Shown: positions 1 through 64,000, numbered from the stretch's first letter. The stretch: DNA of 64,000 bases from an uncultured SAR86 cluster bacterium (GCA_902513515.1 CABXNE010000001.1:41102-105101), one strand, 5' to 3'. Numbers and translations: made by a program. The notes: generated by a model from the letters alone, not told the origin.

Positions 1-69
1 CCAAAATTCAACCAATTACAGATTTTGATTTGGGTGTCATTCAACCCCAAAGTAATAGGGTGAAATAAT

Positions 70-1311
70 ATGAAGCAATTTTTAATAACTTTATTCGCAG
101 TTCTTACGGTTCAAATTTCAGCAGAAACAGTTTTACTTAAAGGCGGTCTGGTTCATTCGGGAAATGGAGAGACTTCAGTTGTTCAAGATATTTTAATATC
201 TGAAAATACAATCGTTGGTGTTGGCAATAATCTAATAATTAATGGGAAAACTAGGGTCATTGAAGTCAATGGCTTACCGGTTACACCTGGGCTTATTTCA
301 CCCATGAGTAATATAGGCATTGTTGAGATAAATGCCCTGGATGTTACAAGGGATGATGAATCTGATATTTTGAGTGCAGGCTTTAGTATATTTAACGCAT
401 TTAACCCTCATTCAACTGGAATTCCCTGGAATAGAAGTAATGGAGTAACTAGTGCGATAAGTACCCCAAGCGCATCTTCATTTCCAATTTTTGGCCTTGG
501 TTCGCATTTCGTTTTGGATGGAAGTCTTGAAATTAAGGGGGCCAAAGATATAGCTATGTTTGGAAGGTTCGGTGCCTCCTATGGATCTCGTGCTGAAACT
601 TTATCACTTCTTGAATCTTTATTAGAAATAGGAAAAATGGCAAAAAGCATGCCAGTTGAAGAAATTCTGGAAATGGCTATTGCTGATAAGTTAGAGCTTC
701 AATCTCAAGATATTGTTGCATTAGGCAAAGTGGTTAATGATGATATGCCGATTGTAATAGAAACAAATAGAGCAGTTGATATTTTGCAAGCATTAGCTAT
801 GAAGCAAAAATATGGCTTGAATTTGGTCTTAGCTAGCGTGGAAGAGGCCCCAATGGTTTTAGAGAAACTTAAAGAGAGTAATACTCCAGTAATCATAGAT
901 CCCATGGACAATATACCTGATTCATTCGATGAGCTCGGGTCAAGTTTGGATCTTGGAAAGATACTTGATCAAGCAGGGATACCAATTATGTTCAGCACTC
1001 AAAGAAGCCACAATTATCATCTTATGAGACAGGGATCAGGAAATGCAGTTGCTCATGGAATGTCTTATGAAACCGCAATCAAAGGAATGACAAAGACAGT
1101 AGCGCAAACATTTAAACTAGATAACAGAGGATCAATTGAGCCTGGAAAATTAGCAGACGTTATTGTTTGGGACGGAGACCCATTAGAGCCAGCTTCTTTC
1201 CCAAAAATTGTAATGATAGAAGGTCAATTGCAAGATTTAAGCTCACGATCTTCTAAATTAACTGAAAGGTATACCAATAAAGAAGATAAACCCTCTTCAT
1301 ATAAACATTAA
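70..1311 (+). CDS. Secreted amidohydrolase-fold protein with degenerate metal-binding motif
   Basis: 413-aa ORF. N-terminal signal peptide MKQFLITLFAVLTVQISA. C-terminal amidohydrolase signature GSIEPGKLADVIVWDGDPLE. The expected PG-ID-x-H-x-H strand-1 motif reads PGLISPMSN. Confidence 0.65.
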   Translation: MKQFLITLFAVLTVQISAETVLLKGGLVHSGNGETSVVQDILISENTIVGVGNNLIINGKTRVIEVNGLPVTPGLISPMSNIGIVEINALDVTRDDESDILSAGFSIFNAFNPHSTGIPWNRSNGVTSAISTPSASSFPIFGLGSHFVLDGSLEIKGAKDIAMFGRFGASYGSRAETLSLLESLLEIGKMAKSMPVEEILEMAIADKLELQSQDIVALGKVVNDDMPIVIETNRAVDILQALAMKQKYGLNLVLASVEEAPMVLEKLKESNTPVIIDPMDNIPDSFDELGSSLDLGKILDQAGIPIMFSTQRSHNYHLMRQGSGNAVAHGMSYETAIKGMTKTVAQTFKLDNRGSIEPGKLADVIVWDGDPLEPASFPKIVMIEGQLQDLSSRSSKLTERYTNKEDKPSSYKH

Positions 1312-1317
1312 GTCAAA

Positions 1318-1761
1318 TTAACTTAAGAGTTCTTTTACAAGCTTGCTGACAACTGACATATCAGCCTTGCCCTCAAATTGAGATTTAAGATGGCCCATTA
1401 GTTTGCCCATATCTTGCATCCCCTCAGCTGAGACTGCTGCAATTCCTTCTTGGATCAGCGAATGGATTTCTTCTTCTGATAATTGCTTGGGTAAATACTT
1501 TAGGATTACCTCTAGTTGGCTTTGTTCGGTAGCAACAAGGTCATCACGACCCCCATTTTTAAATTGCTCTATTGAGTCCCTTCGTTGTTTTACATTCTTG
1601 TTTATTAAATTAGAAATTTTGGCATCATCAGCCTCAACCCTTTCATCAATTTCAAATTTTTTAATGTCTGAGATTAACATGCGTAGAGTATCACGCGTGA
1701 CAATGTCCTTGCTTAGCATGGCTGTCTTTAGATCTTGATTGATTGTGTCTAAGAGAGACAA
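1318..1761 (-). CDS. GatB/YqeY domain-containing protein
   Basis: 147-aa ORF starting 1 nt after the rpsU stop on the same strand. Helical YqeY-type sequence (LKTAMLSKD, RDTLRMLISDIK, KQRRDSIEQF). The rpsU-yqeY pairing is widely conserved. Confidence 0.8.
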   Translation of the reverse strand: MSLLDTINQDLKTAMLSKDIVTRDTLRMLISDIKKFEIDERVEADDAKISNLINKNVKQRRDSIEQFKNGGRDDLVATEQSQLEVILKYLPKQLSEEEIHSLIQEGIAAVSAEGMQDMGKLMGHLKSQFEGKADMSVVSKLVKELLS

Positions 1762-1762
1762 A

Positions 1763-1981
1763 TTAGCGATAGGATCTTTGCCTTGAGAAGCTATATTTTC
1801 TATTGGTCTTATGAGCTCGCTTGATTGCAGCTGCCATTTTTCTCTTTCTTACGGCTGTTGGTTTTTCATAAAATTCTCTAGCGCGAATCTCTGGAACGAT
1901 CGCAGCTTTTTCACAAGCACGCTTAAATTTTCTTAGACCAACGTCAAAGTATTCTGTATCTTTTATTATTATAGAAGGCAT
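1763..1981 (-). CDS. rpsU: 30S ribosomal protein S21
   Basis: 72-aa [39 protein letters not shown] closely parallels E. coli S21. Divergent from tsaD as in Pseudomonas. Confidence 0.95.
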
Positions 1982-2031
1982 AATTGCTGGGTAGTTTATT
2001 CTTTTTATGAAGTGAATGCAAAAACTTTTTT

Positions 2032-3030
2032 ATGATTACTTTAGGTATTGAAACATCATGCGACGAAACTGCCGTAGCACTTTATGATTCGAACAAAGGG
2101 TTGATTGGCGAGGCAGTTTTTTCTCAGATAGAACTTCACGGAGAGTATGGCGGCGTTATACCAGAACTTGCTTCTAGGGATCATTGCCAAAAAATTACTC
2201 ATATTTATAAGAAAGCTTTAGGGAATATCCTTCCAAGCAACATTGATCAAATAGCTTACACAGCAGGCCCTGGATTATTAGGAACATTGTTAATAGGTGA
2301 AAATTTTGCTCAAGGATTAGCACTTGCTCTAAGTAAACCATTAATACCAGTAAATCATCTTGAGGGTCACTTGATGGCTCCCTTTTTGAGTGGAGAGAAA
2401 TTAGATTTTCCATTCTTGACACTGCTTGTGTCTGGAGGGCATTCACTCATTATTGATGTAAAGGGTTTAAATGATTATGAGATTCTAGGTCAGTCAAGGG
2501 ATGATGCCGTCGGAGAAGCCTTTGATAAAGTGGCTAAGCTTATTGGTCTAGGCTATCCGGGTGGCCCCGAGATAGAAAAGATGGCCCAGCAGGGTGATCC
2601 TAATAAATTTAAATTTCCTCAGCCAATGCTGCACAGTGATGACTATGATTTTAGTTTTAGTGGTTTAAAGACCTCAGTACTATACGCAGTTCAAGATATA
2701 GATAAGATAACCGAGGAAGTTCAGGCAGATATTTGCGCTTCTTTTCAACACGCAGCCACAGAGGTGCTAGTCAAAAAGATATCTAAAGCTCTAACGGATA
2801 CCGGTAGAGAGGGAATTATTTTGGCTGGAGGAGTGGCAGCAAACAAATTGCTGAGAGAAAAAATTTCTACTCTCCAGGAAGCATTAAATATTAAAGTTTT
2901 ATATCCACCAATTGCGCATTGCACAGATAATGCTGCAATGATTGCATACCTAGGAAGCCTAAAAACACATGAAGCAACACATCAGCTAGGTTCGCACGCC
3001 CGACCACGCTGGCCTTTGGGGATGCAATAG
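2032..3030 (+). CDS. tsaD: tRNA N6-adenosine threonylcarbamoyltransferase TsaD
   Basis: 332 aa. ITLGIETSCDETAVALYD N-terminus, HLEGH metal motif and GGVAAN motif of the Kae1/TsaD family. Confidence 0.95.
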   Translation: MITLGIETSCDETAVALYDSNKGLIGEAVFSQIELHGEYGGVIPELASRDHCQKITHIYKKALGNILPSNIDQIAYTAGPGLLGTLLIGENFAQGLALALSKPLIPVNHLEGHLMAPFLSGEKLDFPFLTLLVSGGHSLIIDVKGLNDYEILGQSRDDAVGEAFDKVAKLIGLGYPGGPEIEKMAQQGDPNKFKFPQPMLHSDDYDFSFSGLKTSVLYAVQDIDKITEEVQADICASFQHAATEVLVKKISKALTDTGREGIILAGGVAANKLLREKISTLQEALNIKVLYPPIAHCTDNAAMIAYLGSLKTHEATHQLGSHARPRWPLGMQ

Positions 3031-3031
3031 A

Positions 3032-3379
3032 ATGCAAGATATCATTTATATTAAAGATCTAAGAGTTCAAACCATCATAGGAATATTTGGATGGGAGCGA
3101 GAGGTCCGACAAGAAGTAAGTATTGATCTAGAGATGGCGTTTGATTGCAAGAGAGCTGCAAAAACAGATGCCATTGAAGATACCATTGATTATAAAAAAA
3201 TCACCAAAGGAATCATTAAGTTTGTTGAGGAATCTGAATTCCAACTGCAAGAAACTTTGGCGGAAGGCATTGCCGCACTTGTAAAGAATGAATACAAAGT
3301 TAATTCACTTAAATTAAGAGTCTCTAAGCCAGGTGCATTAAGGCATGCCGAGGATGTTGGAGTTATTATTCATAGATAA
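3032..3379 (+). CDS. folB: Dihydroneopterin aldolase
   Basis: 115 aa. IYIKDLRVQTIIGIFGWEREVRQ is a typical FolB N-terminus. Tightly packed between tsaD and folK. Confidence 0.85.
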   Translation: MQDIIYIKDLRVQTIIGIFGWEREVRQEVSIDLEMAFDCKRAAKTDAIEDTIDYKKITKGIIKFVEESEFQLQETLAEGIAALVKNEYKVNSLKLRVSKPGALRHAEDVGVIIHR

Positions 3380-3756
3380 TGAAGTACTATCTTTCGCTTG
3401 GAAGTAATATTAATCCAGAATCAAACCTTGAGTTGGCTATTTCTGCGCTCAATAAAATTCTTACCGAAACAGAGCGCTCTTCAATATACAAAACTCATGC
3501 AGAGGGTTTTGATGGAGATGATTTCTTAAATCTTATTTTTTCAGGAGTATCTTCCCTTACTTTTGACGATCTTAATAAAAAGCTAAAAGATATAGAAGAT
3601 AGCTCTGGCAGAGATAGAAATGCTCAAAAATTCTCATCGAGAACACTTGATATAGATATTGTATTGCAGCTAAACGATGATGAGGAGATACTTTTTGAGA
3701 GTGATGAGGTGGCTAAATATCGTTTTGTATCTGAGCCCCTAGAAGAGTTGCTGTAA
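3379..3756 (+). CDS. folK: 2-amino-4-hydroxy-6-hydroxymethyldihydropteridine pyrophosphokinase (compact, 125 aa)
   Basis: HPPK motifs LGSNI, SSIYKT, RTLDIDIV and YRFVSEPL. The start overlaps the folB stop. Shorter than E. coli FolK at the C-terminus. Confidence 0.75.
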   Translation: MKYYLSLGSNINPESNLELAISALNKILTETERSSIYKTHAEGFDGDDFLNLIFSGVSSLTFDDLNKKLKDIEDSSGRDRNAQKFSSRTLDIDIVLQLNDDEEILFESDEVAKYRFVSEPLEELL

Positions 3757-3757
3757 T

Positions 3758-4813
3758 TTATTTGTAGTTTTTTTCAACTAAATCCCAAGCAGCATCAGCT
3801 AGAGGAACGACTTGATCTCCACGATCTTCAGCATGTTTGCTTGCAGCTGTTCCATCTCTTACTCTCCCCATGATTCCCTGCAAAATTCCAGCAAGTTTAA
3901 AGAAATTAAAAATTGTATAAAACTCCCAATGTTCATCAAGATTTTTACCAGTAATTTTAGAGTACATATTTCGGTATTTTTTTTCAGTTGGAATACCATT
4001 TTCTTTACAGAATTTTTCATCAGCTAGCTCTGGAATATTTCTCCAGCCCATGCAATGATAATTAAAATCTGCAATTGGATGTCCAAGGGTTGAAAGTTCC
4101 CAATCTAGGACACCCATAACATTATTGCTTGTATTGAAAACCATGTTATCAAGTCGATAATCCCCATGCACGATTGAGGTCTCATCCTCATCAGGAATAT
4201 TTTGTGGAAGCCAATCTATAAGGTTGTTCATAGCAGGAATATTTTGAGTTTCAGAGGCTAAATATTGTTTAGTCCATCTTGAGACCTGTCTGGCAATATA
4301 GTTTCCAGGCTTGCCATAATCGGATAGCCCCACTGACTCATAATCAACCATATGAAGATGCGCAATTACATTATTTTTGCTTGCATAAATCTCCATTCTT
4401 TCTGCTGGAGATTTATTATCTAGTAACAGATCCCAATAAATATTTCCATCAAGAAAATCCATCACAAAAAAAGGAGTTCCTATCACTTCTTCATCTTCAC
4501 AAAGACCATAAGTCACTGGAACTGGAACTTTTGTTTCTTGCAGAGCTGTCATGACTTTATATTCTCTATCTACCGCATGGGCTGAAGGCAGAAGTTTGCC
4601 TGGTGGTTTTCTTCTTAGAACAAGGTTTTTAGATTCAGTAACAATCTTATAAGTTGGATTGGATTGACCGCCTTTGAATTGCTCTATAGTTTTTATTTTA
4701 CCTGCACCAGGAACATACTCATCAATCCAAGCCTGCAATTTTAAAGAATCAAACTTTAGCTTTTCATCGACTGCCTTTGTGCCAGAGAAGATATCACCAT
4801 CAACAGTTTTCAT
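3758..4813 (-). CDS. Phosphotransferase (APH-fold kinase), ACAD10/ACAD11 N-terminal-domain type
   Basis: 351 aa. FKGGQSNPTY, LRRKPPGKLLPSAHAVDREY, IVHGDYRLDNMVF and VLDWELSTLGHP align well with my memory of the kinase domain of ACAD10/11-type proteins. Confidence 0.8.
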   Translation of the reverse strand: MKTVDGDIFSGTKAVDEKLKFDSLKLQAWIDEYVPGAGKIKTIEQFKGGQSNPTYKIVTESKNLVLRRKPPGKLLPSAHAVDREYKVMTALQETKVPVPVTYGLCEDEEVIGTPFFVMDFLDGNIYWDLLLDNKSPAERMEIYASKNNVIAHLHMVDYESVGLSDYGKPGNYIARQVSRWTKQYLASETQNIPAMNNLIDWLPQNIPDEDETSIVHGDYRLDNMVFNTSNNVMGVLDWELSTLGHPIADFNYHCMGWRNIPELADEKFCKENGIPTEKKYRNMYSKITGKNLDEHWEFYTIFNFFKLAGILQGIMGRVRDGTAASKHAEDRGDQVVPLADAAWDLVEKNYK

Positions 4814-5535
4814 GATAAAGATCTGCCCCCATCAACTTTAATGATTTGACCAGTAATATAATCTGAATGAGCAAGAAAATAAACGGTTTCCGCAATATCT
4901 TTTTCAGTACCCATTCTTTTCAAAGGAATAGATTCAATTACTTTATTTCTTTGCTCCTCGGTCCAGGTAACATCTGGTGGCTCTAACATAGCCCCCGGTG
5001 AAATTGCATTCACTTTGATTTCAGGAGCAAGCTCTTTGGCTAAACCTTTTGTTATTGATTCAAGACCTGCTTTAGCAGCTGAATATATTGAATAATTAGC
5101 AATTCCTTTTGTAAGATTAGTATCTGTAATATTGATGATTGAACCTTTTGATGCTTGCAATTTTTCTTTGAGGCCCTGGATTAGAAATAAAGGACCTTTT
5201 AAGTTACTTCCAATTAATTTATCCCAATGATCGTTGGAAATATCCTCTATAGGAGTGGGATAAAAGGTCGAGGCATTATTTACTAATAGATCTATTGTTT
5301 CAGAGATGCTATTAACTGAGGAGACAATCGATTGCACATCATCAGATTTATCTAAATCACCTTTAACTACAAACGCACTATCTCCATTATTAGCATTAAT
5401 CGACTCAGCAAGAGCCTCAGCATCCGACGCTGATTTGTTGTAATGGATGATGATTCTCCAATTATCTTGAGCAAAGAGCTCAATAATTGCTTTGCCTATT
5501 CTTTTAGCGCCGCCAGTTACAAATATTGTTTTCAT
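4810..5535 (-). CDS. Short-chain dehydrogenase/reductase, pteridine reductase (FolM/PTR1)-like
   Basis: 241 aa. TGGAKRIGKAI Rossmann motif, NNAS, YSAAKAG (Y-x3-K). Its stop overlaps the start of the downstream kinase gene by 4 nt. Confidence 0.7.
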   Translation of the reverse strand: MKTIFVTGGAKRIGKAIIELFAQDNWRIIIHYNKSASDAEALAESINANNGDSAFVVKGDLDKSDDVQSIVSSVNSISETIDLLVNNASTFYPTPIEDISNDHWDKLIGSNLKGPLFLIQGLKEKLQASKGSIINITDTNLTKGIANYSIYSAAKAGLESITKGLAKELAPEIKVNAISPGAMLEPPDVTWTEEQRNKVIESIPLKRMGTEKDIAETVYFLAHSDYITGQIIKVDGGRSLS

Positions 5536-5543
5536 AATTTATT

Positions 5544-6713
5544 TTAATTTAAGTCTTTCTTTATTTCTTCTTCAATAAATTTAATTTTTCTTTTTTTTAG
5601 AATTTCTTGTATTTGAGAGCCATCTAATTTTTTCTCTTCTTCATTTGGAAGAATTTCAGAGTACTTTTGGATGAAATCTTTCCAATTTTCAATATCACTT
5701 CCAATAATATTATGAGCAGCTAAGAAACAAATTGAAGTAGCGAGTGATGAATCTTTGGATGGTTGTATCCTCTCTAAGCATTGAAATAAATTATTAACTT
5801 TATCTTCAAAGTCAAGTTCAGAATATTTTTTGAAATAATTTTCTCTAAAATCATAAACCAATTCCGACATTCTCTTATAACTTTTAGGTACTTTTAATCT
5901 CTCATTGAGCTGATTAAGTAGGGATCTTTCTCTGAGGTGTAACCCAATGATTGCCCACCAACTCTCCGGCATCATCAGTCCTGGATTTAATCTTATATCT
6001 GTATATCGGCCCCAAAAAGAATAATTTCTTGCATTAAATCTGTGTTTGAAGACTGCATCGATACTTTCAAATTCAAAATAATGATAGAAAATTTTCCTTT
6101 TCCCTAAGGGGTAGCCTAATAAATAATAAAGCTTATCAAAATAGGGAATAGGATGTTCAAGCTGAAGCACTTTTTCAGTTTCTTGCCAAATTCTCTCGCC
6201 TGGAAGATGCTTTAAACTTTGTGAAAGATCGCTCAATAAAATCCAGGTAGATGGATCAATTTCAAAATTAAATTGATAAAGTTTTGCATAAAATCTAGCC
6301 ACTCTTAAGACTCTTAAAGGATCTTCGATGAAAGCATCTGAAACGTGCCTAATTATTCTATTTTCTAAATCTTCTTTACCATTAAATGGATCAATTAGAT
6401 TGCCCGCATCATCCATTGCAATTGCATTAATCGTAATGTCTCTTCTGCTTAAATCTTCTTCAAGAGTTACATTTGGGCTATAACTAAAGTTGAATGCCGT
6501 ATGACCTGGTCCTGTGCTTCTCTCTTTCCTTGCCAGAGCATATTCTTCTTTAGTATCAGGATGAAGAAAAACTGGAAAATCTTTTCCAACTTGTTTATAA
6601 CCCATTGAAAGCATTTGTTTAGGAGTGCTGCCAACTACCACCCAGTCATTATCAATGGGTTCAAGTCCGAGCAATTCGTCTCTTACAGCGCCACCAACTT
6701 TGTAAATCCTCAT
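5544..6713 (-). CDS. cca: CCA-adding tRNA nucleotidyltransferase (C-terminal HD motif not detectable)
   Basis: 389 aa. The N-terminal half ([64 protein letters not shown]) is near-colinear with E. coli Cca. No H..HD..GK motif in the C-terminal half. Confidence 0.85.
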
Positions 6714-7516
6714 TTATTTTTAATTTGAAAAAATTTTTTATCTTCTAATCTTATTGCGGTTAGTATATTTCCCCAAACACACCCAGTATCTAAACCAATA
6801 AAGTGAGGGTTATTGGTTTGACCATTTAAAGATGCCCAATGGCCAAATACATAATATTGGTTCATTTTTTGGTAGGATTCTGAATCATAGTCAAACCAGG
6901 GTTTGAAACCCTCTGTGGCTTTTGTACTTGTATTTTTTAAGTCTAGACTTGCAGCATTGCCTAGAAATCTCATTCTAGTTAAGTAGTTAATAATAATTCG
7001 ATACCTATCATTGCCTTCTAATGATTCATTCCAAGTATTTGGGTCATCCCCCCACATGGATCGGAGTATTTTAGATGCATTTTCAATTAGTGCCGTTGAA
7101 ACTTCCTCTGCCAGTTCCTGTGCTTTTTCTATAGACCAAATTTCAGGAATACCTGCATGTGTAATAATAAATTTATTTTGATTAGATTGATCAGAAATTT
7201 GAATGAGCAGAGGGCGTGTGATGAGCCATTCAAAAATTTGCATATTATTTTCGGCTTCAACCACTGTTTTTAGCTCTCTTTTGCCTTGATTAATATCCAT
7301 CAAGTAAAGCAAATAGAGATCATGATTGCCTAATACAGAGGTAATATTTTTATCTCCCATGCAGTAATTCAAAACAGCAAGAGATTCTGGGCCCCTATTC
7401 ACTAAATCCCCAGTTAGGATAATTTTGTCTTCTTGGCTGTTGTAATTAATTTTATCTAATAAGCTAATAAACTGTTCAAAGCAGCCGTGCACATCCCCAA
7501 TTACATATGTACTCAT
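6710..7516 (-). CDS. apaH: Bis(5'-nucleosyl)-tetraphosphatase, symmetrical
   Basis: 268 aa. [20 protein letters not shown] and LGNHDL metallophosphatase motifs. Conserved position downstream of rsmA-pdxA-surA. Confidence 0.9.
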
Positions 7517-8284
7517 CTATAAATCTATGGTTTGAAAAACTGAAATAAAATCCTCGATAGATAATTCTTCTGCTCTTGCAAGCGGATTAATATTTAGCTT
7601 TTCAAAATCGATTTCTAATTTTTTAAGATTATTTTTAATTCCCTTTCTTTTATTGGCAAAAGATTGGTCAACTAAATTTGAAAACTCTGAGTATTTATTT
7701 AAAGCTATCATGGGATTTACTCTTGGGATGAGTCTGATAAATGAAGATTGAACTTTAGGTTTAATATCAAAGGATTCAGGGGGAACATCAAATAAAATAG
7801 CCGTTTGAAATAATGCTGCAATTTTAACCCCAAGTCTACCCCAATCACCTGATTGGTTTGAAGCGCAAATTCTATGAGCAACTTCTTTCTGCACTAAAAA
7901 ATGCATATCCTCAATCCCATCAAAATAATCAATTAATTTAAGAATTATTTGTGTAGAAATATTGTAAGGAAGGTTCCCAACAACCCTGTGCTTAGTTTTG
8001 CTCAGAAAGTCTAGAGACTCTTTTAAGACATCCCCATGAATGAATTCGTGGGTATCTTCTGAGAATCTCTTTGAGAGAATCATTATATTCTGATTATCAA
8101 GATCTATAGCTGTCAGTTTTATACCTTTGCCCACCAAGTGACTGGTTAATGCTCCAGTTCCAGGGCCAATTTCAAAAAAAAGATTATTGTTCTGAGGGTT
8201 TATTGCTCTCTCAATTTCAAACAAAATAACCGGATCAATGAGGTAGTTTTGACCTAATTTTCTTCGATGCGCTCTATCATTCAT
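7517..8284 (-). CDS. rsmA: 16S rRNA (adenine1518/1519-N6)-dimethyltransferase
   Basis: 255 aa. LGQNYLIDP, EIGPGTGALT and NLPYNIST motifs of KsgA/RsmA. Confidence 0.9.
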   Translation of the reverse strand: MNDRAHRRKLGQNYLIDPVILFEIERAINPQNNNLFFEIGPGTGALTSHLVGKGIKLTAIDLDNQNIMILSKRFSEDTHEFIHGDVLKESLDFLSKTKHRVVGNLPYNISTQIILKLIDYFDGIEDMHFLVQKEVAHRICASNQSGDWGRLGVKIAALFQTAILFDVPPESFDIKPKVQSSFIRLIPRVNPMIALNKYSEFSNLVDQSFANKRKGIKNNLKKLEIDFEKLNINPLARAEELSIEDFISVFQTIDL

Positions 8285-9267
8285 TTAAGCTGAATTTTTG
8301 CTGCTGTAATTGCTTCTTTTATTGATCCAAGGTTTGGCTTAGTCTTTCCAGCAATATCTAATGCCGTCCCATGATCCACAGATGTTCTTACAATTGGGGT
8401 GCCTAGAGTTATATTTACTGCTTCGCCAAAACTTAAGACCTTTAAGACTGGAAGGACCTGATCATGATACATGCCAAGGTATGCATCAGTTTGCTTGAAT
8501 TCAGCACCATTGAAAGCTGTATCAGCAGAAATTGCATATGAAGCATTTATACCCATATCTCTGCAAATTTGCACTGCTGGATTAATTTTCTTAATCTCTT
8601 CTTCACCTATCTTTCCATTTTCACCAGCGTGAGGATTTAATCCAAGTACCGTAATTGATGGATGTTTAATTTTAAAATTTGTTTTTAAGCTCGCATGCAA
8701 GATTTGAATTATTTTAACCAATTTTAATTTATGAATATTTTTTGCAACTTCTATCAATGGAATATGTGTTGTAGCAAGAGCAACTTTAATTTTTTTTGAA
8801 GACAAAAGCATGACAACGTTTTTAGATTTGGTTTTCTTTTTGATCCATTCGGTATGACCTTGAAAAGTTTTAAAGCCGCCATTAATAATATTACTTTTTT
8901 GAATGGGTCCAGTAACCAAGCCAACTTTTTTACTTTTTAGGCTCTCTGCAATTCCGAAATTTAGATTATCCAATACATATTTTGCATTTTTAGGATTCAG
9001 AGTTCCTGGTGATAAATCTTTGCATTTTGCAATTTGAATAAACTGGACTGTGGCAAGTTTATTTTTTTTTGCTTCATTTAAGTTTTGAATTTCAATAAAA
9101 TTAATATTCAAGTTTAGAATCTTAGATCTTGATTCTAGAAGGGCTTTATCAACAATGCAGATCAAAGGAGATTGCATTTGCCACCAAAATTTTGATTTTG
9201 AAAGATATAGAATTAAGTCAATTCCTATTCCTGCTGGTTCACCATGAGAGTATAGAAGTCGCTTCAA
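8281..9267 (-). CDS. pdxA: 4-hydroxythreonine-4-phosphate dehydrogenase
   Basis: 328 aa. GEPAGIGIDL, LNPHAGENG and SVDHGTALDIAGK motifs. Overlaps surA and rsmA by 4 nt each. Confidence 0.9.
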   Translation of the reverse strand: MKRLLYSHGEPAGIGIDLILYLSKSKFWWQMQSPLICIVDKALLESRSKILNLNINFIEIQNLNEAKKNKLATVQFIQIAKCKDLSPGTLNPKNAKYVLDNLNFGIAESLKSKKVGLVTGPIQKSNIINGGFKTFQGHTEWIKKKTKSKNVVMLLSSKKIKVALATTHIPLIEVAKNIHKLKLVKIIQILHASLKTNFKIKHPSITVLGLNPHAGENGKIGEEEIKKINPAVQICRDMGINASYAISADTAFNGAEFKQTDAYLGMYHDQVLPVLKVLSFGEAVNITLGTPIVRTSVDHGTALDIAGKTKPNLGSIKEAITAAKIQLK

Positions 9268-10508
9268 TCTAGCTCTTTAAATTCTACAAATGCCTCGGCC
9301 CTTGTGGTGCGAAGAGTATTTTCTAATTCTTCATCAAATTTCCTAGCAAATAGAATCCCGTAAGCTCTGTCTTTGATAACCTCCTCAGTTAAGTCTTCTG
9401 TTCTGGTATCAAGCACTTGAAGGAAATGAAAGCCAAATTCAGACTCAAAAACAGGAGAAATTTCATTGACCGGAGATCCAAGCATCATTTTCTCAAAAGC
9501 TGGAGCAGTTTGACCTAAGCTGAGCCAATCTAAATCACCACCTCGACTTGCTGAGCCAGGATCCTCAGAATATTCTTTAGCTAGTAGGCTGAAATCTTCT
9601 CCAGCTAGGACTTTTTCCCTCACTTCTTCCAGCTCTTTCTTTGTAAACGTTTCGTCCCTTAATTTTGTTGTCATCATTAATATATGTCGAACATTCCATT
9701 GCTCCTCAAAGCGAACAAGATCACCACGTTTATCTTCAAGCTTCAATATGTAATAACCTGAACCACCTTTTAATGGAGGAGATATGTAACCTTTTTTCTT
9801 ACTTTTAAGAGCATCTGCGAATAAACTTGGCAGATCAGCATGATTTCTCCACCCCATTTCACCACCAGAGGAAGCATTACTGCTTGTGGACTTTTCTTTG
9901 GCTAGGCTTGCAAAATCTGCACCATTTTTTATTTCTGCTATAAGCGAGTCTGCTTTATTTTGATCTGAAACAAGAATTTGACGAACAAATAGATCAGGAG
10001 ATAATTCTTTTACAGCTCCCTCTGTTGCTAAGAAACCATCTAATTCCTGTTCGGTAATATCTACTTTTCTTCCAACTCGACCTCTTTGAACTCTTTGAAT
10101 AATCATCTCTTTTCTAACTTGTGACCTTAGCTCTTCATAGGATTCGCCCTCAGCTTCTAATGTTTTTATAAATTCTTCAAGAGATAATCCATTGCTTTGT
10201 GCAATATTCTCAAATGCCTGATTTAATTCCCCATCACCAACTCTTATACCAGCCTGTTTGCCCATTTGTAATTGTAATTCTTCTATGATGAGTCGTTCTT
10301 GGACTTGTTCCAACATCACTTCTTGAGGCGGCATGGGGGCACCTTGTTCTTGATATCTTTTTTCTATGTTTTCAAGCATGTTCTTAACTTGTGATTCAAG
10401 GACAACCCCTTCACCCACAATAATTGCGACTCTATCAAGGATTTCAATTTTTGCATTCACTGGCAGCGTGATTATTATTGATAAGGCAATGTAAATATAT
10501 TTTTTCAT
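9264..10508 (-). CDS. surA: Periplasmic chaperone/peptidyl-prolyl isomerase SurA
   Basis: 414 aa. Signal peptide, N-terminal SurA domain, two parvulin-like segments (HILV/HILM..GGEMGW/GGDLDW). Conserved lptD-surA-pdxA order. Confidence 0.9.
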   Translation of the reverse strand: MKKYIYIALSIIITLPVNAKIEILDRVAIIVGEGVVLESQVKNMLENIEKRYQEQGAPMPPQEVMLEQVQERLIIEELQLQMGKQAGIRVGDGELNQAFENIAQSNGLSLEEFIKTLEAEGESYEELRSQVRKEMIIQRVQRGRVGRKVDITEQELDGFLATEGAVKELSPDLFVRQILVSDQNKADSLIAEIKNGADFASLAKEKSTSSNASSGGEMGWRNHADLPSLFADALKSKKKGYISPPLKGGSGYYILKLEDKRGDLVRFEEQWNVRHILMMTTKLRDETFTKKELEEVREKVLAGEDFSLLAKEYSEDPGSASRGGDLDWLSLGQTAPAFEKMMLGSPVNEISPVFESEFGFHFLQVLDTRTEDLTEEVIKDRAYGILFARKFDEELENTLRTTRAEAFVEFKELD

Positions 10509-10590
10509 AATGGTTATTGTACTTAATTAAATGTTTACAGCGGCATTGAACAAGAAGAAAATTTGTTATTGACTAAGACGCTTTATTTCA

Positions 10591-12909
10591 TCAAAGGTTT
10601 GAGAAAGCATTAGAGAAAAACCTATTTATTCTTTTATTACCACCAGTTAACCCCTTCAGCTCAAACTCAAAATTAATCCTACTTTTATTTTCGATTTCAA
10701 TCATTTTACCCCAGTTAGCATAATGAAATTGTAAAGCTTGAAAATCAAGAAGATTATATTTAGACAATCTTTTATCTGATGCGTAGATTTTAAAAGCGAG
10801 ACAACAATTCTCATAACCAAAACCGAAATAAGTCTCTAAATTCTTCTTAGAATCTAAATCTTTACTTATCCCACCGATAAATTTATAGCCATTAGACATT
10901 AATTTCTCTATTGAGAATTCTGCGTAGTCCAATTCATTAGTATTATTCAAAAGGGGGATATTGCTTTGAAAGTTTCTTGAAAATGTCAGTCGCGTTTCTG
11001 GGAGTCTAATTTCTACTCCTGTCTTACCAAAATTAAGTGTATTTCTTTTTTGGGAATAGTTAGCTGCAAAATATGTTCTAACTCTTTTATTTTCAAAAGA
11101 TAAATTTGTACCAATTTGACTATCTTTTTCAATGGGCTGATTAAGCATCTCATTAATGACTCTGCTTGCTTCTAATTCATTTTTTTTGATTATTTGAAAA
11201 TTCAACCTTGTATCCTTATGCACCCTTTTTTGCCACTTCAATCTAGCAAGTAAAAACTCCGTATCAGGGACCCTGTCTTTACCAAAAAAATAACTTTCAT
11301 TTAACCCATTAAAATTCCCAAAATTGCGTTGATGAAGATCAAAAATTGGATCCATCGATTGATCTTTATAATTTGTTTTTTGATATACAAACTCAGGGAC
11401 CAAGAGTGAAAGGCCTTCTTTAGATGACTGCCTTAGGAAGGAGGAGATTTTTATTTCAATCTTTGGGATCGAGGCCGCCTTAGTATTACTTTTTGTATCA
11501 TCAAGGTTATATTTTTTATTTAACAGCAATCCATTTATTAATAGGTCAAAATATTTAAGATCATGAAGAGTTTCCACTCCAACCTCACTGATCAATCTTT
11601 TTCCAGTCTGATTAATCCCATAACTATTTATAGGCAGACGCTGATTTTTATTAAAGTCTGCATAATTTGCTTTAGCAAAATATGAAAGTGAAGGGCCGTA
11701 TTTCTTATATTCAAAATTTACTTCAGGTTTTTTGATGTACCCATTAGTTATGAATGGATTCAAGCTTTGAAAACCTTGCCGAATAATGTTAATTGATAAG
11801 TTATTTAGCAACATATTTACTGAAATGGACTGCGTTAGATAATGATCCCGTTGATTGGCTATGTTTGTATGGCTAGAGGGCAAATCCAGTAACACCATTG
11901 AGTCAGAAGATTTTGCCCAATCAATAGAAGTTGTAACGGTCGAAAAGTTTCTGTCCTCTTTCAAACGAAATGCCCATCTATCATTGTCATTACGATAATA
12001 TTCTTTCCTGAATTCTTTATCTTCTGGAAAGAATAGTAGATCAAAAAAATTAGCAGAATCTGAATCAGATTTAGTTAAATATCTATAATTTGCCTCCAAA
12101 CCGCTTCCTCTGTCTTTCAATACTCTTGGGGCGATTGTAAGATCAGATTTTTTAGATAAAACCCAGAAATATGGCAAATAAAGATCAACTCCATCAGACG
12201 TAAGACTCAATTCAGGCTCTAGAAAGCCGCTTAATCTTTCTGTTGTTGCAGGAAAGGGCAAGTAAGGGAGTTTTAAAATCGTTTTATCCAGGACTTTAAG
12301 AGTTAGATCTTCAATATGACCTCGATTTGATTCTTCATTGATAAGAATTGTTTTAGCTTTAATCTCCCAGCCCGCAGAGATATTATTGCAAGAGCTGAGA
12401 TTGGCATTTTCAAATTTAAGGCTTTGACCTAAACTCCCTTCCAATAACTGATATCGAATTAATAAATTTCTCTCTCTTAGATAGGCTTCTCCATTAACTA
12501 GTTGCAAGTTTCCAGAATCTTTTTCTAGGGAACCGCTCAAAAATTTGAAGTAGTTTTCAGAGTGATAAATATTCCCATTCTTTATATCTTTTACAAAATT
12601 TTGATTTTGAAGATAGGTTGCACTGGAAGCATTAATGCTTCCGCCATCAAATCCAATCAAAACATTCTTATTAAGTATGACAGCTCCATTTGACTGAATA
12701 TCTATCGTCCCAGCATCAATAGAACCAGATTCATATTCATTATTTAGCTTGGGATAGCCTGGATTTGCGCAACCTTCAAGTTGTTGAAGATTCAATGAAA
12801 TTGGTTCATTGAAAGCAGCTGCACTTAATTGATGATTAGCAAAGATTATAAAAAGAAATATAAATAAGTTCTTTTTAGGGTGAGTTTTTAGTTCAGTAAA
12901 TTTCAACAA
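10591..12909 (-). CDS. lptD: LPS-assembly outer membrane protein LptD
   Basis: 772 aa. Signal peptide; large beta-rich protein sitting directly upstream of surA in the conserved lptD-surA-pdxA-rsmA-apaH cluster. Confidence 0.8.
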   Translation of the reverse strand: MLKFTELKTHPKKNLFIFLFIIFANHQLSAAAFNEPISLNLQQLEGCANPGYPKLNNEYESGSIDAGTIDIQSNGAVILNKNVLIGFDGGSINASSATYLQNQNFVKDIKNGNIYHSENYFKFLSGSLEKDSGNLQLVNGEAYLRERNLLIRYQLLEGSLGQSLKFENANLSSCNNISAGWEIKAKTILINEESNRGHIEDLTLKVLDKTILKLPYLPFPATTERLSGFLEPELSLTSDGVDLYLPYFWVLSKKSDLTIAPRVLKDRGSGLEANYRYLTKSDSDSANFFDLLFFPEDKEFRKEYYRNDNDRWAFRLKEDRNFSTVTTSIDWAKSSDSMVLLDLPSSHTNIANQRDHYLTQSISVNMLLNNLSINIIRQGFQSLNPFITNGYIKKPEVNFEYKKYGPSLSYFAKANYADFNKNQRLPINSYGINQTGKRLISEVGVETLHDLKYFDLLINGLLLNKKYNLDDTKSNTKAASIPKIEIKISSFLRQSSKEGLSLLVPEFVYQKTNYKDQSMDPIFDLHQRNFGNFNGLNESYFFGKDRVPDTEFLLARLKWQKRVHKDTRLNFQIIKKNELEASRVINEMLNQPIEKDSQIGTNLSFENKRVRTYFAANYSQKRNTLNFGKTGVEIRLPETRLTFSRNFQSNIPLLNNTNELDYAEFSIEKLMSNGYKFIGGISKDLDSKKNLETYFGFGYENCCLAFKIYASDKRLSKYNLLDFQALQFHYANWGKMIEIENKSRINFEFELKGLTGGNKRINRFFSNAFSNL

Positions 12910-12917
12910 TTAAAGTT

Positions 12918-13526
12918 TTAAGAGGACATTTCTTTAAGCTCTCTTAGGGTATCTTTTCCGTAAAACATTTCGTCTTCTACGAAAAATGTTGGAATCCCGA
13001 AAGCTCCTTTTTCAACGGCTTCACTTGTATTAGCAATTAGTTCTGCTTTGATCTCATCTTTAGAAATACTCTCAATAACAAGATCCGCACAACAGTCATT
13101 CTTAGTTAATAGTTCATGAAGAGCCTCTGGTGAATCCAGCTTAAGAGATTGCTCCCACAGTCCACTTAAAACTATTTCAACATAAGAATCAAAAAAATCA
13201 TTTTTTTGTGCAACTATTGCACCTCTAATAAGAGATATAGTATTGACGGGAAAATGCTCGTTCATTTTAAATTTTGTGATGTTGTGTTCTTTCATAAATC
13301 TATTGAAAGCAGTATCAAATTCATATTTAGATTTATTAGGAATTTCAGCCAAAGTGATCATAGGAGGCTGGTTATTCGATAGCTTCATGATGCCCCCCAA
13401 AAGACAGGGTATGTAGTTAAATTTTATGTCATGAGTTTTTTCAAGATTTTTGATTGCCTTGTGACATAGGTAGGCGTTTGGACTCGCAAAGTCAAAAATA
13501 AAATCTACATTCATAGTCGTCCTCAT
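12918..13526 (-). CDS. DsbA-family 2-hydroxychromene-2-carboxylate isomerase-like protein
   Basis: 202 aa. VDFIFDFASPNAY N-terminus and GAFGIPTFFV..E.F.G.D C-terminus are typical of HCCA isomerase/GST-kappa-like DsbA-fold proteins. An alternative ATG lies at 13514. Confidence 0.7.
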   Translation of the reverse strand: MRTTMNVDFIFDFASPNAYLCHKAIKNLEKTHDIKFNYIPCLLGGIMKLSNNQPPMITLAEIPNKSKYEFDTAFNRFMKEHNITKFKMNEHFPVNTISLIRGAIVAQKNDFFDSYVEIVLSGLWEQSLKLDSPEALHELLTKNDCCADLVIESISKDEIKAELIANTSEAVEKGAFGIPTFFVEDEMFYGKDTLRELKEMSS

Positions 13527-13617
13527 TTCTTATGCTTATAATAATTCTTTAACTTGCATCAACCAGTTTAAAAATGCAACATCAAGCAATAATTATTATA
13601 AAAGTTGGAGACATGAG

Positions 13618-14475
13618 ATGAGTTTAAAAGGCAGAGTCTTATTTATTACCGGTGGCAGCAGAGGAATAGGCCTTGAAATAGGTAAACGTGCAGCTAAAGA
13701 TGGTGCGAAGGTAGTTTTGGCAGCAAAAACAGCAGAACCGCATCCAAAGCTTCCAGGGACCATATATACTGCAGCAGATGAAATTGTAGCTGCGGGTGGT
13801 GAAGCATTACCCATTATTCTTGATGTGCGTGATGAGATTAATGTTAGAGAGGCTGTTGAACAAAGCGTTAGTCACTTTGGTGGAATCGATATTTGTGTGA
13901 ACAATGCATCTGCAATCTCACTGACTAGCACACCAGACACAGATATGAAACGATATGATTTAATGCATCAAATTAATGGCAGGGGAACATATTTAGTAAG
14001 CAAATATTGCATTCCGCATCTGAAACAATCTAATAATGCTCATATATTGAATTTAGCTCCACCTCTAGACATGAAGCCAAAATGGTTTGGCCCTCATTTA
14101 GCATACACAATGGCAAAATTTACTATGAGTATGTGTGTCTTAGGTATGGCTGAAGAATTGAAGTCCGATAGCATCGGTGTCAATGGTTTGTGGCCAAGGA
14201 CCGCAATTGCAACTGCTGCTGTTAAAAATGTTTTGGGCGGTGAAGAATTAATGAATATTTCTAGAACTCCAGAAATTATGGCGGATGCTGCATACGAAAT
14301 TTTTACTAAAGATCCATCAAGTTTCACTGGCAATTTTTGTATTGATGATCTGGTTTTATATGATGCAGGAATAAGAGATTTTTCTAAATACGCAGATGTT
14401 CCATTTGCTGAATTAGCCCCGGATTTCTTTTTGCCAGATGATACCCCCTTACCTTCGGAGATTGAAAATAGCTGA
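13618..14475 (+). CDS. SDR-family oxidoreductase, HSDL2-type (no SCP2 domain)
   Basis: 285 aa. ITGGSRGIGLEI, AAKTAEPHPKLPGTIYTAA, NNASAISL and YTMAKFTMS are near-colinear with my memory of the HSDL2 dehydrogenase domain. GGAG Shine-Dalgarno upstream. Confidence 0.8.
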   Translation: MSLKGRVLFITGGSRGIGLEIGKRAAKDGAKVVLAAKTAEPHPKLPGTIYTAADEIVAAGGEALPIILDVRDEINVREAVEQSVSHFGGIDICVNNASAISLTSTPDTDMKRYDLMHQINGRGTYLVSKYCIPHLKQSNNAHILNLAPPLDMKPKWFGPHLAYTMAKFTMSMCVLGMAEELKSDSIGVNGLWPRTAIATAAVKNVLGGEELMNISRTPEIMADAAYEIFTKDPSSFTGNFCIDDLVLYDAGIRDFSKYADVPFAELAPDFFLPDDTPLPSEIENS

Positions 14476-15436
14476 ATTCTCAAAAGCCAATATTCTTAAG
14501 TATGCTCAATCTTTTGATGAAGACCTAACATCATTAGAGCCTCTTAAAATAGAGGCAAGCGGAAGAAAATATTTTAGAGTTGCTTCTAAAGAATGCTCTT
14601 ATGTAATTTCTTATGATGATAGGCCAGTGAACGGCCAATTAGTTTTTATCAATCGGGCGAATGAACTATCAGACTGTAATGTTCGAGTTCCAAAGATCTT
14701 CCAATATGATATTGATAGCAATCTAACTTTAATAGAAGACCTTGGAGATCATTCTTTGATTGATGAAAAAAATTTTTATCAACAAGATAAGCTAGTTAAT
14801 TTATCCCTAGAACTTCTTAATCAAATGCATCAATCTAAGCATGTTGATTTGCACTCAACTTTTTGGATGGGCTTAGAATCGCATTCAAAAAGATTTTCAA
14901 AAGTTTTTTGTAAGGAATTCCTTGGCCTAGAGATGTTTGATGGGTACAAAGATCTTTATGTTGATATGAGACCTCAAATAATGGATCAACAATGGAGTAA
15001 TTGTCATTTTGATTTTGAAAGAAGAAATATCCACCTTTTAGATAATGGCGACCTTGCATTAATAGATTTTCAAGATATGTGTTTTGGGCCTATAGGGATT
15101 GATTTGGCAGGAATTCTGATCGATCATTATATTCCCTGTAAGCTTGATACAATAAGAAAATATTGCGACAGTTTTTCAGAGCTTTCCGTTTATGGTATAT
15201 CTACAGAAGATATTTTTAGAGCAACCTTATGGGGTGGCTTGCAAAGGAATTTAAGGATCATGGGGACCTTAACCGAACTTTATCTGAGATTAAATCGATC
15301 ATTTAGAATGCGTGATTTACCCCAAATAGTTTCTAACACGGCAATAATTTCTATGGAATTAAATCAAGTAAGCTTGGCGAATTTTCTTAATAATAATGTC
15401 TTGCAAGCTTTAGAAAATAAACTTGCTAACTTATGA
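14438..15436 (+). CDS. amgK: APH-fold phosphotransferase, anomeric MurNAc/GlcNAc kinase (AmgK)-like
   Basis: 332 aa. Kinase motifs HFDFERRNI and IDFQD. Directly followed (4-nt overlap) by a MurU-like nucleotidyltransferase and near lptD, as for amgK-murU in Pseudomonas. The start may instead be TTG at 14462. Confidence 0.65.
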   Translation: MIPPYLRRLKIAEFSKANILKYAQSFDEDLTSLEPLKIEASGRKYFRVASKECSYVISYDDRPVNGQLVFINRANELSDCNVRVPKIFQYDIDSNLTLIEDLGDHSLIDEKNFYQQDKLVNLSLELLNQMHQSKHVDLHSTFWMGLESHSKRFSKVFCKEFLGLEMFDGYKDLYVDMRPQIMDQQWSNCHFDFERRNIHLLDNGDLALIDFQDMCFGPIGIDLAGILIDHYIPCKLDTIRKYCDSFSELSVYGISTEDIFRATLWGGLQRNLRIMGTLTELYLRLNRSFRMRDLPQIVSNTAIISMELNQVSLANFLNNNVLQALENKLANL

Positions 15437-16104
15437 AAGCCATGATTTTAGCGGCCGGGCTAGGTTCAAGAATGAAGCCCATAACAGATAAGTTGCCTAA
15501 ACCACTTTTAGATGTGGGCGGTATTTCTTTGATAGAGCGATCGATAAATCAGTTAATTGCTTTTGGGGTGAATGAATTTGTAATTAATGTTTCTTATCTT
15601 GGAGATCAGATCAAGGAAGCCCTTCAGTCAATTGATACAATGCCTAAAATAATTTTTATAGATGAGCCCTTTCCTTATGGAACGGGCGGGGCATTGATTA
15701 ATGCTAAGGATTTTTTAGGAAGCGACCCTTTTATATTATCAACAGCAGACATTATTTTTGACCTATCTTTTCATCAATTACCCTCAACTGTTGAGGCAGC
15801 TCATTTAGTAGCAGTGAAAAATCCTGAACATAATCAAAGGGGAGATTTTTCAATAAAAGAAAACTCCGTTTTTATAAACGATGGAATAAATGATTTTACT
15901 TATTCAGGAGTATCAGTAATCAACCCTGATATTTTAGACATGCATCTATCAAGAGAGTATCCATTTGATCTTTGGAATACTATTTTGAAACCTTTGATTG
16001 CAAAATCTATGGTTAGTGCTCATTTTGATGATTCATTATGGATTGATGTAGGGACGGAGGATAGGTTAAAGCTTGCAAGGAAAGTTTTAAAAGATGAAAA
16101 TTAA
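15433..16104 (+). CDS. murU: Nucleotidyltransferase, N-acetylmuramate alpha-1-phosphate uridylyltransferase (MurU)-like
   Basis: 223 aa. MILAAGLGSRMKPITDKLPKPLL sugar-nucleotidyltransferase N-terminus. Coupled to the amgK-like gene. Confidence 0.7.
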   Translation: MKAMILAAGLGSRMKPITDKLPKPLLDVGGISLIERSINQLIAFGVNEFVINVSYLGDQIKEALQSIDTMPKIIFIDEPFPYGTGGALINAKDFLGSDPFILSTADIIFDLSFHQLPSTVEAAHLVAVKNPEHNQRGDFSIKENSVFINDGINDFTYSGVSVINPDILDMHLSREYPFDLWNTILKPLIAKSMVSAHFDDSLWIDVGTEDRLKLARKVLKDEN

Positions 16105-16774
16105 GAAGATGAACTCTAATTCTTTAATAGCGCCTTCGATCTTATCAGCAAATTTTGCCCGACTTGGAGAAGAGATTAATTCTGTAATGAAAGCTGGTGC
16201 AGACTGGATACATTTTGATGTAATGGATAATCACTATGTGCCCAATCTTACAGTTGGCCCAATGGTTTGTAGGTCATTAAGAAATGATGGCATAAAAGAT
16301 TTTATAGATGTTCATTTAATGATTGCTCCTGTAAACGATTTGGCTAAGAGTTTTGCAGATGCTGGTGCAGATCTCATCAGTTTTCACCCCGAAGCAGTTG
16401 ATGATGTTGCTGAGACAATCAATATTATTAAACAAAGCGGATGTAAAGTTGGTATCGCAATCAATCCAGATACACCTTTATCTGTTTTGAAAGACATTAT
16501 TGCTGAAATAGATCTTATTTTGTTAATGAGTGTTTATCCTGGATTTGGTGGCCAAGAATTTATTGAAGATACGATTGAAAAGATTTCTGAAGCAAAAAAA
16601 CTTATTGATCAACAAGATCATCAGATATTCTTAGAAGTTGATGGCGGCATCAATAACGAAACAATCTCAAGAGTTTCTAAGGCAGGAGCAAATGTTTTTG
16701 TTGCGGGTTCTGCTATTTTTGGATCATCAGATTATGAGAAAACCATTCAAGGCTTCCGTCAAAAAATTTCTTAG
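16094..16774 (+). CDS. rpe: Ribulose-phosphate 3-epimerase
   Basis: 226 aa. IAPSILSANFARLGEE, HFDVMDNHYVPNLT and DGGIN motifs. The start may be the ATG at 16109. Confidence 0.95.
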   Translation: MKIKKMNSNSLIAPSILSANFARLGEEINSVMKAGADWIHFDVMDNHYVPNLTVGPMVCRSLRNDGIKDFIDVHLMIAPVNDLAKSFADAGADLISFHPEAVDDVAETINIIKQSGCKVGIAINPDTPLSVLKDIIAEIDLILLMSVYPGFGGQEFIEDTIEKISEAKKLIDQQDHQIFLEVDGGINNETISRVSKAGANVFVAGSAIFGSSDYEKTIQGFRQKIS

Positions 16775-17162
16775 CTTCACATTAATTTCATTTTCTGCAA
16801 TTTCTTTTGCTAACCTGGAAATGAGTTTTGAGGGCAAAACCGCAAAGTTAAATTTAATTATTTCTAATACTGATGCTGCAAGGCGAAAGGGTTTAATGAA
16901 TCAATCTTTTTTAGAAAAAAATACTGGAATGCTCTTTATATGGCCATCAAGCAAGAAACAATGCATGTGGATGAAAAACACTTCGCTGCCACTCAGTGTC
17001 GCTTATCTCTCATCTGACGGAAGAATCTTAGAGATTTATGATATGGTCCCATTTTCTGAGGACTCAATCTGCTCCATGAAGAACGTTAGAATGGCGGTAG
17101 AGGTTAATCAGGGATGGTTTGCAAAAAATAAAATTTCTCTTGGAGATAAAATTAATCTTTAA
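16734..17162 (+). CDS. DUF192 (COG1430) family protein with signal peptide
   Basis: The track ORF runs 16638-17162. I place the start at the ATG at 16734 (MRKPFKASVKKFLSFTLISFSAISFA signal-like sequence). GLM..GMLF..MWMKNT..PL pattern of DUF192. Overlaps the rpe 3' end by 41 nt. Confidence 0.65.
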   Translation: MRKPFKASVKKFLSFTLISFSAISFANLEMSFEGKTAKLNLIISNTDAARRKGLMNQSFLEKNTGMLFIWPSSKKQCMWMKNTSLPLSVAYLSSDGRILEIYDMVPFSEDSICSMKNVRMAVEVNQGWFAKNKISLGDKINL

Positions 17163-17174
17163 TCAAGAAAATTC

Positions 17175-18641
17175 ATGATAACAAATAAAGAATACGAAAA
17201 TTTTAAAGATGCTGATTATAAAGTATTGCCTATGAGCAGAGAGATTGTAGCTCCCGGTGAAACCCCTTTGTCCTTATATTCAAAGATAGCTGATCAAAGA
17301 AATAATTTTTTATTTGAATCAGTTGAAGGAGGGGATAGGTGGGCTCAATATTCAATTATTGGATTTGGCTGCCTTGACACAATTAAAGTTTCTGGAAAAA
17401 AAATTGAAACAGTCATTGATGGAATTAAGGATATGTTTGAAGCTGAAAATCCTTTTCAAGCAATTGAAGGAATCATCTCAAAACATAACTCACCAAGCAT
17501 TGAAAATTTACCAAGATTTCATGGAGGTTATATAGGTTTTTTTGCATATGAAAGCGCCCAATATGCTGAGATTAAAATAGCATTATTACCTAGTAAAGAC
17601 TCTAAGTTTGAAGAGCATATGCCAGATATTATGCTTGTAAAAGCCGAGCAACTTATCATCTTTGATAATTTAAATAGCTCAACCCAAATTATTTTTAACG
17701 CAAATCTTGAGAATATGACTTATGAGTTTGCGCAATCAAAATTAGATGATATCGAAAGAACGTTAACTACGCCTGCAGAAAGCGTAGTTAAAAAATTTAA
17801 ACAAATTACAAATTTTTTTGAGTTCGAATCAAATTTTTCTAAAGAAGAATATTGTGATGCTGTAAACACTATTAAAAATTACATTGCGGAAGGCGATGTA
17901 ATGCAAGTTGTATTAGCACAGGATTTTTCAGCTAGCTTTGATAAAGACCCCTTTAATTTATATAAAGCAATACGAGAGTTAAATCCTTCACCCTACATGT
18001 ATTTTTTAGATTTAGATGAATGCCAGATAGTTGGAGCATCTCCCGAGATTTTAGTAAGACTCGAAGAGAATGAAATTAACTTAAGACCATTGGCAGGAAC
18101 CAGAAAAAGAGGGAAAAATCCTGAAGAAGACAAATCCAATGAAGATGATCTGCTCAATGATCCAAAAGAAATAGCTGAGCATTTAATGCTCGTTGACCTT
18201 GGAAGAAATGATGTAGGACGAGTTTCTGAAATTGGATCTGTTCTTGTTACGGATAAAATGATCATAGAGAAATATTCTCATGTAATGCATATAGTTTCGA
18301 ATGTGATGGGAAAGATCGCTGCTGGATTAAGTTATTTTGATGTACTTAAAGCTGCCTTGCCGGCAGGAACATTGTCCGGTGCTCCTAAAATAAGAGCAAT
18401 GGAAATAATTAATGAGTTAGAGCCAAGCTCGAGAGGTATATATGGCGGAGCAATAGGCTACATAGGCTGGAATGGAAATATGGATACAGCCATAGCAATC
18501 AGAACTGCGGTTATCAAAGATAAAACAATCCATGTAGGAGCAGGAGCAGGAGTAGTTGCTGATTCTGTTCCTGAAAATGAATGGCTAGAGTGCAGGCAGA
18601 AATCTAAAGTATTCATGGATGCCATGGAGATGATCTCATGA
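17175..18641 (+). CDS. trpE: Anthranilate synthase component I
   Basis: 488 aa. LFESVEGG, SPYMYF and GAIGYIGWNGNMDTAIAIRT chorismate-binding motifs. Confidence 0.95.
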   Translation: MITNKEYENFKDADYKVLPMSREIVAPGETPLSLYSKIADQRNNFLFESVEGGDRWAQYSIIGFGCLDTIKVSGKKIETVIDGIKDMFEAENPFQAIEGIISKHNSPSIENLPRFHGGYIGFFAYESAQYAEIKIALLPSKDSKFEEHMPDIMLVKAEQLIIFDNLNSSTQIIFNANLENMTYEFAQSKLDDIERTLTTPAESVVKKFKQITNFFEFESNFSKEEYCDAVNTIKNYIAEGDVMQVVLAQDFSASFDKDPFNLYKAIRELNPSPYMYFLDLDECQIVGASPEILVRLEENEINLRPLAGTRKRGKNPEEDKSNEDDLLNDPKEIAEHLMLVDLGRNDVGRVSEIGSVLVTDKMIIEKYSHVMHIVSNVMGKIAAGLSYFDVLKAALPAGTLSGAPKIRAMEIINELEPSSRGIYGGAIGYIGWNGNMDTAIAIRTAVIKDKTIHVGAGAGVVADSVPENEWLECRQKSKVFMDAMEMIS

Positions 18642-19201
18642 TTCTTGTAATTGATAACTACGACTCTTTTACCTACAACTTGGTTCATTATATTGGAGAG
18701 TGCAATCGTGAGGTTTTGGTAAAAAGAAATGATGAATTAACCATTGCTGAAATCAATTCTCTCAATCCCGAAAAAATTGTTATTTCTCCTGGTCCTTGTA
18801 CTCCAAAGGAGGCTGGAATCTCCGTAGAGATTGTTCAAGAATCTCAAGTTCCATTATTAGGAGTCTGCTTAGGCCATCAATCGATTGGCGCAGCATTTGG
18901 AGCTAAAATTATTAAAGCTCCTGAAGTCTTTCATGGTAAAAAATCCTATATCAATCATTCTAATTCAGCATTATTTCAAGATATTCCTAACCCATATTCA
19001 GTGGTCAGATACCATAGTCTAGTAATTGATAGCTTGACTTTGCCCAAAGATTTAAAGGTTACATCTACCATTGCTGATGAACCCACAATCATTATGGGGG
19101 TAGAGCATGTTACTAGACCCATATTTGGTGTTCAATTTCATCCTGAATCCATTGATACTGATCATGGCATGCAATTAATCAATAATTTTTTAAATATATG
19201 A
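18638..19201 (+). CDS. trpG: Anthranilate synthase component II (glutamine amidotransferase)
   Basis: 187 aa. ILVIDNYDSFTYNLV, GVCLGHQ (catalytic Cys) and VQFHPES motifs. 4-nt overlap with trpE. Confidence 0.9.
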   Translation: MILVIDNYDSFTYNLVHYIGECNREVLVKRNDELTIAEINSLNPEKIVISPGPCTPKEAGISVEIVQESQVPLLGVCLGHQSIGAAFGAKIIKAPEVFHGKKSYINHSNSALFQDIPNPYSVVRYHSLVIDSLTLPKDLKVTSTIADEPTIIMGVEHVTRPIFGVQFHPESIDTDHGMQLINNFLNI

Positions 19202-20208
19202 TCCAAGATTTTATTAATCAGCTAGAAAAGAAAGAGGACCTTGACTTTCATTCTATGCAGCTCGCAATTGAATCAATTATGACTGGAGATGTTGATGATC
19301 TTTCTATAGAAGCATTTTTGCTGGCCTTAAATGCAAAGGGAATTCAAGAAACCGAGATTACTGCTGCAGCCAGAGTCATGAAAGAAAAATCTCTTACCTT
19401 CCCATTGGGAGATGGAGATCATATAGATACTTGTGGTACAGGGGGCTCGGGTCTTCATACTTTTAATTGTTCTACTGCTGCATCTTTTGTAGCTGCTGCA
19501 GGAGGTGCTGCAGTAACCAAGCATGGTAACAAGGCAGTATCCAGCAAGTCTGGAAGTGCAGATTTATTGTTAGCAGCCGGAGCTGATATAGCTCATGACA
19601 GAGAAAAGTTGGAAACTATTTTCAAGAGAGTGGGTTTTATTTTTTTATTTGCTCCTTTGCATCATGAGTCAATGAAATATGTGATGCCGGCCAGGCAGAA
19701 AATCGGAAAAAAAACTTTATTTAATTTGCTTGGCCCACATACAAATCCTTGCGGTGCGAAAAGACAAATTCTGGGTGTCTATCAAAAAGATTTAGTCAAA
19801 ACTTTTGCATCAGTTGCTAAGAATTTATCTATGGATCATGCTCTCATTGTTCATGGTTTTGATGGTTTAGATGAAATCACCATCACGGACTCCACTTATA
19901 TTGCAGAGCTAAAAGATAATACTATTTCTGAGTATGAAATTTCTCCAAAAGACTTTGGCTTATCCTTAGGAACACTTTCTGAAATCTCAGCCCAATCACC
20001 TGATGGCAGTTTGCAATTAATTAGAGAGGCTTTTTCTGGAGAGAGATCAACAGTTCAAGATATGATTGCTCTAAATGCAGGCGCAGCTTTATACCTAGCA
20101 AAAAAAGTAGACTCAATTGCAGATGGTGTTGAGCTCTCGTTTGAATTAATGAATAACGGCATGGCTGCAGATAAATTAGCTTCCTACGTTCGAGTGTCAA
20201 ATAGCTAA
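19198..20208 (+). CDS. trpD: Anthranilate phosphoribosyltransferase
   Basis: 336 aa. CGTGGSGLHTFNCSTAASFVAAAGG and KHGNKAVSSKSGSADLL motifs. Confidence 0.9.
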   Translation: MIQDFINQLEKKEDLDFHSMQLAIESIMTGDVDDLSIEAFLLALNAKGIQETEITAAARVMKEKSLTFPLGDGDHIDTCGTGGSGLHTFNCSTAASFVAAAGGAAVTKHGNKAVSSKSGSADLLLAAGADIAHDREKLETIFKRVGFIFLFAPLHHESMKYVMPARQKIGKKTLFNLLGPHTNPCGAKRQILGVYQKDLVKTFASVAKNLSMDHALIVHGFDGLDEITITDSTYIAELKDNTISEYEISPKDFGLSLGTLSEISAQSPDGSLQLIREAFSGERSTVQDMIALNAGAALYLAKKVDSIADGVELSFELMNNGMAADKLASYVRVSNS

Positions 20209-20954
20209 TGAGCATTCTGCAAACAATTGTTACAAATACACAGGCTAATCTCATTCATAAGAAGGCAGAATTACCTTTAGAGCAAATAAAAAGTTCTTTA
20301 GAAGATCTCGATCTTCCCAGGGGTAAATTTAAAGATAATATCTCTAGTAAAGATGAAGCCATTATTGCAGAAATAAAAAAAGCTTCACCAAGTGCTGGGG
20401 TCATTGAAGAAGATTTTAATCCGGTAAAAAAAGCAATTGAGTATGAGGCTTTTGGAGCATCGGCTCTATCAATTTTGACTGAAGAAGATTTCTTTTTGGG
20501 CAGCGTTGATAATTTAAAAGAGGTTAAGAAAATAACTTCGTTACCTATTTTAAGGAAAGATTTCATGATTGATGAATATCAATTATATGAATCTAAATTG
20601 ATTGGTGCAGATTGTATTTTGCTAATTGCATCCATTCTTTCTGATCAGCAAATGGAAGATTTCGTCAATATTTCCATAATGTTAGAGCTTGATTATTTAA
20701 TTGAAGTGCATGATGAAAATGAGCTGAAGAGAGTTGAGCATTTTGAAGATGCTTTAATAGGGGTGAATAATAGAAATTTAAAAACATTTGAAGTTGACTT
20801 AGATAATTCTGTTCGGTTAAGAGATCTCTTCAAACAAAAGAATATTTTTATTGCAGAGTCAGGAATTAAAACCAGAGAAGATATGAATTATTTAAAACTT
20901 AATAATATTAAAGTCTTCCTTATTGGAGAGAGTTTAATGAGAGGCTCTTTTTAA
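20208..20954 (+). CDS. trpC: Indole-3-glycerol phosphate synthase (monofunctional)
   Basis: 248 aa. IIAEIKKASPSAG, LRKDFMIDEYQ and IGVNNRNL motifs. No fused TrpF domain. Confidence 0.9.
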   Translation: MSILQTIVTNTQANLIHKKAELPLEQIKSSLEDLDLPRGKFKDNISSKDEAIIAEIKKASPSAGVIEEDFNPVKKAIEYEAFGASALSILTEEDFFLGSVDNLKEVKKITSLPILRKDFMIDEYQLYESKLIGADCILLIASILSDQQMEDFVNISIMLELDYLIEVHDENELKRVEHFEDALIGVNNRNLKTFEVDLDNSVRLRDLFKQKNIFIAESGIKTREDMNYLKLNNIKVFLIGESLMRGSF

Positions 20955-21577
20955 ATATAAGCACTTGATGAAGTCATGACCTTTGCAGTAATGCTCATAA
21001 TTTTTTTCGTTGGTTCAGATATTGATTCGCTTCCATTTTCTACCGCCTGTTGAGCATGCTCATCTTCATCAGCCCTCATGGTCTTTAAAATTTCAATTGT
21101 CTCAGTATCATTCTTAGAAACTTTATCTAAATGTCTTTCAAGGTGTTTAACTACCTGTTTTTCAGTTTCCTCAACAAACCCTAAACTAGTTTTTTCTCCA
21201 AGGCTTCCAAATATTGCACCAATAGCAAACGATCCTGCATACCAAACTGGGTTGAGGATAGAAGGCCTTCCATTTAACTCTTCTAGACGCTTTTTACACC
21301 AAATTAAATGGTCTGTTTCTTCTTCCCCAGCTTGCATGAGATGATTTTTTATCTCGGTATCTTTGCAAACCATTGCTTGACCCCTGTAGAGTGCCTGAGC
21401 TGCTACTTCGCCAGCTAAATTTACTCGCATTAGTTGTGCTGACAGATTTTTTTCTTCTTTTGATAACGCAGAGGGAGCCTCATTAGCTGGATACGATCTG
21501 CCCGTCCCACTCTTTTTGAACGACAATGTTTTCAAAGCAATATCGCACTCATTTATAAAATTATCTAATAGATTCAT
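20951..21577 (-). CDS. coq7: Demethoxyubiquinone hydroxylase (Coq7 family, di-iron)
   Basis: 208 aa. LMRVNLAGEVAAQALY and EEETDHL / DEDEHA carboxylate-bridged di-iron motifs. Confidence 0.85.
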   Translation of the reverse strand: MNLLDNFINECDIALKTLSFKKSGTGRSYPANEAPSALSKEEKNLSAQLMRVNLAGEVAAQALYRGQAMVCKDTEIKNHLMQAGEEETDHLIWCKKRLEELNGRPSILNPVWYAGSFAIGAIFGSLGEKTSLGFVEETEKQVVKHLERHLDKVSKNDTETIEILKTMRADEDEHAQQAVENGSESISEPTKKIMSITAKVMTSSSAYI

Positions 21578-22842
21578 TTCAATCCTTTATTACCAATATC
21601 TTTTCGATAAAAAGCCCCATCGAAAGATACAGATTCTACCAGATCATATGCTTTTGATTGAGCTTCTTGCAGATCTTTACCTAAAGCAGTTGCGCAAAAC
21701 ACTCTCCCTCCTGATGTTAAAACTTTATCGCTTTGAAGTTTTGTGCCTGCATGGAATAGCTTCATTCCAACATCATCAGAGGGTTTAATTGTAACTTCAT
21801 TATTTTTTGTATAGTCCTCAGGATAGCCATGACTTGCAATCACAACTCCACAGGCATGCTCATCAGTCCACTGAATTTGATGATCGTTTAACTTATCGTC
21901 GATTGCTGCGAGGCAAAGTTCAACCAGACTTGATTTTAATCTCAGCAGAATAGGTTGAGTTTCTGGATCTCCAAATCTGCAATTAAATTCAAGAACTTTC
22001 AATTCCCCATTATTGATCATGAGTCCAGCATACAAAAACCCAAGATAGGGCGAACCCTCAGCAATTAAACCTTGCATGGTAGGTTCCATCACTTCATCGA
22101 TAATTTTTTGATGCATCTTTTCATCAACTATTGGCGCGGGTGAATATGCACCCATTCCGCCAGTATTCAAACCTACATCACCATCACCCACGGCCTTATG
22201 ATCTTGACTGGTTGCAAGTGGGATAATTTTATCTTTACTGACCACCGCTATAAAACTTGCCTCTTCGCCAATTAGAAAATCCTCAATAACTACGCTTGCT
22301 CCAGCAGCCCCAAATGCTTGATCTTTAAAAATACTGACCAAAGCTTCCAAAGCTTCATTTTCAGTTTGGCAAATGATGACACCTTTGCCTGCAGCTAACC
22401 CATCAGCTTTAACCACTGTTGGATATGGAATCTTTTTTAAGTGTTCTTTTGCACTATCAAAATTATCGAAGGCTGCATAAGTTGCTGTAGGAATACCATA
22501 TTTAATAAAAAAGTCTTTTGAGAATGTTTTAGAGCCCTCTAACTGAGCAGCAGCGCTAGAGGGCCCAAAGGTTTTAATATCATTAGTTTGCAAATAATCT
22601 ACCAGCCCATCAACAAGAGGCTGTTCCGGACCAACGATTACAAGAGCAATATTGTTTTCAATGCAAAAATCTTTAACTGCTGCAAAATCATCAACATTAA
22701 TAGAGACATTAGATACTTTATTTTCTAGAGCAGTTCCTGCATTTCCTGGACAAACAAAAACCTCTGATACAGATTCATCTTGCGCACATTTCCAAGCTAA
22801 AGCATGTTCTCTGCCGCCTGATCCAATAACCAAAATGTACAT
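21574..22842 (-). CDS. purD: Phosphoribosylamine--glycine ligase
   Basis: 422 aa. ILVIGSGGREHALAWK N-terminus, ATP-grasp core, EFNCRFGDPE. Confidence 0.95.
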   Translation of the reverse strand: MYILVIGSGGREHALAWKCAQDESVSEVFVCPGNAGTALENKVSNVSINVDDFAAVKDFCIENNIALVIVGPEQPLVDGLVDYLQTNDIKTFGPSSAAAQLEGSKTFSKDFFIKYGIPTATYAAFDNFDSAKEHLKKIPYPTVVKADGLAAGKGVIICQTENEALEALVSIFKDQAFGAAGASVVIEDFLIGEEASFIAVVSKDKIIPLATSQDHKAVGDGDVGLNTGGMGAYSPAPIVDEKMHQKIIDEVMEPTMQGLIAEGSPYLGFLYAGLMINNGELKVLEFNCRFGDPETQPILLRLKSSLVELCLAAIDDKLNDHQIQWTDEHACGVVIASHGYPEDYTKNNEVTIKPSDDVGMKLFHAGTKLQSDKVLTSGGRVFCATALGKDLQEAQSKAYDLVESVSFDGAFYRKDIGNKGLK

Positions 22843-22844
22843 TT

Positions 22845-24383
22845 TTAATGTCTAAAGTGGCGCGTTGCAGTAAAGACCATAGCAATGTCATTTTCATCAG
22901 CAGCGGCAATCACTTCCTCATCTCTAATCGATCCACCAGGTTGAATAATTGTTGCTATTCCACTCGAAGCAGCTTTATCTATGCCATCCCTAAATGGAAA
23001 AAATGCATCTGAGGCCATTGCCGCACCTTTGACCACTAAACCTTCTTCTTTGGCTTTTAGATTGGCAATCTCAGCACTAATCACTCTGCTCATTTGACCG
23101 GCACCAATGCCAATAGTCTGTTTATTTTTGACATAAACAATAGCGTTTGATTTAACAAATTTAGCAACCTTCCATGCAAACATAAGATCATTAATTTCTT
23201 CAGCGGTTGGCTGTCTTTTAGTAACGCACTGGAGGTCTGCTTTGGGAACAATAAAAGCGTCATCGCTTTGCATTAATATTCCTCCAGACACTTTTTTAAT
23301 GACGCCTGGATATGGGTTATCTTGCTCCAAATCGACGCATAAAACTCGTACATTTTTCTTTTTAGCCAGCTCCGCCAATGCAGCTTCTTCAAAACTGGTA
23401 GCTAGGACAACCTCAACAAATTGACGAGCATTAATTTCTTCAGCAGTTTTTTTATTCAGTTCTCTGTTAAACGCGATAATGCCTCCAAAGGCAGATGTTG
23501 GATCAGTCTTGAATGCTAAGTCATAAGCATCAAAGATAGAGTTTGCTTCGGCAACTCCGCAGGGATTAGCATGCTTTACAATAACGCAAGCCGGCTCATC
23601 GAATGCTCTGACACATTCCCAGGCAGCATCAGCATCTACAATATTATTGTATGAAAGTTCTTTGCCCTGAAGAATATCTGCATTGGCAATATTTTTATGC
23701 TCTAAATTAGAAAAAGTTAATAAATCTGCTGTTTGATGAGGATTTTCTCCATATCTCAGCGATTCACTCTTGCTGAAGTTATATTGATGTGCGTCGGAAG
23801 AGATATCTTTTAGATAATTTGCAATGGCTGAATTGTATTCAGCCATGAGTTGAAAAACTTTATGTGAAAGCTCCTTTCTAAATTCGTAACTGATCCCCCC
23901 TTGATTTTTCCATTCATCTATTAAGCGATCATAGTCATTTGGATCAGAAATGACTGCAACATCTTTAAAGTTTTTTGCTGCAGACCTAATCATTGTGGGT
24001 CCGCCTATATCAATTTTTTCTATAGCCTCATCAAATTCACACCCTGAGGCGATTGTTTCTTGAAATGGATAAAGATTAACAATGACCATGTCAATGACCT
24101 CATAGCCGCGATCAGTTAAAACCTCTAAATCTGTTTCTCTTCTTGCTAAAATCCCAGCATGAATTTTAGGATGCAAAGTTTTGACTCGACCATCCATCAT
24201 TTCTTCAAATCCTGTAAATTCAGAAACCTCTATTACCTTACCTGTGATTTTTTTGATGGCATTGTAAGTCCCTCCAGTTGAAATAATTTTTACTTCTTGA
24301 TCAAGCAAAAATTGTATTAGTTCATCTAAATTAGATTTATCCGAAAGGCTAACAAGGGCAGTTTTTGGGGCAATTAGGCTCAT
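22845..24383 (-). CDS. purH: Bifunctional AICAR formyltransferase / IMP cyclohydrolase
   Basis: 512 aa. ALVSLSDKS, STGGT, VKTLHPKIHAGIL and the C-terminal TATRHFRH. Confidence 0.95.
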   Translation of the reverse strand: MSLIAPKTALVSLSDKSNLDELIQFLLDQEVKIISTGGTYNAIKKITGKVIEVSEFTGFEEMMDGRVKTLHPKIHAGILARRETDLEVLTDRGYEVIDMVIVNLYPFQETIASGCEFDEAIEKIDIGGPTMIRSAAKNFKDVAVISDPNDYDRLIDEWKNQGGISYEFRKELSHKVFQLMAEYNSAIANYLKDISSDAHQYNFSKSESLRYGENPHQTADLLTFSNLEHKNIANADILQGKELSYNNIVDADAAWECVRAFDEPACVIVKHANPCGVAEANSIFDAYDLAFKTDPTSAFGGIIAFNRELNKKTAEEINARQFVEVVLATSFEEAALAELAKKKNVRVLCVDLEQDNPYPGVIKKVSGGILMQSDDAFIVPKADLQCVTKRQPTAEEINDLMFAWKVAKFVKSNAIVYVKNKQTIGIGAGQMSRVISAEIANLKAKEEGLVVKGAAMASDAFFPFRDGIDKAASSGIATIIQPGGSIRDEEVIAAADENDIAMVFTATRHFRH

Positions 24384-24646
24384 GATTTTTCTATAATGTT
24401 ATATCGATGTAATTTTTTTCTAAGAGTGGCTCTGTTTAATCCCAGGACATTTGCAGCCTTAGATTGGTTGTTGCTTGTGTACTTCATTACAGCCTTCAAA
24501 AGCTCAGGTTCGACCTCAGCCATAACCATTTCATATACATTTGCAGGATTTGTATCACCAAGAGCGGCAAAGTATTTCCTCATAGCTTTTTTTACTTGCT
24601 CGCTAAGAGGTTTGTTTTTTTGTTTTTGTGAGACTGTTTTAGCCAT
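24380..24646 (-). CDS. fis: DNA-binding protein Fis
   Basis: 88 aa. YEMVMAEVEPELLKAVMKYTSNNQSKAANVLGLNRATLRKKL parallels the E. coli Fis C-terminal helix-turn-helix. Conserved fis-purH-purD order. Confidence 0.9.
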   Translation of the reverse strand: MAKTVSQKQKNKPLSEQVKKAMRKYFAALGDTNPANVYEMVMAEVEPELLKAVMKYTSNNQSKAANVLGLNRATLRKKLHRYNIIEKS

Positions 24647-24709
24647 TAAGTAGAAATTTTTTCTGCAAAATATAAATTCTACAGCTGATTAAAAATTGCT
24701 CAACTGATT

Positions 24710-25270
24710 TTACAAATTAATTTCAGTTTTTTTGTCATCACCCAAAATTAATCGATTCAATTCTCCATTTTTTATAAATATTTCTGTCCTAGACGCATAA
24801 TCAGGATGAAAATATGAAATTGCATGATTGTTTGTAATGTATGAAACCAATGCATTGATCACCATAAAGTGTGTAGTCACAATAAAATTACCCTCAGCAC
24901 CCTTAAGCCAGTTTATTAAATTATTACGCCACTCTTTTACGGCTTCAGGCAGTTCTTCAACTGCAGTTGTAAAAATTTTTACAAGCCAGTCCTGTTTTTT
25001 ATCAGCATCAACATTGTCTGATGGTATTTCAATAAATCTAGAATCTAATTGAAAAGTGTATTTACTTTCTATGTTCATTATTTCCATAGTCTCAATAGCT
25101 CTTTTCTTTGGGCTAGAAAGAAGCTGATAGCAAGAAATTTGATCCATTAAAGACTTGCCAGCATTTTTAGCTTGCTCTAGACCGAGTTCGCTTAAACCAG
25201 GATCAGGGTGAACAGACCATCCTGCAGATGCCTCTCCATGTCTGACAAGAATGATATGACTTTGACTCAT
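24710..25270 (-). CDS. Histidine phosphatase family protein (PGAM/SixA-like)
   Basis: IILVRHGEA catalytic RHG motif. The track ORF begins at a TTG at 25285; the ATG at 25270 (MSQSHIILVRHGE) is the more plausible start. Confidence 0.7.
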   Translation of the reverse strand: MSQSHIILVRHGEASAGWSVHPDPGLSELGLEQAKNAGKSLMDQISCYQLLSSPKKRAIETMEIMNIESKYTFQLDSRFIEIPSDNVDADKKQDWLVKIFTTAVEELPEAVKEWRNNLINWLKGAEGNFIVTTHFMVINALVSYITNNHAISYFHPDYASRTEIFIKNGELNRLILGDDKKTEINL

Positions 25271-25298
25271 TATAAAAAATACCAATTATAATTATTTG

Positions 25299-26039
25299 AT
25301 GAGAAAGCCTAGAATTTTTTGTCCTGAATTATCTGCACCAAGTTATAAGTGCACCAACATAAAACAAATACATCATCTTGCCAAGGTTCTCAGGTTGCAA
25401 CCAAATGATCGTGTAGAGTTATTTGATGGCCATGGATCTTTGGCAAATGGCACTATTCAAGAAATTGCAAAAGCTTATATAAATTTTCATGTAGATGATA
25501 TTTCTTTAATGCCAAATCCTTATCAAAAATTATATAGAGCAATAATTCCATATATAAAGAGAGAGAATTTAATTTACTCATTACAAAAGCTTGTTGAATT
25601 AGGGGTGAACTCAATTCTTATTTATAAACCGGACCATCTAGATCAATCATTAGCAAAGAAGGATTTATCTAAATTAAACCTTAGGCTGGAAGAGGCTTTG
25701 ATAAGCGCATGTGAGCAATCTGGCTGCAATTATATCCCCAGCATTAACTATTTTGATGGGCTTCAAAAATGCCTACAAAGCACAAAGATAAATGCAGATT
25801 TCGAGGGATTATTCGTTCTTGATACAATTGCTAATCAATCAATTAAAGATCACGAAATTTTGAATTTAAATAATATTGGCATTATCACAGGGCCAGAATC
25901 GGGTTACTCAGAAACTGAACGCGAAATTATGAATGAATTGGGATTGCGGTCACTCAAAATAGGGCATTATGTATTGCGCGCTGAAACAGCACCTGTTGTA
26001 GGATTGTCTAAATTTCATAGCTTGTTTGGAGAATATTAA
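25299..26039 (+). CDS. rsmE: 16S rRNA (uracil1498-N3)-methyltransferase
   Basis: About 246 aa. RIF N-terminal PUA-like region and C-terminal ITGPESGYSETE SPOUT motif. ATG at 25299, immediately after the TTG used by the track. Confidence 0.8.
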   Translation: MRKPRIFCPELSAPSYKCTNIKQIHHLAKVLRLQPNDRVELFDGHGSLANGTIQEIAKAYINFHVDDISLMPNPYQKLYRAIIPYIKRENLIYSLQKLVELGVNSILIYKPDHLDQSLAKKDLSKLNLRLEEALISACEQSGCNYIPSINYFDGLQKCLQSTKINADFEGLFVLDTIANQSIKDHEILNLNNIGIITGPESGYSETEREIMNELGLRSLKIGHYVLRAETAPVVGLSKFHSLFGEY

Positions 26040-26971
26040 TGCAAGGCACATCCTCACTATTTATTACTGACCCCCTAGATGAATTAAATCCAAAAAAAGA
26101 TACAACTATATTATGGATGCAAGAAGTCTATGCTATGGGCGGTCAGATTCTTCAGTGTGAGATGAAAGATTTAATTTACAAAGATCAACAAACTTTTGCT
26201 AACTTTTCTGAAATTAAAGACCCCAATCATCATCCACAAATTAATGAAAAAGTTGATGAGATTAAAGCCCTTAAAGATTTTGACTATATTTTTATGAGGA
26301 AGGACCCCCCGGTGGATGAAGACTATATGAATGCTTTGCATTTACTCTCTCAGGCTGAATCTGAGGGCGCAAATATAGTAAATCGACCTTCAGCATTGCA
26401 AAAGTTTAATGAAAAGATTTTTGCACTCCAATTTTCTAATTGGATGCCTGATACAAGTGTTATTTGCAAAGAAGAGGACTTTAAACGATTCCAAAAAAAA
26501 TATTCGACTATTATTTTAAAGCCCCTTGATGGCATGGGTGGAGAGTCAATCTATAAATTCAATGAAAGCTCAGAAGATGACTTGGAAATTTTTAAATCAC
26601 TAACTAATAATTATCAAACCATGGTCATGGTCCAAAATTTCTTGCCTGAAATTTATGATGGAGATTATCGAATACTTATTATTCACGGCAAGCCTTTTCC
26701 TATTGCGCTTGCAAGAATTCCTCAAGGAGGAAGCTTTAAGGGCAATCTCGCCGCTGGTGGTATAGGCGAAGCTCGGGAATTATCTGATGATCAGACCAAA
26801 GTTAGTGTAGAGATTGGTAAGTTACTATTAAATGAGGGCATTATGTTTGCAGGAATCGATATGATTGGGAGCTATTTAACTGAAATTAATATAACAAGCC
26901 CAACAGGCGCAAGAGAGATTTTGTCCCAAACCGGTAAAAATCCTATCAAGACTTTGCTTCAATCAATATAA
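26039..26971 (+). CDS. gshB: Glutathione synthetase
   Basis: 310 aa. MRKDPP, ILKPLDGMGG, GDYRIL, ARIPQGGSFKGNLAAGG and TEINITSP are colinear with E. coli GshB. Confidence 0.9.
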   Translation: MQGTSSLFITDPLDELNPKKDTTILWMQEVYAMGGQILQCEMKDLIYKDQQTFANFSEIKDPNHHPQINEKVDEIKALKDFDYIFMRKDPPVDEDYMNALHLLSQAESEGANIVNRPSALQKFNEKIFALQFSNWMPDTSVICKEEDFKRFQKKYSTIILKPLDGMGGESIYKFNESSEDDLEIFKSLTNNYQTMVMVQNFLPEIYDGDYRILIIHGKPFPIALARIPQGGSFKGNLAAGGIGEARELSDDQTKVSVEIGKLLLNEGIMFAGIDMIGSYLTEINITSPTGAREILSQTGKNPIKTLLQSI

Positions 26972-26972
26972 A

Positions 26973-27590
26973 ATGCAACCACTGATCTACAAGCAAAGAA
27001 TTCAAAGATGGGGATTCAGAAAATCTATGCTTGCGTCTTTAATGTTCCACGGAGTGGTTATTTTTGGGATCAGTTTTGTTGTGATTCAGAAACCATGGGA
27101 ATTCAATGAAGAAACAATTGTGAATATTAAATTTGCTAACGAAGAATTTGATATGCAGGGTAGTTCTTTAAATGGACTTGAATCCCTTCAACAAAATAAT
27201 CAAGAAACTGCAATGGTCTCTCGAGATGTTAACCTTCAAGATCAATCTCAGTTTAGTATTAGGCGTTTAGAGTCTAATTCAACCTTGGAAAGTTTTGAGA
27301 GCATTTATTTAAACGCATGGCAAAGACAGGTTGAGACAGTTGGTTATCATGAAATTTCTCGTTCTGATATTATTCAGGGCAATTTTAGAGTTCAAATTAA
27401 ATCAATCATTGACCATATGGGAAATTTAATAGGTGCTGATATTTTGCAATCCTCTGGGAATTCAATGCTGGATGCTCTGGCGTTAAAAATTTTGTATCAA
27501 TCAGCTCCATTTGAGCCTTTTCCCAGGGACATGGTGGATAACTATCAGCAGCTTGAAATCATTCGAGACTGGAATTTTTCAAATTCTTAG
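26973..27590 (+). CDS. TonB C-terminal-domain protein (no Pro-rich spacer)
   Basis: 205 aa. One N-terminal TM helix (MLASLMFHGVVIFGISFVVI). C-terminal TonB_C-like pattern GNFRVQI..G.L..ADILQSSGNSMLDALALKIL..APFEPFP. Sits between gshB and ruvX, as the TonB-like gene does in Pseudomonas. Confidence 0.65.
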   Translation: MQPLIYKQRIQRWGFRKSMLASLMFHGVVIFGISFVVIQKPWEFNEETIVNIKFANEEFDMQGSSLNGLESLQQNNQETAMVSRDVNLQDQSQFSIRRLESNSTLESFESIYLNAWQRQVETVGYHEISRSDIIQGNFRVQIKSIIDHMGNLIGADILQSSGNSMLDALALKILYQSAPFEPFPRDMVDNYQQLEIIRDWNFSNS

Positions 27591-27592
27591 CA

Positions 27593-28000
27593 ATGCAGAT
27601 TTTAGCCTTTGATTTTGGTACTAAACATATTGGCGTCGCTGTTGGACAAACAATTACCGGGACCTCTTCACCTTTGATGGTGCTGGATGTTGCTCAAGAA
27701 GGCAAAGAAATTTGGAATACAATTACAGATCTTATCAATGAGTGGAAACCTGATCAATTACTAGTTGGAAACCCCTTAAACATGGATGGTACTTCCAGTG
27801 ATATGATAAAAAAAGTTGATCCATTTTTTAAGAAACTTCAAATGATTAGCAATGTTCCTTGTGAATTGGTTGATGAGAGATTAACCTCTTTTGAGGCAAA
27901 ACAGTTGGCGCAAATGGGCACAAAAGATGACCGCATTGATGATTTAGCAGCCAAAATATTTTTAGATAATTGGATAGAGCATTATGTCAATTCCAAGTAG
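27593..28000 (+). CDS. ruvX: Holliday junction resolvase-like pre-16S rRNA nuclease RuvX/YqgF
   Basis: 135 aa. ILAFDFGTKHIGVAVG N-terminus and DERLTS motif. Confidence 0.9.
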   Translation: MQILAFDFGTKHIGVAVGQTITGTSSPLMVLDVAQEGKEIWNTITDLINEWKPDQLLVGNPLNMDGTSSDMIKKVDPFFKKLQMISNVPCELVDERLTSFEAKQLAQMGTKDDRIDDLAAKIFLDNWIEHYVNSK

Positions 28001-29741
28001 TTTTATTGATCAGCTATTGGACCAAACTGATATTGTGGATGTCGTAAATAGGCGCATACCTCTAAATAAAAAGGGGTCAAATTTTTGGTGCCAATGTCCA
28101 TTTCATGATGATTCAAATCCATCCATGGCTGTTAACCAAGAAAAACAGTTTTTTTATTGCTTTGTTTGCCAGGAATCTGGCAATGCAATTCATTTTTTAA
28201 GGCGCTATGAAAACCTAGAATTTGTTGATGCAATCGAAACTCTTGCGAGCTCAGCAGGCATGACTGTGCCGTATGAAAAAAATAGATCAGAAAAATCTAA
28301 ACCCAGTGGCTTGGTTGAGAAAGCTGTTAAATTTTATCAAGCTAACTTGAATGAAAAGATTGCTCCAACAGCAGTTCAATATCTTAAAGATAGAAAGATT
28401 ACTGGCGCTACAGCCAAGAAATTTAATATTGGGTATGCCCAAGATAAATGGGATGGTCTTTTAAATCATTTGGGAGCTGATAAATCCAGCAAAGAATTAG
28501 TTGAGTCTGGATTATTTAGCAAGAAAGACGATCGATTTTATGACCGATTTAGAGGCAGAGTTATTTTTCCAATTAGAAATATAAAAGGTGATTTTATTGC
28601 TATGGGCGGGAGAATAATAGATGAGGGAGAGCCGAAGTATCTTAATTCTCCCGAGACTTCTTTTTTTAATAAATCAAATGAGTTGTTTGGTTTATATGAG
28701 GTTAAAGAATTAGAGAAAAATATCTCATCTCTAATAATCGTCGAGGGATATATGGATGTAATAGGTCTTTATCAGCATGGCGTCAAAAATGCAGTAGCAA
28801 CACTTGGGACAGCTGTAACACCCAATCATGTTTCTAAAATTATGCGTTATACCAATAAGATATTTTTTGCGTTTGATGGAGATTTAGCTGGGGGTAAAGC
28901 AGCCTGGAAGGCAGTTGAAAATACTTTTCCAATTATAAGAGAAGATATCAATATTCATTTTGTATTTTTTGAAGAAGGCCATGATCCAGATTCATATATT
29001 AATGAGTATGGATTAAAAGCTTTTCAAAAACTTTTAGATGAATCCATTTCGCTTTCATCATACTTTTTATCGAAGGTAAAAGAATTTAATTTAGAGACAC
29101 TGGAGGGTAGAGCCCAGGCAGCAGCTTTTGCCATTCCAATAGTAAACAGAATAAATAATTCGGTCATTAAAGAAGTTTACTCCAACGAGATCTCAAAATT
29201 ATGCGGCATGGATATCAAAACCATGGATGTGCCGTCAAGTCGAGCTATAAGGCAAGAATCAGATCATGCAATCAGATCCAGTTCCAATACACCAGTTCGA
29301 GTAAAAGCATTGATTAATATTTTTAGTGCTTTGTTGGCTTTTCCAACAATTGCTCAAGAATCTCTCTTTGATGAATTAAAGAATAATTCTAAATTTGATT
29401 TTTTATTTGTAATTCTAGATTTATACAGGAAAACCCCTGATATTAAGCCATCTAGGGTAATTGAAATTCTTGAATCAGATCAAATTAAGGGATATTTCTC
29501 AGAAGCTGTAGTAGCCGGGCTTGAATTATCAGAAAAAAATGCATTAAAGCTTATAAATGACTGCATGGGTATTTTATTAAAACATCAAAAAGATAGAGAG
29601 CAAACACTCAAAGACAAGTATAATGTCAGATCGATTACGCCAGTAGAAAGAAGAGATTTACAACAAATTATCTTAAAAAAGCAAGAAATCACTGACGATG
29701 ATCGAATTTGGTTAGAAAAATTAAGTTCAAAACAAGATTGA
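27984..29741 (+). CDS. dnaG: DNA primase
   Basis: 585 aa. CPFHDDSNPSM zinc-ribbon, EPKYLNSPET, TOPRIM IVEGYMDV and FDGDLAG. Overlaps ruvX by 17 nt. Confidence 0.95.
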   Translation: MSIPSSFIDQLLDQTDIVDVVNRRIPLNKKGSNFWCQCPFHDDSNPSMAVNQEKQFFYCFVCQESGNAIHFLRRYENLEFVDAIETLASSAGMTVPYEKNRSEKSKPSGLVEKAVKFYQANLNEKIAPTAVQYLKDRKITGATAKKFNIGYAQDKWDGLLNHLGADKSSKELVESGLFSKKDDRFYDRFRGRVIFPIRNIKGDFIAMGGRIIDEGEPKYLNSPETSFFNKSNELFGLYEVKELEKNISSLIIVEGYMDVIGLYQHGVKNAVATLGTAVTPNHVSKIMRYTNKIFFAFDGDLAGGKAAWKAVENTFPIIREDINIHFVFFEEGHDPDSYINEYGLKAFQKLLDESISLSSYFLSKVKEFNLETLEGRAQAAAFAIPIVNRINNSVIKEVYSNEISKLCGMDIKTMDVPSSRAIRQESDHAIRSSSNTPVRVKALINIFSALLAFPTIAQESLFDELKNNSKFDFLFVILDLYRKTPDIKPSRVIEILESDQIKGYFSEAVVAGLELSEKNALKLINDCMGILLKHQKDREQTLKDKYNVRSITPVERRDLQQIILKKQEITDDDRIWLEKLSSKQD

Positions 29742-29793
29742 AAAAATCAAGTTTGGCATCACATATAGTAAACGATTTAGAAAGAGGCATTGA

Positions 29794-31599
29794 GTGGATA
29801 AGCTAAAAAAACAAGGTTCAAGAATTGCAGAGTTAATTGAGAAAGGCCGTGAACAGGGCTACTTAACGTATGCAGACGTAAACGATCATCTTCCAGAAGA
29901 CATTTCCGACCCTGATCAAGTTGATGAAATCATTGGTATGATCAATGATTTGGGTCTTCAAGTTCATGAGACTGCGCCTGATGCAGATACCCTGATGCTT
30001 TCTGAATCATCTGATGATCAAGATGATATTGCTCTTGAGCAAGCGGCTGAAGCCTTGGCAGCTGTTGAGAATGAAACTGGTCGTACAACCGATCCAGTCA
30101 GAATGTACATGCGTGAAATGGGAACCGTTGATCTGCTTACTCGAGAGGGTGAGATTGAAATTGCAAAACGAATCGAGGAAGGAATGCGCGACCTGCTTGA
30201 TGCAAGTGTTCATTATCCAGGAATTGTTGAACATATCATCGATTTTTACGAGCAAGTAAAAAGTGAAGAGAAAAAGCTAAGTGAGCTATTGACTGGTTTC
30301 TTAGAGGAGATGGAAGAAGTTCCTTCGGCTGGACCAGGGAGTGAGAAAGCTAAACAATTAGAAGAGAGTGATGAAGAGGTTGATAATGGGCCGGATTTAG
30401 CTGAAGTTCAAAGACGCATGACCAATTTAAAGCGTCAATTCAATAAGACATATAAAGTAGTTGAATCAAAAGGCAGACACTCTAAAGAAGCTAAAGCCGA
30501 ATTCACAAAACTAGGCTTAATTTTCCAGTTTCTCAAGTTTTCACCAAAAATGTTCGAAGATTTGGCTTTCTTTGCTCGCAGTGATTTAGCTGAAATCCGC
30601 TTGCATGAGAAAAGAATTCAGTTCTTATTTGTTAAATCTGCAAGAGTTCCTCGCAAAGATTTCATTGCTATGTACAAAGACAACATCACCAAAGTTAAAT
30701 GGGTTGATTCTTTGATGAGCAACAAAAAATACTCTAAAAAATCGCTAGAGCATATCAAACCTGATGTGGTAATTGCTCAGAAAGCTATAAAAGCTGTTGA
30801 GGAAAGAGTGGGTTTGAGTTTAAAAGATATTAAAGAAATTAATCGCGCCATGTCCATGGGTGAAACAAAAATGAGGCGCGCTAAAAAAGACATGGTTGAA
30901 GCCAACCTTAGGCTTGTGATTTCAATTGCTAAAAAATATACAAACAGAGGTTTGCAGTTTTTAGATTTAATTCAAGAAGGCAACATTGGACTTATGAAAG
31001 CAGTCGATAAGTTTGAGTATAGAAGGGGTTATAAATTCTCAACCTATGCAACTTGGTGGATTAGACAGGCAATTACAAGATCTATTGCTGATCAGGCAAG
31101 AACCATAAGAATCCCTGTTCATATGATTGAAACTATCAATAAATTAAATCGTGTATCACGACAAATGATGCAAGACATGGGTAGAGAGCCTACTCCAGAA
31201 GAGTTAAGTAATGAGCTTGATATGCCTGAAGACAAAGTCAGAAAAGTTCTCAAAATTGCTAAAGAGCCAATTTCAATGGAGACACCTATTGGTGATGATG
31301 AAGATTCAAACTTAGGTGATTTTATTGAAGATACAGTGATTCATTCACCATTAAAAAATGCAACTGAAGGTAGTCTACATTTTGCAACAGACGACGTTCT
31401 CTCTTCCTTAACGGCTAGGGAAGCAAAAGTTCTAAGAATGCGTTTTGGTATTGGGATGAATACAGATCACACGTTAGAAGAGGTTGGCAAACAATTTGAT
31501 GTAACAAGAGAAAGGATTCGTCAAATAGAAGCCAAAGCTTTAAGAAAGTTACGGCATCCTTCAAGATCAAGCCACCTGAAAAATTTCTTAGACGAATAG
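29794..31599 (+). CDS. rpoD: RNA polymerase sigma factor RpoD (sigma-70)
   Basis: 601 aa. GTG start with AGAGG 7 nt upstream. [11 protein letters not shown], region 2 ([54 protein letters not shown]) and region 4 ([27 protein letters not shown]). Confidence 0.97.
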
Positions 31600-31605
31600 T
31601 TTTTA

Positions 31606-31682
31606 GGGCCTGTAGCTCAGTTGGTTAGAGCAGTGGACTCATAATCCATTGGTCGGAGGTTCGAGTCCTCCCGGGCCCACCA
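31606..31682 (+). tRNA. tRNA with CAU anticodon, most likely tRNA-Ile2 (lysidine-modified, AUA-decoding) rather than elongator tRNA-Met
   Basis: A 77-nt cloverleaf folds by hand: acceptor GGGCCUG/CGGGCCC + ACCA, D arm GCUC/GAGC, anticodon stem GUGGA/UCCAU with loop CUCAUAA, T arm GGAGG-UUCGAGU-CCUCC. The C4:G69 and C5:G68 pairs are the acceptor-stem determinants reported for TilS recognition of tRNA-Ile2. E. coli ileX also lies downstream of rpoD. Confidence 0.9.
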
Positions 31683-31702
31683 TCATTAAAACCTATAAAA
31701 AA

Positions 31703-34147
31703 TTATCTAATGTTTATATTAAAACCCACATTAATTATCGGAGGCCTGTCTTCGAGATGTTTGATTGAAAGAAAAAATGGACCCCTATTAAGACTTAGCT
31801 CTCCATCAAAGTAGTTCATTTTTGGTTTTAAAGGGAACATGAGATTATTCTTAGATTCAAAGTAAAGAGAAGAAGGGAAATTTCTTTTTGAGGAGCTAAT
31901 TCCTATATACCCACTAAAGCCTAGAAGGGTGAATGGGTAATCTAGATCAATAAAGTAACTATGACTTTTTAGGTTTAATTTTTTAAAATCTATATTCTGA
32001 AAACTTCCAATATCTTTAAATGAGTCTACAAAAATTTTTTCATGCGCAATCCCAAAATTTAAAATCAAGTTGTTCAAAGCTGTCGATTGTTCAATAAATA
32101 CTGAAGCTGTTTTAAATTCTAATCTTGCAAATGAGCTTCCTAAAAAATTTACATTGTTAATATTTTTAGAATAATTATCTGAAAAAATTAAACCAGTTCT
32201 TGCTGAAAATATTTTTTTAGATATGCCAATAAAATTTCCGTGCAATTTTCCTTCAGATGAACCAGTAAATAATTTTATTTCGTCATTTAGAATTGAGTTA
32301 TAACCCAAAAGAAAAGATTCTCTTGTGTCTTTATATATAAAACTGCTGTTTCTTGAAACCCTTCTTACATGATTGTATTGGGCAACGGATGTCAGAATAC
32401 TATTTGAATAAATATTTCCCTTGGATAGAAAATTTTTTAATAAGTCTTCATTCAATGGATCTAAAACTTGAAAGAAATTTGTTGTACAAGAATCTCCAGA
32501 ACATTTTACATTTGAGCCAATAAAATCATAGTGGTACTTACCGTCTATCTCAACTGGCCATAATATTCTATCCTCATCTACATCAACAAAATCATCATAG
32601 AATCTGTAGGTATTATCTTCATTTAAAAGTACATAGGTTCTAGTATTTGAATCAATAATATCCAAATCACCATCATGGTCATAATCTACTATTCGTATTT
32701 TTCCTTGGCCAACCCAATAACTAGAGAAAGGATTTCCATTTGCATAAATAGAATAATCAGGATATTTTTCATTAGTTACATCTTCAAAGTTCTCCCCATT
32801 CATATTTCTGAAAAATTGAATTACTCTCGATTCATAATAAGGCTCATGAATAGTTGAAGCCATAACAATATCTACAAACCCATCATCATCAAAGTCAAAT
32901 GCCTCCATGTCATTAGCATTTCCATTTGAACCAAAGAAATTTGCAGGCAATTCAATAAAACCCAGTTGATTCCAATCATTAGATCCATTGTTTAGGTAAA
33001 CTGCTCCAGCACTATTTTCACTAAAACCATATAAAGCTGAGATCCGAGGGTTAAACCAGCCAAATGCAATATCTCCATAGCCATCATTATTAAAGTCAGC
33101 AATTACTGCAGTTGTTGGCCATAACTTGTCTATATTCGCTCCATGGTTATCGTAATCTACTGTTAACCATTCAAATTCAGGAAAATTATGATTTGCTTTG
33201 AAATTTCCCGAACCATCATTGATTAGCGCAGTAAAAGGTATATTTTGAGTGCATCCCGAGCATTCATCTATTTCTCCACCAAACAAGTATCCTGGCTTTG
33301 TGTTATCAAAGATTGGAACAAATATATCTAAATCACCATCATTATCTAGGTCGCCATGGGAAGCATCATGCGCAAAGATCTGCCCATGACCTTCTTCAAA
33401 AAATAAACTTGGTAAATTTGAGAGACTCTTATTCTCTAATTTTCCATTATTACTTAGATACAATATGCTTGTATCATAATAATCACTTATCCCATCCCCA
33501 TTAAAGTCAGCTACGATTTTTCCGTTAGAGTAGTCTTGTTGATTTCCGCATTCTTTTTTTGGGTCATTTGCATCTGTATTAAGCCAATTAGTTCCCCCAT
33601 GAACACATGGAAAGGTATTATTAAGGAATATTTCTGGGGATATTTGAAAATGACCATTACCATCGTTTAGAAAAGTGATCATGAGATCTTCGGGCATATA
33701 TTCTCTTGTTCCTATTGAATTGCCAACATATATCAAATCAGAAAACGCATCCCCATTTAAATTTGCTTCAAACCATTGTCCATTATTAACCCATGGACCA
33801 GATGTTGTAATTTCATCCTGATTAGAGCTATCACCTGGATGCAATCCTTTTGACGTAACTTGTAAGAAACCATAATCTTCTATTTTATATTTTTCGTTAG
33901 AAGGAAATTCATTAGAAGACCTAAATGCACTAGTGCCATAGGAATAAGTGACGTCTCCCCAAGGAGACTGCATTTTATTTTCAAATAGTTGAAATTCATA
34001 TCTTTGATCAACTATTGTCTGAGTGGGATTTATCAACTCATTAATTGGTTGAGGGCTAGAACCCCCCGTGCTTGAACATGATGAATTAATTATCAAGATA
34101 ATAGATATCTGGCATATAAGAGGATCTAAAATTTTTTTATTAAACAT
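31703..34147 (-). CDS. FG-GAP/VCBS repeat (beta-propeller) surface protein with a beta-rich C-terminal domain; possible lipoprotein
   Basis: 814 aa. N-terminal hydrophobic segment ending in Cys (IILIINSSC). At least six Ca-binding D-x-[DN]-x-D-G-x-x-D repeats (DFNGDGISD, DLDNDGDLD, DFNNDGYGD, DFDDDGFVD, DYDHDGDLD, NLNGDAFSD). The last approx 250 aa show an alternating hydrophobic pattern. Confidence 0.7.
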   Translation of the reverse strand: MFNKKILDPLICQISIILIINSSCSSTGGSSPQPINELINPTQTIVDQRYEFQLFENKMQSPWGDVTYSYGTSAFRSSNEFPSNEKYKIEDYGFLQVTSKGLHPGDSSNQDEITTSGPWVNNGQWFEANLNGDAFSDLIYVGNSIGTREYMPEDLMITFLNDGNGHFQISPEIFLNNTFPCVHGGTNWLNTDANDPKKECGNQQDYSNGKIVADFNGDGISDYYDTSILYLSNNGKLENKSLSNLPSLFFEEGHGQIFAHDASHGDLDNDGDLDIFVPIFDNTKPGYLFGGEIDECSGCTQNIPFTALINDGSGNFKANHNFPEFEWLTVDYDNHGANIDKLWPTTAVIADFNNDGYGDIAFGWFNPRISALYGFSENSAGAVYLNNGSNDWNQLGFIELPANFFGSNGNANDMEAFDFDDDGFVDIVMASTIHEPYYESRVIQFFRNMNGENFEDVTNEKYPDYSIYANGNPFSSYWVGQGKIRIVDYDHDGDLDIIDSNTRTYVLLNEDNTYRFYDDFVDVDEDRILWPVEIDGKYHYDFIGSNVKCSGDSCTTNFFQVLDPLNEDLLKNFLSKGNIYSNSILTSVAQYNHVRRVSRNSSFIYKDTRESFLLGYNSILNDEIKLFTGSSEGKLHGNFIGISKKIFSARTGLIFSDNYSKNINNVNFLGSSFARLEFKTASVFIEQSTALNNLILNFGIAHEKIFVDSFKDIGSFQNIDFKKLNLKSHSYFIDLDYPFTLLGFSGYIGISSSKRNFPSSLYFESKNNLMFPLKPKMNYFDGELSLNRGPFFLSIKHLEDRPPIINVGFNINIR

Positions 34148-34237
34148 TAGCTAAAATTTTAGGCTAAGGAGAGCTTTATGTATAAAAAAATACCATCATC
34201 ACTTCTTTTATCTACATCCCACGATTTAGGTTTAAGC

Positions 34238-35656
34238 TCATGGCATGATCACCGCTTTGGTCTCTAGGCATTCTTCTAAGCCATGAAGGCCATGTTCTCT
34301 GCCATTACCAGAAGATTTATAACCCCCAAAAGGCGCTCCTGTTCCTCTTGCTCCTCCATTTATGATGACTTGTCCAGCTCTAATCTTTCTTGCAACTTGA
34401 TTAGCATGAACAGGCTCACCTTGAACGTAGCCAGCCAACCCATATTCAGTATCATTGGCCATCTCAATCGCTTGCTCTTCTGAATTATATTTTAGAATTG
34501 ATAAGACTGGACCAAAAATTTCTTCTCTTGCAATGGTCATGTCATTGGTAACATTTGCGAATACGGTTGGTTTTACGTAATAACCCTTCTCATAACCCTC
34601 TGGCTTTTCAAGGCCTCCAGCAACTAAAGTTGCACCTTCCTCAATACCTATTTTGATCATTCTAAGGATCTTTTCATACTGAGGTTTGTTCGCAATAGGC
34701 CCAATTCTAAATTCTCCCCACGGATCACCAACAGTTGTACTATTTGCAGTTTGAGCAGCAACTTCAACAGCTTTCTCATAATTTTTCTCAGAAACCAACA
34801 TTTTTGTTGGTGCATTACATGACTGTCCTGAGTTTAAGAAGCAATGCCCGGCACCGCCCTTCACAGATTTTTCTAGATCAGCAACATCATCCAGAATAAT
34901 ATTTGAAGATTTTCCCCCAAGCTCTTGATGCACTCTTTTTACTGAAACGGCAGATGCTTGAGCCACTGCAATTCCGGCTTCAGTTGATCCTGTAAAAGAC
35001 ATCATGGCAACATCTGGATGGTCTGATAAGGCAGCTCCTACAATTGGACCGTATCCATTCACCACATTAAACACACCTGCTGGTACTCCAGCTTTATCAA
35101 ATATCTCGGCAAGCAGGAGTGCACAATATGGAGAAATTTCACTAGGTTTTAACACCATTGAACATCCTGCTGCAAGAGCGGCTGATGCTTTGGTAGTAAT
35201 TTGATTCATGGGCCAATTCCATGGCGTGATCATGCCTATTACACCAATAGGCTCTCTTATTAATGTGTAATCACCTTCTTTTTTTTCAAATTCATATTCT
35301 TTTAGAGCATCCAAAGTTTCATGTAAATTTTTAATTCCTGTTGATGCTTGAGCTTTCTGTGAAAGCCAGGTGGGGGCACCCATTTCTTCTGTGATAACTT
35401 GAACCAAATCATCGTACCGATTTTCGTATTCAGTAATAATATTATTTAAGATCTCAATTCGATTTTCCTTAGTTGTAAATTGATAGGTTTTAAAAGCATC
35501 AGATGCCACGGATACTGCTCGATCTATGTCATCTTTTGTGCCAGAAGCAACATGCCCTATGAGCTCTTCATTTGCTGGATTGATAATCTCAATTTTTTCA
35601 TTTGATTCTGATTCAACCCATTTACCGTTTATATAGAAATTTAATTTGTCTTTCAT
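34238..35656 (-). CDS. NAD(P)+-dependent aldehyde dehydrogenase
   Basis: 472 aa. ITPWNWP, FTGSTEAG, catalytic Glu in QELGGKS, catalytic Cys in NSGQSCNA, EEIFGPV. Confidence 0.9.
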   Translation of the reverse strand: MKDKLNFYINGKWVESESNEKIEIINPANEELIGHVASGTKDDIDRAVSVASDAFKTYQFTTKENRIEILNNIITEYENRYDDLVQVITEEMGAPTWLSQKAQASTGIKNLHETLDALKEYEFEKKEGDYTLIREPIGVIGMITPWNWPMNQITTKASAALAAGCSMVLKPSEISPYCALLLAEIFDKAGVPAGVFNVVNGYGPIVGAALSDHPDVAMMSFTGSTEAGIAVAQASAVSVKRVHQELGGKSSNIILDDVADLEKSVKGGAGHCFLNSGQSCNAPTKMLVSEKNYEKAVEVAAQTANSTTVGDPWGEFRIGPIANKPQYEKILRMIKIGIEEGATLVAGGLEKPEGYEKGYYVKPTVFANVTNDMTIAREEIFGPVLSILKYNSEEQAIEMANDTEYGLAGYVQGEPVHANQVARKIRAGQVIINGGARGTGAPFGGYKSSGNGREHGLHGLEECLETKAVIMP

Positions 35657-35741
35657 ACGAAGTCCTATTTATTTTATAGCAATCCTAACAAATTTTTTGT
35701 TTAAGTTGGTGCAATATTTGACCCAAAGTAGGCCCAAAGAA

Positions 35742-36941
35742 TTACCAAGAACGGGTAATCTGTATCGAGTCGCTAAGACTGCCGCTTGGCAATCCTAATG
35801 CCTTTGATATTTCTTCAAAAACGTCACTTATAAAGCCATTAGGTTCTATGTGACCAGCTTCAGGCGCCAATACCCCAGCCTGATTTATGCGACCTTCAGC
35901 TAGCATCTTAATGCCGCAAGCCAATGGGATGCCAGTAATTTCTCCCATGCCTATATTTTTAATTTTCTCATTCATATCTGGGTCTTCAGTATGGCTCGGC
36001 ATGCAAACTCCCACACTTGCTGGTATTTCATTTTTGATGCCACGAGCAAAACCATACATAGCCGGAGGATAATCAACGCCTTTAGTTCTCTTTTGAGTAG
36101 ATTGCTTGCTTTCTAGCAAAGAAAATAAATTAGCCGCCCTTAGCTTGCTTAGCAATCTTAAGTTTACTAAACCCATTATAGATTTAAGGATAAGAAAGTC
36201 AGCATGACCCCCATGGGCAAGATTGATTGAGTCTTTAAGTTTTGGAAAATAATGTGGAAAAGTTATTGCTTCAGGATGGCCAAATATATTCCCATTAAAA
36301 TTAGTTAATCCTGGGTAGTTGACGTTGATTTTCTGAAGAGGCTTGACCATTTTAAAAGCTCCATTTTGGAATACTTTGACTTGCCCCGTCATTTGCTCAA
36401 CTCCATGCATCATCGCTGCATTTTCAGATTGCTGCATTGCATTTTCATCTAGCGAGGTCCCACCAATGTCCCAACCGGTATAGACTGTAGTTACTTCATC
36501 TAATTCACGTATAGCGATGAGCGCCATCAAATTTGTTAGTCCAGGGCTTGCACCAAGCCCAATAGTTGCAGACACGCCAGCTGATTTGGCTTCAGCATCC
36601 AGCTTCATCATATCGATTGTAGGTTCCCAATCATCACATATATCTATGTAGTTACAACCTGAAGATATTGCAGCTCTAAGGATAGGAGATCCAAACTTAA
36701 AATAAGGACCACATGTATTTACAACAATATTGATATCTTCCATGGCTTGTTTTAGTGCGCTAGCATCATTGACATCAAGTTGAATTGAAGAAATTTTTTG
36801 ATTTAAACTTGCCGCAAAAAACTCAGCACTTTCTTTATTAACGTCGGCAATGATAATTTGATCAACAGAGCTAAAGTTTTGGGCTGCTCTCATGGCATAA
36901 CGACCCATGCTTCCACAACCACCTATTGCAAGTATTTTCAT
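35742..36941 (-). CDS. Saccharopine dehydrogenase family NAD(P)-binding protein
   Basis: 399 aa. KILAIGGCGSMGRY Rossmann start and GLGASPGLTNLMA segment typical of the bacterial saccharopine-dehydrogenase-fold family. Substrate not inferable. Confidence 0.75.
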   Translation of the reverse strand: MKILAIGGCGSMGRYAMRAAQNFSSVDQIIIADVNKESAEFFAASLNQKISSIQLDVNDASALKQAMEDINIVVNTCGPYFKFGSPILRAAISSGCNYIDICDDWEPTIDMMKLDAEAKSAGVSATIGLGASPGLTNLMALIAIRELDEVTTVYTGWDIGGTSLDENAMQQSENAAMMHGVEQMTGQVKVFQNGAFKMVKPLQKINVNYPGLTNFNGNIFGHPEAITFPHYFPKLKDSINLAHGGHADFLILKSIMGLVNLRLLSKLRAANLFSLLESKQSTQKRTKGVDYPPAMYGFARGIKNEIPASVGVCMPSHTEDPDMNEKIKNIGMGEITGIPLACGIKMLAEGRINQAGVLAPEAGHIEPNGFISDVFEEISKALGLPSGSLSDSIQITRSW

Positions 36942-37003
36942 AATTTACTCCAAACGTTATTCACTTTATTATTTGCTAATAAATAACTCAACAATTTTTA
37001 AAA

Positions 37004-38191
37004 ATGCATAAAGATATAGATATTATTATTTATGGGGCCACTGGGTTTACTGGAACCCTTTGTGTTAAATATTTTCAATCATTAAACACAACGGTGACGT
37101 GGGCAATAGCAGGAAGAAACTTAACAAAACTGCAGGAAGTTGCTCAAGATAATCAAACAAAAGTAGAAATTTTGATAGCTGATTCAGATGATGAAAGCGC
37201 TCTAGATAACATGACCTCAAGAGCAAGAGTAATCTTGTCTACAACCGGACCTTTTCATAGATATGGATCTAAATTGGTAGCATCATGCATCAAGAATCAT
37301 GCTCATTATGTAGACATTACAGGTGAAAACTTTTGGGTTAAGGGTTTAATAGGGAAGCATCATGCAGAGGCATCAGCAAAAGGAATTAGGATCATTCCGT
37401 CATGTGGATTTGACTCAATACCATCTGATTTAGGAACTTTTTTCTCAGCTAAAACCCTTGCAAAACCAATTAAAAGAATAGAATCATTTCATTCATATAA
37501 GGGAGGGGCATCAGGAGGAACCCTTGAGACAATGTTCTCTATGGGAGAATTAGATCTTGGCGATGATCTTACAGATCCATTTTTGCTTAATCCAAAAGAC
37601 TCTTATTCCGATGAGCAAAAGCAACTTAGCGGTGACAGAGTGGGCATTGCAAAAAAACTAGAAATTAGCGCATGGTCAGGACCTTTTATTATGGCCACCG
37701 CAAACACAAGAGTTGTAAGAAGAACAGAGGCCTTACTTGCATTAAGGCAGGAATCTTATGGATCTAATTTTACCTATCAAGAGCATGCCTTTCACAAGAG
37801 CTGGTTCAGTGCCGCCAAATCACTAATTCTGACAGGTCTATCTGTTTTGGTTCTTCTATCACCGCTAAAAAGATTGGTGAAACCTTTTTTGCCCAAGCCT
37901 GGAGAAGGGCCATCAGAAAGTGTTCAAGAGAATGGATGGTTTGATTGCAAATATATAGTTGAAACAGATGATGGAACTAAGTCGGTATTCAATATGAATG
38001 GTAAAGGAGACCCTGGTTATAAAGTGACCTCCAAACTAGTTTCTGAATGCGCACTTTGTTTAATTGAAGATGAAGATGCTCTTCCGGGTGGAAAAGAATA
38101 TGGAGGAGTTCTAACAAGTGCCTCAGGCCTGGGCAACCCATTAATTTCAAGGTTAAGTAAAGTAGGTATAAATTTTGAGGGCCCACTTTAA
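37004..38191 (+). CDS. Saccharopine dehydrogenase-like oxidoreductase (SCCPDH / trans-acting enoyl reductase-like)
   Basis: 395 aa. IIIYGATGFTGTLCVKY..WAIAGRN N-terminus and SCGFDSIPSDLG motif characteristic of SCCPDH-like proteins. Confidence 0.75.
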   Translation: MHKDIDIIIYGATGFTGTLCVKYFQSLNTTVTWAIAGRNLTKLQEVAQDNQTKVEILIADSDDESALDNMTSRARVILSTTGPFHRYGSKLVASCIKNHAHYVDITGENFWVKGLIGKHHAEASAKGIRIIPSCGFDSIPSDLGTFFSAKTLAKPIKRIESFHSYKGGASGGTLETMFSMGELDLGDDLTDPFLLNPKDSYSDEQKQLSGDRVGIAKKLEISAWSGPFIMATANTRVVRRTEALLALRQESYGSNFTYQEHAFHKSWFSAAKSLILTGLSVLVLLSPLKRLVKPFLPKPGEGPSESVQENGWFDCKYIVETDDGTKSVFNMNGKGDPGYKVTSKLVSECALCLIEDEDALPGGKEYGGVLTSASGLGNPLISRLSKVGINFEGPL

Positions 38192-38245
38192 TTTTTTGAT
38201 TATATAATTTAATCTAAAAATTAAAAATCTTTTCAAGAATCAAGC

Positions 38246-38758
38246 ATGAAACTACACATTATTTTCTTTATATTTTTATCTATGAATTCATTTACCAAGT
38301 CTCTTAATGATCCAGGTAACTGGAGCGGAGTAACTGATCAGGTTATGGGCGGAGTGTCTGAATTAACTATAAAACACTCAGACGGCGTTTTTATAATGAA
38401 CGGAAATGTTTCCACTGATAACAATGGCGGGTTTGTAAGACTGTCAAATAGAATTGATATTAATAGCAATGATTTCAAAGGCATTAGATTTAAAGCTAAG
38501 GGAAATAATGAAACCTATGAAATTCATGTCACTCTTAGAGGTTTAAAAATTCCACCCTGGTCATATTTCAGTCAGTCATTTGATGTTTCAGACCAATGGC
38601 AAGAGTATGAAATATTTTTTAAAGATCTCAAAAGAAGCTCTGGATTTTCTGCAGCATCAATGAAAGCAAAGAATATTAGAGACCTTAGCATAGCCGGATT
38701 TGGAAGAGATTTTGAAGTGGATTTAGCTATTAAAGAAATGAGCTTAATTTCATCTTAA
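38246..38758 (+). CDS. Secreted CIA30 (complex I intermediate-associated protein 30) domain protein
   Basis: 170 aa. Signal peptide MKLHIIFFIFLSMNSFT. W..VTDQVMGGVSE...NNGGFVRL pattern of the CIA30 domain. Confidence 0.7.
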   Translation: MKLHIIFFIFLSMNSFTKSLNDPGNWSGVTDQVMGGVSELTIKHSDGVFIMNGNVSTDNNGGFVRLSNRIDINSNDFKGIRFKAKGNNETYEIHVTLRGLKIPPWSYFSQSFDVSDQWQEYEIFFKDLKRSSGFSAASMKAKNIRDLSIAGFGRDFEVDLAIKEMSLISS

Positions 38759-38873
38759 TTTATTAATGACACTTCTTTTCAAATTATTTTTGCTGAAAAG
38801 TTAAAATTCTGGAGACTAGATAATTATTATAGTAAGTTAAAATGAATTATTTAATGTAAAAAACAAGATATGC

Positions 38874-40559
38874 ATGATACTTACTAACAAAGATAGAATT
38901 GAAGATTATATAAATAAAGGATGGTGGGGTGAAGATACATTATATTCTTTATTTCAAGAGGCTATAGTTTTATGCGGCGATCAAGAAGCCCTTGTTGACC
39001 CAGAAAATCGCAAAACAATTACAGGTGATGCTCCAAAGAGGCTATCTTTTAACGAGATCAATGTAACTGTTGAGAGATATGCAACTATTTTTTATGAGCA
39101 GGGGCTCAGAAAGGACGATATCGTTATCATACAATTACCAAATGTTGTAGAACTACCAATAGTCTATTTAGCACTATCAAAACTTGGAATAGTTTGCTCT
39201 CCGATTCCAATGCAATATGGTGCATTTGAGATTACTAGCATTATCAATGAGACCAATCCAAGGGCCTTTGTTAGTATTTCAAAATTCAGCGATAAGGCTC
39301 ACGCCAAGCAATTTTCTTCGTTATTTACTAAAGATGAAATTAAATTTTCATTAGGTGCAGTCGATGGTTTTGTTGATCTAAATACATCAAATCCTTCAAG
39401 CGAACTCATGGAAAGTCAGCAATTGTATGCAAAGGATAACCCCATCACAGCAGATGATATTTTTACCATTTGCTGGACTTCAGGAACTACTGGTACTCCA
39501 AAAGGTGTTCCGCGCAGTCACAACCTTTGGTTGCCAATGGCTAAAGCTGCTGCATTTGTATCAGAAACTGAGCAGGGTGATACATTACTCAACCCTTTTC
39601 CAATGATTAATATGGCAAGCATCGGAGGATTCTTGTTTAACTGGTTACTATGCAAGGGAAAGCTTGTTCAACATCATCCTTTTGATCTCAATGTTTTCCT
39701 GACTCAAATTTCTAGCGAGAACATTAAATACACAATTGCACCTCCTGCAATCATGAATATGCTACTTAATAATCCAGCCATCCTTGATCAACAGAATTTG
39801 AGCAGCTTGAGATGCATAGGATGTGGAGGGGCGCCGCTCTCAGAGTGGATGGTTGAAACCTTTCAAAATAAATATGATCTAACAGTTCAAAATATTTTTG
39901 GATCTAATGAGGGGGCAACGTTGCTCAGTGCTCGAAATGAAATTGAGGACCCAAACTTAAGAGCGAAATATTTCCCTCGTTTTGGAGTAGATGGACTGGA
40001 TTGGAGCAATCCAGTTTCAAGGTTGGTAAAAACAAAATTAGTTAGTGTTGAGACTAATGAGGAAATACTAGAGCCAGAGCAGCCTGGCGAACTTCTTATT
40101 TCTGGTGCAACTGTTTTTGATGGTTATTGGAATGCTCCTGAGGCAAACGCAGAAGTTTTCGATGAAGATGGCTATTTCAGGACTGGGGATTTATTTGAGA
40201 TTTCTCCAGATGACACGGAAAAAAGATATTATAAATTTTGCGGCAGATGCAAAGATCTTATTATTAGGGGTGGAATGAATATTTCTCCAGAGGAGTTAGA
40301 CAGCCTTCTTAGCTCGCATCCAAAAATGTTAGAGGTCGCTGTAACTGGTTATGATGATGAAATTTTGGGAGAAAAAGTAGGAGTTGTTGCAGTAGTTGTT
40401 GAAGGCGAAACATTAACTTTAGATGAAGTCATTGAATTTTTAAAAGATAAGCAAATTGCAAAATATAAAATGCCTGAGGACTTGAGGGTTATAGATGTAT
40501 TACCAAAAAATCCTGTGGGTAAAGTTTTAAGACGCGAACTAAAAGATTTATTTAATTAA
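38874..40559 (+). CDS. AMP-dependent synthetase/ligase (acyl-CoA synthetase, ANL superfamily)
   Basis: 561 aa. A3 motif WTSGTTGTPKGV, A5 GSNEG, A8 FRTGD..RCKDLIIRGGMNISP, A10 PKNPVGKVLR. Confidence 0.85.
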   Translation: MILTNKDRIEDYINKGWWGEDTLYSLFQEAIVLCGDQEALVDPENRKTITGDAPKRLSFNEINVTVERYATIFYEQGLRKDDIVIIQLPNVVELPIVYLALSKLGIVCSPIPMQYGAFEITSIINETNPRAFVSISKFSDKAHAKQFSSLFTKDEIKFSLGAVDGFVDLNTSNPSSELMESQQLYAKDNPITADDIFTICWTSGTTGTPKGVPRSHNLWLPMAKAAAFVSETEQGDTLLNPFPMINMASIGGFLFNWLLCKGKLVQHHPFDLNVFLTQISSENIKYTIAPPAIMNMLLNNPAILDQQNLSSLRCIGCGGAPLSEWMVETFQNKYDLTVQNIFGSNEGATLLSARNEIEDPNLRAKYFPRFGVDGLDWSNPVSRLVKTKLVSVETNEEILEPEQPGELLISGATVFDGYWNAPEANAEVFDEDGYFRTGDLFEISPDDTEKRYYKFCGRCKDLIIRGGMNISPEELDSLLSSHPKMLEVAVTGYDDEILGEKVGVVAVVVEGETLTLDEVIEFLKDKQIAKYKMPEDLRVIDVLPKNPVGKVLRRELKDLFN

Positions 40560-41791
40560 GCAGTTCCAACAACAAAACTAACAACCGTTGTAGCACTACC
40601 GCCGATATTTAAGGTTGATATGTTTTTTGCGTTTTCAATTTGGTAGTCACCAGCACTATTAGTACATTGTTTATAGCAATCAAGTAGCATTCTGACACCT
40701 GTCGCACCCACCGGATGCCCTAAACCTATTAGACCGCCACTTGCATTAATTGGAATCTTTCCACCAATCTCTATTTCACCTAATTCAATAGCTTTCCAGC
40801 TTTCTCCAGGCTTTGTAATACCAAAATGATCAATCGCCATGTATTCGGTTGATGTAAAGCAGTCATGAGTTTCAATGCCATCAATGTCTGTTACCCCCTT
40901 CATCCCTGCTCTTGAAAAAGCGTCGTCAATAGCCCTTTTTACATGCGGAAAGACGTAATCTTTTTCCTGACTAAAATCGATTTTTTCTTGATATGTAATT
41001 GGACCAGTTTTATGACCCCAGCCTTTGATATAAGGAATTGATTTAATATCTATTGATCTTGCTTTTGCATATTCTTTAGCTTTTTTTTCACTTGCTAAGA
41101 AGATAATAGCTGCACCGTCAGTTACCTGACCACAATCCATTTTTCTGGTCCGACCTTCAATTACAGGGTTTGCGTTATCTGATCTTGTAAAAGTATCTGA
41201 TTCAAAAGTCCATCCTCTAGTTTGAGAGTTTGGATTTTTCTTAGCATTGGCAAAGTTAATTTCTGAAATTTTCGAGAGATGATCTTCATTGATGCCATAT
41301 CTTTTATCATATTCATTAGTAAGCTCACTGAACATATGAGGCCATGGGTATTGCACACCTTGGCATTCAAAACCAGATCGCATTGCAGGGCCCCCAATAT
41401 TTTGAGCGGCCTGTTCTCCTGAAACATTTCTCATTTGTTCAATTCCCAATACTGCAGCTAGTTCGTATCTGCCTGATTCAATTTCAGCGCATGCTGCTAA
41501 CGTTGCAATGCTCCCTGAAGCGCAAGCTGCCTCATGTCTTGAGGAAGGCAGTCCAAAAAAATCTGGATGAGAAGAGACAAAAAAACCACCCAAATGACCT
41601 TGGTTACAAAATAATTCAGCTGTGAAATTGCCAACATGGGCAACATCAATATCTTGAGGTTCCAAATCAACAGATGTTAATCCTTGATGGATTGTTTCTT
41701 GGAATACATCCAAAAGATCCAATTCATTTCTATGCCAATTTTGGGCAAAGTCAGATTGATAGCCCCCCAAAATGTAAACTCGTTCTTGCAT
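40556..41791 (-). CDS. SCP2/SCPx-type thiolase
   Basis: 411 aa. Nucleophile Cys in EAACASGS, an HDCF motif (THDCFTST) in place of NEAF, GGLIGLGHPVGATG. These fingerprints match SCP2-type thiolases. Confidence 0.8.
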   Translation of the reverse strand: MQERVYILGGYQSDFAQNWHRNELDLLDVFQETIHQGLTSVDLEPQDIDVAHVGNFTAELFCNQGHLGGFFVSSHPDFFGLPSSRHEAACASGSIATLAACAEIESGRYELAAVLGIEQMRNVSGEQAAQNIGGPAMRSGFECQGVQYPWPHMFSELTNEYDKRYGINEDHLSKISEINFANAKKNPNSQTRGWTFESDTFTRSDNANPVIEGRTRKMDCGQVTDGAAIIFLASEKKAKEYAKARSIDIKSIPYIKGWGHKTGPITYQEKIDFSQEKDYVFPHVKRAIDDAFSRAGMKGVTDIDGIETHDCFTSTEYMAIDHFGITKPGESWKAIELGEIEIGGKIPINASGGLIGLGHPVGATGVRMLLDCYKQCTNSAGDYQIENAKNISTLNIGGSATTVVSFVVGTA

Positions 41792-41893
41792 TCATTAATT
41801 ATATGCATGATTGCTCAACATTCAAAAGAATAACCTAGGCGAGTAAATATATAAGAGTTGTAATAAACTTAAATAAGGATTTTTACTACGCAT

Positions 41894-42796
41894 ATGCAAA
41901 ATAATAAATTAATCGATCAATTACGATTGCCTGTAATCGTAGCTCCTATGTTTCTAGTTTCTGGACCTGAATTAGTGATAGCCAGCAGCAACGCAGGATT
42001 GGTTGGATCTTTTCCAGGACCTAATGCGAGAACAATTGAGGAGCTTGAGGAGTGGATGGAGCAAATCAGTAGCTCTACATCAAATCCATGGGCATTTAAT
42101 ATGATCACTCACAAGACCTATGATCGATTTTCAGGGGAATTAGACTTAATTAAAAAATTTCAGCCTCAAATTGTAATCACTGCTTTAGGTAGTCCCGAAA
42201 GAGTTATAGATGCAGTGCATGCTTATGGAGGCAAGGTAATAGCTGATGTTAATAATATTAATTTTGCTCGCCGCTGCGCTGAAATGAATGTCGATGGCAT
42301 GGCTCTTATTTGTCATGGAGCAGGGGGCCATACTGGATCTCTCTCCCCATTCTCATTCACAGCATATGTAAGAGAGTTTTTTGATGGGCTTATAGTTTTA
42401 GCTGGCTCAATTTCTACCGGACACCATATTAGAGCAGCTAAATTATTAGGCGCAGATCTTAGTTATATGGGTACAAGGTTTATTTCAGCTAAAGAGAGTA
42501 ATGCAGTTGATGAATATAAATCCATGATTATTAATTCAACTTACGATGATTTAAGAATGACCAACCTTTTTACCGGAGCGGAAGCCTATTATCTAAAAGA
42601 CAGCATCATTAAAAACAATTTAGATCCAGATAATCTGGACTCAAATACTGATGGTTTTAATGTTTCTGCCTCACAAGATAAGATTAAGGCATGGAAAGAC
42701 ATTTGGTCAGCAGGACAGGGCGTTGGTTTAATTAAAAATATAGAAAGCGTAGAATCTATAGTAGAGAAACTTGAATCTGAGTTCTTGCAGGGGTAG
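41894..42796 (+). CDS. Nitronate monooxygenase (NMO/2-nitropropane dioxygenase) family FMN enzyme
   Basis: 300 aa. PVIVAPMFLVSGPELVIASSNAGLVGSF N-terminus and TIM-barrel FMN family pattern (GHTG, GTRF). Confidence 0.8.
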   Translation: MQNNKLIDQLRLPVIVAPMFLVSGPELVIASSNAGLVGSFPGPNARTIEELEEWMEQISSSTSNPWAFNMITHKTYDRFSGELDLIKKFQPQIVITALGSPERVIDAVHAYGGKVIADVNNINFARRCAEMNVDGMALICHGAGGHTGSLSPFSFTAYVREFFDGLIVLAGSISTGHHIRAAKLLGADLSYMGTRFISAKESNAVDEYKSMIINSTYDDLRMTNLFTGAEAYYLKDSIIKNNLDPDNLDSNTDGFNVSASQDKIKAWKDIWSAGQGVGLIKNIESVESIVEKLESEFLQG

Positions 42797-42799
42797 AGC

Positions 42800-44254
42800 A
42801 TGGAAACTAAGAAAACAAATACCGTTCAATCTTCAATTAAAACCCATGATCATCCATATCTGAAGGATGCATGGGTGCCTAATTACGATGAGTATGAAGT
42901 AACTGATTTAAAAGCGCTGGGTGATATTCCTGAGGACATAGAGGGGGCTTACTATAGAAATACTGAAAACCAGGTTCATGAACCTATTGGTCGCTTTCAT
43001 CCTTTTGATGGGGATGGAATGATCCATTCAATTAATTTTGACAATGGCAAAGCAAATTATGTAAATAAATTTATTCGAACCGAAGGATTTTTAGTTGAAC
43101 AGCAAATGGGAAAATCAATGTGGGCTGGTCTCATGGAGAGAACAGGCTCATCTATGCTTCCTGGATGGGGTGCGCAAGGTGGAATTAAAGACTCATCCTC
43201 AACTGATATTATTGTTCATGGAGGAGAGCCGCTTTCAACATTTTATCAATGTGGAGAGGGCTATCAATTAGACCCTTACACATTAGAAACTCAAAATAAA
43301 GCATCATGGGTACCTTCAGGAGGCTTATCAGCCCATCCAAAAGTTGATTTGGCAACAGGCGAACTTTTATTTTTTAATTATTCAAAACATGCCCCATTTT
43401 TAAACTACGGAGTGGTTGATAAAAATAAAAATCTAAATCACTTTATTCCAGTCGAACTGCCTGGTCCAAGACTGCCTCATGACATGGCGTTTAGCAACAA
43501 TTATTCGATTATTAATGATTTACCTCTTTTTTGGGATCAGGAGATGCTTAAGAAAGGAATTCATGCCACAAGATTGCATGACTTGCCTTCAAGATTTGCA
43601 GTGATTCCTAGATATGGAAATCCTGAGGACATCAAGTGGTTTGAAGCTGACCCAACTTATGTACTGCATTGGAATAACGCTTATGAGGTTGGCGATGAGT
43701 TGATATTAGAGGGATATTTTCAAGAACACCCGTGGCCAGAAAACTATGTCGATGCACCACCAGGGCTTGAGCGTATGATGGCTTTTTTAGATTTCTCTCT
43801 GTTAAAACCTAGGCTACATAGATGGAAATTTAACTTAAAAACAGGAGTTACAACTGAAGAAGATATTTGCAATGAAACAATAGAGTTTGGTGTGATCAAT
43901 CAGCGTATTGCAGGCATAGAGCATAGATACACTTATAGTATGGTCCCCACGAAGGGTCATTTCACTTTTGATGGGATCACCAAACATGATCATCAAAAAA
44001 GCTCTTTCAGTAAATATATTTTCCCAGAGCATATTTTTATTAGTGAAGTTAGTTTTGCACCCAAAACAGTTGCAGTTGATGAAGATGATGGTTACTTAGT
44101 AACTATCAGCAATGATGTTAGAGAGAAGACCTCATCCTGTTTGTTATTTGATGCAAAAAATATTGAGCAGGGACCAGTTTGTGACATTCCTTTACCACAC
44201 CAGATATGCTCTGGTACCCATGCTACCTGGGCTCAAAAAAGCGATTTAAAATAG
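42800..44254 (+). CDS. Carotenoid cleavage oxygenase family protein (lignostilbene-alpha,beta-dioxygenase-like)
   Basis: 484 aa. FDGDGMIHS motif. The four Fe-ligand His contexts are present (SAHPKVD, PHDMAFS, LHWNNAYE, GTHATW). Several blocks are colinear with my memory of Sphingomonas lignostilbene dioxygenase (GKS, DPYTLET, FDAKNIEQGP). Confidence 0.85.
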   Translation: METKKTNTVQSSIKTHDHPYLKDAWVPNYDEYEVTDLKALGDIPEDIEGAYYRNTENQVHEPIGRFHPFDGDGMIHSINFDNGKANYVNKFIRTEGFLVEQQMGKSMWAGLMERTGSSMLPGWGAQGGIKDSSSTDIIVHGGEPLSTFYQCGEGYQLDPYTLETQNKASWVPSGGLSAHPKVDLATGELLFFNYSKHAPFLNYGVVDKNKNLNHFIPVELPGPRLPHDMAFSNNYSIINDLPLFWDQEMLKKGIHATRLHDLPSRFAVIPRYGNPEDIKWFEADPTYVLHWNNAYEVGDELILEGYFQEHPWPENYVDAPPGLERMMAFLDFSLLKPRLHRWKFNLKTGVTTEEDICNETIEFGVINQRIAGIEHRYTYSMVPTKGHFTFDGITKHDHQKSSFSKYIFPEHIFISEVSFAPKTVAVDEDDGYLVTISNDVREKTSSCLLFDAKNIEQGPVCDIPLPHQICSGTHATWAQKSDLK

Positions 44255-44261
44255 TAGATTG

Positions 44262-45461
44262 ATGAATCCTGTTTACATTGTTGATTCAATTAGGACGCCT
44301 AGAGCCCGAGCCAATCAGAAAGGTGGGCTGAATAAGTTGAATCCATATGAATTATTGGATTTTTTATATAAGGATATTGAAAAGAAAAATTTCTTAAATT
44401 TAAATTTTATTGATGAGGTGATATTAGGTTGCGTCACTCAGTATGGTGAGCAAGCAGGCAATATTGCGAAAACTTCGACATTATTTTCTGGGTACCCAGA
44501 TTCAATTTCAGGCCTTACTGTGAACAGATTTTGTTCTTCAAGCTTGGATGCAATAAATCTTGGCCATTTAAAAATTCAATCTCAGCAAGCGGATAATATT
44601 ATTGCTGGTGGAGTGGAAATGATGTCTAGGGTGCCCATGCTCTCTGATGAAGCAGCAATTTGGAATGACATCAAGATAGCTGGTCAAGCAAAGATTTTTT
44701 TAATGGGTAGTGGGGCTGACCTGATAGCTAGTCTTTTTAATATCTCTAGAGATGACGTAGATATACAGGCATTAAAATCACAGCAGAATGCCTTAAATGC
44801 TCAAAAAAATAATCACTTTAAGTCTATTATCCCAGTAATCAATAAGGCCAAATCGATTCATTGTGTTGAGGATGAATGCATAAGACCAGATACAAGTATT
44901 GAAAGCTTGGCTTTATTGGACCCAAGTTTTAAAAAACTAGGAGAGCAGGGGATAGATAAAGCGCAGTTAAATCTTTTTCCTGAACTGAAAGAAATTTTAC
45001 ATGTACACACCGCAGGTAATTCTCCTGCAATGGCAGATGCGGCATCCATGACATTGCTATCAAATAAAAAAATTCAGGAAAATGGTAAGAAGGCACGTGC
45101 AAAAATTATTTCCGTTGTAACCGTTAATGATGATCCGTTATTAGTGTTATCAGGCTGTATGTTGGCCACACAAAAAATACTTGAACAAAATAAACTCCAA
45201 GTTGCAGATGTAGATTTATTTGAGATACATGAAGCTTTTGCCTCGACTATGATTCATTGTCAGCAAGAATTAAATATAGACGATGAAAAACTAAACGTTA
45301 ATGGTGGCTGCATTGCTCTTGGTCATCCCATGGGAGCGACTGGTTCCATCATGATGTCGACATTGATTGATGAGCTAGAAAGACAAGATCTAGCTATTGG
45401 TATTGTTGCCACCAGCGGAGCAGCTGGAGCTGGCACAGCTATTTTAATCGAAAGATTGTAG
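44262..45461 (+). CDS. Thiolase-fold acetyl-CoA C-acyltransferase-like protein with variant active site
   Basis: About 399 aa from the ATG at 44262 (the track uses TTG at 44259). Nucleophile Cys in NRFCSSS, HEAF instead of NEAF, NGGCIALGHPMGATG. The C-terminal CxG motif reads S-G-A (ATSGAAGAG). Confidence 0.85.
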   Translation: MNPVYIVDSIRTPRARANQKGGLNKLNPYELLDFLYKDIEKKNFLNLNFIDEVILGCVTQYGEQAGNIAKTSTLFSGYPDSISGLTVNRFCSSSLDAINLGHLKIQSQQADNIIAGGVEMMSRVPMLSDEAAIWNDIKIAGQAKIFLMGSGADLIASLFNISRDDVDIQALKSQQNALNAQKNNHFKSIIPVINKAKSIHCVEDECIRPDTSIESLALLDPSFKKLGEQGIDKAQLNLFPELKEILHVHTAGNSPAMADAASMTLLSNKKIQENGKKARAKIISVVTVNDDPLLVLSGCMLATQKILEQNKLQVADVDLFEIHEAFASTMIHCQQELNIDDEKLNVNGGCIALGHPMGATGSIMMSTLIDELERQDLAIGIVATSGAAGAGTAILIERL

Positions 45462-45463
45462 GC

Positions 45464-45503
45464 AAAAAAAGCCCCGCTATATAGCGGGGCTTTTTGGGTT
45501 TTT
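45464..45503. terminator. Bidirectional Rho-independent terminator between the convergent thiolase and TonB-dependent receptor genes
   Basis: Perfect 8-bp GC-rich stem GCCCCGCT (45471-45478) / AGCGGGGC (45483-45490) with a 4-nt loop. It is flanked by A7 (45464-45470) on one side and TTTTTGGGTTTTT (45491-45503) on the other. Confidence 0.85.
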
Positions 45504-45519
45504 GCTTAACTTAACTAGA

Positions 45520-47808
45520 TTAAAAATTATAATCTAACTTAATAGTGATATTTCTTGGCCGATCATAGATTGCATCATATGCAAGTCCATCTAAGGCTCC
45601 ACCAGAGGCAAGTCTTACAAATGTTCTTGCTAGTGGAATTGTTCCACCAACAACTTTTATTCGTTCGTCTGTTAGGTTATCGCCAATAAGCGATACTCTC
45701 CACCTACCATCTGAACTTTCTAGACCAAGCACTAGACCAACTTTTGAATAACCCCCTTCTTCGATATTTTTATCTAAGTTAGTCGTTATATAGTATTCAG
45801 ATGAATAATCAACATTTAGGTTAGCATCAAAGACCCAGTTATTTGAAAGCACTGTCTCATAGTCAAAACCTATATTTCCTGTATCTTCAGGTGCAAAGAT
45901 TACACTAGCGCCAGACCTGTCACAATAAATACCATTGGTAGGAGCTTCTCCATAAGCGCACTGGCTATTTTTCCAATCAGTAAATTCATAATTGAGGCTT
46001 GCAAGAGACGCATAAAACTCTAAGCCGTCTGAGAGCAGATATCTTCCTTGCATCTCAAATCCATCTAATTCTGCAGCTGAAGCATTTCCCACTTTGAAGC
46101 CTAGAACACCATCAAACACACTTGTTTGCAGGTCATCGTACTCTGTAGTGAAGTAGGTAAAGTCAAATTGGGCTCTATCAGACTTCATCTTGTATCCCCA
46201 TTCGATATTAGTTGCTTCTTCTTCTTCAAATTCCCAGCCACCAGCACTTGAGATAAGTGGTGTACCAGGTACTGAATTACCTCGAATATCAAAGCCTCCA
46301 GCTTTTGAGCCTTCTGTGTATGACACATACATTTGAGAGTCATCCGATAGCTCATAGCTCAATCGAACCATTGGATCAAATGAGTTTTCGCTTCTGCTAC
46401 TAGCAACGTTATGAGGACCAACGTTTAAGACAGCTCCCCATAAAACATTCAGCAAGGGTGAGTTTGCAAGCGCTGTACCTGTTCCATCTAATGTCAGTTT
46501 TCTGCTTCCATCTTTATCTTCACTTGAGTATCTAGCTCCAACAGTTAAGTTCCAGTTACCCTGTAAATTGACATCAGCTTGACCAAACACAGAATACATA
46601 TCAGATGATTGTGCATAAAGCCTGTCCCAATTTGTTCCAACAAGCAAAGAAACTGGAGGACCGGCAAGAGCTAAGAAGGAGCCTAATGGAACATAGTCTG
46701 TGACATCAACATCTGCAGTTTGAAAATAAGCACCAATGATGTAGTCAACATCTTCACCGCCAGCAGAGGTATAACGAATTTCTTGAGACCATTGATCATA
46801 TTTTTCTGTTTGATTTGTTCCATCAAGAATCTCTAAACCAACATAGTCAACATCTAGGACCTCATAGGAATCATATTCAACATGCCCAGTAATTGAGGTT
46901 AATGTACCACCACCATCCATTGGGTAGTTAGCAGTTAACACGAAGTTATCCATTGTATTTTGACTGAAAGTTTCTCCACTAGATCTAACCCAATCTTCAT
47001 TTGTCTCAACGGCAATTGGACCTGCAAAAACAAGACCGTACCCATCTTGAGGAGCTATTGCCTCCATGGCATATCCTACTGAGTCAAAATCAGCTGTTTC
47101 AACCTTAAGATTGTAGTCAACATCACCAGATGTCCAGGCAAGTTGGCCTCTAATATATGTTTCATCTCTTTGCGGTTCCAATCTTTTCATTCGTTGATTG
47201 GTAATCCACCCATCCATTTCTCTAGTTGAAATGGTCAATCTTCCAAGTAAATTGTCAGAAAGTGGCCCTGATAACACTAAGAGTGATTGGGATTCATCAT
47301 GCTCGGATTCATGAGAGGTAGAAAATTTACCCTCAAATTCATCAGTTGGTTTTGCAGAAGTAACACTAACAACACCACCGACGGCATTTTTACCAAATAG
47401 AGTTGGCTGCGGTCCACGTAGTACCTCAACCCTTTGCAAATCAACAAGCGGCGTTCTAGCTAATTGACTTCTAGGATAAGTAATCCCATCAAAGTTCAAT
47501 GGAACAGATTGCTCAAACCCTTTATTGGCTCCAGATCTAACGCCTCTAATAGAAATTGATGTGTCAATTTGAGTTTCAGCAACATAAAAGTTTGGCACGG
47601 ATGCTGAAAGTGATTGAAGATTATCAACACTTCTATCCTCAATAGCCTCACCATCAATGGCAGAAACAGAAATAGGTACATCTTGAAGGCTTTGCTCTCT
47701 TATTTGTGCTGTCACAACAACTTCTTCGAGAGTTTGCGCAAAGGTTGAAGGCGCCACACTAAATAAAATAGCCGCAAAGAGCATATTAAAAAAATTTTTG
47801 GTTAACAT
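45520..47808 (-). CDS. TonB-dependent outer membrane receptor
   Basis: 762 aa. Signal peptide ending TFAQ, TonB-box-like EEVVVTA, plug motifs (VEVLRGPQPTLFGKNAVGGVV), long beta-barrel, C-terminal aromatic (..LDYNF). GGAG Shine-Dalgarno 7 nt upstream. Confidence 0.9.
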   Translation of the reverse strand: MLTKNFFNMLFAAILFSVAPSTFAQTLEEVVVTAQIREQSLQDVPISVSAIDGEAIEDRSVDNLQSLSASVPNFYVAETQIDTSISIRGVRSGANKGFEQSVPLNFDGITYPRSQLARTPLVDLQRVEVLRGPQPTLFGKNAVGGVVSVTSAKPTDEFEGKFSTSHESEHDESQSLLVLSGPLSDNLLGRLTISTREMDGWITNQRMKRLEPQRDETYIRGQLAWTSGDVDYNLKVETADFDSVGYAMEAIAPQDGYGLVFAGPIAVETNEDWVRSSGETFSQNTMDNFVLTANYPMDGGGTLTSITGHVEYDSYEVLDVDYVGLEILDGTNQTEKYDQWSQEIRYTSAGGEDVDYIIGAYFQTADVDVTDYVPLGSFLALAGPPVSLLVGTNWDRLYAQSSDMYSVFGQADVNLQGNWNLTVGARYSSEDKDGSRKLTLDGTGTALANSPLLNVLWGAVLNVGPHNVASSRSENSFDPMVRLSYELSDDSQMYVSYTEGSKAGGFDIRGNSVPGTPLISSAGGWEFEEEEATNIEWGYKMKSDRAQFDFTYFTTEYDDLQTSVFDGVLGFKVGNASAAELDGFEMQGRYLLSDGLEFYASLASLNYEFTDWKNSQCAYGEAPTNGIYCDRSGASVIFAPEDTGNIGFDYETVLSNNWVFDANLNVDYSSEYYITTNLDKNIEEGGYSKVGLVLGLESSDGRWRVSLIGDNLTDERIKVVGGTIPLARTFVRLASGGALDGLAYDAIYDRPRNITIKLDYNF

Positions 47809-47932
47809 ATTTTCTCCATGAAAAAATAAAATATAAAAAGTGCTTTAATGATAACCAAAAAGTTTAGATCTGACTATTTTTTTACTCATAAGTAAATATT
47901 TATTATTTCTTTGCAAGGCATGTTTATAGGCA

Positions 47933-48964
47933 CTATTGTCTTAAAGCATCAATCATTACCTTGACTTTATTAGGATCAATATCAGGCGTGATTCCATGAC
48001 CGAGATTAAAGATAAATCCTGGATATTCTTTCATAATATTGCAAATTTTTTGGGTTTCATGCCAGATTGACTCATCAGACTTTAGCAATACTTTTGGATC
48101 AAGATTTCCCTGTATAGCGTACTTATCTCTAAGATCTTTAGCGACACTTTCTAAATCTTCTTGCCAATAAAGACTTGCGCATGTTATTTCTTCAAAAAGA
48201 ATATCTGTAATTTTTTTATTGGGTGATTTTTCAAATAAGATAATTGGAATATCGGCCGTTACTGGATCTGTTTTTAAAAGATGTGTAAGCATTCGAGTAT
48301 ATTTTAATGAAAATCTTTCTAAATCATTTCCTGATAACAAATCTGCCCATGAATCAAAAATTTGAAGCGCATTAACACCACTCAGCACTTGCTGTCTTAA
48401 ATATTCGTAACAAGCATTGCTGAGAATTTCTAAAAATTCTTGAAGCTCCGTTGGATGATTTGCCATAAAGCTTTTTGTTTTTTTGAAATCTTTTGAGCCT
48501 CCACCTTCAATTGAATATGCTGCGAGCGTCCAAGGGCTGCCACAAAAACCTATAAGAGGTAGATCTTTGGGCAATAGATTTTTAGTCTCTTCAACGGCCT
48601 TGAATACATAGCCAATAGCGTTAACGTCAAAGGATATTAATTTTTTAATGTCTTGAGGAGATGATATTGGATTGCTAAATTTTGGACCCTCACCCTCGTG
48701 GAAAGCAAGGCCAAGATTTAATGCATCAGGTATCGTCAAGATATCAGAAAAAAGAATGGAAGCATCTAAACTAAATCTATCAATTGGCTGCAATGCTAGT
48801 TCAGCGCATGTTTTTGGCTGTTTGCACATATCAAGGAAGTTAGAGTAATTTTTTCTAATTTTTTGATACTCAGGAAGATATCTGCCTGCTTGACGCATAA
48901 ACCAAACTGGGGGAATTGAGTGTGTTTGAAGGTTTAGTGCTCTTAAAAATTTTGAATTTTTCAT
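47933..48964 (-). CDS. hemE: Uroporphyrinogen decarboxylase
   Basis: 343 aa. PPVWFMRQAGRYLPEY motif. The start abuts the gltD stop (no gap), keeping the conserved gltD-hemE order. Confidence 0.95.
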   Translation of the reverse strand: MKNSKFLRALNLQTHSIPPVWFMRQAGRYLPEYQKIRKNYSNFLDMCKQPKTCAELALQPIDRFSLDASILFSDILTIPDALNLGLAFHEGEGPKFSNPISSPQDIKKLISFDVNAIGYVFKAVEETKNLLPKDLPLIGFCGSPWTLAAYSIEGGGSKDFKKTKSFMANHPTELQEFLEILSNACYEYLRQQVLSGVNALQIFDSWADLLSGNDLERFSLKYTRMLTHLLKTDPVTADIPIILFEKSPNKKITDILFEEITCASLYWQEDLESVAKDLRDKYAIQGNLDPKVLLKSDESIWHETQKICNIMKEYPGFIFNLGHGITPDIDPNKVKVMIDALRQ

Positions 48965-50641
<1,677 letters not shown>

Positions 50642-50658
50642 TTAGTTCTGCGTGGTAT

Positions 50659-50677
50659 GTATGACATAGTATGACAT
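50659..50677. promoter_or_regulatory. Tandem direct repeat GTATGACAT x2 (10-bp phase) in the divergent gltD/gltB spacer; candidate operator
   Basis: GTATGACAT at 50659-50667 and again at 50669-50677. Each copy contains the small dyad ATG-A-CAT. They lie 13 bp upstream of the gltB ATG. Confidence 0.3.
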
Positions 50678-50689
50678 TTTCATGTTAAT

Positions 50690-53600
50690 ATGTATAACTT
50701 TATGCCACAACACAATACAAATATATCGTTATACCAAGAATCTCAAGCTAAGGATAACTGCGGTTTTGGGCTCATAGTAAATCGACATGGAATACAAAAT
50801 AGAGATGTGGTTAAACGCTCCATTGCTGGTCTAACAAGCATGACGCATAGAGGAGCGATCGGGGCAGATGGTAAAACTGGAGATGGCTGCGGTCTATTAT
50901 TTGATTTGAATCAAAAATTTTTTCAAAAGAGAATAAAAAAAGAATTAAAGATTAAATTACCAGAATTATTTGGTGTGGCTCAGATTTTTTCGTCTACCGC
51001 TCTGCATAAAGACTTATCAAACATAAAAAAAATTCTTAAATCTGAAAATTTAATTTTTGAGTGCGTTAGAGATGTACCCATCAACAAAACTGTTCTTGGT
51101 GAAATAGCGCTTGAATCTTTGCCGAAAATTAATCAAATATTCATAACGCCAATCTCAAAAGATTTTAATAAAGAAAGATTTGAAGCCTGCCTTCTGCAAG
51201 CTAGAAAAAAGATTGAAGAATTACATAACAATGATGAGGAGTTTTACATCTGCAGTATGTCAAGCCAAACAATTGTTTATAAGGGCTTGATGCTGCCAGA
51301 TGCTATTAGTAGATTTTATACAGATATAGCCAAAAAATCATTTACAGCTAAGGTTTGTTTATTCCATCAAAGATTTTCTACAAACACTCAACCACGCTGG
51401 CACTTGGCTCAACCTTTTAGGCTTCTTGCGCATAATGGTGAAATCAATGCAATTAGAGGAAATAGAAATTGGGTTAAAGCTCGTGCCTCGAAATTTTCAA
51501 CTCCCCTTATACCAGGTATTAGTCAATTCAAATTACTTGTTAATGAAACAGGCTCTGACTCATCAGCCCTTGATAATATGATTGAGTTGCTGGTAAAAGG
51601 AGGAATTAATTTCTTTAGATCTATTCGAATGGTCTTGCCTCCTGCTTGGCAAAACATTCACACAATGGATCCAGAAGTTAGAGCTTTCCACGAATATAAT
51701 TCAATGCATATGGAGGCTTGGGATGGCCCCGCTGGGATTGTCATGTCAGATGGAGAATGGGCAATCTGTGTTTTGGACAGAAACGGCTTAAGGCCTGCGA
51801 GATTCCAAGTACTTACTAATGGGATGATTACAGTAGCCTCTGAAACTGGCATTTACCCAGTTGCAGATGAAGAGATTCTTCAAAGGGGGCGTATAGGTCC
51901 TGGTGGAATCTTTGCAGTCAATACAGAGTCTGGTGAAATTCTTGATCAAAAGATGATCGATGAACAGCTTAAACAAAGCAAACCTTATCGAGAATGGCTA
52001 AAAAAATCTGCTATTTATCTTGAATCAACTTTAGATGCATTTGAGGGACCAGGTATAAAAAAAATTCCTCACTCTGAACTTATTAGATCTTCAAAACTCT
52101 TTTCTTTATTTAATGAAGAGAGAGTTTCTGTAATAAAACCGCTTGCACTCGATGGTCTTGAGGGTACTGGTTCAATGGGCGATGATACTGCCTTGGCAAT
52201 GTTAAGTTCAATGCCAAGATCTATATATGATTATTTTAGGCAACAATTTGCTCAAGTAACTAACCCACCAATTGATTCCCTTAGAGAATCAAGCGTTATG
52301 TCTTTAGAGGTATGTTTTGGTCCTGAGTTAAATATTTTTGAAGAATCAAAAGATCATGCAAAAAGAATTGTAAGCACCTCTCCCGTCCTTTCACATAAAA
52401 AGCTTTCAGCACTATTAAAGAACCCTTATTTTTCCTCCAAAAATTTTGATTTGGAGTATTCGCCTAAATCAAAACTCAGGGATGCCTTAAACACGCTAAC
52501 CAAAAGAGTGGTTGCATCAGTTCGAAAGGGAAAGATTATCATTCACTTAAATGAGAAATTGCCTGACAGTAATAAACTCTCAATTAATGCTTTGCTTGCA
52601 GTTGGTTGCATACACCAAGAGTTAGTTAGATTAGGCCTTAGGTCAGATGCTAACTTGATAGTTAGCTCTGCTACAGCAAGAGATACTCATCAGATTGCAT
52701 GCTTGATTAGTTTTGGAGCAACCGCTGTTTTCCCCTGGCTGGCTTTCCAAACAATCCTAGATCTAACTCATCGTAAAGAACTCAAGGGCAGTCCAACTGC
52801 TAACTGCGCTAAATATCGCAAAGGCATTAATAAAGGGTTGTTAAAAATTATTTCTAAAATTGGCATCTCAACAATCTCAAGTTATAGAGGATCTCAATTA
52901 CATGAGATAGTTGGGTTAAGTTCAGATATTGTAGATTTATCTTTTACAAATACTGTTAGCAGAGTAGGGGGCAAGACTTTTAAAGATTTAGATGCTGAAA
53001 TGCGATCTTTAAGTAAATATGCAAACTCAAATGTAAGTGAAATAGGCCTTGGTGGATTATTAAAATTTGTCCATGGTGGTGAATACCACGCCTATAATCC
53101 CGAAGTTGTAAAAAAACTTCAAGAAGCAGTTAGCACGGGATCTAACAAAATTTATAAAGATTATGCAGATCTTGTCAATCTCAGAGATCCCGCAATGCTA
53201 AGAGATCTGATGGAACTTAAATTTCCGATAAAACCAAACAAGGTTGCACTTTGCAATACAAAAGAGCTATTAAAAAAATTTGATTCTGCAGGCATGAGCC
53301 TGGGTGCATTATCTCCAGATGCTCATGAAACATTAGCCGAAGCAATGAATAGCATGGGAGCAAGATCAAATTCTGGAGAGGGTGGAGAAGCTAAAGAAAG
53401 ATACGGCACTTCCAAGATGTCAAAAATAAAACAAGTTGCATCTGGTCGTTTTGGTGTAACGCCTGAGTACTTGGTAAATGCAGAGGTTTTACAAATTAAA
53501 ATAGCTCAGGGTGCAAAACCAGGAGAAGGCGGTCAACTTCCTGGAGGTAAAGTTAATCCGTTGATTGCAAAGCTTAGATACTCAACTCCTGGCATTACCT

Positions 53601-55150
53601 TGATTTCACCGCCACCGCATCATGATATTTATTCAATTGAGGATTTAGCTCAACTGATCTTTGATCTAAAGCAAGTAAATTCAAAAGCATTGGTTTCAGT
53701 TAAATTAGTGTCTGAACCAGGAGTGGGAACAATTGCTGCTGGTGTTGCTAAGGCATATGCAGATCTCATAACCATTTCGGGTCATGATGGTGGAACGGGC
53801 GCAAGCCCTTTATCTTCTATTCGTTATGCAGGCTCTCCATGGGAGCTTGGTTTATCTGAAGCCCATCAAGCTCTTAGAGCTAGCAATTTACGACATAAAG
53901 TTAGACTGCAAGCCGATGGTGGCTTGAAAACCGGTTTAGACGTAGTCAAAGCAGCAATTCTTGGCGCTGAATCATTTGGTTTTGGGACAGGGCCAATGAT
54001 TGCAATGGGTTGTAAATATTTAAGAATTTGCCATCTTAATAATTGCGCTACAGGTGTAGCAACTCAAAGAAGAGATATTATCGATCATCACTATATTGGT
54101 GAGAAAGAGCGAGTTATTAATTACTTCACATTTATTGCAAATGAGGTACAAGAAATTTTAGGTAGATTGGGTGTTCCAAACCTTGAGTCCATAATTGGCC
54201 AAACTCAGTATTTAAAAGATATTACTCAAGATAATCCTTCTACAGAAAATATTGATTTATCTACAATCCTATATTCTGATAAAAAATCAATTTCTCCTCA
54301 TTACTGTAATACTTTATCAAATGATCCATGGGATAAAGGACATTTAAATTTAAAGATTCTGCATGATTTAAAATCTACAATTTCTAAAGGCCTTTCATCA
54401 GATTTTTATTATGATATCTCTAATCGAGATAGATCTGTTGGAGCTCAAGCTTCTGGTTTGATTGCATCTTTGTATGGTGAAAAAGGTTTGAAGCAAAAAC
54501 AAACTCTTAACTTTAAGGGATCTGCTGGACAGAGTTTTGGTGTGTGGAATGCAGCAGGCTTAAATCTAAAATTAGATGGCGACGCAAATGATTATGTGGG
54601 CAAAGGTATGAATGGAGGCAAGATAGTAATTTCAAGCTCTTCTGAATATGCCTCTCAAGATTCTCCAACTGTTTTAGTCGGCAATACAGCATTGTATGGC
54701 GCAACTGGTGGTGAGCTTTACGTTGGTGGATGTGTTGGTGAAAGATTTGCAGTAAGAAATTCTGGTGCATCTGCTGTCATTGAAGGAGCTGGAGATCATT
54801 GCTGTGAATATATGACTGGTGGCCATGTGACTGTTTTGGGAAATGTAGGTTCTAATTTTGGAGCAGGAATGACAGGCGGTTTTGCATATGTTCTTGATAC
54901 GGACAGAAGATTTTTTGATCAATGCAATCGAAGCCTTATTAATTTAGATAGGATTGTGAGTGAAGAAATGGAATCCCATAGAAAATTTTTAAAACAAATT
55001 CTCACTCGTCATATCAAAGAAACTAAAAGTGAAAGGGTTAAATTAATATTAGATGAATTTGATAGATATTCGCCATCATTCTGGCTGGTATCACCTGCGG
55101 CTTTAAACATTAAGGATCTCTTAAAAGCAACGACAGCCAACGCCGCTTAA
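50690..55150 (+). CDS. gltB: Glutamate synthase (NADPH) large subunit
   Basis: 1486 aa. Propeptide followed by the amidotransferase N-terminal Cys (DNCGFGLI). FMN/Fe-S central domains (GEGGE, KIAQGAKPGEGGQLPG, SPPPHHDIYSIEDLAQLI). C-terminal GXGXG beta-helix domain. Confidence 0.97.
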   Translation: MYNFMPQHNTNISLYQESQAKDNCGFGLIVNRHGIQNRDVVKRSIAGLTSMTHRGAIGADGKTGDGCGLLFDLNQKFFQKRIKKELKIKLPELFGVAQIFSSTALHKDLSNIKKILKSENLIFECVRDVPINKTVLGEIALESLPKINQIFITPISKDFNKERFEACLLQARKKIEELHNNDEEFYICSMSSQTIVYKGLMLPDAISRFYTDIAKKSFTAKVCLFHQRFSTNTQPRWHLAQPFRLLAHNGEINAIRGNRNWVKARASKFSTPLIPGISQFKLLVNETGSDSSALDNMIELLVKGGINFFRSIRMVLPPAWQNIHTMDPEVRAFHEYNSMHMEAWDGPAGIVMSDGEWAICVLDRNGLRPARFQVLTNGMITVASETGIYPVADEEILQRGRIGPGGIFAVNTESGEILDQKMIDEQLKQSKPYREWLKKSAIYLESTLDAFEGPGIKKIPHSELIRSSKLFSLFNEERVSVIKPLALDGLEGTGSMGDDTALAMLSSMPRSIYDYFRQQFAQVTNPPIDSLRESSVMSLEVCFGPELNIFEESKDHAKRIVSTSPVLSHKKLSALLKNPYFSSKNFDLEYSPKSKLRDALNTLTKRVVASVRKGKIIIHLNEKLPDSNKLSINALLAVGCIHQELVRLGLRSDANLIVSSATARDTHQIACLISFGATAVFPWLAFQTILDLTHRKELKGSPTANCAKYRKGINKGLLKIISKIGISTISSYRGSQLHEIVGLSSDIVDLSFTNTVSRVGGKTFKDLDAEMRSLSKYANSNVSEIGLGGLLKFVHGGEYHAYNPEVVKKLQEAVSTGSNKIYKDYADLVNLRDPAMLRDLMELKFPIKPNKVALCNTKELLKKFDSAGMSLGALSPDAHETLAEAMNSMGARSNSGEGGEAKERYGTSKMSKIKQVASGRFGVTPEYLVNAEVLQIKIAQGAKPGEGGQLPGGKVNPLIAKLRYSTPGITLISPPPHHDIYSIEDLAQLIFDLKQVNSKALVSVKLVSEPGVGTIAAGVAKAYADLITISGHDGGTGASPLSSIRYAGSPWELGLSEAHQALRASNLRHKVRLQADGGLKTGLDVVKAAILGAESFGFGTGPMIAMGCKYLRICHLNNCATGVATQRRDIIDHHYIGEKERVINYFTFIANEVQEILGRLGVPNLESIIGQTQYLKDITQDNPSTENIDLSTILYSDKKSISPHYCNTLSNDPWDKGHLNLKILHDLKSTISKGLSSDFYYDISNRDRSVGAQASGLIASLYGEKGLKQKQTLNFKGSAGQSFGVWNAAGLNLKLDGDANDYVGKGMNGGKIVISSSSEYASQDSPTVLVGNTALYGATGGELYVGGCVGERFAVRNSGASAVIEGAGDHCCEYMTGGHVTVLGNVGSNFGAGMTGGFAYVLDTDRRFFDQCNRSLINLDRIVSEEMESHRKFLKQILTRHIKETKSERVKLILDEFDRYSPSFWLVSPAALNIKDLLKATTANAA

Positions 55151-55151
55151 T

Positions 55152-56225
55152 CTAATCTTTAAGCCCTCTTTGAAGATTTTTTACATCAAATGAACTTGTA
55201 ATTATTGCCTTTGATATCTGATTTAGCAAAACAAGATTGAGTTTGCCTGCTTTAATTTTTTTATCTCTAAATATATATGGCTTTAATTTTTGAAATTTGT
55301 ATTGATTAAGAGATAGATCAAATTCATATAAATGCAATAAGTCTATAATTTTCGTATGGTCTTTTTCAGTAATAAGATTTTCTAAATATGAAATTTTTGA
55401 AGCAATTTTCATTCCTTTTGCAATTGCCTCTCCATGAAGGATCTTTTTGTATTTACCATGCGCTTCAATAGCATGACCAAAAGTATGACCAAAATTTAGA
55501 ATCGCACGAATGCCATTCTCCCTCTCATCCTTGGTGACAATCTTGGCTTTGGTTTGAATGGATCTAAAAATTATTTCTTCTATAACATTATTCTCCATTG
55601 ATAATATTTTCTTAGCGTGGGTTTCAAGTAATGAAAAAAGAGATTTATTTTCAATTAGGGCATATTTAATTACCTCTGCTAATCCAGCCTTAAATTCTCT
55701 ATTTGGAAGTGTTTTAAGGACAGTTGTATCTATGATGACGCCTTTTGGATTATAGAATGCTCCAACAAGATTTTTACCGGCAGAAATATTAATGGCAGTT
55801 TTTCCGCCTACAGAAGAATCTACTTGCGCGAGAAGTGTTGTAGGGATTTGTATAAATTCAATACCTCTTAGGTATGAGCTAGCAACATAACCAGAGATAT
55901 CCCCAACCACTCCGCCACCAACAGCAACTATTAGATCGGTTCTATCAAAATTATTATCAGCCAAATAATTTAATATTTTTTGAAAATTTTGAACAGATTT
56001 AGCATTTTCTCCATGCTCTAGAATAACTTTAAAAACTTTGGAAAATGGTTTAGAAATCCCGGTAACTTTTCTAACTATTTTTTGTGGGACTCCATCATCT
56101 GAAATAATGAGGGTTTTATTATGCTGCTTAAGTAGAGGAGCTAGATTTTTTCTTAATATAGCCTCTTTGCTAATTACAATTTTGTATTTATTTTGTCTTT
56201 GACCTGCAAATAGCTCTTTAGCCAT
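55152..56225 (-). CDS. aroB: 3-dehydroquinate synthase
   Basis: 357 aa. GGGVVGDISGYVASSYLRGIEFIQIPTTLLAQVDSSVGGKTAIN and HTFGHAIE motifs. Confidence 0.9.
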   Translation of the reverse strand: MAKELFAGQRQNKYKIVISKEAILRKNLAPLLKQHNKTLIISDDGVPQKIVRKVTGISKPFSKVFKVILEHGENAKSVQNFQKILNYLADNNFDRTDLIVAVGGGVVGDISGYVASSYLRGIEFIQIPTTLLAQVDSSVGGKTAINISAGKNLVGAFYNPKGVIIDTTVLKTLPNREFKAGLAEVIKYALIENKSLFSLLETHAKKILSMENNVIEEIIFRSIQTKAKIVTKDERENGIRAILNFGHTFGHAIEAHGKYKKILHGEAIAKGMKIASKISYLENLITEKDHTKIIDLLHLYEFDLSLNQYKFQKLKPYIFRDKKIKAGKLNLVLLNQISKAIITSSFDVKNLQRGLKD

Positions 56226-56727
56226 AATTTTTAACTAGTTTTACTATTTCGTTTGCAACTTCAGAGCCGCTTTTATTCTCGGTATCGATTATATGATCAG
56301 CAACTTCTTCATATAGAGATTGTCTTGATTCTTGAAGTTCTGTTAGGACTTTTTTTGGATCTTGATCTTTTAATAAAGGCCTATCTTTATCTTTAGCTGT
56401 CCTTTCAATTTGAGTATTTAATGGCGTATGTAGGTAGAAAACTGTACCTCTTGATGCAAGGAGCTCTCTATTTTCTCCCTCAATTACAATACCGCCACCG
56501 GTAGCAAGGACAATAGAATTCAATGCAACCATTTCTTTCAATATGGCAGTCTCTCTCTTCCTGAAACCTGATTCACCCTCAATATCAAAAATCCAATCAA
56601 TTTTGACTCCAGTGGTATCTTCAATCTTCGCATCGGTATCATGAAAATCAAGGAATAGTTCCCCAGCCACAATCTTTCCGACAGTGGTTTTTCCAGAGCC
56701 CATAGGTCCAACTATAAAAATATTCAT
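56218..56727 (-). CDS. aroK: Shikimate kinase
   Basis: 169 aa. Walker A IVGPMGSGKTTVGK, DTD, GGG motifs. Overlaps aroB by 8 nt. Confidence 0.9.
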   Translation of the reverse strand: MNIFIVGPMGSGKTTVGKIVAGELFLDFHDTDAKIEDTTGVKIDWIFDIEGESGFRKRETAILKEMVALNSIVLATGGGIVIEGENRELLASRGTVFYLHTPLNTQIERTAKDKDRPLLKDQDPKKVLTELQESRQSLYEEVADHIIDTENKSGSEVANEIVKLVKNYG

Positions 56728-56837
56728 ACTTCGCTTTTTTTGAATGCTGATTCTATCATTTATAGGAGTAAAATAATTCTAATTCACACATCAAAATATT
56801 TTAGAGTTAATATTAAAGACATAATTATTTAATTTGT

Positions 56838-59273
56838 ATGTTTATTAGACTAATTAATTGGGCATTATCAGCCGCTCTAATTACTACCCTTGCATCAATA
56901 CTTGTCATTGGGGCAGGGTACTTGCTTATTAAGCCAGGCCTTCCTGAAATTAATTTAGTTGATCAAGACACATTACAAATTCCCCTAAAAGTTTTAACCT
57001 CTGATGGAGTTTTAATTGGAGAGTTTGGTGATCAAAAAAGAAGGACTATTGAATACAAGGATATTCCTAACAATCTTAAAAATGCATTTTTAGCAGCTGA
57101 AGACGATCAATTTTTTGAGCATATCGGTATCAGGATTCCTTCTCTTGTTAGAGCTTTCTTCCAAATGATTCAATCAGGTGAAATCGTAAGCGGGGGTGGC
57201 ACAATAACAATGCAGGTTGTTAGAGGATACTTATTATCAAGAGAACAAAAAATTATTCGAAAGATAAAAGAGATATATCTAGCCTTTGAGCTTGAAAGCT
57301 CTGCTTCCAAGGAGGAGATCTTTTCTTTATACCTAAATACTATTTTTTTAGGTAATCGATCATATGGTGTCGAAGCCGCTGCAAATAAGTACTTTTCAAA
57401 ATCTATTAACAACCTTACCCTTGCAGAATCTGCATTAATTGCATCCTCAGCTCAGCTTCCCTCCAAAATTAATCCTATCCGCTCACCTGATAGGACAATT
57501 ATCAGGCGTAATTGGATTTTAGGAAGAATGTATAAGCTTGGATATATTGGCAGAGCACAGTTTTTGCTGGCGCAGTCTGAGCCAATCAACTTGACGCAAT
57601 TAGAATCAAGCTTTTCATTAGATGGGAGATATATTGCTGAAATCACAAGACAGGCAATGATCGATAGATATGGCTTATCCGTTTACAAAGATGGCTTATC
57701 AGTTATAACTACAATAGACTCCTCACTTCAGCAATCCGCTCTTGAGAGCGTTGCAAGAAATCTGTATGCCTATGATAAACGTCATGGTTGGAGGGAACCA
57801 ATAAACCTTCTATCAGAAATTCCTGAACTAGTAATCACAGAATTACAAGAAGGAAATTTAGATATCTTATATCAAGAGTCTGAAACTAATGATGAGTTAG
57901 GCATGAGACAACTATACGTGTCAGTAATCAGAGATTTCTTTGAAGACCTTGTAGATTTAGATAAACATTCAGGCGGAATAGTTATCGATGTAAAACCTGA
58001 AAGAATTATCTATCTTAATAATTCTTTTCAATTAAAAAGTTTATTTTGGGATGATTCATATAAGTGGGCTAGGCCAAAAATAAATATCAATAAATTAGGC
58101 CCACGACCACAAAATTTTTATGACATTCTGCGTTTAGGAGATTTAGTGCATCTATCAGAAAAAAATGGTAGTTATTATCTTGATCAAGTCCCAGATGCTG
58201 AAGTGGCATTCATTTCAACTGAGCCATCAACTGGAGCAATTAAAACTTATATTGGAGGATTAAATTTCTCAAAAAGTAATTTTGATAGGGTCAAGCAATC
58301 ATATCCCCAAGCTGGCTCTAGCTTTAAGCCATTTATTTATGCATCTGCTTTTGCGAATGGTTATAAGGCATCAGATAAAATTAATGACGCACCTATTATT
58401 TTTGAGGACTCTAACCTAGAAAGTAGTTGGAGGCCTGAAAATTATACAAAGAAATTTTATGGGCCCATTAGGCTCAGAGAAGCACTGGTTCAATCAGTGA
58501 ATTTGGTTTCGATTAAACTGTTAAGAGAAATGGGCATTCCACTTACTCATAATTTTCTATCAAGGTTTGGCTTCCCTGTATCTAGACTTGCTCCAGATTT
58601 ATCATTAGCGCTTGGGTCATCAAGCTTTTCTCCAGCTGAGATGGTAAGGGCATATAGTATCTTGGTTAATTCTAAGGATCCTAAAGATTTATTTTTTATT
58701 GAGAAGATAATTGATAGAAATGGAAAGGTTATTTTTCAAAATTCTAAAATAGAAAGTAAGAACAAAAATATTGATGCCTTTCCATGGTTTCAAACACAAT
58801 TAACAGAGGAAATTAAACCCTTTAATCTCTTAACACCCATCACAAAGGAATTACTAGAACCAATTGATCCCAGAGTAGCTTTTATTACAAAAGATATATT
58901 AAGAGAGGCTCTTTCAAGGGGCGCCAATGGAAGAAAGACCAGAGTATTAAATCGAAGTGACATTGCTGGAAAAACAGGCACAACCAATGATGCAATTAGT
59001 ACTTGGTTTTCAGGTTTTCATAATAATTTGGTCACAACAGTTTGGGTTGGAACAGATGATTTTTCTTCCTTAGGAGATAATGAGTTTGGATCAAGTATTG
59101 CTTTGCCTGCTTGGGTTGATTTTATGAAGACCGCTCTTATAAGCCTTCCTGAAGATGATTGGAAGATTCCAAGGGGTCTGTCTTATGTGCGCGTTGATAG
59201 TGACACGGGCAGACCAGTTGAGGAAAATAGCAAAAATTCTTATTTTGAACTTTTTTTAGATGAAGATGCCTAG
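56838..59273 (+). CDS. mrcA: Penicillin-binding protein 1A (bifunctional glycosyltransferase/transpeptidase)
   Basis: 811 aa. N-terminal TM helix. GT51 motifs (AAEDDQFFEHIG, GGGTITMQV). Transpeptidase SSFKP, SVN and KTGTT motifs. Confidence 0.9.
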   Translation: MFIRLINWALSAALITTLASILVIGAGYLLIKPGLPEINLVDQDTLQIPLKVLTSDGVLIGEFGDQKRRTIEYKDIPNNLKNAFLAAEDDQFFEHIGIRIPSLVRAFFQMIQSGEIVSGGGTITMQVVRGYLLSREQKIIRKIKEIYLAFELESSASKEEIFSLYLNTIFLGNRSYGVEAAANKYFSKSINNLTLAESALIASSAQLPSKINPIRSPDRTIIRRNWILGRMYKLGYIGRAQFLLAQSEPINLTQLESSFSLDGRYIAEITRQAMIDRYGLSVYKDGLSVITTIDSSLQQSALESVARNLYAYDKRHGWREPINLLSEIPELVITELQEGNLDILYQESETNDELGMRQLYVSVIRDFFEDLVDLDKHSGGIVIDVKPERIIYLNNSFQLKSLFWDDSYKWARPKININKLGPRPQNFYDILRLGDLVHLSEKNGSYYLDQVPDAEVAFISTEPSTGAIKTYIGGLNFSKSNFDRVKQSYPQAGSSFKPFIYASAFANGYKASDKINDAPIIFEDSNLESSWRPENYTKKFYGPIRLREALVQSVNLVSIKLLREMGIPLTHNFLSRFGFPVSRLAPDLSLALGSSSFSPAEMVRAYSILVNSKDPKDLFFIEKIIDRNGKVIFQNSKIESKNKNIDAFPWFQTQLTEEIKPFNLLTPITKELLEPIDPRVAFITKDILREALSRGANGRKTRVLNRSDIAGKTGTTNDAISTWFSGFHNNLVTTVWVGTDDFSSLGDNEFGSSIALPAWVDFMKTALISLPEDDWKIPRGLSYVRVDSDTGRPVEENSKNSYFELFLDEDA

Positions 59274-59842
59274 CTCTTAAAAATACTCTTTGAAATAAGA
59301 GCCCAATAATTTTCAATATAACTACTAGGCGTTTCTTTGAATTTATTTCTAATAAATCTTGAAATCATGCCTTCCATCATTGAAGTAATGAAATGAGCAC
59401 TTTGACCTGCAGTTAGCTTTAAAGAATCTTTTTTTGAAGATAATAATTGTTTTATTGAGAGCTCCAATCTTTCATAGAATTGATTTACAGACTCTATAAC
59501 ATTTTGTTCACTTGGGCCCAATGCTTCACGAGATAATATCCTTGCAAAACCTTTATTTTTTTCTAAGAAAATTGCGTAAAAAAAGAATATCAATCTTACT
59601 TTTTCTTCCGGGTCTATTTCAGAATCTTTCTTTATTTCTCCAACTTTACGAAAAATTGTTTGATCACAAAATGTAAATAACTCTAAAAAAATCGATCTTT
59701 TACTTGGAAAATGTCTATATAAAGCTGCTTCAGTAATGCCGCTCTCTGAAGCCAGTACTGCTGTAGTTACTTTAGTGGCATCTCTTTCTTCTAAGAGTTT
59801 TGCCAAGCTCTGAAGAATAATTTGTTTTCTATCTTTTGACAT
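59270..59842 (-). CDS. slmA: TetR-family nucleoid occlusion factor SlmA-like
   Basis: 190 aa. ILQSLAKLLE..VTTAVLASESGITEAALYRHFPSKRSIF is colinear with the E. coli SlmA helix-turn-helix region. Similar length. Confidence 0.75.
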   Translation of the reverse strand: MSKDRKQIILQSLAKLLEERDATKVTTAVLASESGITEAALYRHFPSKRSIFLELFTFCDQTIFRKVGEIKKDSEIDPEEKVRLIFFFYAIFLEKNKGFARILSREALGPSEQNVIESVNQFYERLELSIKQLLSSKKDSLKLTAGQSAHFITSMMEGMISRFIRNKFKETPSSYIENYWALISKSIFKS

Positions 59843-59846
59843 AACT

Positions 59847-61220
59847 TTAGCTTATATCAATGTGAATTGTTTCATCAATTAATTTTAATTGATTAAGAAA
59901 CATATTTTTTATCTCCTTTAGTCTTGAAGGCGTTTTAGCCTCAAACCTTAGAACAAGTTTTGGGGTAGTATTAGACGCTCTTATTAAGCCCCATCCATCT
60001 TCAAAATCTACTCTAAGGCCATCAATAGTAACTTTTGAGCCCCCTTCAAATTTAGCTTTATTAACGAAATCTTCAACTACTCTAAATTTTTCTTCTTCTT
60101 TAACATTTAAATTTAATTCAGGCGTGGAGTGAGCTTTGGGTAGTTGATTCAACATAGAAGAGAGTGGCATATCTAATTTTTTCAAGATTTCTAATAACCT
60201 AAAAGCAGAGTAATGACCATCATCGAAACCATACCATTGATCGTTAAAAAAAATGTGACCACTCATTTCACCGGCCAGTGGCGCATTAGTTTTTTTAAGA
60301 GCATTTTTTATATGAAAATGACCTGTAGGAGACATTAATGGAATGCCACCAGCTTCATTAATAATTTCACTAAGCAAATTTGTGCACTTCACATCAAAAA
60401 CTATTTCTTTGCCAGGATAATTTTTTAAGACATCTTTCGCAAAGATCATCATGAGCTGATCAGGAAAAATAATATCCCCTTCTTCAGTCACAACGCCCAG
60501 TCTATCTCCATCTCCGTCAAACGCTATCCCTGCATCAGCAGAATTCTCTGTTACTGCCTTAATTAAATCTTGAAGGTTTTCCACTCTTCCAGGATCGGGG
60601 TGATGATTCGGAAAGTTGCCATCAATCTCACAATAAAGCTCAATCACTTCATAGCCTAATGAGCGCATTAGTTTAGGTGCAATTTCACCAGCTGAACCAT
60701 TACCACAATCTATAACAACTTTAAGTTTTTTTGGCTTTTCCAATCCTTGTGATAATACTTCTTGGATGTACTCATCCATTAAATTTTTCTTAAAGATTTC
60801 TTTACCAGTATTTATTTTGTTGATTGGTTTGTTGGAGAGCAAATTTAAGATTTCAATACCTGAAATGGGAGAATCATTAATTACTATTTTAAAACCATTA
60901 TAGTTTTTTGGATTATGGCTTCCAGTAATCATGATTCCAGATTTTGAAGGTAATTGTTTAGCCGCGAAATAAAGCAGGGGGCTGGTAACTATCCCAACAT
61001 TCACAACATTGATTCCAAGAGATTGGAGTTCTTTTGAAAGAAGGCTTAATATCTTTTCTCCAGATAGCCTTCCATCTCTACCAAGAGCTAGTTCATTAAT
61101 ATTTTCAACGTTGCATTTTTTAGCAATTGCATTGGAGATGAGACTAATGGAAGTTTCATTTAGTTGAGAGGGAACAATTCCTCTAATGTCATATTCTCTG
61201 AATATGGATTCATCAATCAT
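59847..61220 (-). CDS. algC: Phosphomannomutase/phosphoglucomutase
   Basis: 457 aa. Active-site Ser loop ITGSHNPKNYNGFK, metal loop FDGDGDRLG, sugar loop GEMSGH. Confidence 0.85.
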   Translation of the reverse strand: MIDESIFREYDIRGIVPSQLNETSISLISNAIAKKCNVENINELALGRDGRLSGEKILSLLSKELQSLGINVVNVGIVTSPLLYFAAKQLPSKSGIMITGSHNPKNYNGFKIVINDSPISGIEILNLLSNKPINKINTGKEIFKKNLMDEYIQEVLSQGLEKPKKLKVVIDCGNGSAGEIAPKLMRSLGYEVIELYCEIDGNFPNHHPDPGRVENLQDLIKAVTENSADAGIAFDGDGDRLGVVTEEGDIIFPDQLMMIFAKDVLKNYPGKEIVFDVKCTNLLSEIINEAGGIPLMSPTGHFHIKNALKKTNAPLAGEMSGHIFFNDQWYGFDDGHYSAFRLLEILKKLDMPLSSMLNQLPKAHSTPELNLNVKEEEKFRVVEDFVNKAKFEGGSKVTIDGLRVDFEDGWGLIRASNTTPKLVLRFEAKTPSRLKEIKNMFLNQLKLIDETIHIDIS

Positions 61221-61286
61221 AGGAATTTTAATTTCATTATCTGAGTTGTTTTGTCATAATAACTGAGACTTAAAACCATACACAAC

Positions 61287-62207
61287 ATGTTTCTTAATAC
61301 CGACTCAAAATTTATCTGGCTTAATGGAAGTTTTCAGCCATTCAATGAAACAAATATTCACCTTTTATCCAATACACTTCATTATGGTATGGGGGTTTTT
61401 GAGGGTGTTCGTGCCTATGAAACTTCAGATGGTGGCGCGATCTTTAGGCTAGATGATCATACCAAAAGATTATTTGATGCAGCATCAAAAATTAATATTA
61501 CAATTCCATATTCAATTGATGAATTATGCCAAGCCCAAAGAGCAGCAATGGTTAAAAATAATCTTCAGGAGGGCTATATTCGTCCGATTGTCTTCTTGGG
61601 AAGTGAATCAATGGGTCTAAGATCTCAAGATTTGCTTTCTGTAAATGTTGCTATTGCTTGTTGGGAATGGCCATCATATATGGATCCAGATGCAAAGCGG
61701 AATGGCATCTCAGTTGTTAAATCTCCATTTCAACAATATGACAATCCCTTATATTCAAACAATAAAATTATTGGTACTTATGTTAATTCAATCATGGCAG
61801 TTAATGACGCAATTTCTAGAGGTGCGGAAGAGGCAATATTGCTGGATAAAAATGGTTTTATCTCAGAGGGTAGTGGTGAAAACTTGTTTATAGTTAAGAA
61901 CTCAAAGTTAATGACACCTACAACAGATTATTGTTTGAATGGAATTACCAGACAAAGTGTCATCACTATTGCTAAAAATCTTCAATTAACTGTAGAAGAG
62001 AAGAATTTAACTTTCGATGATTTGATATCCTCAGACGAGGCTTTTTATTCAGGAACAGCTGTTGAGATCACCCCCATAACAACTGTTGATGGATCAAAAA
62101 TAGGCAGCGGTTCAATTGGGCCTATCACTGAACAACTTCAAACTAATTATTCCGACATAGTTTATGGTTGCGATAAAAGTTATTCACACTGGCTAACCTC
62201 AATTTAG
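61287..62207 (+). CDS. ilvE: Branched-chain amino acid aminotransferase (fold type IV)
   Basis: 306 aa. W.NG, HYGMGVFEGVRAY, YIRP and EGSGENLF motifs. Confidence 0.9.
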   Translation: MFLNTDSKFIWLNGSFQPFNETNIHLLSNTLHYGMGVFEGVRAYETSDGGAIFRLDDHTKRLFDAASKINITIPYSIDELCQAQRAAMVKNNLQEGYIRPIVFLGSESMGLRSQDLLSVNVAIACWEWPSYMDPDAKRNGISVVKSPFQQYDNPLYSNNKIIGTYVNSIMAVNDAISRGAEEAILLDKNGFISEGSGENLFIVKNSKLMTPTTDYCLNGITRQSVITIAKNLQLTVEEKNLTFDDLISSDEAFYSGTAVEITPITTVDGSKIGSGSIGPITEQLQTNYSDIVYGCDKSYSHWLTSI

Positions 62208-62219
62208 TCCTCACAAAAA

Positions 62220-63464
62220 TTGAATCAAAGATTAAACATTGCTATTTGTAGCTATCGAAGTGCACCTTTTGGAGGCGGCCAAGGTATATTTGTATTTGAG
62301 TTATCTAAGGCCTTGTATGATTTAGGTCATAATGTAGACGTTATTTCAGGACCGCCATATCCAAATCTTAAAAACAGCATTAAGTTAATTAAATCTCCAG
62401 GGTTAAATTTATTTAGTACTTTTAATTTTCAAGACAGGCTAAAAATTTTTTCAGAAAAAAAGAATAAGTCTGCAGATGATTGGTATGAATTTATTTCAGC
62501 ACTGTTTGGAGGGTTTCCAGAATTGAAGACGTTTGGTAATAGGGCGCAAAATCTTCTCAATGAATCTTCGTATGATGTTGTTATTGATAATCAATCTCTT
62601 AGTTATGGAATGATAGAGGTTCAAAAAAATATACCCTTAATTGAGATTATTCATCACCCCATTACAAAAGATTATCGTTACGATATTAAATTTTCTAAAG
62701 GTATGATCCAAAAAATATCTAAATGGAGATGGTTTTCTTTCTTAAAAATGCAGAAAAAAGTATCCCTCAAATTAAAGGTTATTTCTACCCCATCACATAA
62801 TTCAAAAAAAGATATTACTAAAGATTTTGGTGTGCTTGAGAAAAATATCTCAGTAATACCCAATGGCATAGATCATGAATGTTTTACTCCCATGCAAAAC
62901 ATTAGAAGAGTTCCAGAACAAATTATTACAACAGCCAGTGCAGATGTTCCGCTTAAAGGCCTAGATTTTACTTTACATGCTGTTGCCAGATTAAAAGAAG
63001 ATTACCCAGGATTAAAATTAGTGATTATTGGCGCACCAAGACCTGGTGGCCATACGGAGAGATTAATCAAAAGACTACAGATCGATCAAAATATTTTATA
63101 CAGATCAAACCTTACTAGACATGAAATAGCAGTTGAATATGCGAAAAGCAATATTGCTATAGTGAGCTCTCTATATGAAGGTTTTGGGTTCCCTGTTGGA
63201 GAAGCTATGTCTTGTGCAATACCCCTTATAGCAACTAATGTTGCATCTATTCCAGAAATAACCCAGTCTTTTGCTGAACTGATTCCAGCAGAAAGCACAG
63301 ATGCAATAGAGTTAGCTATTAGAAACATTTTTACCAACCCCACAAAAAACCAATTGAGAGCAGATGCTAGCAGAATGCATATAATAGAGAACTTTAATTG
63401 GAAAAAAATTGCAAAGTTATACGAAAATTTAATTTATAAAACGATAGATGAATTCCAATGCTAA
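62220..63464 (+). CDS. Glycosyltransferase family 4 (GT-B fold)
   Basis: 414 aa with a TTG start. N-terminal GGGQG and the C-terminal E-x7-E region (SLYEGFGFPVGEAMSCAIPLIATNVASIPE). Confidence 0.8.
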   Translation: MNQRLNIAICSYRSAPFGGGQGIFVFELSKALYDLGHNVDVISGPPYPNLKNSIKLIKSPGLNLFSTFNFQDRLKIFSEKKNKSADDWYEFISALFGGFPELKTFGNRAQNLLNESSYDVVIDNQSLSYGMIEVQKNIPLIEIIHHPITKDYRYDIKFSKGMIQKISKWRWFSFLKMQKKVSLKLKVISTPSHNSKKDITKDFGVLEKNISVIPNGIDHECFTPMQNIRRVPEQIITTASADVPLKGLDFTLHAVARLKEDYPGLKLVIIGAPRPGGHTERLIKRLQIDQNILYRSNLTRHEIAVEYAKSNIAIVSSLYEGFGFPVGEAMSCAIPLIATNVASIPEITQSFAELIPAESTDAIELAIRNIFTNPTKNQLRADASRMHIIENFNWKKIAKLYENLIYKTIDEFQC

Positions 63465-64000
63465 CTTTTAGCCTACATAAGATATCTCTTAAGCCTCACT
63501 CAAAAGTTTTAGATGTAGGGTGCGGAGAGGGGCGTCATATATTTGGATCTTTACATGAATATTCAGAAGTGCATTGTATTGGACTGGATCAGGATATTCC
63601 TTCATTAAATAAATGTAAGGAAGGCTTGGAGTTTTTTAAAGAACTTAATTCTGGTTCTACGGTTTTTATGCAAGGCTCTGTATACAGATTGCCATTCGAT
63701 GATAATACTTTTGATCTTGTTATTTGTTCAGAGGTGCTAGAGCATCTTGAGGATTACCATGCTGCAGTTGATGAAATTTACAGAGTTTTAAAACTTGAAG
63801 GAAAATTTTTACCCAGTGTTCCCTCGTATTGGCCTGAAAAAATTTGCTGGTCTCTCTCATCTGGCTATCAAAATATGCCTGGCGGCCATGTAAGAATCTT
63901 TAAAAAACGTCAAGTGATTAATGAGATAGAAGATCATGGATTTAAGTATGATCATGCTGAAAGATTTCATGGTCTGCATAGTGCCTATTGGTGGCTTCGA
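63458..64000 (+). CDS. Class I SAM-dependent methyltransferase (partial, runs off the window end)
   Basis: Not in the ORF track because it is truncated. The ATG at 63458 overlaps the glycosyltransferase stop (ATGCTAA). Motif I VLDVGCGEGRH, and DLVICSEVLEHL typical of the Methyltransf_11 type. Confidence 0.75.
   Translation, partial: MLTFSLHKISLKPHSKVLDVGCGEGRHIFGSLHEYSEVHCIGLDQDIPSLNKCKEGLEFFKELNSGSTVFMQGSVYRLPFDDNTFDLVICSEVLEHLEDYHAAVDEIYRVLKLEGKFLPSVPSYWPEKICWSLSSGYQNMPGGHVRIFKKRQVINEIEDHGFKYDHAERFHGLHSAYWWLR

Follow-up and report, generated by a model that had tools for sequence, protein, structure and literature searches.

The five genes between positions 38874 and 45461 of the 64,000-nt stretch of DNA analysed here (hereafter the window), which code for an ANL-family ligase, an SCP2-type thiolase and an operon uniting an NMO-family protein, a carotenoid-cleavage-oxygenase (CCO) family enzyme and a second thiolase (thl2), constitute a functional core, the streamlined form taken in SAR86 by a gene cluster that many Proteobacteria, marine ones among them, have conserved. 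We propose, with a probability of roughly 0.45, that this module serves the CoA-dependent catabolism of fragments of isoprenoid polyenes, i.e., apocarotenoids or xanthophylls; both the substrate and the order of the steps are what we infer. As the earlier note on this DNA had supposed, no pathway of such a composition is described in the searchable literature. The module bears on the handling of carotenoids in SAR86, a clade that carries proteorhodopsin and lacks carotenoids.

The window belongs to a SAR86-clade bacterium near SAR86E, and outside the block at 31703–47808 it is ordinary core chromosome rather than the Pseudomonas-type sequence for which it had been taken. All 11 open reading frames of the block were recovered where the earlier note had placed them, and the domain call of each was reproduced by Pfam profile searches (Table 1). 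Its treatment of these genes as one set did not hold up: gaps and strands divide them into at least five transcription units, and the block has four layers, namely an FG-GAP insert, genes confined to one subclade, the module from the ANL ligase to thl2, and a separate transcript for the TonB-dependent receptor (TBDR). A tRNA-associated genomic island was considered and rejected. The block had been called tRNA-flanked, but ARAGORN finds a single tRNA in the window, which comes after dnaG and rpoD and forms the left boundary, and an Rfam scan of the block found no other element. Further, the GC content of the block is that of its flanks, and the stretch from the ALDH through the TBDR to hemE, gltD and gltB keeps strict synteny in every relative sampled, comprising 13 representatives of SAR86 species and 11 contigs from metagenomes, so that the label "accessory" is apt for the FG-GAP gene alone. 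Pfam and NCBIfam profile searches confirmed that the block is free of regulators, inner-membrane transporters, integrases and transposases; the missing regulator, however, is a secondary loss in the window's clade, since relatives carry an HxlR gene.

Table 1. Features of the block and its left boundary, in positions of the window
Feature	Position	Strand	Basis
tRNA (anticodon CAU)	31606..31682	+	ARAGORN; Rfam tRNA 75.5 bits
FG-GAP repeat protein, 814 aa	31703..34147	-	Pfam FG-GAP_3, 1.5e-14
NAD(P)-dependent aldehyde dehydrogenase (ALDH), 472 aa	34238..35656	-	Pfam Aldedh, 4e-149
SDH1, saccharopine-dehydrogenase-fold NAD(P) oxidoreductase, 399 aa	35742..36941	-	Pfam Sacchrp_dh_NADP, 4e-17
SDH2, saccharopine-dehydrogenase-fold protein, 395 aa	37004..38191	+	Pfam Sacchrp_dh_NADP, 2e-12
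Secreted CIA30-domain protein, 170 aa	38246..38758	+	Pfam CIA30, 5.6e-19
ANL-family acyl/aryl-CoA ligase, 561 aa	38874..40559	+	Pfam AMP-binding, 6.5e-59
SCP2-type thiolase, 411 aa	40556..41791	-	NCBIfam NF004936; Pfam Thiolase_C_1
Divergent intergenic region SCP2-thiolase/NMO, 102 bp	41792..41893	.	sequence
NMO-family FMN protein, 300 aa	41894..42796	+	Pfam NMO, 8e-27
Carotenoid-cleavage-oxygenase (CCO) family enzyme, 484 aa	42800..44254	+	Pfam RPE65, 1e-105
thl2, FadA-like 3-ketoacyl-CoA thiolase, 400 aa	44259..45461	+	TIGR01930; Pfam Thiolase_N/C
Bidirectional intrinsic terminator hairpin	45466..45495	.	terminator scan
TonB-dependent receptor (TBDR), 762 aa	45520..47808	-	Pfam Plug + TonB barrel

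The CCO matches the RPE65 profile PF03055 over nearly its full length (355 bits, with the cut-off at 27; residues 27–478 on profile positions 3–468 of 469). Its iron ligands His179, His227, His290 and His474, lying in the motifs AHPK, PHDMAF, LHWNNA and GTHATW, do not vary across 13 orthologues and line up with the His motifs (AHPK/HD/H/H) of CCD1 and LsdA; both these four ligands and the HDCF motif of the SCP2-type thiolase had been correctly read in the earlier note, and the catalytic motifs are intact. The nearest solved structure is a CCD1-type carotenoid 9,10-dioxygenase (9m6z, 9e-51), ahead of the lignostilbene dioxygenases (LSDs; 1e-36 to 1e-40), a closeness that is modest in terms of scores (176 vs 140 bits), with the ACO structures lower at about 122 bits. 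In LSDs, the catalytic Tyr101 and Lys134 hydrogen-bond the 4-hydroxyl of the substrate (PMC8191317). These positions are occupied by Leu111 and Tyr149 in the CCO, with Phe59, which is general to CCOs, kept as Phe69; hence, the stilbenoid substrate offered earlier as an option is disfavoured. An identity as a lignostilbene/stilbenoid dioxygenase was likewise rejected, given the scores against NF053778 (185 bits vs 800) and NF053780 (171 vs 650) and the absent Tyr/Lys pair. The enzyme also falls below the apo-carotenoid 13,14-cleaving equivalog NF052295 (172 bits vs 675) and reaches no NCBIfam equivalog cut-off. Judged by its sequence, it is probably a non-stilbene enzyme closest to the CCD1-type carotenoid 9,10-dioxygenases, a similarity that does not fix the bond it cleaves.

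Among its partners, the SCP2-type thiolase is the most conserved. It passes the NF004936/PRK06289 equivalog (637 bits vs a cut-off of 375), has an intact Cys90 (CASG) and an HDCF at 309 replacing NEAF, and finds its best PDB matches in the SCP2-thiolases of Leishmania and zebrafish; its family (SCPx) acts on 2-methyl-branched acyl-CoAs. The second thiolase, thl2, passes the degradative thiolase model TIGR01930 (338 bits vs 240) with all its catalytic motifs in place (Cys92 in FCSSS92, HEAF324 and GGCIALGHP349), and is best matched in the PDB by FadA Rv0859 of M. tuberculosis (1.4e-91). The ANL ligase retains its SGTTGTPKG motif and scores about equally against the structures of FadD13, DhbE and 4CL, with FadD3 being one of the many ANL models that it matches (212 bits vs a cut-off of 657). 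The NMO protein falls within the NMO superfamily (95 bits vs 28) and, by its best PDB match (FabK, 5e-23), appears to be FabK-like; its candidacy as the enoyl-ACP reductase II FabK itself was rejected, with TIGR03151 giving only 105 bits against a cut-off of 453.

The operon begins with the NMO gene, which is separated by 3 nt from the CCO gene, and ends with thl2 after a further gap of 4 nt. The divergent region ahead of it contains a promoter-like TTGAAT-16-TATAAT on the minus strand (41825–41798), and a sister SAR86 clade has HxlR and DUF1295 genes in this position (L031, L032, L036, L037, L038). Past its other end, a strong bidirectional terminator (a 13-bp stem with A and T runs on its sides), common to the convergent thl2 and TBDR genes, separates their transcription. 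In the sister clade, low-depth assembled RNA contigs cover NMO, CCO, thl2 and SnoaL, two of them bridging the NMO–CCO and thl2–SnoaL junctions; in the window's own clade, no assembled RNA contig covers the CCO operon. The TBDR, in contrast, is its own transcription unit and a highly represented transcript, with contigs from 4 runs spanning 45496–47816 at a depth of 5–11 and ending at 45496–45504.

The coherence of the module is borne out by its recurrence. Within 10 kb of members of the CCO orthogroup, orthologues of the SCP2-type thiolase (60–77% identity), NMO (45–70%), ANL ligase (42–64%) and thl2 (44–69%) are found in shuffled order in lineages of 34–72% GC, including other SAR86 clades, Woeseia, Elongatibacter and high-GC bacteria; the CCO orthologues of Woeseia, Elongatibacter and many high-GC contigs are 55–61% identical to that of the window, and the CCO–thiolase adjacency is conserved in all SAR86 clades. 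At least two of the four partners are present in 8 of the 20 CCO lineage groups that have 6 kb or more of flanking sequence, and at least three in 4 of the 20; about half of the adequately flanked lineages have none or one, often just DUF1295. Conversely, when the thiolase is used as the seed, 4 of the 7 neighbourhoods contain a CCO at a distance of up to 10 kb. Orthologous partners are thus co-localised across distant lineages despite rearrangement, the mark of a conserved catabolic gene cluster, and the link of the CCO to CoA-dependent enzymes drawn in the earlier note stands. From its wider grouping of CCO, NMO, thiolase, ANL ligase and TBDR, the first four are co-conserved, whereas the CCO-linked TBDRs elsewhere are only 25–30% identical to that of the window (29–30% in the extended clusters). 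Its sequence of CCO, ALDH and ligase is not supported, for lack of a co-conserved ALDH; indeed, the module has no co-conserved ALDH, enoyl-CoA hydratase or 3-hydroxyacyl-CoA dehydrogenase, so that the chain of cleavage, oxidation, activation and beta-oxidation is incomplete. Further, since the extended cluster of the Woeseiaceae type has no CCO within 10 kb, the CCO, rather than being central to the module, may only feed into it as an optional member.

The neighbourhoods also contribute accessory enzymes. The most frequent neighbours of the CCO are not thiolases but DUF1295 and HxlR proteins, and around it recur three families of ene-reductases, SDRs and LEH/SnoaL proteins. The extended clusters include CrtI-superfamily FAD proteins (matched on the FAD-binding motif alone), PhyH and HMG-CoA reductase, and in many clusters the SCP2-thiolase gene is preceded by one for a DSBA-fold protein, which we take to resemble 2-hydroxychromene-2-carboxylate isomerase.

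We advance the following possible mechanism for the module. First, the CCD1-like CCO would cleave one of the conjugated double bonds of an isoprenoid polyene; candidates for this substrate, imported through the outer membrane, would be an apocarotenoid or an algal xanthophyll (de-esterified). The carbonyl fragments might then be oxidised or reduced as needed, with the FabK-like FMN reductase saturating enone or enoyl double bonds, aided in relatives by DUF1295/5-alpha-reductase-like, Old-Yellow-Enzyme, SDR and NTF2/LEH-like enzymes. The ANL ligase would activate the resulting acid, upon which the SCP2-type thiolase could release propionyl-CoA from 2-methyl-branched 3-ketoacyl-CoAs, and the FadA-like thiolase acetyl-CoA from the unbranched ones. 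The hint of an isoprenoid polyene comes from the best match of the CCO to a carotenoid 9,10-dioxygenase together with its want of the LSD residues, from the SCP2-type thiolase passing NF004936, from the ene-reductases, SDRs and LEH/SnoaL proteins surrounding the CCO, and from the CrtI-superfamily, PhyH and HMG-CoA reductase members of the extended clusters. The TBDR is possibly the uptake companion of the module, albeit transcribed separately; we infer its part in the pathway, as also any part played by the ALDH, SDH1, SDH2 and CIA30 proteins. SAR86 is regarded as specialised in lipid degradation via TonB receptors, with 19–33 TBDRs per 1.25–1.7 Mb genome and a methylcitrate cycle for propionyl-CoA (PMC3358033).

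Several known systems resemble parts of this module. The CCD1/NosCCD 9,10(9',10')-dioxygenases of plants and cyanobacteria share with the CCO the RPE65 fold family, the four His iron ligands and non-phenol residues at the positions where LSDs bind the stilbene hydroxyl. However, the match, though nearly full-length, is moderate (176 bits) and does not convey regiospecificity, and these enzymes make volatile signals and aroma compounds without the operons with thiolases and CoA ligases seen for the SAR86 CCO. The LSDs and the DCA/stilbene pathway of Sphingobium SYK-6 represent bacterial catabolism by the CCO family, with the aldehydes passing via an ALDH to central metabolism; however, that pathway lacks the SCP2-thiolase, NMO and ANL components, and the LSD Tyr101/Lys134 are not conserved in the SAR86 CCO. 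Synechocystis ACO (Diox1) is a prokaryotic member of the family that would fit the retinal gap of SAR86, whereas the SAR86 CCO gene shares its operon with genes for a reductase and a thiolase, and is also found in proteorhodopsin-less lineages. The actinobacterial degradation of steroid rings C/D (HIP) employs the FadD3 ligase, the NMO-family reductase IpdC and the FadA6 thiolase, presumably the same enzyme families as the module; the SDR, ACAD and NTF2-like proteins added in relatives of the module extend the likeness and, by analogy, suggest that an alicyclic or branched terpenoid is degraded in a CoA-dependent manner. Against this, the module is devoid of IpdAB, EchA20 and FadE30, and the steroid pathway of a CCO. 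Finally, in the peroxisomal beta-oxidation of pristanic acid, the SCPx thiolase prefers 2-methyl-branched, isoprenoid-derived acyl-CoAs, and the module similarly pairs an HDCF SCP2-type thiolase with a conventional one; however, SCPx is eukaryotic, fused to an SCP2 domain and involves no CCO, and such a preference would extend to the bacterial NF004936 family only by analogy.

Some members of the extended clusters, namely the esterase, the MFS transporter and the small hydrolase, point instead to aromatic-acid esters. The same CoA logic might then act on a non-isoprenoid substrate, be it an aromatic or phenylpropenoid acid ester or another alkenyl compound, which we hold to be unlikely: the ester would enter via the TBDR and be split by a tannase-family esterase, and the acid would be imported (in relatives) by the MFS protein, activated by the 4CL-like ligase, and reduced and thiolysed in its side chain, with the CCO as an optional enzyme cleaving a vinyl or propenyl double bond. 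SAR86E and UBA3413 do have a Tannase/feruloyl-esterase-family protein after the TBDR, 41% identical to the esterase that recurs paired with a TBDR in the extended clusters and matches MHETase (2e-51) and feruloyl esterase B (2e-41); however, the block of the window has no esterase, MFS, PcaD-like or DSBA member. The MFS protein resembles aromatic-acid:H+ symporters, the 4-hydroxyphenylacetate permease and MhpT, and the small hydrolase PcaD (3-oxoadipate enol-lactonase), all in weak matches far below the curated cut-offs. The frequent DSBA-fold protein ahead of the SCP2-thiolase would suit such a route, and the ANL ligase, which scores alike against 4CL, aryl-acid and fatty-acyl ligases, would permit it. 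SAR86 has also been proposed to be a specialist in aromatic and polycyclic compounds (Freel et al.). Yet, the CCO is without the phenol-binding Tyr/Lys of the characterised stilbene-cleaving LSDs and scores higher against the carotenoid 9,10-dioxygenase than against them, and the unbranched side chains of phenylpropanoids do not need an SCP2-type thiolase.

A rather improbable alternative to the isoprenoid-catabolic reading, already raised in the earlier note, is that the CCO, like Synechocystis ACO/Diox1, mainly supplies proteorhodopsin with retinal by cleaving carotenoids or apocarotenoids that the cell has scavenged, with the neighbouring CoA enzymes being unrelated lipid genes or serving to dispose of the non-retinal fragment. 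SAR86, including SAR86E, has proteorhodopsin without the biosynthesis of carotenoids or retinal (PMC3358033, PMC3569297), and Freel et al., who give the SAR86 CCO family the annotation apo-carotenal 15,15'-oxygenase, regard it as a possible source of retinal, a role with which its intact active site and absent stilbene-binding residues are compatible. However, the same authors report the family in SAR86 genera and genomes that lack proteorhodopsin and suggest an alternative function. Moreover, the orthologues in Woeseia, Elongatibacter and high-GC contigs, the co-transcription with reductase and thiolase genes, and the co-conservation with CoA enzymes across orders sit poorly with retinal supply, as do the lower score of ACO than of CCD1 and the failure to reach any NCBIfam equivalog; nor is there a proteorhodopsin gene near the CCO in the window. 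Less credible still is the absence of any dedicated pathway, with HxlR, DUF1295 and NMO detoxifying electrophiles (enals, enones or quinones), the ligase and thiolases belonging to general beta-oxidation, the CCO being a frequent, functionally independent neighbour, and the genes of the window being adjacent through genome compactness alone: it would account for DUF1295 and HxlR outnumbering thiolases as CCO neighbours, for the match of the HxlR protein of relatives to a redox-sensing transcription-factor model, for the density of beta-oxidation genes and TBDRs in SAR86 genomes, and for the TBDR being expressed and the CCO operon not in the assemblies examined, but chance adjacency does not predict the shuffled recurrence of 42–77% identical partners across very different genomes, and the operon spacing and junction-spanning RNA contigs also speak against this reading.

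The layers to the left of the module are of more restricted distribution. The FG-GAP gene, whose product has a lipoprotein-like N-terminus, is the lowest-GC part of the block (0.32–0.33) and represents an insertion at the tRNA that is specific to this strain and lies outside the module. The closest relative (L001) keeps the tRNA, with homology to the window stopping just past its 3' end, and there an ORF of 157 aa lies between the rpoD–tRNA pair and the ALDH gene; tblastn finds no match to the FG-GAP gene in L001, L005, L009 or L011. The ALDH, SDH1, SDH2 and CIA30 genes accompany the module in one SAR86 subclade (clade 1) only. The ALDH, plausibly a helper of the module, has an intact catalytic Cys280 and meets no NCBIfam equivalog at its cut-off, and occurs elsewhere in a single case of 35% identity (L086). 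SDH1, whose sequence cluster is restricted to clade 1, shows weak PDB matches only, to saccharopine reductase and carboxyspermidine dehydrogenase; SDH2, transcribed divergently from it across a 62-bp gap, has no PDB sequence match. The CIA30 protein has a hydrophobic N-terminus and is encoded upstream of the ANL ligase. Three relatives (L002, L003, L013) have about 2 kb of extra DNA between SDH2 and CIA30, which in L003 is an S9 peptidase gene.

The SAR86 carotenoid-cleavage oxygenase (CCO) is part of a conserved CoA-dependent module that is also present in Woeseia, in Elongatibacter and in numerous further bacteria. This module comprises the CCO, an FMN reductase (NMO), a CoA ligase (ANL) and two thiolases of different type, one SCP2-type and the other FadA-like (thl2), with NMO, CCO and thl2 arranged as an operon. 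The catabolic set of 11 genes proposed in the earlier note survives as such a CCO-associated module, but this numbers five or six genes, not eleven, and is no island. All 11 of its ORFs are present at the coordinates given there, and every one of its domain calls was recovered by Pfam. The CCO (with His179/227/290/474), the ALDH, the ligase and the two thiolases all have complete catalytic motifs. The SCP2-type thiolase scores 637 bits against the NCBIfam equivalog NF004936 (cut-off 375) and is the sole block protein to reach an NCBIfam equivalog cut-off. A sequence search of PDB with SDH2, the second saccharopine-dehydrogenase-fold protein, gave no match, and an exact-sequence look-up of the window's ALDH returned no record.

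A census of 98 related loci plus the window, with gene families anchored on real gene calls, resolves the block into layers. The ALDH, SDH1, SDH2 and CIA30 genes are companions of the CCO solely within the SAR86 subclade to which the window belongs (CCO identity 79-100%). About 2 kb of extra DNA lies between SDH2 and CIA30 in three loci (L002, L003 and L013), and in that of SAR86E (L003) an unrelated gene, for a secreted S9-family peptidase, occupies this position; hence, SDH2 and CIA30-ANL do not constitute an obligate operon. The ANL ligase, SCP2-type thiolase, NMO, CCO and second thiolase, on the other hand, are grouped again in several other lineages: (i) a sister SAR86 clade (CCO identity 65-68%), with ANL, SCP2-thiolase, HxlR, DUF1295, NMO, CCO, thl2, SnoaL/LEH, Old-Yellow-Enzyme ene-reductase, SDR and hydantoinase B/A; (ii) a third SAR86 type (L017/L099), with TonB-dependent receptor (TBDR), luciferase-like, ECH, ANL, SCP2-thiolase, CCO and thiolase; (iii) Woeseia, with CCO, NMO, DUF1295, HxlR, thiolase, ANL, DSBA, SCP2-thiolase and a FAD enzyme; and (iv) Elongatibacter and several high-GC contigs, with the module plus SnoaL/LEH, SDR, ACAD and TBDR genes. 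The identities of the CCO-linked partners to those of the window (SCP2-thiolase 60-77%, NMO 45-70%, ANL 42-64%, thl2 44-69%) mark them, as judged by sequence, as orthologues and more than members of the same families. Among the 20 CCO lineage groups having at least 6 kb of flank, eight retain at least two of the four partners and four at least three; DUF1295 and/or HxlR are found in most of them.

Coordinates of the features discussed, in the window or in related loci
Sequence	Feature	Position	Strand
Window	772-aa ORF at the lptD position	10591-12909	-
Window	DSBA-fold protein	12918-13526	-
Window	Block under study	31703-47808	
Window	FG-GAP lipoprotein gene	31703-34147	
Window	Core module, ANL to thl2	38874-45461	
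Window	CCO gene	42800-44254	
Window	Hairpin	45466-45495	
Window	TBDR RNA contigs	45496-47816	
Window	TBDR gene	45520-47808	
Window	TBDR-hemE-gltD/gltB junction	47933-55150	
L001 (closest relative)	157-aa ORF	898-1440	
L003 (SAR86E)	S9-family peptidase	2399-4378	-
L003 (SAR86E)	Tannase-family esterase	12666-14120	-
L008 (UBA3413)	Tannase-family esterase	6934-8457	-
L015	Tandem-HxlR regulator	13475-14434	
L101	Tandem-HxlR regulator	4113-5060	
L036 (sister SAR86 clade)	RNA contig across NMO-CCO	2842-3066	
L036 (sister SAR86 clade)	RNA contig across thl2-SnoaL	5541-5691	
L036 (sister SAR86 clade)	SnoaL/LEH to hydantoinase B/A	5603-11902	

In the reverse test, with neighborhoods seeded on the SCP2-thiolase orthogroup (n=7), a CCO lies within 10 kb of the thiolase in four; the three where none was found within that distance are all Woeseiaceae-type clusters. 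These searches brought out a wider cluster, likewise conserved and some 20 kb long, that combines DUF1295, HxlR and an amine-oxidase/CrtI-superfamily FAD protein; a thiolase, ANL ligase, DSBA-fold protein and SCP2-thiolase; a Tannase-family esterase, NMO, MFS transporter, small alpha/beta-hydrolase and TBDR; and a second FAD protein, with the CCO present or absent. Thus, the window's block is a streamlined subset of this extended cluster. A CrtI-like identity for the FAD proteins was set aside, the matches being confined to the FAD-binding motif and uncharacterised PDB entries. The earlier note's remark that the gene set has no regulator holds for the window's block but not for its relatives, which possess an HxlR regulator: the sister SAR86 clade has HxlR and DUF1295 exactly at the position of the window's 102-bp SCP2-thiolase/NMO intergenic region. 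The cluster regulator, a protein of about 315-335 aa, is unusual in carrying two HxlR domains in tandem, and is always partnered with the DUF1295 (steroid-5-alpha-reductase-like) membrane protein. The continuation of the sister-clade module from SnoaL/LEH to hydantoinase B/A was seen in L036, L032 and a JGI 114-kb contig; the hydantoinase pair is of the family of acetone/acetophenone carboxylases and oxoprolinases, a hint of methyl-ketone carboxylation, and hydantoinase B is also close to the cluster in L102.

The TBDR gene is convergent with thl2, and between them lies a perfect hairpin with a 13-bp stem (AAAAAGCCCCGC-TATA-GCGGGGCTTTTT), flanked by A and T runs, which is a bidirectional terminator common to both genes. 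RNA contigs from four marine metatranscriptome assemblies span the whole TBDR gene at a depth of 5-11 and end at this hairpin. In these assemblies the TBDR far outranks every other gene of the region in representation, rpoD included, and its transcript appears to be monocistronic, not being joined to the upstream hemE. CCO-linked TBDRs of other lineages share 25-30% identity with that of the window, and since SAR86 genomes are dense in such receptors (19-33 per 1.25-1.7 Mb; PMC3358033), chance adjacency is not negligible. Directly 3' of the orthologous TBDR, and on the same strand, SAR86E and UBA3413 encode a secreted protein of the Tannase/feruloyl-esterase family (Pfam match 7e-89), which shares 41% identity along its entire length with the esterase of those extended clusters, where a TBDR is also present; in the window's genome this esterase is missing 3' of the TBDR, where the gap is just 58 bp. 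Because a TBDR paired with a tannase-esterase is found again both in SAR86E and among the extended clusters, we retain the TBDR as a probable, separately transcribed companion of the module. The esterase of SAR86E and UBA3413 is MHETase-like, and the same family adjoins the SCP2-thiolase in Woeseiaceae-type clusters.

As for the CCO, its best match of solved structure is a CCD1-type carotenoid 9,10-dioxygenase (9e-51, 176 bits), followed by lignostilbene dioxygenases (LSDs) of Pseudomonas and Sphingomonas (1e-36 to 1e-40), the Synechocystis ACO (~1e-34) and VP14. Beyond gene content and conservation all claims are inference. In the mechanism that we propose, the CCO would cut a conjugated double bond of an isoprenoid polyene, and NMO would reduce the enone/enoyl bonds of the fragments, with DUF1295, Old-Yellow-Enzyme, SDR and LEH-like enzymes added in relatives. 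The ANL ligase would activate the acids, which thiolysis would shorten. The SCP2-type thiolase could release propionyl-CoA from 2-methyl-branched intermediates, whereas the FadA-like thiolase (thl2 matches M. tuberculosis FadA at 1e-91) could act on unbranched ones. For the use of propionyl-CoA, SAR86 has the methylcitrate cycle (PMC3358033). A CCD1-like regiochemistry is attractive since, speculatively, 9,10 or 11,12 cleavage would leave the methyl branches of the chain at alpha carbons and let beta-oxidation proceed, whereas 15,15' cleavage would leave a beta-methyl block. A bolder reading, to which we give a probability of about 0.15, is that the module is a so far undescribed bacterial route for the mineralisation of algal carotenoids. 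Xanthophylls or xanthophyll esters would then enter through a TonB receptor, be de-esterified and be cut by the CCD1-like CCO, and the resulting methyl-branched polyene and ionone-type fragments would be broken down as CoA esters to acetyl-CoA and propionyl-CoA; in proteorhodopsin-bearing SAR86 the CCO would furnish the retinal chromophore as well.

Several members of the extended clusters suit an aromatic-ester substrate at least as well as a carotenoid: the esterase is MHETase/FaeB-like, the MFS transporter weakly resembles aromatic-acid symporters and the small hydrolase is weakly PcaD-like. Further weak points of the proposed mechanism are that some extended clusters have no CCO and that, in the neighborhoods compared, neither an ALDH nor a hydratase nor a hydroxyacyl-CoA dehydrogenase is conserved along with the module. 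The stilbenoid-cleaving option of the earlier note is rejected for the CCO: Tyr101 and Lys134, by which LSDs bind and activate the stilbene 4-hydroxyl (PMC8191317), are replaced by Leu111 and Tyr149 in the window's CCO (Ile and Ser in CCD1), and the NCBIfam LSD models, like those for 13,14-apocarotenoid cleavage, fall far below their cut-offs; hence, the CCO lies outside the stilbene-cleaving group.

The block is native to the core chromosome of a SAR86-clade gammaproteobacterium (window GC ~35%), and its CCO shares 94-96% identity with the CCOs of SAR86E and of AG-313-A10, a single-cell genome. The block is flanked by housekeeping genes, with ruvX, dnaG, rpoD and tRNA(CAU) on the left, and hemE and gltD (both minus strand) and gltB (plus strand) on the right; the remainder of the window is housekeeping too, with no proteorhodopsin gene. 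The description of a tRNA-flanked accessory block, and with it a genomic island, is refuted by the single tRNA of the entire window (tRNA scan and Rfam), the native GC, the absence of mobility genes and the strict synteny from ALDH to TBDR-hemE-gltD-gltB in 13 SAR86 species representatives and further metagenome contigs. In the closest relative (L001), nucleotide homology is lost directly past the 3' end of the tRNA, and the gene order there is rpoD, tRNA, a 157-aa ORF, ALDH. This ORF is unrelated to the FG-GAP lipoprotein, whose gene fills the same strain-variable slot in the window. The FG-GAP gene is the sole variable element and has the lowest GC of the region (0.32-0.33), and therefore the label "accessory" suits it alone, not all eleven genes.

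At the RNA level, the SCP2-thiolase-NMO-CCO-thl2 stretch has no contig in the four assemblies where the TBDR is covered, and no assembled contig of any indexed RNA run contains this operon of the window. For the sister clade, four runs supplied near-exact RNA contigs, which together cover NMO, thl2, SnoaL and the 5' part of CCO, with one contig across the NMO-CCO and another across the thl2-SnoaL junction; these assembled contigs, of low depth and with possible DNA carry-over, are consistent with an expressed operon. Promoter claims were dropped, the scan giving 51 sites versus a shuffle expectation of 60.

The biological roles of bacterial CCOs are "not well established" (CCD review, PMC5133782), and the searchable literature yielded neither a pathway by which bacteria catabolise carotenoids or apocarotenoids nor a described cluster combining a CCO with NMO, thiolase or DUF1295; a match to the mycobacterial "lipid island" literature proved unrelated. 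What is new is the recurrent combination of known enzyme families without a described pathway. SAR86, among the most abundant bacteria of the surface ocean, has proteorhodopsin but lacks carotenoid and retinal synthesis (Dupont et al., PMC3358033; SAR86E genome note, PMC3569297); this gap has stood since 2012. Predicted "apo-carotenal 15,15'-oxygenases" were noted by Freel et al. (bioRxiv 10.1101/2024.03.17.584874) throughout Magnimaribacteraceae and in some RedeBAC7D11 genomes; because these genes also occur in genomes without proteorhodopsin, those authors suggested an alternative function, but they gave no description of the gene context. It is this context that turns one doubtfully annotated gene into a concrete pathway hypothesis. 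Should this hypothesis be confirmed, one of the largest biogenic pigment pools would have an identified sink, and it would become clearer whether SAR86 phototrophy relies on scavenged carotenoids.

A few further observations concern the surroundings of these genes. In many Woeseia-like contigs of 55-60% GC (among L015 and L042-L062), the CCO orthologue instead adjoins genes of neutral-lipid synthesis, namely a wax-ester synthase/DGAT and a GPAT-type acyltransferase. On an unrelated high-GC contig (L068, GC 0.69), gltB-gltD adjoins DUF1295-HxlR-CCO-SCP2-thiolase, an echo of the window's TBDR-hemE-gltD/gltB junction that may be coincidence or an old linkage. The window's DSBA-fold protein, encoded 27 kb from the module and divergently from an SDR gene, could be a dispersed module member, given its 25-31% identity to the DSBA-fold protein directly before the SCP2-thiolase in Woeseia-type clusters. 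Finally, the 772-aa ORF without a Pfam match upstream of surA-pdxA-ksgA-apaH is probably a highly divergent LptD.
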